Of a stretch of 32,000 bases of DNA, positions 1 through 32,000 are shown one piece after another. The position numbers were made by a program, and so were the translations under genes. Within the stretch, counting starts at the first letter, position 1. Each line of letters opens with the position of its first letter. Below the pieces are notes generated by a model. The model made no database searches. It saw only the letters and a list, made by a program, of their open reading frames with translations, and was not told the origin of the DNA. Source of the DNA: Ruminococcus albus 7 = DSM 20455. GTDB lineage: Bacteria > Bacillota > Clostridia > Oscillospirales > Ruminococcaceae. The stretch lies in contig NC_014833.1 of NCBI RefSeq assembly GCF_000179635.2, positions 1,020,001 to 1,052,000 of the forward strand. Direction: 5' to 3'.

Positions 1-2
1 TC

Positions 3-1097
3 ATAGTAGGTGACGAAACTCCTGCTATTTATTGTGGCAAGGGCAATGATAAGATACGCGGCAAGGAATTTGATGACGTGTATATCTATAACCTCGGTGA
101 CGGACATGATATTGTCAGAGATTACACTATATGGGGACGTTCATACGATGAGGTACGCTTCGGCAAGGGTATAACTTCCGATATGCTGTGTGTAAAGGTT
201 GACGGAAATGAAGCAGTTATGTCCATACCCAATACCGAAGATTCCGTCACCATTATAAAGGGCGAGATCGAGCTCTTTACTTTCGTGGACGGAACAAAAC
301 TGGATGAGAGCGAGATCTTCGCAAAGGCAGCCGATCATCACTACTCCGAAACACCTGAGTGTGTATGGACAAATAATGAAGGCAATTACTCTGCAAAATT
401 CGTGTTCGTATGCTCCGACTGCGGTGCAAAAGTAAGCTATGCAGCAGAAGTAGAGTGTGAAGAAGGCGATGACGGTGTTAAGGTATATACCGCCAAAGCG
501 ACTGTTGCAGGCAAGGAACATACAGCTGTATACAAGAAAACTCCTGTATCATATAAAGCCCCAAAGATATCTTATGAGGCTGGCGCAAATTCTGTAAAAC
601 TCAGCTGGACAAAGGTCGATGCTGCTGATATGTACGGTGTATACGGCTATGTAAGCGGCAAGTGGCAGCTGATAAGCGAGAGCAAGGATACTTCTTTCGT
701 GCTTAATTCTCTGAAGGCAGGCACCGAATATAAGGTCGCTGTTGTTTCCAAGATCGACGGCAAGTGGAATAAGGATACCTCAAATGCTGTAACTGTAAAA
801 ACACTGGATCAAGCACAGAGCAGATATCCTTCTGTAACAAGTACACAGTACAATGATAAGTATCACCAGTTCAGACTCAACTGGACAAAGGTAAATGGCG
901 CATCCCAGTACGGTGTCGCTGTTAAGATCGCAGGAAAGTGGAAAGTATACGCATATACCGATGCCAATACCACAACATTCACATCTCCCAAGCTGAAAGC
1001 AGGCAGCACATACGAAATGGTGATATGTGCTAAGGTTAACGGCAAGTGGGACACTTCAAACCTTAATGCAAGAGCATTCAAAGTCACTGTAAAGTGA
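3..1097 (+). CDS. 3' part of a secreted multi-module surface protein; the 5' end lies outside the window. Contains an RTX-like Ca-binding repeat, a Cys-containing ~65-aa module and two C-terminal Fn3-like modules.
   Basis: The frame is open from base 3, with no stop before the track's M at 78. GKGNDKIRG resembles the GGxGxDxUx nonapeptide. Nt 558-803 and 825-1094 encode the module repeated in four other proteins here. TGA at 1095-1097 is followed by a terminator hairpin. Confidence 0.8.
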   Translation: MVGDETPAIYCGKGNDKIRGKEFDDVYIYNLGDGHDIVRDYTIWGRSYDEVRFGKGITSDMLCVKVDGNEAVMSIPNTEDSVTIIKGEIELFTFVDGTKLDESEIFAKAADHHYSETPECVWTNNEGNYSAKFVFVCSDCGAKVSYAAEVECEEGDDGVKVYTAKATVAGKEHTAVYKKTPVSYKAPKISYEAGANSVKLSWTKVDAADMYGVYGYVSGKWQLISESKDTSFVLNSLKAGTEYKVAVVSKIDGKWNKDTSNAVTVKTLDQAQSRYPSVTSTQYNDKYHQFRLNWTKVNGASQYGVAVKIAGKWKVYAYTDANTTTFTSPKLKAGSTYEMVICAKVNGKWDTSNLNARAFKVTVK

Positions 1098-1120
1098 TCA
1101 TGTGTACAAAATAACAGACA

Positions 1121-1165
1121 ACACAACCGACGGTATCTTTTCGGATACTGTCGGTTGTGTTTGTA
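1121..1165 (+). terminator. Rho-independent terminator of the surface-protein gene
   Basis: 17-bp stem ACACAACCGACGGTATC / GATACTGTCGGTTGTGT (one G-U), loop TTTTCG, then TTTGT. Confidence 0.75.
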
Positions 1166-1222
1166 TGACATCATCTCCATAGCGATTTAAATGACAGCTA
1201 TGTAAATAACATATTAAAACTA

Positions 1223-1251
1223 TTGACTTAGTATGATTAAGGTGATATAAT
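1223..1251 (+). promoter_or_regulatory. SigA-type promoter of the thiF-ttcA-desulfurase operon
   Basis: TTGACT (1223-1228), 17-nt spacer, TGA-TATAAT (TATAAT at 1246-1251), about 25 nt upstream of the ATG at 1277. Confidence 0.7.
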
Positions 1252-1276
1252 AGATAAGATATTGAAAGGGGAGTAG

Positions 1277-2095
1277 ATGATAATGGCACTCACCGATGAA
1301 CAGCTTGAACGTTATTCAAGGCACATCACACTGAAAGAGATAGGTGTTAGGGGGCAGAAAAAACTGCTTTCATCAAGGATACTTATAATAGGCGCAGGCG
1401 GACTTGGCTCACCTGCAGCAATGTACCTGGCAGCCGCAGGTGTGGGCACCATAGGTATCGCTGACAGTGACAAGGTAGAGCTTTCAAATCTGCAAAGGCA
1501 GATAATACATACTACCGAGGATATCGGCAAGTCTAAAGCTGCTTCCGCCGAAGATACCATAAATGCCCTGAATCCCGATGTTACGGTCAATACCTACGAG
1601 ATAAGGGTCAACAGCACTAATATCCTTGACCTTATAAAGGACTACGATTTCATCATCGACGGCACAGATAACTTTGCGGCAAAGTTTCTTATAAACGATG
1701 CCTGCGTGCTGGCAAAAAAGCCTTTCTCCCATGCGGGAATACTGCGTTTCACAGGTCAGCTGATGACCTGTGTTCCCGATAAATCCCCATGTTACCGATG
1801 TATCTTTGAAGCACCTCCCCCGAAGGACACTGTGCCCACCTGCCGTGAAGCAGGTGTCATCGGTGCCATGGCAGGTATAATAGGCACCATGCAGGCGCTT
1901 GAAGCCATAAAATATATCACGGGTCAGGGTGAACTGCTAACCGGCTTTATGCTTACCTTTGACGGACTTAAAAATGAATGGCGAAAGATAAAGCTCCCCG
2001 AGAGAGTAAAACACTGTGCCGTCTGCGGTGAGCATCCTGCTATAACCGTCCCCGTTGACTTTGAAGAAACAGAATGTGAGCTTTGCAAGGAGTAA
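1277..2095 (+). CDS. ThiF/MoeB/HesA-family E1-like adenylyltransferase
   Basis: Motifs seen: RYSRHI, the Rossmann motif IIGAGGLGSPAAMYLAAAGVG, SNLQRQ, and two CxxC pairs (CYRC, CAVC) typical of the MoeB/ThiF zinc site. GGGGAG RBS before the ATG. Confidence 0.9.
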   Translation: MIMALTDEQLERYSRHITLKEIGVRGQKKLLSSRILIIGAGGLGSPAAMYLAAAGVGTIGIADSDKVELSNLQRQIIHTTEDIGKSKAASAEDTINALNPDVTVNTYEIRVNSTNILDLIKDYDFIIDGTDNFAAKFLINDACVLAKKPFSHAGILRFTGQLMTCVPDKSPCYRCIFEAPPPKDTVPTCREAGVIGAMAGIIGTMQALEAIKYITGQGELLTGFMLTFDGLKNEWRKIKLPERVKHCAVCGEHPAITVPVDFEETECELCKE

Positions 2096-2096
2096 T

Positions 2097-2984
2097 ATGA
2101 TGAGCGAAAATATAGTGATACCCAACGATATCGAGCTTTCGGTGGTGAAAAAATTCCGCCGTGAGATATGGTCAGGATTCTTAAAAGGCATAAAGGAGTA
2201 TGACCTCATCCAGGAGGGGGACAGGATCGCTGTCTGTATCTCGGGCGGCAAGGATTCAATGCTGATGGCACTTTGTATGAAGCGTCTGCAAAGGTATTCA
2301 AAAGTCCCCTTTGAAGTAGTGTTCCTGGTCATGGATCCCGGGTATAACGAGATAAACTATCAGAAGATAGTCGAGAATGCCGAAACACTGGAAATACCTA
2401 TACAAGTATTTAAAACGGGAATATTCGATGCAGTGGCAAAAGTGGATGAGCACCCATGCTACCTCTGCGCCCGCATGAGGAGAGGTCACCTGTACAAGAC
2501 AGCCAAGGAACTTGGATGTAACAAGATAGCGCTTGGCCACCATTTTGATGATGTTATCGAAACCATACTTATGGGTATGCTATACGGTTCACAGGTGCAG
2601 ACCATGATGCCCAAGATACACAGTGAGAATTACGAGGGTATGCAGCTGATACGCCCAATGTATATGGTCAGGGAAGCGGATATCATCCGCTGGAAACAGT
2701 ACAACGACCTGCAGTTCATCCAGTGCGCCTGCCGCTTCACCGAAAACTGTACCATGTGTGATAACGGCGGCGGAGGTTCTAAGCGTCAGGAGATCAAAAA
2801 TCTGCTCAAACAGCTTCGTGCTGTAAATCCCGCGGTGGATAAGAATATTTTCAGAAGCGTTGAAAACGTTAATCTGCAGACTATCATCTCTTATCATATA
2901 GGTGATGAATACCACCATTTTCTTGACAGATTTGACGAAGGCAGAAGCGTTCGCGGCACTAAGGCGGAGGAAGAAAATGGATAA
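2097..2984 (+). CDS. ttcA: TtcA-family PP-loop ATPase, a tRNA 2-thiocytidine synthetase-like thiolase
   Basis: SGGKDS PP-loop and HPCYLCARMRRG (CxxC). LGHHFDDVIETIL and NCTMCDNGGGGSKRQ are collinear with the E. coli TtcA motifs as I remember them. I prefer the ATG at 2097, 1 nt after the thiF stop, over the track start at 2055, which would overlap thiF by 41 nt. Confidence 0.85.
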   Translation: MMSENIVIPNDIELSVVKKFRREIWSGFLKGIKEYDLIQEGDRIAVCISGGKDSMLMALCMKRLQRYSKVPFEVVFLVMDPGYNEINYQKIVENAETLEIPIQVFKTGIFDAVAKVDEHPCYLCARMRRGHLYKTAKELGCNKIALGHHFDDVIETILMGMLYGSQVQTMMPKIHSENYEGMQLIRPMYMVREADIIRWKQYNDLQFIQCACRFTENCTMCDNGGGGSKRQEIKNLLKQLRAVNPAVDKNIFRSVENVNLQTIISYHIGDEYHHFLDRFDEGRSVRGTKAEEENG

Positions 2985-4092
2985 TATATACCTTGACTAT
3001 TCCGCAGATACTCCCCCCGATGAACGTGTGCTTTCGGTATACCTTGATACAGCCAAGGCTTGTTTTGCAAACCCAAATTCATCCCACAGCGCAGGCAGGT
3101 CAGCTAAAGCTATAGTCGATGATGCACTTGAAAAAACTGCCCGTCTGCTTGGAGTAGCTCCCGATGAGATAATATTCACAAGCGGCGCCAGCGAAGCCAA
3201 CAACCTCGCAATAAAGGGTATCGCCCATTCATACAGAAGACGGGGCAAGCATATCATATCAACTTTTTTAGAGCACAGCTCCGTCAGCGGAACACTCACC
3301 TGCCTTCAGGAACAGGGCTGGGAGATAGACTTGGTCAATATACTCCCGAACGGTAAAGTTGATCTTGACCATCTGAAAACTCTCCTGCGTGATGATACTG
3401 TGCTTTGTGCCGTATGTGCCGTTGACAGCGAGCTTGGAACGGTACAGCCACTATCCGATATCGCTGATATACTGAAAAACTACCCGAACTGTCATTTCCA
3501 CATTGATGCTACCCAGGCTATAGGCAAGACCCATACAGACCTTTCCCTTGCCGATACAGCAAGCTTTGCACCACATAAATTCTACGGGCTGAAAGGCAGC
3601 GGAGTGCTTTATAAGAAGAAAGGCGTCATCATCGAACCGCTGATACACGGAGGTGCAAGTACGACCATCTACCGCAGCGGTACCCCCGATGCACCTGCGG
3701 CAGCTGCACTTTCGGCTGCTCTTGGTCATGCTGCGGAGGAGTACAGCGAAAGATATAAGCGTGTAAAACTGCTTAATGAAAGGCTCAGGGAATACTTCAA
3801 AGCAAATAAGGATATACGCATAAACAGTCCCGATGATGCAGTCCCCCACATACTAAATATCTCCGTGAAAGGTATAAAGGGTGAAGATATGCGTCGTATG
3901 CTTGATGAAAAGGGCGTGTGCGTTTCGGTCAAGTCAGCCTCTTCTGTTGCGAACACTCCATCGCGTGCGGTAATGGCAATATCCCATGACAGAAAAAATG
4001 CTCTATCGTCATGGCGGATAAGCCTTTCACATCTTACAAAAGACAGCGAAATCGATGCTTTGATAAGTATACTCAATGCTGTGATATGTTAA
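2977..4092 (+). CDS. Class V aminotransferase-fold cysteine desulfurase (NifS/IscS-like)
   Basis: The N-terminus YLDYSADTPP, then SSHSAGR, FTSGASEANN, HIDATQAIGK, and APHKFYG (the K would be the PLP lysine). The ATG at 2977 is preceded by GGAGGAAGAAA and overlaps the ttcA stop by 8 nt. The track start at 2902 lacks an RBS. Confidence 0.9.
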   Translation: MDNIYLDYSADTPPDERVLSVYLDTAKACFANPNSSHSAGRSAKAIVDDALEKTARLLGVAPDEIIFTSGASEANNLAIKGIAHSYRRRGKHIISTFLEHSSVSGTLTCLQEQGWEIDLVNILPNGKVDLDHLKTLLRDDTVLCAVCAVDSELGTVQPLSDIADILKNYPNCHFHIDATQAIGKTHTDLSLADTASFAPHKFYGLKGSGVLYKKKGVIIEPLIHGGASTTIYRSGTPDAPAAAALSAALGHAAEEYSERYKRVKLLNERLREYFKANKDIRINSPDDAVPHILNISVKGIKGEDMRRMLDEKGVCVSVKSASSVANTPSRAVMAISHDRKNALSSWRISLSHLTKDSEIDALISILNAVIC

Positions 4093-4110
4093 ATGAACAA
4101 GGGAAGAATA

Positions 4111-4160
4111 ATGACCGTCAGATCAGGTGCACTCAGCATTTGGTCAGACGGTCATTTTCT
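4111..4160 (+). terminator. Terminator of the sulfur-relay operon
   Basis: ATGACCGTC (4111-4119) pairs with GACGGTCAT (4147-4155), followed by TTTTCT. The loop is long (27 nt), so strength is uncertain. Confidence 0.5.
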
Positions 4161-4334
4161 CTGGAAGCAGAGAATATATCAAAAACATAAACTTGAATAT
4201 CAAATATTTAAAATCTGAATTAAAATGTAATATCATTTAATGAATTTGCTGTGAATGCACAGCGAACTTGTTTCAATATGATTTTATGTTTGAAAATATT
4301 TACATATCGTCAAAGTGTTTGATCACAAAAGCGG

Positions 4335-4363
4335 TTGACATTTGTTTAAAAAAAATGTATAAT
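4335..4363 (+). promoter_or_regulatory. Consensus SigA promoter of the GH5 gene
   Basis: TTGACA (4335-4340), exactly 17 nt, TATAAT (4358-4363). Implies a leader of about 150 nt. Confidence 0.75.
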
Positions 4364-4516
4364 TAAGCAAATGAAAAAATTTATTTTCATTGAAGGAATA
4401 GTTCTGTGACGTGAAAGGCATCCTCATGTCGCAGAGAAAACCGGTAAGCCGTTCATGGCGGAGAAAAGAAATCTCCTGCTGAGGACGGCAAAAACTATCG
4501 AGAGGAGAAATATCCT

Positions 4517-6451
4517 ATGAAGAAGACAATTCAGGGCAGAGTTTTGTCAGTACTTTCTGCTGCGGCTATGGCTGCATCAGTAGCAGCTGCTCTGCCGAAC
4601 ACAGGCATCAAGGCCTCCGCACTTTCCGGACTTGATGCAAAGGGCATCGTTTCCCAGATGAAGATAGGCTGGAACCTTGGTAATACCCTTGATGCTCACA
4701 ATTCAAAGGTACCCTCAGGTTCATCACCCGAGAAGTACGCTACCCAGTGGGGTATGCCCGCACCTAATGCACAGCAGTTCCAGGCAGTAAAGGAAGCTGG
4801 TTTCAACACCGTTCGTATCCCTGTGACCTGGTATGAGCATCTTGAACAGCGCGGCAACAGCTACCATGTAAATGATCAGTGGATGAGCTATGTAAAGCAG
4901 ACCGTTGACTATGCTATCGACCGTGATATGTTCGTTATCCTGAACATTCACCACGAGGATTTCATCAATGTAGGTCAGTTCACCGATAACACCTACTATC
5001 AGGCAGAGATCAAGATGAAGAGCATCTGGTCTGAAGTTGCTGAGACATTCAAGAACTATGACCAGCACCTCATTTTCGAGGGCATGAACGAGCCCCGTGA
5101 GACAGGCAGAGGTTCCGCTATTGAGTGGGGCAGCGGTGATTCCAATTCCTGGAACTACATAAACAGACTGAACGAGACATTCGTAAGAACTGTACGTGCA
5201 CAGGGTTCCAGCCAGAACCGTGAGCGTCTGCTGATGCTTCCCGGCTACTGCGCTTCCAGCAGCTACGATGCTATAAATAATATCGCTATCCCTAACAATG
5301 CAGGCAACGTGGCACTTTCTGTCCATGCGTATGCGCCTTACTTTTTCACAATGGCGAGCGATGCTCAGGCTAACCACAACTTCCCCGGTCAGTCCGGTTG
5401 GGGCGAGGATTATGAGTCTGCACTGAGCGATATGTTCGGTTACTTTGGTCAGCTCCAGTCCATAAAGGGCGCTCCCATAATCATCGGTGAGTTCTCTGCT
5501 TCTGATTTCAACAATACTGAAGATCGTGTAAGATGGGCTAAGTCTTATCTTTCAAAGGCTAAGGAAAAGGGTATCCCCTGCGTTCTGTGGGATAACAACG
5601 TTATAGGCGCAAACGATGGTGAAGCTCACGGTTATCTGAACCGTGCAAACTGCACATGGTACACCAATTCCAAGCCCGTTATCGAAGCTATGATGGAAGT
5701 TTACGACATCAACTCCAACACAGGCGGAGAGGTAAACTCCAACTACATCTGGTCTAAGGTAAATGTTGGTTCTAACTGGATAGAGCTGTTCAAGAGCAAT
5801 GACGGCAGAACTATCGAGGCATGGAAGAACTTCACAGTTGCTGGCTGGAATAACTTCGCTAACGACAACTATGACTTCGTTCTCGTTTATGATTCCGCAA
5901 ATGAGCCTGAGCTGGTTCTCCAGGATGCAAACTATGATTACTGGAACCGTGTATCTTCAAGCGATACCACCGGTACTCCTTTCGTTAAGAAATTCACTTA
6001 TAATGATCTTACAGCTGCTATCGCTAACAGCGGTCTGTCCATGAACGATATGAGCAACCTCTTCATCAGCGCTACTACCAGCAGCATGACAGCTTATGGT
6101 CTGTATGCAGTACCTAAGAACGGTGGTACCCAGATCATTGATCCTGATCCTTATCAGCCTTCAGGCGATACATATCCTACAAATATCAGGGTTAACTACA
6201 GCTCTCAGTATCATCAGATCCAGTTCGTATGGGATGAAGTTCGCAATGCACAGAACTACGGTATCGCAGTTTATCTGGCAGGTAAGTGGAGAGTTCAGAC
6301 TTCCTATATCCCTGCTTCTACCAGAAGCTATGTAACTCCCAAGAACCTGACACCCGGTCTTTCCTATCAGGTTGCTATCGCAGCTAAGGTAAACGGTACA
6401 TGGGATACTGCAAATGCTATCAAGAACGCTGTATATGTTACTGTAAGATAA
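4517..6451 (+). CDS. Secreted GH5 endoglucanase (cellulase) with an unassigned middle module and a C-terminal Fn3-like module
   Basis: Signal peptide present. GWNLGNTLDA, FEGMNEPR (acid/base Glu) and IIIGEFSA (nucleophile Glu) are GH5 hallmarks. Nt 5736-6130 encode a module of about 130 aa with no motif I recognise. Nt 6173-6448 encode the recurrent module. Confidence 0.92.
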   Translation: MKKTIQGRVLSVLSAAAMAASVAAALPNTGIKASALSGLDAKGIVSQMKIGWNLGNTLDAHNSKVPSGSSPEKYATQWGMPAPNAQQFQAVKEAGFNTVRIPVTWYEHLEQRGNSYHVNDQWMSYVKQTVDYAIDRDMFVILNIHHEDFINVGQFTDNTYYQAEIKMKSIWSEVAETFKNYDQHLIFEGMNEPRETGRGSAIEWGSGDSNSWNYINRLNETFVRTVRAQGSSQNRERLLMLPGYCASSSYDAINNIAIPNNAGNVALSVHAYAPYFFTMASDAQANHNFPGQSGWGEDYESALSDMFGYFGQLQSIKGAPIIIGEFSASDFNNTEDRVRWAKSYLSKAKEKGIPCVLWDNNVIGANDGEAHGYLNRANCTWYTNSKPVIEAMMEVYDINSNTGGEVNSNYIWSKVNVGSNWIELFKSNDGRTIEAWKNFTVAGWNNFANDNYDFVLVYDSANEPELVLQDANYDYWNRVSSSDTTGTPFVKKFTYNDLTAAIANSGLSMNDMSNLFISATTSSMTAYGLYAVPKNGGTQIIDPDPYQPSGDTYPTNIRVNYSSQYHQIQFVWDEVRNAQNYGIAVYLAGKWRVQTSYIPASTRSYVTPKNLTPGLSYQVAIAAKVNGTWDTANAIKNAVYVTVR

Positions 6452-6496
6452 TTATACAGTATCTGTTCCAAGCGAAAAAAACGTATTAAACAGATC

Positions 6497-6530
6497 ACAC
6501 CGACATCCTCAAAGGGTGTCGGTGTTTTTT
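6497..6530 (+). terminator. Terminator of the GH5 gene
   Basis: ACACCGACATCC / GGGTGTCGGTGT stem (one G-U), loop TCAAA, then TTTTTT. Confidence 0.85.
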
Positions 6531-6600
6531 GTATGCTTATTAGCGTTATACCATGACGTTTGTGAGGGCATACCATTATCCGTATCATATTTTGATACGC

Positions 6601-6634
6601 AAAAAAGAACGGCAGACCTGTCACGTACTGCCGT
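6601..6634 (-). terminator. Terminator of the LRR-protein gene
   Basis: On the minus strand, ACGGCAG / CTGCCGT (7 bp) is followed by TTTTTT (plus-strand A6 at 6601-6606). Confidence 0.65.
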
Positions 6635-6666
6635 CCCTTTTAGAAAGAATGGTTGATTATTTCAGA

Positions 6667-8424
6667 TCACTTTACAGTAACTGTAAATGCTCTGGAACCG
6701 ATGTTGGATATATCCCACTCTCCGTTAACCTTAGCGCAAACAACCATCTGATAGGTGCTGCCTGCCTTCAGCTTGGGAGAAGTGAAGTAATTTGTATTTG
6801 CATTGGTGTAAGCCTGTACCTTCCATCTGCCAGCCAGCTTAACAGCTATGCCGTACTGGGTAGCGCCGCTAACCTTGTTCCAGATTACTCTGAACTGGTG
6901 GTACTGATCATTGTATTCTACTTTTGATACGGTAGGATAAGAAGATGTATTGTTTTCAGCATTGGGTGTTACAACGATAGCGTTGGAATCATCCATGTTC
7001 CACTGACCGTTTTTCATAGCAAAAACAACTACCTTGTAGTCAGTGCCAGCTTTCAGATCATTGATAACGTAAGATGTACCTGTGGTCTTGGTGATCATTG
7101 TCCACTTGCCGTTAACCAGACCTGCAACACCGTACTTTTCAGCCTCTTTTATTTCTGTCCATGTGAGCTTTACAGAACCATTACCTTTCTGGTAAGATAT
7201 GGTAGGATTGGAAACTGTATCAAAGAAGTACATCTTAGCACTTGCCAGTACATCGTTGTTCTCACCGATCTCAACAGCATTCCACTTAGCATGTGAACCG
7301 TGGAATGTAACATTTTTTACAGTGGAGTTATTGAATGCCTGAGCACTTATAGTCTTCAGTGTAGAAGGCAGTACGATATCTACCAGTGACTTGCAGCTGA
7401 AGAATGCAGCGCCGTCAATAGCAGTCACACCCTCAGGTATCTCTATGTAGGTTATGCCTGTTGTTGCAAAAGCAGCCTGAGGTATAGCAGTCAGGTTCTT
7501 TGAAAGAGTCACACTGCTCAGAGCATGGCAGTTGGTGAATGTCCTCTTGCCGATAGAAGTAACGCTGTCAGGGATAGTGATGCTTTCAATGAGTTTGTCG
7601 TTTGCAAAAGCATCGTTTCCTATAGTAGTCAGGGTGGAAGGAAGGTCTATATTGGTAATGCCGGAGCAGGAGCCAAAAGCTGAATCGCCGATAGTCTTCA
7701 GACCCTCATTGAAATATATCTTGTTCATGCTGCTGCAGCCGAAAAATGCATATTCACTGATATCTGTAAGGCTAGAGGGCAGAACGATACCTTTAAGGTT
7801 CTCGCACTTGTAGAATGCCTTCTTACCTATAGTAGTGATGTTGCCCTTGAATGTGACATTCTGAAGATATTCGCACTCCTGGAATGCAAAAGGCTCGATA
7901 GAGGTTACATTTTTCGGTATGGTTATAGAAGTAAGACTAGGGCAGTTTTGAAATGCACCTTCACTGATTGCAGTCAGATTATCAGAGAGTATCACAGTGC
8001 TTAGGGACATACAGGTTGCGAAAGCACCGCGTCCGAGAGTTGTTACACTGCTGGGTATCAGAGCTCTTTTCAGATAAGAACAGCTGCAGAAAGCAAAATT
8101 GCCAATCTCTGTAACAGTGCTGGGTATAGAAATCTCTGTCAGAGCGTTATTTTTTATGAAAGCATTATTGCCGATCTTGGTAACTGTCTTGCCGTCTATC
8201 TGAGAGGGGATAGTTACTGTTGAACTGCTGCCTGTATACTTTGTCACAGATACAGTTCCGTCGGAAAGTACTTCATAGTTGAAATCACCGTAAACAGCAT
8301 CAGCATTAGCTGTAACTGCGGTGTCAGCAAATATGCTGCCTATAGCAGTGCCTGGTACGTATGTAGCCGCACTGATAACAGCCAGCACACTTGCCAGTGT
8401 GGACTTCATAATCTTGTTAGCCAT
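6667..8424 (-). CDS. Secreted BspA-type leucine-rich-repeat protein with two C-terminal Fn3-like modules
   Basis: Signal peptide present. About 14 repeats of roughly 23 aa of the IPxSVTxIGxxAFxxCxxL type (LRR_5-like). Nt 6964-7209 and 6670-6939 encode the tandem module pair. AAGGAGA RBS. Confidence 0.9.
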   Translation of the reverse strand: MANKIMKSTLASVLAVISAATYVPGTAIGSIFADTAVTANADAVYGDFNYEVLSDGTVSVTKYTGSSSTVTIPSQIDGKTVTKIGNNAFIKNNALTEISIPSTVTEIGNFAFCSCSYLKRALIPSSVTTLGRGAFATCMSLSTVILSDNLTAISEGAFQNCPSLTSITIPKNVTSIEPFAFQECEYLQNVTFKGNITTIGKKAFYKCENLKGIVLPSSLTDISEYAFFGCSSMNKIYFNEGLKTIGDSAFGSCSGITNIDLPSTLTTIGNDAFANDKLIESITIPDSVTSIGKRTFTNCHALSSVTLSKNLTAIPQAAFATTGITYIEIPEGVTAIDGAAFFSCKSLVDIVLPSTLKTISAQAFNNSTVKNVTFHGSHAKWNAVEIGENNDVLASAKMYFFDTVSNPTISYQKGNGSVKLTWTEIKEAEKYGVAGLVNGKWTMITKTTGTSYVINDLKAGTDYKVVVFAMKNGQWNMDDSNAIVVTPNAENNTSSYPTVSKVEYNDQYHQFRVIWNKVSGATQYGIAVKLAGRWKVQAYTNANTNYFTSPKLKAGSTYQMVVCAKVNGEWDISNIGSRAFTVTVK

Positions 8425-8559
8425 AATTGTTATTCTCCTTATAAGTTTTACCTTAATAAATTGTTGTCAGTACCCGGTATATCAGCATGAGATATGGATA
8501 TATCAGTTTTCTCACAGCTTATAAACAGGCATCTGACTATGTGTTTGTGATATAAGTTA

Positions 8560-8573
8560 AGCAAACGTTTACT
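8560..8573 (-). promoter_or_regulatory. cre/LacI-type operator-like palindrome in the LRR gene leader
   Basis: The minus strand reads AGTAAACGTTTGCT, palindromic in 6 of 7 pairs around a central CG. It lies about +9 to +22 relative to the inferred TSS. Confidence 0.4.
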
Positions 8574-8588
8574 ATTCTTAGCACCATT

Positions 8589-8617
8589 ATTATATCATAG
8601 CAAATTGGGACATTCAA
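8589..8617 (-). promoter_or_regulatory. SigA promoter of the LRR-protein gene
   Basis: Minus strand: TTGAAT, 17 nt, TGA-TATAAT. Plus-strand ATTATA is at 8589-8594 and ATTCAA at 8612-8617. Confidence 0.7.
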
Positions 8618-8777
8618 TAAAAAGTATTAGATGATTTTTAAACTAACTGTACGAAATCACACAGTATAATGTGAATAACAATAATTTACATTAAATTATA
8701 TTACATTTATGACTATTGTTAACGAATTAACGAAGTGAGATCCAAGTTCTGTAAAGTCCATAAACTTCCGAATATAA

Positions 8778-8809
8778 ATGCCCCCGATACATCATGGTAT
8801 TAGGGGCAT
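8778..8809 (-). terminator. Hairpin terminator downstream of the GH10 gene
   Basis: ATGCCCC / GGGGCAT outer stem with inner ATAC/GTAT pairs. T-rich on both sides, so it could act in both directions. Confidence 0.55.
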
Positions 8810-8839
8810 ATTTTCTGATGTTAAATTATTATCACGCAA

Positions 8840-9892
8840 TCATTTTGCTGCATTTATGAGTTTTTCAACGCAAGCTTTGGGAGCGTGATGTATATCGAAC
8901 AGCAGGGGATACTGCTTAACAACAGGCGCATTGTCATGTGGAACAAATCCGTCCATCCAGGTGTAGTCATCTGCAACGCCCCATGTTGTAACACAGTCGA
9001 TAACATCGCTGTAGCTGCGGTATATCTCAAACAGCTTCAGGTATATGTCCTCCACCCTTGCGATATCCTCGGGCGAAGAAGCTTTCAGCCTTTTGATATC
9101 CTCCTCCGAAGGCGGAAATACATTGTGTCCGAAGCCTGCCATGATGGATACATCAAGCTCAGTTATATGCAGACGGAGTCCCAGCTGAGCATATACCTCT
9201 ATCGAGCGTTTCAACTCGTCATAATCGGGGCATGAGAAGTAATGCTGCTGCATACCCATGCCGTCGATTCGGCAGCCTTGTTCCTTCAGACGCTTGATGA
9301 GCCTGACTATACGCTCACGCTTTTTCGGATCGCATTCGTTATAATCATTATAGAACAGCTGAGCGTTTGGCGAGTATTTGTCCATAGCTCGGAATGCGGC
9401 TGTTATGAAATCTGCACCGCAAAGCTTGAAGTATTCGCTGCTGCGGTATATAGCTGCATCTCCCTGAGCGCCGTCCTCCACTTCGTCTGTCACAGCCTCG
9501 TTAACAACATCCCATGCGTAAACATCATCGTTATATCTTTCACAAAGCGCCTTTATATGAGCATCTATACGCTGATATATAAGCTCGGGGGAAGCATCAT
9601 GGTCACCGTCCTTGTACATCCATCCACCCGTCTGGTTGTGCCATACGGGCGCATGAGCACGTACTTTTATACCCAGCTTCCTAGCTGTGCTGAATATTTT
9701 GTCTGTTCTTTCAAATGTGAATCTGCCTTCCTCGGGCTCGGTCTCACTGTATTTCATTTCATTTTCAGGCGTAACACTGTTGAAATGCTCACGCAGCACA
9801 TCTTCGTAGCTTTCAATATTGTGGGCGGCAACAGCAGCGCCTATCTTGAAATACTTCTCGTAGCTCTTTGCAAGTGAAAGGATATTGCTCAT
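8840..9892 (-). CDS. GH10 endo-1,4-beta-xylanase, predicted cytoplasmic (no signal peptide)
   Basis: WDVVNEA (acid/base Glu) and HITELDVS (nucleophile Glu). The N-terminus MSNILSLAKSYEKYF is not hydrophobic. GGAGGAG RBS. Confidence 0.92.
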   Translation of the reverse strand: MSNILSLAKSYEKYFKIGAAVAAHNIESYEDVLREHFNSVTPENEMKYSETEPEEGRFTFERTDKIFSTARKLGIKVRAHAPVWHNQTGGWMYKDGDHDASPELIYQRIDAHIKALCERYNDDVYAWDVVNEAVTDEVEDGAQGDAAIYRSSEYFKLCGADFITAAFRAMDKYSPNAQLFYNDYNECDPKKRERIVRLIKRLKEQGCRIDGMGMQQHYFSCPDYDELKRSIEVYAQLGLRLHITELDVSIMAGFGHNVFPPSEEDIKRLKASSPEDIARVEDIYLKLFEIYRSYSDVIDCVTTWGVADDYTWMDGFVPHDNAPVVKQYPLLFDIHHAPKACVEKLINAAK

Positions 9893-10063
9893 GATACTCC
9901 TCCATTTTTAGTTTCGATGTAAAATAAATAGTTTTCAATATAATAACATATTGTTCTCGGATGTTCAAGCGATTCCCGAACAATTGTAGATTTTTTCAAT
10001 TTTCGTGTATAAAACTCATACATTTTCACCATGAACAGTGATATTATGTATATGCAACAAAAT

Positions 10064-10939
10064 TCAGCTGTGCTGTTTGTTCTTCAGCCGGAACTGTTTT
10101 GGCGTCTGATCGCGGTATTTCTTGAAACTGCGTATGAAGTGGCTGCAATCCGCAAAGCCTGTCTTCTGACTTATGAACGTCATATCATGGTCGGTGAAAA
10201 GCAAATATTCTTCTGCCTTGAATATCCTCATGCGCTCGATGTACTCCTTGCAGCTCATGCCGTACTGCTCACGGAACTTCGCTGCAAAGCCCGAATAGCT
10301 CATGTGGCATATCTCGGCTATGTCCGCCACGCGGATATTGTCTTCAAGGCGGCTGTCTATGTATTCGGTGATATTCTCTATGCCGTATATGTCAGCTGAG
10401 TTCACAGGGCATTTGTTCATATCGAGTCCCTGTGTTGTCCATTCCCTAACAATGCCGAATATCAGCCTGTAGATATACGCTCTCATCATTATATCTCTGC
10501 CGTAAAGATAGTGTTCGCCTTCCTTTACGCATTCAGCGAATATCTCTTTGCATTTAAGCCGTTCAGATTGTTCGCGGCTGAAATGTATCTGCATATCATT
10601 TGTACGTGCGTACCGAAGTATAGCTGTTGCCGAAGGCGCATAAGAGGATGTGTTCGGGAATTTTACCGTGTCGAATTTCAATCCTGAAAAGAGTATGGTG
10701 CCGTCGCAGGCAGAATGGATAGAATGCACAGATGACGGATAAAACAGAAAAAGTTCACCCTCAGATACGGTATAGGCTTTGCCGTCGCAGGTCACCGCAA
10801 CTTTTCCGCTAAGTATATATATGAACTCGGCAAAGTAATGCCAGTGCTGTTTTACAGGAAACGGATTTTTTTCGGTATCGAACAGGAAGGTTTCGATAGG
10901 CGAGTTCAGACTGTCTTGTTTTTCAAATAAATTGTTCAT
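10064..10939 (-). CDS. AraC-family transcriptional regulator (cupin sensor plus C-terminal HTH)
   Basis: Cupin-like N-terminal half (HWHYFAEFIYILSG). C-terminal AraC HTH (IAEICHMSYSGFAAKFREQYGMSCKEYI ... GFADCSHFIRSFKKY). The ATG at 10939 has an AAGAGG RBS; the track start at 10963 does not. Confidence 0.88.
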   Translation of the reverse strand: MNNLFEKQDSLNSPIETFLFDTEKNPFPVKQHWHYFAEFIYILSGKVAVTCDGKAYTVSEGELFLFYPSSVHSIHSACDGTILFSGLKFDTVKFPNTSSYAPSATAILRYARTNDMQIHFSREQSERLKCKEIFAECVKEGEHYLYGRDIMMRAYIYRLIFGIVREWTTQGLDMNKCPVNSADIYGIENITEYIDSRLEDNIRVADIAEICHMSYSGFAAKFREQYGMSCKEYIERMRIFKAEEYLLFTDHDMTFISQKTGFADCSHFIRSFKKYRDQTPKQFRLKNKQHS

Positions 10940-11125
10940 GATACCGACCTCTTTTCTGTTCAATGTTTTATAGAATTTTACAATTTATTGGATGATTTGT
11001 TTTGCAAGTTTTAAATATTTGTGGCGACGTTCAGGCAGGTGTTCGATCTTCAGAAGACCGCATATTTTATATAGTATATTATACCATATTATTACAATTA
11101 AATCAATAGTTAAGGAGAGTATTTA

Positions 11126-12496
11126 ATGAATAATACCACCGATCTCACAAAAGGTGATCCCCGAAAACTTATACTGCGCTTTTTCTTTCCCCTGCTGATG
11201 ACCAATACTCTTCAGCAGCTGTATTCTTTTGCCGATACTGCAATAGTCGGTAAAGGTCTGGGTGATGATCCGCTGGCAGCAGTGGGCAATATGTCATCTC
11301 TGTGTTTTCTTATAATCGGATTCTCTATGGGTCTGTCAAACGGCTTTTCCATTCTGATAGCCCAGAATTTCGGCAAAAAGGATATCAAAGCCCTGCGCAG
11401 GACAGTGGCGCATTCCATTGTGCTTGCAGTCATCATCACTGTGCTTCTCACAGCATTCAGTATGATATTTTTAAAACGTATACTCATCCTCATGCAGACT
11501 GACCCTGCTATCCTCGGGGACAGCCTTCGCTATGGATATATACTCTTCGGCGGACTTGCAGCGACTATCGCCTACAATATGTGTGCAGGTGTCCTGCGTG
11601 CCCTTGGGGACAGCAAAACTCCCCTCAAAGCCATAGTGATATCATCGGTTATGAATATCACCCTGAATTCTTTGTTTATATTCGTATTCCGATGGGGTGT
11701 CAGCGGTGCCGCTGCTGCTACAATAATCTCACAGCTGTTCTCAGGTGCGTTCTGCTTTATAAAACTCAGCAGGCTGGAGGTTCTTCATCTTACCCGTGAG
11801 GACTTCGCACATGAAAGCACCATGTATTTAAGACTCCTTAAAAACGGCATACCTATGGCACTTATGAATTCCATAACAGCTGTGGGCTGTATGGTGGTGC
11901 AGTATTTCGTCAACGGCATGGGCGTGGCATTTACCTCGGCTTATTCAGCTTGCAGCAGATACCTCAATATGTTCATGCAGTCCGCAGCAACAGCAGGCGC
12001 AGCAATGTCTTCCTTCACAGGACAGAATTACGGTGCGGGACGTTTCGACCGCATAAAGAGCGGATTGAAGGTATGCCTTGGTATATCCGCAGTAACCTAT
12101 GTAGTGTTCGGTTCAGCTATGGTGTTTCTGCCAAGACAGCTTGCAGGTCTTATCCTCAACGGCAGCACACAGATAGGCTATGCAGCACAGTTCTTGCCTA
12201 TATGCGGAGTTATGATATTCTCAGTGGATATGCTGTTCGTTATAAGGAACGGTGTACAGGGCATGGGTTTCCCCTTTGTACCTATGCTTTCGGGCATAGC
12301 TGAGATGTTCCTGCGTATCGGTGCCATGTACTTTCTTATCGACAAGTTTGCTTTCCGCGCTACCGCAGTTGCAGAGATATCTGCGTGGGTCGGTGCGCTT
12401 ATAATAAATGCCGCAGCATTCGTGGTAATATTCATGCGTGAAAAAAACATCATCGAGAATAAAAAACTCAGCAAACACGCATTGTCCACGGTCTGA
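11126..12496 (+). CDS. MATE-family multidrug efflux transporter
   Basis: 456 aa with about 12 hydrophobic segments. The N-terminus LLMTNTLQQLYSFADTAIVGKGLG is typical of MATE/NorM-DinF proteins. AAGGAGAG RBS. Confidence 0.88.
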   Translation: MNNTTDLTKGDPRKLILRFFFPLLMTNTLQQLYSFADTAIVGKGLGDDPLAAVGNMSSLCFLIIGFSMGLSNGFSILIAQNFGKKDIKALRRTVAHSIVLAVIITVLLTAFSMIFLKRILILMQTDPAILGDSLRYGYILFGGLAATIAYNMCAGVLRALGDSKTPLKAIVISSVMNITLNSLFIFVFRWGVSGAAAATIISQLFSGAFCFIKLSRLEVLHLTREDFAHESTMYLRLLKNGIPMALMNSITAVGCMVVQYFVNGMGVAFTSAYSACSRYLNMFMQSAATAGAAMSSFTGQNYGAGRFDRIKSGLKVCLGISAVTYVVFGSAMVFLPRQLAGLILNGSTQIGYAAQFLPICGVMIFSVDMLFVIRNGVQGMGFPFVPMLSGIAEMFLRIGAMYFLIDKFAFRATAVAEISAWVGALIINAAAFVVIFMREKNIIENKKLSKHALSTV

Positions 12497-12533
12497 AAAA
12501 GCTATCTCCTGTATCATTCACCTTATAGATCAG

Positions 12534-12566
12534 AAGCCGAAGTCTTTGTACTTCGGCTTTTGTCTT
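12534..12566 (+). terminator. Terminator of the MATE gene
   Basis: AAGCCGAAGT / ACTTCGGCTT 10-bp stem, loop CTTTGT, then TTTGTCTT. Confidence 0.8.
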
Positions 12567-12631
12567 ATGTATCATTTAAACAACTTTACGGATTGAAATT
12601 TGTGCAGATATACAAAGTTTGATCTCCGCCA

Positions 12632-12662
12632 TTGACTCTTACGTAACGTAATAGTTTATAAT
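12632..12662 (+). promoter_or_regulatory. MerR-type promoter with a 19-nt spacer and a centred dyad operator
   Basis: TTGACT (12632-12637), 19-nt spacer, TATAAT (12657-12662). The spacer carries a perfect 6-1-6 dyad, TTACGT A ACGTAA (12639-12651). Confidence 0.75.
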
Positions 12663-12687
12663 ATAAGCACACAAGGAGGTAAGGCTT

Positions 12688-13419
12688 ATGAGAACTGTTA
12701 ATGAGGTAAGCAAGCTGACAGGGGTGAGTATACGCACCCTGCAATACTACGACAAGATAGGTCTGCTGATACCTGCGATGCGTACGGATGCGGGTTACAG
12801 GCTGTATGACGATACAGCGCTTGAACGTCTGCAGCAGATACTTCTTTTCCGTGAGCTTGAATTTCCCCTCAGCGATATCAGAGCCATGCTTGAAGCTCCC
12901 GATTTTGACAGAAAAAAGGCGCTCACACAGCAGGTCGAACTGCTCACACTTAAAAAGCAGCGTCTTGAAGCCATCATCGAAGCGGCTTGTGAATTAATTG
13001 ACAAAGGAGATATAATAATGGGATTCAAAGCATTTGACACAAAAACTATCGAGGAATATAAAGCACGCGCAAAGGCAGAATGGGGCACGACTAAGGAATA
13101 TGCCGAGTATGCAGAAAAGACCGGAGATCGTTCAGCGGAGGATGAGAAAAATACTGCCAACGATCTTATGAAAGTATTTGCAGAGTTCGGAGCTCTCAGG
13201 GAACATCCCGCAGACAGCCCCGATGTGCAGTCGCAGGTAAAGAAGCTTCAGCGCTTCATCACCGATAATTACTACAACTGCTCCGATGATATGCTCATGT
13301 CACTGGGGAATATGTATTCTGCCGATGACGAATTCAAGCAGAATATTGACTCCGCAGGCGGCGCAGGCACCGCTGATCTTGTCACCCGCGCCATAAGTGC
13401 ATACATCAGCAGTAAGTGA
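12688..13419 (+). CDS. MerR-family regulator of the TipAL/Mta type (N-terminal HTH, C-terminal TipAS-like domain)
   Basis: VSKLTGVSIRTLQYYDKIGLL...GYRLY is the MerR HTH. A coiled-coil linker follows. The C-terminal half (EWGTTKEY...YYNCSDDML..LGNMY..DDEF) resembles the TipAS antibiotic-recognition domain. Confidence 0.88.
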   Translation: MRTVNEVSKLTGVSIRTLQYYDKIGLLIPAMRTDAGYRLYDDTALERLQQILLFRELEFPLSDIRAMLEAPDFDRKKALTQQVELLTLKKQRLEAIIEAACELIDKGDIIMGFKAFDTKTIEEYKARAKAEWGTTKEYAEYAEKTGDRSAEDEKNTANDLMKVFAEFGALREHPADSPDVQSQVKKLQRFITDNYYNCSDDMLMSLGNMYSADDEFKQNIDSAGGAGTADLVTRAISAYISSK

Positions 13420-13456
13420 CAGCGGAACATCTACAAAAATACAATATATAAACCAA

Positions 13457-13486
13457 GCCCCGGAACGTACTAAAACGCTCCGGGGC
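13457..13486. terminator. Shared hairpin between convergent genes
   Basis: GCCCCGGA / TCCGGGGC 8-bp stem with a 14-nt loop. The flanking T/A runs are weak. Confidence 0.45.
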
Positions 13487-13492
13487 ATTGTG

Positions 13493-13819
13493 TTAGTCTT
13501 CATCATCCAATCCGCAGTTGAGTATCATATTGTAAGCCGCATTCGCCTGAAGGCTCTCCTTGCGTTCGCGCCATGCGTCTATCTCGCTTTTTATCGCAAG
13601 CATCTCATCGACTATCAGTTCGGTCTTTTCGGGTCGTACGTAGTTCACATACCACGTCATGCGCTGGATACCCTTGGGACTGCCGATGTACTTTGCTATC
13701 TCGTCTGCAAATTCCGTTGGGTAGCCAAGGGATGCGAGGGCATTTCTCAGCTCATCGCGGTTATCCGACCATGTGCGCTGGCTTTCTGCCGCATCGAATA
13801 TATCCCTGTTCATGCCCAT
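13493..13819 (-). CDS. Small conserved-looking hypothetical protein translationally coupled to the aminopeptidase
   Basis: 108-aa ORF with no motif I recognise. Its start region ATGGGCATGA overlaps the upstream stop. An alternative start at 13813 would give an ATGA overlap. Confidence 0.6.
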   Translation of the reverse strand: MGMNRDIFDAAESQRTWSDNRDELRNALASLGYPTEFADEIAKYIGSPKGIQRMTWYVNYVRPEKTELIVDEMLAIKSEIDAWRERKESLQANAAYNMILNCGLDDED

Positions 13820-15039
13820 GTACCGTTTCGGAATATGGCGGTCCTTGTTCCATCGGGACGTATGCCGTCTATGGAGAGGTCATCAGCGCCCACCATGAAA
13901 TCAACGTGTATTACCGAATCATTTATGCCTCTTTCCATAGCTTCCTCAACGCTAAGGTCATCCCCGTCGGGCAGCACTTCCTTGAAGCCAATTCCCAGCG
14001 CACAGTGACAGCAGGCGTTCTCATCAAACAGCGTTTCATAGAAAAGGAACCCGCACTGATTTACAGGGCTCTCCTTAGGAACAAGTGCCACCTCGCCCAG
14101 CATACACGCCCTCTCGTCCATTTTTATCATCTGCTCCAGAAGCTCCTGCCCCTTTGCCGCCTTGCATGATACAGCCTTGCCGTCTTTGAAAGTTATGGAA
14201 AAATCTTCTATAAGCTGGCTGTTCCACGAAAGAGGCTTTACTGCCACCAGTGTGCCGTCGCATCTTCCCGCATACGGCGATGTGAAAACTTCCTCCGTGG
14301 GAATGTTTGGTATATATGCAGCACCGTTCAGCGGATTTACGTCCCCTGCGCCCTCCCAGGCAGCATCAGGTATAAGCTCCACCCTGAAATCAGTGCCGTT
14401 GGAACTCTTGTATTCCAGTGAAGAAAATCCCTGCTCGTTCAGCCATGCCGCCTTTGACTTTATATTTTTCATGTGAGCATCCCATTCTGCAACAGGGTCA
14501 TTGTCCTCGCTTACACGGACTGTTTTCAGTATAGCCTCCCACAGTCTGTCAACAGCATCCTCCGCATCCGGGAAACATTTCCTAGCCCACTTTTCCAAAG
14601 GGTGCGCTGCTATTACCCACTGATGCTTGCCTTCAATGGCGTTGCGGTAGGGCTTGAATACAGCTGTCCTGCTCTGTGTCACCGCGGATATCTTCTTCGG
14701 GTCGATGCCGCCCAGTGAATCGGGGTCATCGGATACTATGAATATCCTGCATGGCAGATCATCCACCATTTGCTTCATCTTGGCTTCCTCCCAGGGAAGT
14801 ACCTCTGCTAGCACTTCCTGCTCCGCATAAAGGAAATCGAGCCTGTTCTTCATATCGCTAGTCCAGTTCATATTGACTTTCCGCGCCCCTGCCTTGTAGC
14901 ATTCCTCTGTCACAAGCGCAGCAAATTCGTGCTGTTCCACAGCGGCGGTCAGCTGAACTGTCTGCCCTTTCTGGACATTCGCACCTGTGCATACTATAAG
15001 ATGTGCATATTTTTTCAGTAAGTCTTTTGATATAGACAT
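13810..15039 (-). CDS. M29-family aminopeptidase (AmpS/PepS/aminopeptidase T-like)
   Basis: 409 aa. The N-terminus LLKKYAHLIVCTGANVQKGQ and the overall layout match thermophilic metalloprotease M29. GGAGGAT RBS. Confidence 0.85.
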   Translation of the reverse strand: MSISKDLLKKYAHLIVCTGANVQKGQTVQLTAAVEQHEFAALVTEECYKAGARKVNMNWTSDMKNRLDFLYAEQEVLAEVLPWEEAKMKQMVDDLPCRIFIVSDDPDSLGGIDPKKISAVTQSRTAVFKPYRNAIEGKHQWVIAAHPLEKWARKCFPDAEDAVDRLWEAILKTVRVSEDNDPVAEWDAHMKNIKSKAAWLNEQGFSSLEYKSSNGTDFRVELIPDAAWEGAGDVNPLNGAAYIPNIPTEEVFTSPYAGRCDGTLVAVKPLSWNSQLIEDFSITFKDGKAVSCKAAKGQELLEQMIKMDERACMLGEVALVPKESPVNQCGFLFYETLFDENACCHCALGIGFKEVLPDGDDLSVEEAMERGINDSVIHVDFMVGADDLSIDGIRPDGTRTAIFRNGTWA

Positions 15040-15086
15040 ATTTTATCCTCCGTGTTCTATGTGAACTTATAATGTTCCGTAAGATC

Positions 15087-15115
15087 ATTATACCACACCC
15101 TGCCCGAAACGTCAA
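15087..15115 (-). promoter_or_regulatory. SigA promoter of the aminopeptidase operon
   Basis: Minus strand: TTGACG, 17 nt, TGG-TATAAT. Plus-strand ATTATA is at 15087-15092 and CGTCAA at 15110-15115. Confidence 0.7.
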
Positions 15116-15252
15116 ATCCCGAATGGACATACCCGGTCACGATGATATCAGTCGGGATTTTTGCACAGCATTTCTATGTTGGATATGCACATATCCGAAA
15201 CATGGATGCTGTACAAACAAATGATTTTAAATTTAACTCGGACATATTTCTG

Positions 15253-15282
15253 CAAAAGTTGTACAAAAACGTACAACTTTTG
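15253..15282. terminator. Perfect 12-bp hairpin, a terminator-like element on either strand
   Basis: CAAAAGTTGTAC AAAAAC GTACAACTTTTG. The A4/T4 arms give a U-tract on either strand. Confidence 0.45.
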
Positions 15283-15384
15283 ACAGTTTTTCGCTGTATA
15301 TAGAAGGGGTTCATCGGGCAGACTCACCGATGACCTTTCGGTAAGAAACAGAGAACTTCCCGAATGATCCCTTTTATTTAATGC

Positions 15385-15570
15385 AAAAAGATCCCGGCAC
15401 AAAAAATGCCGTTTACATATATAGATCACTGTACGCACGATGGCAGGCTGACGCTTGCCAGGACCCACTTCCGACACTGTCGCAGTTAAACTCTCTCTTG
15501 ACCGTAGTGAGAGCAAGGTTTCGGGCGGGGTAGGGGGAACCCCATTTTAAATAACGGGATATGAAGCAAC
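15385..15570 (-). ncRNA. Candidate small structured RNA; family and strand uncertain
   Basis: A GC-rich island (15440-15545) sits inside an AT-rich intergenic region. A possible minus-strand promoter is TTGTCA-N18-TACAGT (15578-15607). Helices seen: TGGCA/TGCCA at 15441-15460, CTCTC/GAGAG at 15493-15513, and CGGCA/TGCCG at 15395-15411 followed by a U-run. No coding potential. Confidence 0.25.
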
Positions 15571-15870
15571 GTGTTATACTGTACAGAGGTCATCAGCATC
15601 TTGACAATTCCCGCGGAGACAGACATTCAATAAAACCATATCAGGTAATGGCTGCCGCGGGTACATATTATTATTTCGTCATAAGCATTCTTGTTTGAAT
15701 ATCTTGTGAAATACGCCTTCATCGCAGCGGTATCCGGATGTTGCCGCCAATACAGGTATTGAAAAATATCTGTGGATATGATATGATGAAAAAAACGTGC
15801 AGTACTATTATATATATGCATAGTACTATTATAATAAGACCACTCAAAAAAGATAAGGAAGGTGAACAGT

Positions 15871-16383
15871 GTGAAGAAAGCACTTATGGTCATAGATATG
15901 CAGAACGATTATCTGTGGGAAAAACGAAAGAGTAAATTTGCCTATGATACAGAACAGCTTGTAGCATCGGTAAATAGGCTGATACATGAGTACAGTGACA
16001 GCGGAAATGATGTTATCTATATACGTCATATCATACAGGATCTGCCCACTAACCGCCTGCTTTTCGGATTTTCCATAGCAGGAACCGAGGGGGCTGAGCT
16101 TTACAGCGGTGTTGATATCGTATCCGAACTTTGCTTTGATAAGCTGTTTGGCGATGCATTCACAAACAAGCAGCTTCTTGCCTTGTTCAGAAAAAACTCA
16201 TACGATGAACTTCATATATGCGGCATTGATGAATACGGCTGTGTAACTTCAACTGCCTGCGGAGCAGTAAAGCGTCATATCCCTGTCAGGATAATAAGAT
16301 CCGGTACTGCTACCGTGTTTACTGAAAAGAAAGCCGCAAAATACAGAAAAAAGCTGGAAACTGCAGGAGTCGAATATATATAG
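15871..16383 (+). CDS. Isochorismatase-family cysteine hydrolase (nicotinamidase-like)
   Basis: ALMVIDMQNDY and ICGIDEYGCVTSTA (catalytic Cys context). The GTG at 15871 lies 8 nt after AAGGAAGG. The track start GTG at 15862 overlaps that RBS. Confidence 0.82.
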   Translation: MKKALMVIDMQNDYLWEKRKSKFAYDTEQLVASVNRLIHEYSDSGNDVIYIRHIIQDLPTNRLLFGFSIAGTEGAELYSGVDIVSELCFDKLFGDAFTNKQLLALFRKNSYDELHICGIDEYGCVTSTACGAVKRHIPVRIIRSGTATVFTEKKAAKYRKKLETAGVEYI

Positions 16384-16545
16384 ATATCAGTGACTGTTAT
16401 CCATATAAAGGTCACGCTTTGTTGAATGTGTACTAATATATTCTGTGAGATTTGTTGATTATAACACCAAAAAAAGAGTATGCCTCATCCGTATATATAT
16501 CGTAAGACAAAACAAAGGTGATGACCCCGAAAAGGAGGAAACAAC

Positions 16546-17898
16546 ATGAAAAATAATACTTTAAAGAAAACTGTATGCGCAGCCCTTGCAGGACTTATAC
16601 TTACCATGACAGCCTGCGGCAGTGTGAATGAGAAGACGGACACTGACAGTAAACAGCCTGCGGCAGCAAATGCCGATTCCGAGACTACTCACGAAGCTGA
16701 TATCCCTGCACCTGAAAGAACAAACAGTGCCAAGCCACTTTCTGCCGAAAAGCTGGCAAAGTCAGATTCAGCACCGGATGCGGCTTTCTATGACAGTTAC
16801 AGCGATTATGCGGCAGAACTTTTCAGGCAAAGCTGTACCGAGGATATAAGAAACGGAAAAAATGTCATGGTCTCACCCGAAAGTGTTATGATGGCACTGG
16901 GTATGACAGCAAACGGTGCAAATGGCGAGACTCTTTCACAGATGCAGAAAGCACTTGGCGATATCAGTATAGATGATATCAACACTGCTATGCAGTATCG
17001 TCTTAACAAGTATGCTCAGGATAACGATATCAGTTTCAATGCGGCAAATTCCGTGTGGGTGCGTGATGACGAAAACGGCATTACATTAAGACAGGATTTT
17101 TACGATAAGGTAAAAAGTGCATATAACGCTGATACCTTCGCGCTGCCATTTGATGATGCAGCACTGAATGCTATAAATGGCTGGGTCAAGGAAAATACAA
17201 AAGATATGATTCCCGGCATACTGGACAAAATGGATGATCAGGCAAAGGCGTATATCATAAATGCCATGGCTTTTGAGGGCGAATGGGAAGAAGTATACGA
17301 GGATCACCAGATAAACGAGGATGATGTATTCACGAACAGCCGAGGCGAAGAGGAAACAGTAAGCATGATGTATTCCAAGGAAAACGGCTACTTTGAGGAC
17401 GAGGATACTACGGGCTTCATAAAGTACTACAAGGGCGGAGATTATGCATTCATGGCTATGCTGCCTGCTGAGGGAACCGGGCTTGTTGATTATGTATCGG
17501 GCATTGACGGTAAAAAGCTTTCAAAGCTATGGTCATCTGCAAGCGGTGAAGTAAATGTAAGCATACCAAATTTCAGCTTCGATTATGAAAATGAACTCAG
17601 TGATGAACTCTCAGCTATGGGAATGCCCGCGGCTTTCTCGGATGCCGCTGATTTCTCGGGAATGTCTGATACCGATCAGCTTTACATAAGCGATGTTATC
17701 CATAAGACCCATATTGATGTGGATCGCAGCGGAACAAAAGCTGCAGCTGTTACAGCAGTAGAGATGAAGTGTGCAGGTGTTATGGGGAACGATGAAAACC
17801 GTAAAGAGGTTTATCTTGACAGACCCTTTGCCTATGCTATAATAGATACCGAGAGCGGAACACCTATATTTATCGGTGCTGTAAATACCGTAAAATAA
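16546..17898 (+). CDS. Serpin-family serine protease inhibitor, predicted lipoprotein
   Basis: Signal peptide ending LTMTAC|GS (lipobox-like). Serpin motifs: NVMVSPESVMMALGMTANGANGET, the hinge GTKAAAVTAVE, and LDRPFAYAIID. AAGGAGGA RBS. Confidence 0.88.
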   Translation: MKNNTLKKTVCAALAGLILTMTACGSVNEKTDTDSKQPAAANADSETTHEADIPAPERTNSAKPLSAEKLAKSDSAPDAAFYDSYSDYAAELFRQSCTEDIRNGKNVMVSPESVMMALGMTANGANGETLSQMQKALGDISIDDINTAMQYRLNKYAQDNDISFNAANSVWVRDDENGITLRQDFYDKVKSAYNADTFALPFDDAALNAINGWVKENTKDMIPGILDKMDDQAKAYIINAMAFEGEWEEVYEDHQINEDDVFTNSRGEEETVSMMYSKENGYFEDEDTTGFIKYYKGGDYAFMAMLPAEGTGLVDYVSGIDGKKLSKLWSSASGEVNVSIPNFSFDYENELSDELSAMGMPAAFSDAADFSGMSDTDQLYISDVIHKTHIDVDRSGTKAAAVTAVEMKCAGVMGNDENRKEVYLDRPFAYAIIDTESGTPIFIGAVNTVK

Positions 17899-17933
17899 TG
17901 GCAGTTTACACAGTATGATAAGCAATAAATAAA

Positions 17934-17967
17934 CAAGACCCGCAGTAGATCGAACCTGCGGGTCTTG
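17934..17967. terminator. Shared terminator between the convergent serpin and dxs-like genes
   Basis: CAAGACCCGCAG / CTGCGGGTCTTG 12-bp perfect stem. An A/T-rich run lies on the left, so it looks stronger for the minus strand. Confidence 0.7.
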
Positions 17968-17974
17968 CGTTATA

Positions 17975-19735
17975 TCATTTGAGCAGAGCCTTTGCCGACT
18001 TTGCTATATTATCGGGAACTATGCCCAGCTCTTTGAGAAGCTCGTTAGCGTTGTAGCGGTCATAGAACTTCTTGCCAAGACCGAAGCACTTGACCTTCAT
18101 ATCGCTGTCGCCATAGAAAGCTGCGATCTTCTGACCGAAGCCGCCGTCAAGAACACCGTCTTCAAGTGTCACTACTACCTTGTGATTCGCTTTGAGTTTC
18201 TCAAGCAGTGCGGTATCCAGACCAGTGATATATCTTGGATTTATCAGTGTAGCGTCAATGCCGGAAGCTGCAAGTTCAGCCACTGTCTGCTCACCGATCT
18301 GATAGAAGTCACCGAGAGCTATCACTGCTATGTCCTTGCCCTGCTTTGTAACTTCAAATTTATTGAGGTCACTGTAATCGGTTGGGAATTTCTTATCGGA
18401 ATGCTGAACACCGTTGCAGGGTACACGTATTGCTACAGGATACTTTGTCTGCTCTACTGACCAGTCCAGCATAGCGAGATACTCCTCTGCACAGGTAGGT
18501 GCCAGGTATACCAGTTCAGGCATATTGGAAAGCATGGGGATATCGTAGATACCTATATGTGTAGCGTCGCTCATTCCCCATACCGAAGCTGAGTATACAG
18601 CGATGGTCACGGGGTTGCTGTTGAGGCATATATCCTGCATTATCTGGTCGAAGGCTCTCTGCATGAAGGTACTGTTTACACCGAAAACAGGCTTGCCGCC
18701 GTTCTTGGCGATACCCGATGCCAGTGCAGCTGCAGTTTCCTCTGCTATGCCAACATCAAAAAACTGATCCTTGAACTGTCTGCGCTTATCCTCACCAAAG
18801 CCCATAACACCTGGGGTAGCGGCATTTATACCGCATACTGTCTTGTCGGAGCTCATCTTCTTTGTAAGGTAGTCTGCGGTCATGGAACCGTAGCTTTCAC
18901 CGCTCCAGTCCCATTTGCCCTTACCTGTTTCGGGGTCAAAGGGCATATGCCAGTGCCATTCCTCACGATTCTCCTCGGCAGGCTTGTAGCCCTTGCCCTT
19001 CTGGGTGACGATATGCACTGCAACAGGCTTTGTGCTGTCCTTTACACTTCTGAATGCTTCTATCAGCTGAGGGATATCGTTGCCGTCTTTTACGAACACG
19101 TAGTCAAGCCCCATAGCTGTGAACAGATTTGTATCTGCCTTGCCGTTGCCTTCGCGGAGTGCTTTGAGGTTTTTGTACATACCGCCGTGGTTCTCTGCGA
19201 TTGACATATCATTATCGTTTATTACTATTATAAAATTGGTATCCATCTCACCTGCGAAATCTATACCCTCAAGGGCTTCGCCGCCGCTGAGAGAGCCGTC
19301 ACCGATGATAGCGATTATATTCTCCTTGCCGCCTGTCAGATCTCTGCCCTTGGCAAGACCGGCAGCAAGGCTGACGGAGGTAGATGTATGACCGATAAAG
19401 AACTGGTCATGCTCACTCTCGGGGGGATAGGTGTATCCGCATACATCATCAAAATGAGCTTCATCGGTGTAAGCGAGCCTTCTGCCTGTCAGCATTTTGT
19501 GGGGATAGGTCTGGTGAGAAACGTCAAACACCATTTTATCTTTTGGTGAATCAAATACATAGTGCAGTGCGATAGTTGCTTCTACCATACCGAAATTAGG
19601 ACCGAAATGTCCGCCGTGTTTTGTAAGGCGGTTCATCAGGGCATCTCGTATATCGCCTGCCAGCTGTTTCAGTTCTTCGGTGCTGAGTTTTTTTACATCA
19701 GCAGGGCTGTTAATGTTGTTAAGTATCTCGTACAT
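17975..19735 (-). CDS. dxs: 1-deoxy-D-xylulose-5-phosphate synthase family protein (short, divergent form)
   Basis: Collinear with DXS: GGHFGPNFG, DVSHQTYPHKMLTGRR, IGDGSLSGGEALEG, NDNDMSI. It is 586 aa and shows substitutions in the canonical GGHLG and DVGHQ motifs. Confidence 0.8.
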   Translation of the reverse strand: MYEILNNINSPADVKKLSTEELKQLAGDIRDALMNRLTKHGGHFGPNFGMVEATIALHYVFDSPKDKMVFDVSHQTYPHKMLTGRRLAYTDEAHFDDVCGYTYPPESEHDQFFIGHTSTSVSLAAGLAKGRDLTGGKENIIAIIGDGSLSGGEALEGIDFAGEMDTNFIIVINDNDMSIAENHGGMYKNLKALREGNGKADTNLFTAMGLDYVFVKDGNDIPQLIEAFRSVKDSTKPVAVHIVTQKGKGYKPAEENREEWHWHMPFDPETGKGKWDWSGESYGSMTADYLTKKMSSDKTVCGINAATPGVMGFGEDKRRQFKDQFFDVGIAEETAAALASGIAKNGGKPVFGVNSTFMQRAFDQIMQDICLNSNPVTIAVYSASVWGMSDATHIGIYDIPMLSNMPELVYLAPTCAEEYLAMLDWSVEQTKYPVAIRVPCNGVQHSDKKFPTDYSDLNKFEVTKQGKDIAVIALGDFYQIGEQTVAELAASGIDATLINPRYITGLDTALLEKLKANHKVVVTLEDGVLDGGFGQKIAAFYGDSDMKVKCFGLGKKFYDRYNANELLKELGIVPDNIAKSAKALLK

Positions 19736-19807
19736 ATCATCATCCTCGTTTCATATCTTAATAACATTTTCATAAAACTAAAATTGATCGTGCTGCATCA
19801 CTGTAAT

Positions 19808-19816
19808 ATTATATCA
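19808..19816 (-). promoter_or_regulatory. Extended -10 element upstream of the dxs-like gene
   Basis: The minus strand reads TGATATAAT about 70 nt upstream of the ATG. The -35 is weak (TACTCA). Confidence 0.45.
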
Positions 19817-20359
19817 CATGCCGTCAGCGATGAGTATAATATTTTTATAAACAAATAGAACAAATCTATATTGTGTGTATTATAGCCTTATAAGTATATA
19901 CTATACCGGTTATCCCGTTAACACAGCATCGCAAAGTGATACATAACAATGAAACATTGTGCAGATGTTATCTTTCCCACCGCCTGCAGCAGGGGAAGAT
20001 GACCGCCGGGTATTTAAAGTTTTGATATAACACAAATTAATTATGGTGTATCAGCGGGATGATCATATATACTATTTATAATAGCATTCTAAGATCTGTC
20101 AGCAGGAGTTTTGATGCAGGCTGTTTATAAATTATACCATATCGCTTGGAGTTTATCAAGCCTATTTATACGTTTTTGTGAAATTTATTAAGTCGAAAAA
20201 CATTTGATTAGCTGCAACAATGGTCGGCGGATGAGTATATATCAATAGATTTACCCCATTATACAGGCGTGTGAAGTGGTTGGCTGAACGGTCGATCATA
20301 TTATTTGATGATGTTATGTAGATGAAAATATTTTTATAAATTTAAAACGTTTAAGTGGA

Positions 20360-20388
20360 TTGACTAATTATAATAATTGTGATATAAT
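20360..20388 (+). promoter_or_regulatory. SigA promoter of the GGDEF sensor gene
   Basis: TTGACT (20360-20365), 17 nt, TGA-TATAAT (TATAAT at 20383-20388). Confidence 0.7.
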
Positions 20389-20440
20389 TCATACAAGGTT
20401 CCTTTGATATGTATATATTATTGAGGGCAGGTGATCCTTT

Positions 20441-21833
20441 ATGAATGATATGATCTCCCGAAAATCGCTGACGGTACGTATGCCGGTGCTTCTCACCATG
20501 AGCATACTTATGATACTTCTGTTTGTTCTTGCTGCTGTATTCATCAGATTCAGAGGGCGAATGATAGAAGACTATACCGACATGGGCAAAGGTTTGACTA
20601 ACCTTATGGCTGCCTAGATAGATCCCGATATGGTCGATGAGTATATCGAAAAGAATTTTGAGATGAAAGAATATAACGATGTTCGCAGAAGGCTTGAGAT
20701 GCTGAAGACCAATTCACCGAAGGTGCTGTATATGTATGTTTACAGATTCAAGCGGGACGGTGCTGTAGTCATATTCGATATGGACAGCGAGAATGGTGTT
20801 GCTGATGCGGATGCTCCGGGAGATATCTATCCCCTTGATCCTGAGCTTGAAAAGAACATTGATGATCTTGTGGCAGGAAATGAAACACCTGCGCTGATAG
20901 GCGATACTGAGGACGGTTACCTGCTTACGTACTGCAAGCCTCTGTTCGGTTCGGACGGAAAATACCAATGTCATGTCTGTGTGGACTTCTCGGTTGAAAA
21001 ACTCCACCGTGAGGATATGAGATTTGTACTGGGTACGATGATACTATCGCTTGTGGCAGTAATGGTGATACTTATAGCGGATATTTATATAGTACATCGG
21101 CGCATAGCGGGACCGCTGAACAAAATGAAGCTGGCGACAGACGGCTTTGCCTATGAGAGCAAGGAGGATCATGAGAACAATATCCGCTTAATGGAGGCGC
21201 TGGATATCAGGACAAATGACGAGATAGAGGATATATATCATCTGTTCCTGACGTTCATGAGAAATAATCTTTTATATATGAATCGGCTTGAAAAAGCGAA
21301 TGATACTATTATAGAAAAGGATACACGTCTGGGACAGGTGAGCATGAGGGCTTATTTCGATCCTCTTACAGGAGCGGCTTCAAAGGCGGCTTATGATGAG
21401 ATGTCGGCAGGAACGGAATGGAGCGGGAAAGCGGTTCGCTGTGCTGGTATACGATATCAACGATCTGAAATATATAAATGACAACTATGGGCATAATTCA
21501 GGTGATCTTTATATAAAGGGCTGTTACGGAATACTTTCGGAGGTGTATGAAAGCTGTGTGGTATACCGCATCGGCGGAGATGAGTTCGCGGTAGTGCTGA
21601 TGGATGAGTATTATGACAGAAGGAAAGAGCTGTTTGCAGAGGCGGCGGAAAGATTTGAATACGCAAGGGCTCAGACAGACCGTGAACCCTGGGAGAGATA
21701 TTCAATGGCAGGCGGTATATCCGAATACACAGGATCAGATAAAAGCTATGAAGATGTATTCGAGTGTGCTGACAGGGATATGTATGAGAACAAGGACAGG
21801 TTAAAGAAAAAATACGGTGTTAAACCGAGATAA
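20441..21833 (+). pseudogene. Membrane sensor diguanylate cyclase (GGDEF) disrupted by an in-frame TAG and a +1 frameshift
   Basis: The ATG at 20441 opens a 58-codon TM segment that ends at TAG 20615-20617, in the same frame as ORF 20630-21481. The GGDEF domain starts as DPLTG in that frame (21359) and continues in the next frame (FAVLVYDINDLKYINDNYGH ... RIGGDEF). The switch lies within about 21404-21432. Confidence 0.8.
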
Positions 21834-21860
21834 AAAAGACTGCTCAGGCAGTCTTTTTTA
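21834..21860 (+). terminator. Terminator of the GGDEF gene
   Basis: AAAAAGACTGC TCAG GCAGTCTTTTTT. Confidence 0.85.
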
Positions 21861-22231
21861 TGTCTGCATCCCGAAAGGGACTTATATTGCCGTTACAGCT
21901 GTCGAACCGGAAGAGGCTCAGGATAACCAAATATTGTGATTTTTTGGAAACGGCTGTAATTGTGATCCTAAAGTATGATGATCAGGAAAGTTTCATGTCA
22001 GATATCATCGGCAGAAAAGCCTTGAAAGGTCTGTGTTCAGGGGAATGACGGCGCAAAAAACAGAAGTGAAAATATTACGAAATTATTTCATACTGTTTAT
22101 TGTGATTTAAATGGTCAAAATATTTACATTTATTATTATTCGTATAATGTTGTGCGAAAAAGCCCCTAAATTCAATCAATATTGGACGGAATTTTTATGA
22201 CTGATGACCATTAATCGCAATAATTGATATG

Positions 22232-22245
22232 TGGAAACGTTTCCC
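22232..22245. promoter_or_regulatory. cre/LacI-type operator-like palindrome upstream of the xylanase gene
   Basis: TGGAAACGTTTCCC contains the perfect 12-bp palindrome GGAAACGTTTCC. It fits TGNAANCGNWNNCA at all but the last position. Confidence 0.5.
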
Positions 22246-22502
22246 GCGCAAAAAATGACTTGTATATTTTCGCAAATTTGGTAAACTTGAATTTAAGGAC
22301 GGTCGATTATTGCGAAAGCATTCAGATACTATATCACGGCCGCTGTATGATCTAAATGCGGGATGTAAACGTCGGCCGCGATGGTTTATCTGTGGGCCCG
22401 TGCTTTTGTACATATCCGGTGTAGTGTTCCTGATAAGATCATTTCACGATCGTCCGATCATAAGACATGAACTTAAAACTTGGAAAGCGAGGAGAATAGT
22501 TT

Positions 22503-24845
22503 ATGAAAACAACTGTTTCTAAGCGCATAATAAGCGCTCTTGTTTCCGGTGTGCTGATGGCAACGCCAATAATGTCGGCTGTTACAGCATCTGCTGCTAA
22601 GACACTCACTACGAGCCCGTCACACACACAGGAAGTCGGCTGGTACAATGACTACCACCATGAGATCTGGCAGGCAGATACTCCAAACTCTTCTACAATG
22701 ACACTGCACGACAATGACGGTGGTTTCAGCACACAGTGGAAGTGCGGTCCTAACAACTCGAGAGGTAACTTCCTTGCACGTCGTGGTCTGTACTGGGGCC
22801 TGAATAACCCTAAGACATATAAGGATTATAAGCCTTTCTACTGTGACTACGATTGCAGCTGGTATGCAGGTTCATCCGGTAACTCCCGTATCTGTATCTA
22901 CGGCTGGGCACAGAATCCTCTGGTAGAGTACTACATCATCGAGGACTGGAAGAACTGGTCACCTGCACAGGACGGTTCTGCACAGTACAAGGGTCAGACC
23001 ACTATCGACGGCAGTGTATACAAGGTATATACTACCAGCAGAAATTCTTACACCATTGAAGGCAACAAGAACTTCACACAGTATATAAGCATCCGTCAGA
23101 ACCTGAGAACCAAGGGTACCATCAGCGTTTCCGAGCACTTCAAGGTTTGGGAGTCCATGGGTATGAAGATGGGCAACCTGTACGAAGTTGCTTTCAACGT
23201 TGAAGGCTGGGAGTCCGACGGTCAGGCTGATGTTACTCTGAATATGTATGAGGGCGAAAGTGGCTACCATCCCGATCCCGAGCCGGAGGAGTCGGAGATC
23301 GAAGGTACACTGTACTCAGCTACATTCGAGAACGGCACAAATTACTGGAGCGGCAGAGGTTCTGCTAGTGTAGCATCATCTTCTTCCAAGGCTTATGAGG
23401 GCAGCAAGTCCCTGTATGTAAGCGGCAGAACTGCTAACTGGAACGGCGGCGAAGTAGAAGTCAATACATCTACTTTCAAGCCCGGCAACTCCTACAGCTT
23501 CAGCGCTATGGTAAATCCTGCCGAGAGCACAACTGTTCAGCTTTCCATGCAGTATGATCAGAACGGTACTACAAAGTACACTCAGATTGCTGAGGGTTCC
23601 TGCACAGCAGGCAAGTGGACCAAGCTGGAAAACACTAACTTTACAATTCCTTCGGGCGCATCCAATGTAAAGATGTATGTTGAAGCTCCCGACAGCCTGT
23701 GCGACATCTATGTTGACAGAGCTATAATCGCAGACAAGGGCTATGTTGCTTCCGGTGATACCCCGGTATACAACAATGCTAATGTTCCTTCCAACGTAAA
23801 GATGGAATACAACAGCCAGTACAAGCAGATGAAATTTACTTGGGACGCTGTAAATGGCGCTGACAAGTACGGCATCGCAGTATACCTGGCAGGCAAGTGG
23901 AGAGTTCAGGATTCCAACATCTCCGGTACTTCCTACACTACTCCCAAGGGACTGACACCCGGTATGTCTTACAAGGTAGCTATCGCTGCTAGAGTAAACG
24001 GCAAGTGGGATACTACAGCTGCTATTGACAACTATGTTGTTGTTACGACCAGATCCTACAACAACATTCAGTATCACACACCTTCTAACACAAACACAAA
24101 TACAAACACAAATACAAACACAAATACAAACACAAATACAAACACAAATACAAACACAAACACTAACACAAATACAAACACCAATACTAACACAAACACC
24201 AACAACGGTTACTATGTTGACCCCAACAAGCCTATGGTAGCTATCTCTTTCGATGACGGTACTGCACAGGGTTACTCCGGTCAGAAAATCATCGACGCTC
24301 TCTATAAGAACGGCTTCCGCGCAACATTCTTCTATGTTGGCAACTGGATCGGCAAGCCCGATCAGGTTCGCGATGCTTACAGCAAGGGCATGGAGATCGC
24401 AAACCACACCACTTCTCACCCCAATCTGACTGAGATACAGTCTTACCAGATCCGTTCTGAGTATGACAACTGCGCAAGCAAGCTGAAGAGCATCATCGGC
24501 GCAGAGCCTTCCAAGCTGATGAGACTGCCTTATCTGGCTTCCAACTGGCAGGTACAGCAGACACTGAACGATGTTCCCCTGATCAGCTGCGCTATCGATA
24601 CCCAGGACTGGAACGGTGCTTCTGCATACCAGATCGAGAACACTATCAAGAACGCTGCTAACAACGGTTCTCTGAACGGTGCTATCGTTCTTTGCCACGA
24701 GACTTATGACAACACTGCAACAGCTATGGAGAACGTTCTTCCCTGGCTGAAGTCTCAGGGTTATCAGGTTGTTACAATCTCTGATATGTTCAAGGCTAAG
24801 GGCAAGACCCTGAACGGTGGTCAGGTATACACAAGAGTTTCTTAA
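22503..24845 (+). CDS. Secreted bifunctional xylanase/acetyl-xylan esterase with the layout GH11 - CBM22-like - Fn3-like module - (NT)19 linker - CE4
   Basis: Signal peptide present. GH11: YGWAQNPLVEYYIIEDW and NVEGWESDG. The segment FENGTNYWSGRGSA...SLYVSGRTANWNGG is CBM_4_9/CBM22-like. The recurrent module is at 23784-24053. NodB motifs: SFDDGT, HTTSHP, RLPY, DTQDW, LCHE. Confidence 0.92.
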   Translation: MKTTVSKRIISALVSGVLMATPIMSAVTASAAKTLTTSPSHTQEVGWYNDYHHEIWQADTPNSSTMTLHDNDGGFSTQWKCGPNNSRGNFLARRGLYWGLNNPKTYKDYKPFYCDYDCSWYAGSSGNSRICIYGWAQNPLVEYYIIEDWKNWSPAQDGSAQYKGQTTIDGSVYKVYTTSRNSYTIEGNKNFTQYISIRQNLRTKGTISVSEHFKVWESMGMKMGNLYEVAFNVEGWESDGQADVTLNMYEGESGYHPDPEPEESEIEGTLYSATFENGTNYWSGRGSASVASSSSKAYEGSKSLYVSGRTANWNGGEVEVNTSTFKPGNSYSFSAMVNPAESTTVQLSMQYDQNGTTKYTQIAEGSCTAGKWTKLENTNFTIPSGASNVKMYVEAPDSLCDIYVDRAIIADKGYVASGDTPVYNNANVPSNVKMEYNSQYKQMKFTWDAVNGADKYGIAVYLAGKWRVQDSNISGTSYTTPKGLTPGMSYKVAIAARVNGKWDTTAAIDNYVVVTTRSYNNIQYHTPSNTNTNTNTNTNTNTNTNTNTNTNTNTNTNTNTNTNTNTNNGYYVDPNKPMVAISFDDGTAQGYSGQKIIDALYKNGFRATFFYVGNWIGKPDQVRDAYSKGMEIANHTTSHPNLTEIQSYQIRSEYDNCASKLKSIIGAEPSKLMRLPYLASNWQVQQTLNDVPLISCAIDTQDWNGASAYQIENTIKNAANNGSLNGAIVLCHETYDNTATAMENVLPWLKSQGYQVVTISDMFKAKGKTLNGGQVYTRVS
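24087..24206 (+). repeat. In-frame hexanucleotide/dodecanucleotide microsatellite encoding (Asn-Thr)19-Asn-Asn
   Basis: (AAY ACN) occurs 19 times. It includes five perfect copies of AACACAAATACA at 24093-24152. Confidence 0.95.
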
Positions 24846-24878
24846 TTGATACTCAGATATATCTTATATGTTAATATT

Positions 24879-24914
24879 ACGGAGGAGAGCTTGAAGTTCT
24901 CCTCCGTTTTATTA
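24879..24914 (+). terminator. Terminator of the xylanase gene
   Basis: ACGGAGGAGA / TCTCCTCCGT 10-bp stem, then TTTTATT. Confidence 0.85.
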
Positions 24915-24981
24915 TAAATGTATTGAGATACAGAAAATTCTTTGATTAACTGTGAATATTGTGAAAAATTAACCGAAATCA

Positions 24982-25010
24982 TTGACTAAGCCGAAAAAAT
25001 GTGTTATAAT
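24982..25010 (+). promoter_or_regulatory. SigA promoter of the 842-aa surface-protein gene
   Basis: TTGACT (24982-24987), 17 nt, TGT-TATAAT (TATAAT at 25005-25010). Implies a leader of about 160 nt. Confidence 0.72.
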
Positions 25011-25179
25011 GTAAAAAATATAGCAAATAGAAGTATCCTGCTGATGATAAGGCTCTGCAGTGTAAACAGATAGCTGAACAGGAGCCGTGAACATCGACAG
25101 AAACAAGGGTAAAATGCACAGGTACTGAAAACGGTATATGTGCAGCGTAACGAAAGTTCACGTAAGGAGGAACATCTAA

Positions 25180-27708
25180 ATGACAGAAAATATTACTTGG
25201 AAGAGAGTTACTGCAGGCCTTATGGCACTGGTACTTGCTGCAGGTGCAGTACCTACCGGTCTGGGCGGAGCATTTAAAGACAGGATAGCTGTTGTCGCTT
25301 CCGCTGAGGCAGAAACTGATACTGTCAAGGATACTGTAAAAGAAGAGACAAAAGAAGAAACTGAGATATGGAAGGGAAAAGGCAAGGGCACAAAGACTGC
25401 ACCCTATCTTATATCTTCTGCTGATGAATGGAAACAGCTTGCCGTACTGGTAAACAAGGGCGAAAGTTTCAGCGGTAAGTATTTCAAACTTACAAAGGAT
25501 ATAACAGTTACTGAGATGATAGGCAAGAACGAGCATCCCAACGAGACCGTGAGCCGTCCTTTCTCAGGTATATTTGACGGCAACGGCCGTACTCTTACTG
25601 TTAAGATAGATGAATCTGAAAAGGATGATAAGACCCACGGCGCTGCACCTTTCTGCGGTGTCAAGGATGCTGTTATAAAGAACCTTGTTGTAAAGAGCAG
25701 CATCTACAGCGGCATACATTCTGCAGGTCTTGTAGGTGTATCACTGGGTACTCTTGAGATAAACAATGTACTGGTAGAAGCTGATATCAGCGGTGACACC
25801 CATAACGGCGGACTGGTAGGTCACAGCTTCAATACTGTGATGAAGATAACAAACTGCGGCTTTACCGGAAGAGTGAAGGCATCAGATGTTGCCTGTGCAC
25901 TTGTTGGCTGGTGCGGTCCCGATGCGAATATAACTGTATCTAACTGCCTGATAAACGGCACTATCGCTGATGCAGGCACTGTAAATAATATTGCTGAAGG
26001 TATGGGCGGTGTTGTTACAATAAAGAATGTTTATTCCACACTTGAAGATAAGGGTAATAACTCGATGACTGTAAAGGGCAGTGTTACACCTGTTTCTGAG
26101 ATAAAAGCACCTGAGGCTGTGGAAGAAGAACTTGTATACGACGGTGAGGAGCATGAGCTGATAACCGAAGGCTCTGTAAAGGGTGCGAAGATGGTCTACT
26201 CTCTTACTGTTGACGGAAAGTATACAACTGATATACCAAAGGTTACCAATGCAGGCGAGTACAAGGTATGGTACAAGCTTGAAGGCATGGGCAACTGCAC
26301 AGCGAAGTTTGTAAAGGTAAATGTTGCTAAGGCAGATATAGAGCCTTCTGTATCCGTTGCAAACTGGGCATACGGCGATGAGGCGAGTGTTCCTGCTGTT
26401 GAAGGCAACACCGGCGAAGGCGAAGTTACCTTTGAATACAAGGTGAAGGGTGCTGACGACGAGACCTATACCGATAAAGTTCCGACAGAGGTCGGTGAGT
26501 ACACTGTAAAGGCTACTGTTGCTGAAACTGAGAACTACAACGGCGATGAAGCTTTTGCTGATTTTGCTGTTGAGATAAAGTATACCAGACACGAGGCAAA
26601 GCCTTCATCCTGCAACACTATAGGCAACACCGAGTACTATGAGGGTTCTGACGGAAAATACTATGTGCTTGAAAATACACTTTACGGCGGATACAAGGAG
26701 ATCGAGAAGGATTCCTGGATAATACCCGCAACACATCATCATTACGAAGGTGCTCCCGAGTGGAAGTGGACTGATGATTACAGCACTGCAACAGCAGAGT
26801 TCAACTGCGTTAACGGCGATGCTACCGAGAAGGTAAAGGCTGAGGTAACATCCGATGTCAAGAAGCCTACCTGCACTGAAAAGGGCAAGGCTGTATATAC
26901 TGCCAAGGTTACATTTGAGGGCGAGGAATATACTGATACCAAGACCGAGGTGCTTGAAGCTACCGGTCATTCCTATGGTGAGCCTGTATGGACATGGGAT
27001 AAGAACAATGCAAGTGTAAAGATAGTATGCAGCGAGTGCGGCGATGAGCTTTCAGCTGATGCTAAGATAACTGTTAAGGTGATAAATCCGACTTTTGAAG
27101 CAGACGGTGAGATAGTATACACTGCTGCTGCAACTATTGACGGCAAGGAATATACCGATAAAAAGGTAGTATACACTTCTAAGCTTTCTTCGGATACTAC
27201 ACTTTCCTACGTTCCCGGAAACGGTTCGGTATCCCTGTCATGGACAGCGGTAGATAATGCTGAGAAGTACGCTGTATGCTCTTTTGTAGGCGGCAAGTGG
27301 CGTAAATTTGCTGAGGTAGAGGGTACATCCTACGAGGTCAAGGGTCTTAAGAAGGGTGTAAACTACAAGACCGCAGTACTGGTTTATGCAAACGGCAAAT
27401 GGAGCAGCGATTTTTCAAATGCTATTGGTGTAACACCAAAGTCTGATTTCCCTGTTGCTGATGTTGAAGTATCCGGCAAGAGATTCAAGCTCAGCTGGTC
27501 AACTGTTGAAGGCGCTGACAGATACGGCATAGGCATCTACAAGGATGGCGAATGGGAGCTTCTTGCAAGAGAAGACGGAGATGTTAACAGTGTTATATCA
27601 CCTGAATTTGAAGACGGTACATACAGGATAGCTGTATTTGCAAGAGTGAACGGCGAATGGGATATGAGAAATATTGATTCAAGAGCATTCGATGTTACTA
27701 TAGAATAA
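25180..27708 (+). CDS. Large secreted surface protein: GLUG-motif beta-helix-like region, Ig-like YDG repeats, two Cys-containing modules and two C-terminal Fn3-like modules
   Basis: Signal peptide present. FSGIFDGNGRTL and HNGGLVGHS are GLUG-type motifs. YDGEEHEL...NAGEYKV is an adhesin-type repeat. H-x-Y..P.W.W modules are at 26734-27177. The tandem recurrent modules are at about 27190-27705. AAGGAGGA RBS. Confidence 0.88.
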   Translation: MTENITWKRVTAGLMALVLAAGAVPTGLGGAFKDRIAVVASAEAETDTVKDTVKEETKEETEIWKGKGKGTKTAPYLISSADEWKQLAVLVNKGESFSGKYFKLTKDITVTEMIGKNEHPNETVSRPFSGIFDGNGRTLTVKIDESEKDDKTHGAAPFCGVKDAVIKNLVVKSSIYSGIHSAGLVGVSLGTLEINNVLVEADISGDTHNGGLVGHSFNTVMKITNCGFTGRVKASDVACALVGWCGPDANITVSNCLINGTIADAGTVNNIAEGMGGVVTIKNVYSTLEDKGNNSMTVKGSVTPVSEIKAPEAVEEELVYDGEEHELITEGSVKGAKMVYSLTVDGKYTTDIPKVTNAGEYKVWYKLEGMGNCTAKFVKVNVAKADIEPSVSVANWAYGDEASVPAVEGNTGEGEVTFEYKVKGADDETYTDKVPTEVGEYTVKATVAETENYNGDEAFADFAVEIKYTRHEAKPSSCNTIGNTEYYEGSDGKYYVLENTLYGGYKEIEKDSWIIPATHHHYEGAPEWKWTDDYSTATAEFNCVNGDATEKVKAEVTSDVKKPTCTEKGKAVYTAKVTFEGEEYTDTKTEVLEATGHSYGEPVWTWDKNNASVKIVCSECGDELSADAKITVKVINPTFEADGEIVYTAAATIDGKEYTDKKVVYTSKLSSDTTLSYVPGNGSVSLSWTAVDNAEKYAVCSFVGGKWRKFAEVEGTSYEVKGLKKGVNYKTAVLVYANGKWSSDFSNAIGVTPKSDFPVADVEVSGKRFKLSWSTVEGADRYGIGIYKDGEWELLAREDGDVNSVISPEFEDGTYRIAVFARVNGEWDMRNIDSRAFDVTIE

Positions 27709-27764
27709 TGATATGATATCTGAGCGGACGGTACTTAAAGACTGCGCTGATATAGAAGTTTTAT

Positions 27765-27809
27765 GCCATAGTATTTCTGATATTCAGTCAGAAGTACTAT
27801 GGCGTTTCT
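27765..27809 (+). terminator. Terminator of the surface-protein gene
   Basis: 16-bp stem GCCATAGTATTTCTGA / TCAGAAGTACTATGGC (one G-U), loop TATTCAG, then GTTTCT. Confidence 0.7.
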
Positions 27810-27810
27810 A

Positions 27811-27839
27811 TTGACAGACATTCAATACTGTGCTATAAT
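27811..27839 (+). promoter_or_regulatory. SigA promoter of the GNAT gene
   Basis: TTGACA (27811-27816), 17 nt, TGC-TATAAT (TATAAT at 27834-27839). Confidence 0.75.
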
Positions 27840-27875
27840 TGCTACTAACAAAAATCGGAATTTGTGAGGACGGTT

Positions 27876-28304
27876 ATGAAAGTTTTGTTATGCGAGGATG
27901 CAGATTGGCTGCTGTCAGAAGAAGCGTTCTCGATCTATGCTTCCTGTATGTTTCAACCGACATACGAGGACTATAAAGCACAGATGGAAGACTGTTTGAC
28001 CGATTCATCGGTAAAAGTGTTTGTATGTGAACATCGAGACAAGAAAACAGGAATGATGGTTTTGAAACTGTCAGAAGCTGTTGCGGAGATTGTCGGAATA
28101 GCTGTATCTGATAATGCCCGCCGTAAGGGAATTGGAAAACAACTGATCCAACGAGTAATGGAATCGGAGAATATGGAAAGCATCAAAGCTCAAACAGATG
28201 ATGATTCGATCGGCTTCTACCGAAAATGCGGCTTTTCAGATGAGAGAATCGTCATTGAATACCCCGACGGGTCAGCGGTTCGATATAACTGCGTTCTGCG
28301 TTAA
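27876..28304 (+). CDS. GNAT-family N-acetyltransferase
   Basis: IVGIAVSDNARRKGIGKQLI is the acetyl-CoA-binding R/QxxGxG motif. The ATG at 27876 lies 5 nt after GAGGA. The track's GTG at 27864 overlaps the RBS. Confidence 0.82.
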   Translation: MKVLLCEDADWLLSEEAFSIYASCMFQPTYEDYKAQMEDCLTDSSVKVFVCEHRDKKTGMMVLKLSEAVAEIVGIAVSDNARRKGIGKQLIQRVMESENMESIKAQTDDDSIGFYRKCGFSDERIVIEYPDGSAVRYNCVLR

Positions 28305-28341
28305 TAGACAAATTCTGATTTAGCTTAGTAACAATAAGTAC

Positions 28342-28377
28342 TATGCCCCTGAGCACTTTGAAATGCTCAGGGGCATA
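28342..28377 (+). terminator. Hairpin after the GNAT gene
   Basis: TATGCCCCTGAGCA / TGCTCAGGGGCATA 14-bp perfect stem. The downstream T-tract is weak. Confidence 0.6.
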
Positions 28378-28456
28378 ACTTCTATATGAGTACCCGCCAT
28401 ATGTGCTGTCCGCTTTTTGTGATGCGGAGAAAATAACACTTTTATTTTTCTTTGTC

Positions 28457-28485
28457 TTTACTTTTGCCGAGATATGTGCTATAAT
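28457..28485 (+). promoter_or_regulatory. SigA promoter of the aminotransferase cluster
   Basis: TTTACT (28457-28462), 17 nt, TGC-TATAAT (TATAAT at 28480-28485). Confidence 0.65.
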
Positions 28486-28526
28486 ATATAAGTATAATTA
28501 TTTTTATTTGAAAGAGGTTTTTTATA

Positions 28527-29720
28527 ATGGATTACAGATTCTCTGAAAAAGTTTCACACATCAAGGCTTCAGCTATCAGGGAGATACTGAAGTTCACATC
28601 AGAACCGGGTGTTATCTCTTTTGCTGCCGGAAACCCTGCACCTGAGGCTTTCCCTGTTGACGAGATCACACGCATATCCAAGGAGATATTTGAAGAAGAT
28701 CCTATACTGGCTCTCCAGTACAGCATATCCGAAGGCTATACACCTCTGCGTGACCTGCTGAAAAAGGAACTGGAGAAAAAGGGTGAGTTCGTTCCCGGCA
28801 GAGATGAACTGATAATCGTCAGCGGTGCCCAGCAGGCTAATGCCATGATGGCTAAAGTGCTCTGCGACCCCGGTGATATCCTCTGCTGTGAAGCTCCCAG
28901 CTTCATAGGTTCACTGAATGCTTTCAAGTCATATAACGTTGATCTGAGAGGCATAACCCTGAAGGAAGACGGCATTGATCTGGATGAACTGGAAGAAGTT
29001 CTGAAGACAGGCAAGGTAAAGCTGATATACCTGATATGCAATTTCCAGAACCCAACAGGTCTGACTACTTCACTTGAAAAGAGAAAGGGCGCTTACGAGC
29101 TTGCAAAGAAGTACGGCGCTGTTATACTGGAGGACAATCCCTACGGTGACCTGAGATTCACAGGTGAGGATGTGCCTTCCATAAAGAGCATGGACAAGGA
29201 CGGAATAGTTGCTTATTCAAGAACATTCTCGAAGGTACTGGCACCCGGAATAAGAGTTGGCTACATCAGTGCACCCAAGGAGATCATCAACAAGATGGTC
29301 ATCTGCAAGCAGGTCGACGATGTTCATACCAATATCTGGGCACAGGTACTGGCTTACAAGTTCATGACACAGTGCGATATGAACAAGCATCTTGAAAAGC
29401 TGCGAGCTATATACCGTCACAAGTGCGGTCTGATGATCGAGCAGATAGAGAAGAACTTCTCATCGAAGATCAGCTTCACAAGACCCGAGGGCGGTCTCTT
29501 CGTATGGTGCACACTGCCTGATGACTGCGATATGACAGCTTTCTGCACAAGAGCAGTCAAGGAGTTCAAGGTAGCGGTAGTTCCCGGAAACGCATTCATG
29601 ATATCCGAGAGCGATCACACTACTTCATTCAGACTCAACTTCTCAACGCCTACCGATGAACAGCTTGTTGCTGGCTGCGAGATGCTGGGCAAGCTTTCAA
29701 AGGAAATGTTCGGTGAATAG
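28527..29720 (+). CDS. PLP-dependent aminotransferase, class I/II fold (AspC / 2-aminoadipate transaminase-like)
   Basis: SAIREILKF...ISFAAGNPAPEAFP at the N-terminus, EDNPYGDLRF, and YSRTFSKVLAPGIRVGY (PLP lysine context). Confidence 0.85.
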   Translation: MDYRFSEKVSHIKASAIREILKFTSEPGVISFAAGNPAPEAFPVDEITRISKEIFEEDPILALQYSISEGYTPLRDLLKKELEKKGEFVPGRDELIIVSGAQQANAMMAKVLCDPGDILCCEAPSFIGSLNAFKSYNVDLRGITLKEDGIDLDELEEVLKTGKVKLIYLICNFQNPTGLTTSLEKRKGAYELAKKYGAVILEDNPYGDLRFTGEDVPSIKSMDKDGIVAYSRTFSKVLAPGIRVGYISAPKEIINKMVICKQVDDVHTNIWAQVLAYKFMTQCDMNKHLEKLRAIYRHKCGLMIEQIEKNFSSKISFTRPEGGLFVWCTLPDDCDMTAFCTRAVKEFKVAVVPGNAFMISESDHTTSFRLNFSTPTDEQLVAGCEMLGKLSKEMFGE

Positions 29721-30342
29721 ACCTAAGCTCACGCTTACACCTGTTCAGCTGGGGCTTACCCTGCTGAACAGTGCAGGGCTGATATTCTGCGCGGCGGGAG
29801 ATATGTTCCTGCTGATGTTTGACCGCGGAACTGTAAAGCGGGGTACGGTGATATCAAATCTGGCGCTGGCAGTGCTTACGGGTATCATATGTGTAGTGCT
29901 TATGTTCAAGGCGGGGGATATTGACCTTTTCGACAAGGACGAGTACAGGGACAAGCAGCCTGCTGTAAGCGCGCTGCGGACGTACTTCTGTATGCTGACA
30001 CTGGATATAACCGTTGTGCTGATAATGATGCTGACGGGGGCAATGTTCTGGAACAGTGCGGGCAGGGCGATAGCCATAACCGCTCCGCTTTTGTTTCTGT
30101 TTTCAGGGACGGTATACTATCTCCGTACAAGAGAAATGGGCGGTGATGATATCGCCGATGACCCTGTGGATCCTGAAGACGACGAGAAAGCAGCGCTTAT
30201 GAAGGCGGCTGATGATATTATCGCGGAGGGAAAACGTCCCAGGACAGCTGAGGATATACTTGCGAAGGCTAAGGCTGAGATCGGTGCGGATGCAGCCGAA
30301 GACGATATGGAGAATGGAAATGGACATATTCAGGATAATTAA
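29713..30342 (+). CDS. Hypothetical membrane protein with four predicted TM segments and an acidic C-terminal tail
   Basis: The GTG at 29713 lies 6 nt after AAGGAAA and overlaps the upstream stop by 8 nt. The track start at 29656 would sit inside the aminotransferase gene. Four hydrophobic stretches are followed by a D/E-rich tail. Confidence 0.6.
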   Translation: MNRPKLTLTPVQLGLTLLNSAGLIFCAAGDMFLLMFDRGTVKRGTVISNLALAVLTGIICVVLMFKAGDIDLFDKDEYRDKQPAVSALRTYFCMLTLDITVVLIMMLTGAMFWNSAGRAIAITAPLLFLFSGTVYYLRTREMGGDDIADDPVDPEDDEKAALMKAADDIIAEGKRPRTAEDILAKAKAEIGADAAEDDMENGNGHIQDN

Positions 30343-31174
30343 GCAGGGGTTGGCGGTATCTGCGGCAGTGGTTATTGCTGCAGCAGTGAGCTCCTGTGCG
30401 GATAAAAGCAGATATAACAGCAAGGTGCATATAAATGAAGCACTGAGATACATGAACCAAAAATACCACGCAGAGTTCACTGTAGAGGAAGAAAATCCTG
30501 CGGCGGACAAGGACGATGAGGGATATGTTGATATCTATGTCAGCTGCAAGCAGCTGGGGGATATCAGGATAAGAGTCAGCAGCAGCGACGGCAAGACTTT
30601 TCTCGATGACCTTGTTCCCAAAAAGTATGAGCACCAGGCGCAGTCTGATATTCAGCTTGCGGCAAAGACAGCATTCACAGGCGATAAGCCGAAGGTGATG
30701 CTTTCGCTGAATGAAGAAAATGAAATGGCTGACAGGACGCTGCCTGCGGATACCACCTATGAGGACTTCATGCTTTCGGGGGCGCTGGGACTGGTTGAGG
30801 TATACACCGATGACAGTGATGCACCTCTGGAAGATTACAGGAAACTTGTAGATTTAATGGCTTCAAATAATATGAACTGTCTGCCGAGCGTGTATTATTT
30901 TACTGATAACAGCTACGAAAACATAACCAGAGATGCCCCTGCTAAGGTGTATGACGGAAATGATAAGAAGCTGGGCCATATCAGGATAAAAAACGATGCG
31001 TGTATACTGGACGAAGATTTTGACGGCGAACTGATGATAGATGATCTGTATGCGCTGGATACAGATGCGGTATATTTGCAGCTGTTCCCTGCAGATAACG
31101 AGGATACGGCTGCCTATGATGCCATGTTCGTGCCACATGAAAGCACATCCGGCAGTGAAAGCGGCAAGGAATAA
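30320..31174 (+). CDS. Hypothetical lipoprotein
   Basis: The ATG at 30320 lies 6 nt after GGAGA. The N-terminus MDIFRIIKQGLAVSAAVVIAAAVSS|C has a lipobox-like site. It overlaps the upstream gene by 23 nt. The track start at 30212 has no RBS. Confidence 0.65.
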   Translation: MDIFRIIKQGLAVSAAVVIAAAVSSCADKSRYNSKVHINEALRYMNQKYHAEFTVEEENPAADKDDEGYVDIYVSCKQLGDIRIRVSSSDGKTFLDDLVPKKYEHQAQSDIQLAAKTAFTGDKPKVMLSLNEENEMADRTLPADTTYEDFMLSGALGLVEVYTDDSDAPLEDYRKLVDLMASNNMNCLPSVYYFTDNSYENITRDAPAKVYDGNDKKLGHIRIKNDACILDEDFDGELMIDDLYALDTDAVYLQLFPADNEDTAAYDAMFVPHESTSGSESGKE

Positions 31175-31232
31175 CGGTATAGTATTACCGGAATGTCCGG
31201 TAAAAAATAGATTCATGAAACAGGAGATCATT

Positions 31233-32000
31233 ATGAGCGAATTGAATTTTTCTAAAGACAAGAAACTGATACTTAGCATGATACAGCCCACGGGTACTTT
31301 CACTCTGGGCAACTATCTGGGTGCGGTAAAGAACTGGGGACCTCTGCAGGAGGAGTTCAACTGTGTTTACGCAGTAGCCGATCTGCATTCCATCACAGTT
31401 ACACAGGAGCCCTCTGCGCTGAGAAAGAATTCTATGCAGGCTTATGCACTGCTGATGGCTTGCGGTATGGATCCCGAGAAGAGCGTTCTGTTTTTCCAGA
31501 GCCATAACTGCAACCACCCTGAGCTGAGCTGGGTACTGGGATGTTCGACACAGTTTGGTGAGCTTTCCAGAATGACACAGTTCAAGGACAAGAGTGCTAA
31601 GCACGCTGACAATATCAACGCAGGTCTGTTTACATACCCTGTACTTATGGCAGCTGACATACTGGCTTACAATGCTGACCTGGTACCTATAGGTGCAGAC
31701 CAGAAACAGCACCTGGAGCTGGCAAGAAATATCGCACAGAGATTCAATCAGCGTTACGGCGAGTTCTTCAACCTGCCCGAGCCTTATATACCAAAGATGG
31801 GTGCTAAGGTAATGAGCCTGCAGGATCCCACAAAGAAGATGTCCAAGTCGGACGAGAACCCCAATGCGTGCATATTCATACTGGACGACAAGGATACTAT
31901 CATAAGAAAATTCAAGAGGGCTGTGACCGACTCCGAGACCGAGGTAAGATTTGCTGAGGGCAAGGACGGCATCAATAACCTGATGACTATATACAGCGTA
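31233..32000 (+). CDS. trpS: Tryptophan--tRNA ligase, 5' part; continues past the window end
   Basis: Absent from the ORF track because no stop falls in the window. My translation gives MSELNFSKDKKLILSMIQPTGTFTLGNYLGA..., ADLHSIT, PIGADQKQHLELARNIAQRFN and KMSKS. GGAGA RBS 6 nt upstream. Confidence 0.9.
   Translation, partial: MSELNFSKDKKLILSMIQPTGTFTLGNYLGAVKNWGPLQEEFNCVYAVADLHSITVTQEPSALRKNSMQAYALLMACGMDPEKSVLFFQSHNCNHPELSWVLGCSTQFGELSRMTQFKDKSAKHADNINAGLFTYPVLMAADILAYNADLVPIGADQKQHLELARNIAQRFNQRYGEFFNLPEPYIPKMGAKVMSLQDPTKKMSKSDENPNACIFILDDKDTIIRKFKRAVTDSETEVRFAEGKDGINNLMTIYSV

Follow-up and report, generated by a model that had tools for sequence, protein, structure and literature searches.

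The eight modules that recur in the window, by which we mean the whole 32,000-nucleotide stretch of Ruminococcus albus 7 DNA analyzed here, are in all probability members of CBM37, a tag of about 90 residues with an Fn3 fold that sits on secreted R. albus proteins and holds its carriers at the interface between cell and fibre. The modules are real, the CBM37 name is right, and the family was already known; the family membership, fold, distribution and architectures of these eight copies are established here. Each of the eight segments in the original prediction is stop-free in translation (Table 1), and when all ORFs of the window were searched with an HMM derived from these segments, eight modules in five ORFs were recovered, with envelopes at most 6 nt off the predicted boundaries and no further copy in any ORF. 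In the alignment of roughly 90 columns, ten positions are invariant across all eight (W20, A26, Y29, G37, W39, G60, Y63, G73, W75 and V87). The high local density that had been claimed is borne out by published counts: strain 7 has 77 reported modules, of which 8 lie within 32 kb of a 3.69-Mb chromosome.

Table 1. CBM37 modules of the U (upstream), T (divergent terminal) and E (conserved terminal) sub-types in the window, and the ORFs that carry them.
Feature	Position	Strand	Basis
ORF1 upstream module, U-type, CBM37_1-like, most Fn3-like	558..803	+	translation; HMM envelope aa 184-268
ORF1 terminal module, T-type CBM37	825..1094	+	translation
GH5 cellulase module, single, C-terminal, E-type CBM37	6173..6448	+	translation; GH5 domain
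LRR protein upstream module, U-type	6964..7209	-	translation; Pfam fn3 26.4 bits
LRR protein terminal module, T-type CBM37	6670..6939	-	translation
Xylanase/esterase module, internal, E-type CBM37	23784..24053	+	translation
842-aa protein upstream module, U-type	27190..27441	+	translation; HMM envelope aa 670-754
842-aa protein terminal module, T-type CBM37, most divergent	27442..27705	+	translation
ORF1, partial RTX-like surface protein	3-1097	+	
GH5 cellulase ADU21423 (Rumal_0896)	4517-6451	+	
BspA-type LRR protein ADU21424 (Rumal_0897)	8424-6667	-	LRR_5 309.8 bits
GH11-CBM22-CBM37-CE4 xylanase/esterase Rumal_0908	22503-24845	+	GH11, CBM_4_9, Polysacc_deac_1 domains (Pfam)
842-aa secreted protein ADU21435	25180-27708	+	

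Three sub-types are present rather than the two first proposed, and within the window they are arranged as originally described, with single E copies on the glycoside hydrolases and U-T tandems on the non-catalytic proteins. The three upstream copies and the terminal copy of the 842-aa protein lack the Y..Y(H/K)Q motif that had been taken to be common to all copies. The ORF1 and LRR terminal copies, estimated by eye at about 75% identity, are in fact 71% identical, and the 842-aa terminal copy is 33% identical to that of ORF1. Repeats are also visible in the DNA itself: the GH5 and xylanase modules share 76-80% nucleotide identity, the ORF1 terminal copy forms a 275-nt inverted repeat with 6665-6939 of the LRR gene (75%), and the ORF1 and 842-aa upstream copies match at 77%.

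Exact protein matches for the window are ADU21423, ADU21424, ADU21427 and ADU21435. That the carriers are secreted is supported for the four complete proteins, which have signal-peptide-like N-termini. ORF1 is truncated at the left edge of the window; a full-length homologue (P0219, 1078 aa) has RTX/HCBP repeats. The description of the module as an appended domain likewise fits four of the five carriers, where it is terminal, and not the xylanase, where it is internal and followed by CE4. These placements recur elsewhere: three loci (L054, L073 and L079) have orthologues of the 842-aa protein with the same U-T end, and the xylanase orthologue at L079 has its module at the same internal position. 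The GLUG label once given to the 842-aa protein found no Pfam GLUG match at E ≤ 0.1. GGLVG-like motifs can be seen by eye at aa 180-245 of this protein, possibly those of a divergent relative.

The assignment to CBM37, a guess in the original prediction, is upheld by homology to modules of R. albus 8, including that of its GH48 enzyme, and by the publication of three of the window's genes as CBM37 carriers. The GH48 cellulase of R. albus 8 is the founding carrier, and published carriers include Cel48A, Cel9B, Ra3055 and Ra1589; we equate the GH48 in our sample (L072) with Cel48A because R. albus 8 has one GH48 with CBM37 (Dassa 2014). In BLASTP searches against R. albus 8 modules, expect values ran from 1e-11 to 1e-53, far beyond chance, with overall identities of 67-77% for the E copies, 35-59% for T and 30-52% for U. 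Against the C-terminal module of the GH48 enzyme, the E copies reach 67% (1e-43 and 1e-44), the T copies 35-48% (1e-14 to 1e-27; 35-51% with GH9 included) and the U copies about 30% (1e-11 to 1e-13), and values against the GH9 and GH5 modules are similar, at 68-73% for the E copies against GH9. Taken singly, the GH5 module has 67% identity to the GH48 module of R. albus 8 and 76% identity to the terminal module of an R. albus 8 GH5, and the xylanase module is 67-73% identical to the GH48/GH9 modules. For the terminal copies of ORF1, the LRR protein and the 842-aa protein the same comparison gives 42-47%, 48-51% and 35-38% (the last at 1e-14 to 1e-17), and the LRR copy is 54% identical to one R. 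albus 8 T module. Among the U modules of R. albus 8, that of a GDSL protein is 49% identical to the ORF1 upstream copy, and that of a GH74-like enzyme is 52% identical to the upstream copy of the 842-aa protein.

Pfam has no CBM37 model, and there the modules match fn3 alone. As isolated modules, three of the eight pass the fn3 cut-off of 25 bits (ORF1 upstream, 28.3; LRR upstream, 26.4; the xylanase copy, 29.9), and the other five score 17.6-21.4 bits or have no match; most terminal copies stay under the cut-off, at 15-20 bits. An AlphaFold model of the GH5 module (pLDDT 94, pTM 0.83) contains strands A-G of a seven-strand Fn3 beta-sandwich; its top 50 Foldseek matches, at TMq 0.58-0.75, consist entirely of Fn3 domains or monobodies, with the best PDB matches at a TM of about 0.7, and a profile of the module sequences likewise found only Fn3 chains among structure chains. 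A model of the LRR tandem is confident for each of the two domains and weak for the linker. We know of no solved structure for CBM37. The fold, the Pfam matches and the 23,930 proteins drawn by a mixed profile, mostly large multi-Fn3 proteins, would suit the view that the modules are ordinary Fn3 spacers or linkers that bind no ligand themselves, a role often proposed for the Fn3 domains of bacterial glycoside hydrolases. We regard this as very improbable for the modules as a group, and U-type copies are plausibly of the spacer kind. Terminal modules stand at the extreme C-terminus, with nothing left to space; the E copies are 67-77% identical to modules of R. albus 8, including modules of published CBM37 carriers; a Cel5G module binds cellulose by measurement; aromatics beyond the Fn3 core (GKW, NGxWD and Y..YHQ) are conserved in a family-specific manner; and 70% identity is kept across unrelated carriers.

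The CBM37 reading is also supported by what has been published on these genes and their relatives. Rumal_0896 was listed as 'GH5 CBM37', Rumal_0897 as an fn3 protein with CBM37 and Rumal_0908 as GH11 CBM22 CE4 CBM37; all three are Sec-predicted and were induced 4.6- to 7.9-fold on cellulose, with values of 5.15-fold for Rumal_0896 and 4.59-fold for Rumal_0908 (Christopherson 2014). The architecture GH11-CBM22-CBM37-CE4 was given for strain 7 under YP_004104068, and the strain was credited with 77 CBM37 modules, 13 tandems and CBM37 on non-catalytic proteins (Dassa 2014). A role of the tag beyond CAZymes, once offered as an extension because of its LRR and GLUG-like carriers, was already on record in both studies, one of which counted 34 CBM37 proteins with no catalytic domain, nearly half of them with LRRs (Christopherson 2014). 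Fused to a phosphorylase, CBM37_2 of Cel5G bound PASC with a Kd of 1.73 uM and raised adsorption 5-fold, and papers that cite Ezer 2008 report attachment to the cell wall. Removal of CBM37 from Ra3055 gave higher activity on swollen cellulose, so the role of the tag cannot simply be to enhance activity. On its own, the internal copy of Cel5G reportedly does not bind.

R. albus fuses CBM37 to its secreted proteins, mostly at the C-terminus, where it takes the place of a dockerin. Judging from experiments reported for close homologues, a terminal module probably binds polysaccharides across a broad spectrum (cellulose, xylan, chitin, plant cell walls), as well as the cell-wall carbohydrate of R. 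albus itself. Such dual binding would hold enzymes and surface proteins where cell and fibre meet. For the eight copies described here, and above all for T and U, binding is suggested by homology and the literature. The upstream copy of a tandem is most likely a spacer or affinity enhancer and not an independent binder; its binding of carbohydrate is uncertain, since Pfam treats U copies as ordinary fn3 domains, at 26-28 bits. It has been speculated that the tag works instead as a dockerin analogue, assembling an extracellular complex through protein-protein contacts with LRR carriers as partners (Christopherson et al. 2014). CBM37 does stand where orthologous enzymes of R. flavefaciens have dockerins, LRRs, a class of protein-interaction repeat, occur in about half of the carriers that have no catalytic domain, and cohesin-domain proteins also end in CBM37. 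No partner is known, though, published data show binding to carbohydrate and cell walls, and the idea was raised as a mere possibility by its authors; as originally predicted, dockerin-like calcium-binding loops are absent, and none of the five proteins matches a Pfam dockerin family such as Dockerin_1 at E ≤ 0.1. We consider assembly of this kind highly unlikely.

The architectural rules drawn from the window did not survive a wider sample, in which 165 modules were taken from 80 related genome loci together with 38 loci of metagenomes and a global library of proteins. The genome collection contained 217 confirmed places, and the best 80 came from R. albus strains, Ruminococcus MAGs and one uncultured bacterium. 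Single copies had been assigned to enzymes and tandems to non-enzymes, but U-E or U-T tandems occur on GH5, GH9, GH74-like, PL1, GH43 and GH2-like enzymes, and strain 7 itself contradicts a restriction of tandems to non-catalytic proteins with Rumal_2448, published as GH9-CBM3-CBM37-CBM37 (Christopherson 2014). Many LRR proteins, for their part, have a single terminal copy. U modules preceded a terminal copy in 28 of 28 cases among 138 module-bearing ORFs, and ends from U-U-T up to U-U-U-U-T are present in the global library. The upstream copy is a distinct, more Fn3-like variant, never found without a terminal copy in the sample. In the literature on CBM37 consulted here we did not find the E, T and U sub-types named or the constant position of U before a terminal copy recorded.

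Sub-type does not define carrier class either. T, expected on non-enzymes, is present in a T-seeded metagenome sample on GH98-CBM6, GH43-CBM6-CBM22 and GH5 enzymes, and E, expected on enzymes, is found on at least 45 non-catalytic proteins, among them 25 DUF285/LRR proteins, 10 members of a cohesin-like family of 432 aa, and CotH. Enzymes make up about 11% of T carriers versus about 56-61% of E carriers, and only this statistical tendency is left. These distributions weigh against a functional split inside CBM37, in which E would be a 'shuttle' between polysaccharide and cell and T, usually after one to four U copies, a dedicated cell-wall anchor of surface proteins such as adhesin-like LRR, RTX-like and cohesin proteins and autolysin-like enzymes. 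Such a split would be in keeping with the genome sample, where no GH carries T and its carriers are BspA-LRR proteins, unknown families, Cthe_2159 and one GDSL esterase, and with the global library, where U-U-T ends are found on CHAP and endolysin-like (ELLD/Amidase_5) proteins and one cohesin protein, classes in which cell-wall-binding domains are normally present. E also forms one tight cluster (at least 55% identity, mean 70%) and T many divergent ones. Average linkage, however, gives no clean separation of E from T, and the module of GH98 orthologues is E in some genomes but T in one other, which suggests that the two are interchangeable. We regard the split as unlikely.

Compared with known systems, the modules differ in nothing essential from CBM37, described as the 'X' modules of R. 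albus 8 Cel48A, Cel9B and Cel5G. They share its species group, its length of about 90-100 aa, its mostly C-terminal place on secreted GH, CE and PL enzymes and non-catalytic proteins, and its tandem dyads (compare Cel5G CBM37_1/CBM37_2), and the T and U copies of the window are divergent members. With Fn3 (PF00041) they share the strand-B Trp and strand-F Tyr motif, which aligns to tenascin and fibronectin; terminal modules differ by extra aromatics (Y..YHQ, GKW and NGxWD), a long C-C' hairpin and, ahead of the final strand, a short helix, and CBM37 differs by its documented role in carbohydrate and cell-wall binding. The type I dockerin/cohesin system of R. flavefaciens and clostridia is analogous, in that a C-terminal tag localises GH48, GH9, GH5, GH11 and GH74 enzymes at the cell surface, but the dockerin is unrelated in fold and sequence, CBM37 has no duplicated calcium-binding loops, and the dockerin binds a scaffoldin cohesin whereas CBM37 binds carbohydrate or the cell wall directly. 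SLH, CWB/choline-binding and SH3b domains are also C-terminal, are sometimes repeated and retain LRR adhesin-like and CHAP/amidase proteins on the wall, a use that suits the U-U-T ends of CHAP and endolysin-like proteins. These domains belong to other folds and families, however, and CBM37, in addition, binds plant polysaccharides and sits on dozens of CAZymes.

Eight modules of about 90 residues are borne by five carriers: ORF1, which is incomplete and extends past the left end of the window, a GH5 protein (Rumal_0896), a leucine-rich repeat (LRR) protein (Rumal_0897), a xylanase (Rumal_0908) and an 842-aa protein. All eight translate free of stops where the original prediction had placed them, and a profile built from them and run against every stop-to-stop ORF of the window returned these eight modules, spread over five ORFs, and no others; their envelopes differ from the predicted limits by a few bases. 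The alignment spans ~90 columns, ten of which are invariant (W20, A26, Y29, G37, W39, G60, Y63, G73, W75 and V87). DNA repeats independently pair the GH5 with the xylanase module (76-80% at the nucleotide level), the ORF1 terminal with the LRR terminal copy (a 275-nt inverted repeat, 75%) and the upstream copies of ORF1 and the 842-aa protein (77%).

The single GH48 of R. albus 8 is the founding CBM37 carrier. Compared with its C-terminal module, the conserved terminal copies of the GH5 protein and the xylanase (sub-type E) are 67% identical (E-values 1e-43 to 1e-44), the divergent terminal copies (T) 35-48% (1e-14 to 1e-27) and the upstream, Fn3-like copies (U) about 30% (1e-11 to 1e-13). Chance similarity is ruled out by these identities together with the ORF-wide profile and the DNA repeats. 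Drawing on the R. albus 8 identities, the published gene lists and the distribution in our genome scan, we assign all eight modules to CBM37 on sequence grounds. The family name in the original prediction was thus correct: the E copies reach 67% against the GH48 module, and three of the genes have been published as CBM37 carriers.

A sequence look-up matched window proteins exactly to ADU21423, ADU21424, ADU21427 and ADU21435 of Ruminococcus albus 7, encoded on a contig of 3,685,408 bp. All four complete carriers have signal-peptide-like N-termini, and the three window genes listed by Christopherson et al. (2014) are all Sec-predicted. All three are induced on cellulose in that study (4.6- to 7.9-fold), Rumal_0896 (Cellulase, GH5 CBM37) 5.15-fold and Rumal_0908 (endo-1,4-beta-xylanase, GH11 CBM22 CE4 CBM37) 4.59-fold. 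Pfam resolves the carriers as GH5 with a weak CBM65-like stretch and the module, BspA-type LRR_5 with a tandem, GH11-CBM_4_9-module-CE4, and, for the 842-aa protein, a tandem with no other confident domain. Several details of the prediction need amending: the Y..YHQ motif, thought common to all copies, is missing from the three upstream copies and the 842-aa terminal copy; the module described as an appended tag is internal in the xylanase; and the GLUG label of the 842-aa protein finds no Pfam detection. A dockerin on the carriers was considered and rejected, with no Pfam match.

Further features are collected in the table. In the xylanase, the internal CBM37 is linked to CE4 by a Thr-Asn run. 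For the R. albus 8 GH5 Ra1831, of which the window GH5 gene may be an orthologue, Iakiviak (2016) described a novel CBM in the unknown region that corresponds to the CBM65-like stretch. Directly upstream of the U module in ORF1 and the 842-aa protein lies a Cys-containing segment of ~70 aa (HHY..W.W...C..C...YTAKAT..G.E.T; BLASTP E-values 4e-8 and 3e-7) that matches no Pfam family. Since a full-length ORF1 homologue in the global library (P0219, 1078 aa; N-terminal region 97% identical over 185 aa) bears RTX nonapeptide and HCBP_related Ca-binding repeats, we regard ORF1 as an RTX-like surface protein with a U-T end.

Positions of individual features in the window and at other sampled loci
Feature	Location	Coordinates	Strand	Remarks
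ORF1 part aligned with P0219	window	3-557
Cys-containing segment, ORF1	window	324-524		one copy
GH5-to-CBM37 region	window	5861-6097		GH5 aa 449-527; CBM65_1 23.4 bits, sub-threshold (cut-off 25)
GH10 xylanase	window	8840-10963	-	350 aa; adjoins AraC-family regulator; without CBM37
Serpin	window	16546-17898		450 aa; Pfam Serpin, 282 bits; amid CBM37 genes
Overlapping ORF pair	window	20630-21833	same strand	283 aa and 146 aa; second is GGDEF C-terminal part only
Thr-Asn run	window	24051-24228		~27 dipeptides; 12-nt-period DNA repeat
Cys-containing segments, 842-aa protein	window	26728-27156		two copies
~430-aa CBM37-ended family	L118	143-1282
~430-aa CBM37-ended family	L026	4972-6267
GH98-CBM6 protein	L083	3085-6270
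GH98-CBM6 protein	L067	3124-6270

A profile search of PDB sequences found no solved CBM37 structure and returned only generic Fn3 chains (best E 4.5e-8). The GH5 module was modelled with AlphaFold2 from a 40-sequence alignment, which drew its depth from the 44 short fragments (62-161 aa) that the eight-module profile had retrieved in a word-indexed search of proteins. The model (pLDDT 94, pTM 0.83) has seven strands, with a short helix preceding the last, and its top 50 Foldseek matches in the PDB are all Fn3 domains or monobodies, at TMq 0.58-0.75. The model of the LRR tandem (pLDDT 91, pTM 0.54) shows two confidently predicted domains with a weak linker between them. In the alignment, the strand-B Trp and strand-F Tyr motif coincide with the Fn3 core. 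As modelled, the CBM37 fold is confirmed as Fn3, and the family-specific motifs GKW, NGxWD and Y..YHQ represent a candidate binding face.

The original prediction held that single modules mark glycoside hydrolases and tandems mark non-catalytic, adhesin-like proteins. A genome scan seeded with four terminal modules gave 217 confirmed places, of which the best 80 comprise R. albus strains (KH2T6, AR67 and 8), Ruminococcus MAGs and one 'uncultured bacterium' record, strain 7 being absent; all ORFs of these 80 loci and the window yielded 165 full modules in 138 ORFs. Because this sample is biased to E-type, a T-seeded metagenome scan (38 loci) was added. An exhaustive search with a mixed profile gave 23,930 matches dominated by giant multi-Fn3 proteins, and re-scoring with sub-type HMMs found true terminal modules in 23 of the 150 top proteins. 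Among the 165 modules the primary split is between U and terminal modules, with E and T not cleanly separated. In the E-biased set of 138 ORFs, a single C-terminal E predominates (98), followed by U-E (15), U-T (13), single T (8) and internal E (3), and U never stands alone (0). By Pfam, the U-E representatives are borne by enzymes of the GH5, GH9 (some with CBM3), GH74-like (BNR/sortilin) and PL1 families, and the single T representatives by BspA-LRR proteins, so the rule is false in general; strain 7 itself contradicts it with Rumal_2448, a GH9-CBM3-CBM37-CBM37 protein (Christopherson et al. 2014). The tandem is a fixed hetero-dyad, U followed by a terminal module, and the pattern of singles on enzymes and tandems on adhesins is a local coincidence. 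Architectures in the global representative library include U-U-T, U-U-U-T, U-U-U-U-T and U-T-U-T, on carriers such as CHAP proteins, endolysin-like proteins with ricin domains, a cohesin protein and the RTX-repeat ORF1 homologue.

The proposal that sub-type tracks protein class survives as a tendency. It fails in both directions, with E on LRR proteins and T on GH98, GH43 and GH5 enzymes. The 98 E-single proteins fall into 18 families, the largest being DUF285/LRR (24 members); CotH, F5/8C and DUF4832 families also occur, alongside enzymes of GH10/11, GH26/CE3, GH98, GH5, GH9, GH48, GH53, GH43 and PL1, and clustering at ≥55% identity gives one 115-module cluster that spans all E-single carrier families. 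T modules in the metagenome scan lie mostly on LRR and unknown proteins, and also on GH98-CBM6, GH43-CBM6-CBM22 (U-T) and GH5 (single and U-T). With orthologues counted separately, enzymes make up roughly 7 of 63 T carriers versus about 65-71 of 116 E carriers. GH98-CBM6 proteins whose N-terminal regions are up to 92% identical have a T-type end in one metagenome contig and an E-type end in the genome-sample family, which suggests swapping of the terminal module.

A polysaccharide-utilization island or operon was rejected, the neighbors being unrelated housekeeping genes. Interspersed with the five carriers are genes for ThiF, a PP-loop ATPase, a cysteine-desulfurase-like aminotransferase, a MATE transporter, a MerR/TipAS regulator, an M29 peptidase, an isochorismatase and DXS, besides the GH10 xylanase, serpin and split GGDEF genes of the table. 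Local enrichment is real but modest, with 8 of the 77 reported modules within 32 kb of the 3.69-Mb chromosome. Tighter paralogous arrays exist elsewhere (e.g. L006, L009 and L084; also L087 and L088), in which three to four BspA-LRR or DUF285/LRR genes each have their own CBM37, the tag being carried along by local gene duplication. The serpin in the window has neither CBM37 nor dockerin. The GH10 xylanase lacks a signal peptide, as its catalytic domain begins at residue 6, and probably acts on xylo-oligosaccharides inside the cell. The overlapping ORF pair probably represents a diguanylate cyclase gene broken by a frameshift. Such a gene would account better than a tRNA for the ADU accession and Rumal locus-tag numbers being out of step by one; a tRNA search found none.

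Published work on homologues shows that CBM37 binds a wide range of polysaccharides and attaches to the cell wall of R. albus. The Cel5G CBM37_2 module, fused to a phosphorylase, binds PASC with a Kd of 1.73 µM. The internal Cel5G copy alone reportedly does not bind and is said to enhance binding of the dyad, with which the fixed order of U then terminal module is consistent. Given homologue binding, the affinity of the Cel5G CBM37_2 module and the U order, it is most likely that the terminal CBM37 holds each of the five window proteins at the cell/fibre interface and that U serves as a spacer or enhancer; binding by the eight window copies we infer by analogy.

It is also conceivable, if rather unlikely, that CBM37 comprises three functionally distinct modules. 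The highly conserved E may be a shuttle between diverse polysaccharides and the cell surface; the divergent T types may mainly anchor non-CAZyme surface proteins (BspA-LRR, RTX-like, CHAP and endolysin-like autolysins, cohesin proteins) to the cell wall; and U, canonical-Fn3-like and never alone, may extend or strengthen the terminal copy when one to four are stacked before it. Were this so, ligand would be predictable from sub-type. Three global-library proteins (P0171, P0173 and P0197), of the CHAP-domain and endolysin-like (ELLD/Amidase_5) kinds and some with ricin lectin domains, have a U-U-T end, and this ending on peptidoglycan hydrolases is consistent with cell-wall binding. The ~430-aa E-single family (432 aa; 10 genome-sample copies) includes one member with a cohesin domain (36.6 bits), and another library protein, P0161, is cohesin plus U-U-T. 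CBM37-anchored cohesins could tether R. albus dockerin enzymes, as hinted at by Dassa (2014). Binding experiments could take their lead from the remaining E/T bias and from the occurrence of U-U-T at the ends of autolysin-like and cohesin proteins.

Earlier publications already cover the CBM37 system, its occurrence on these genes and in tandem, and its LRR carriers. In strain 7, Dassa et al. (2014) counted 77 CBM37 modules and 13 tandems, found the module on non-catalytic proteins as well and reported the GH11-CBM22-CBM37-CE4 architecture, and Christopherson et al. (2014) reported 34 non-catalytic CBM37 proteins, almost half of which have leucine-rich repeats. Since the role of CBM37 was worked out from 2004 to 2014 and print already describes three of the five genes as encoding cellulose-induced CBM37 proteins, our finding adds no new system. 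Its value lies in confirming the Fn3 fold by modelling, recognizing the tandem as a fixed hetero-dyad, defining E, T and U, and exposing the single/tandem rule as a local coincidence, within the system by which R. albus, a major degrader of cellulose in the rumen that lacks a true cellulosome, holds its enzymes at the cell/fibre interface.
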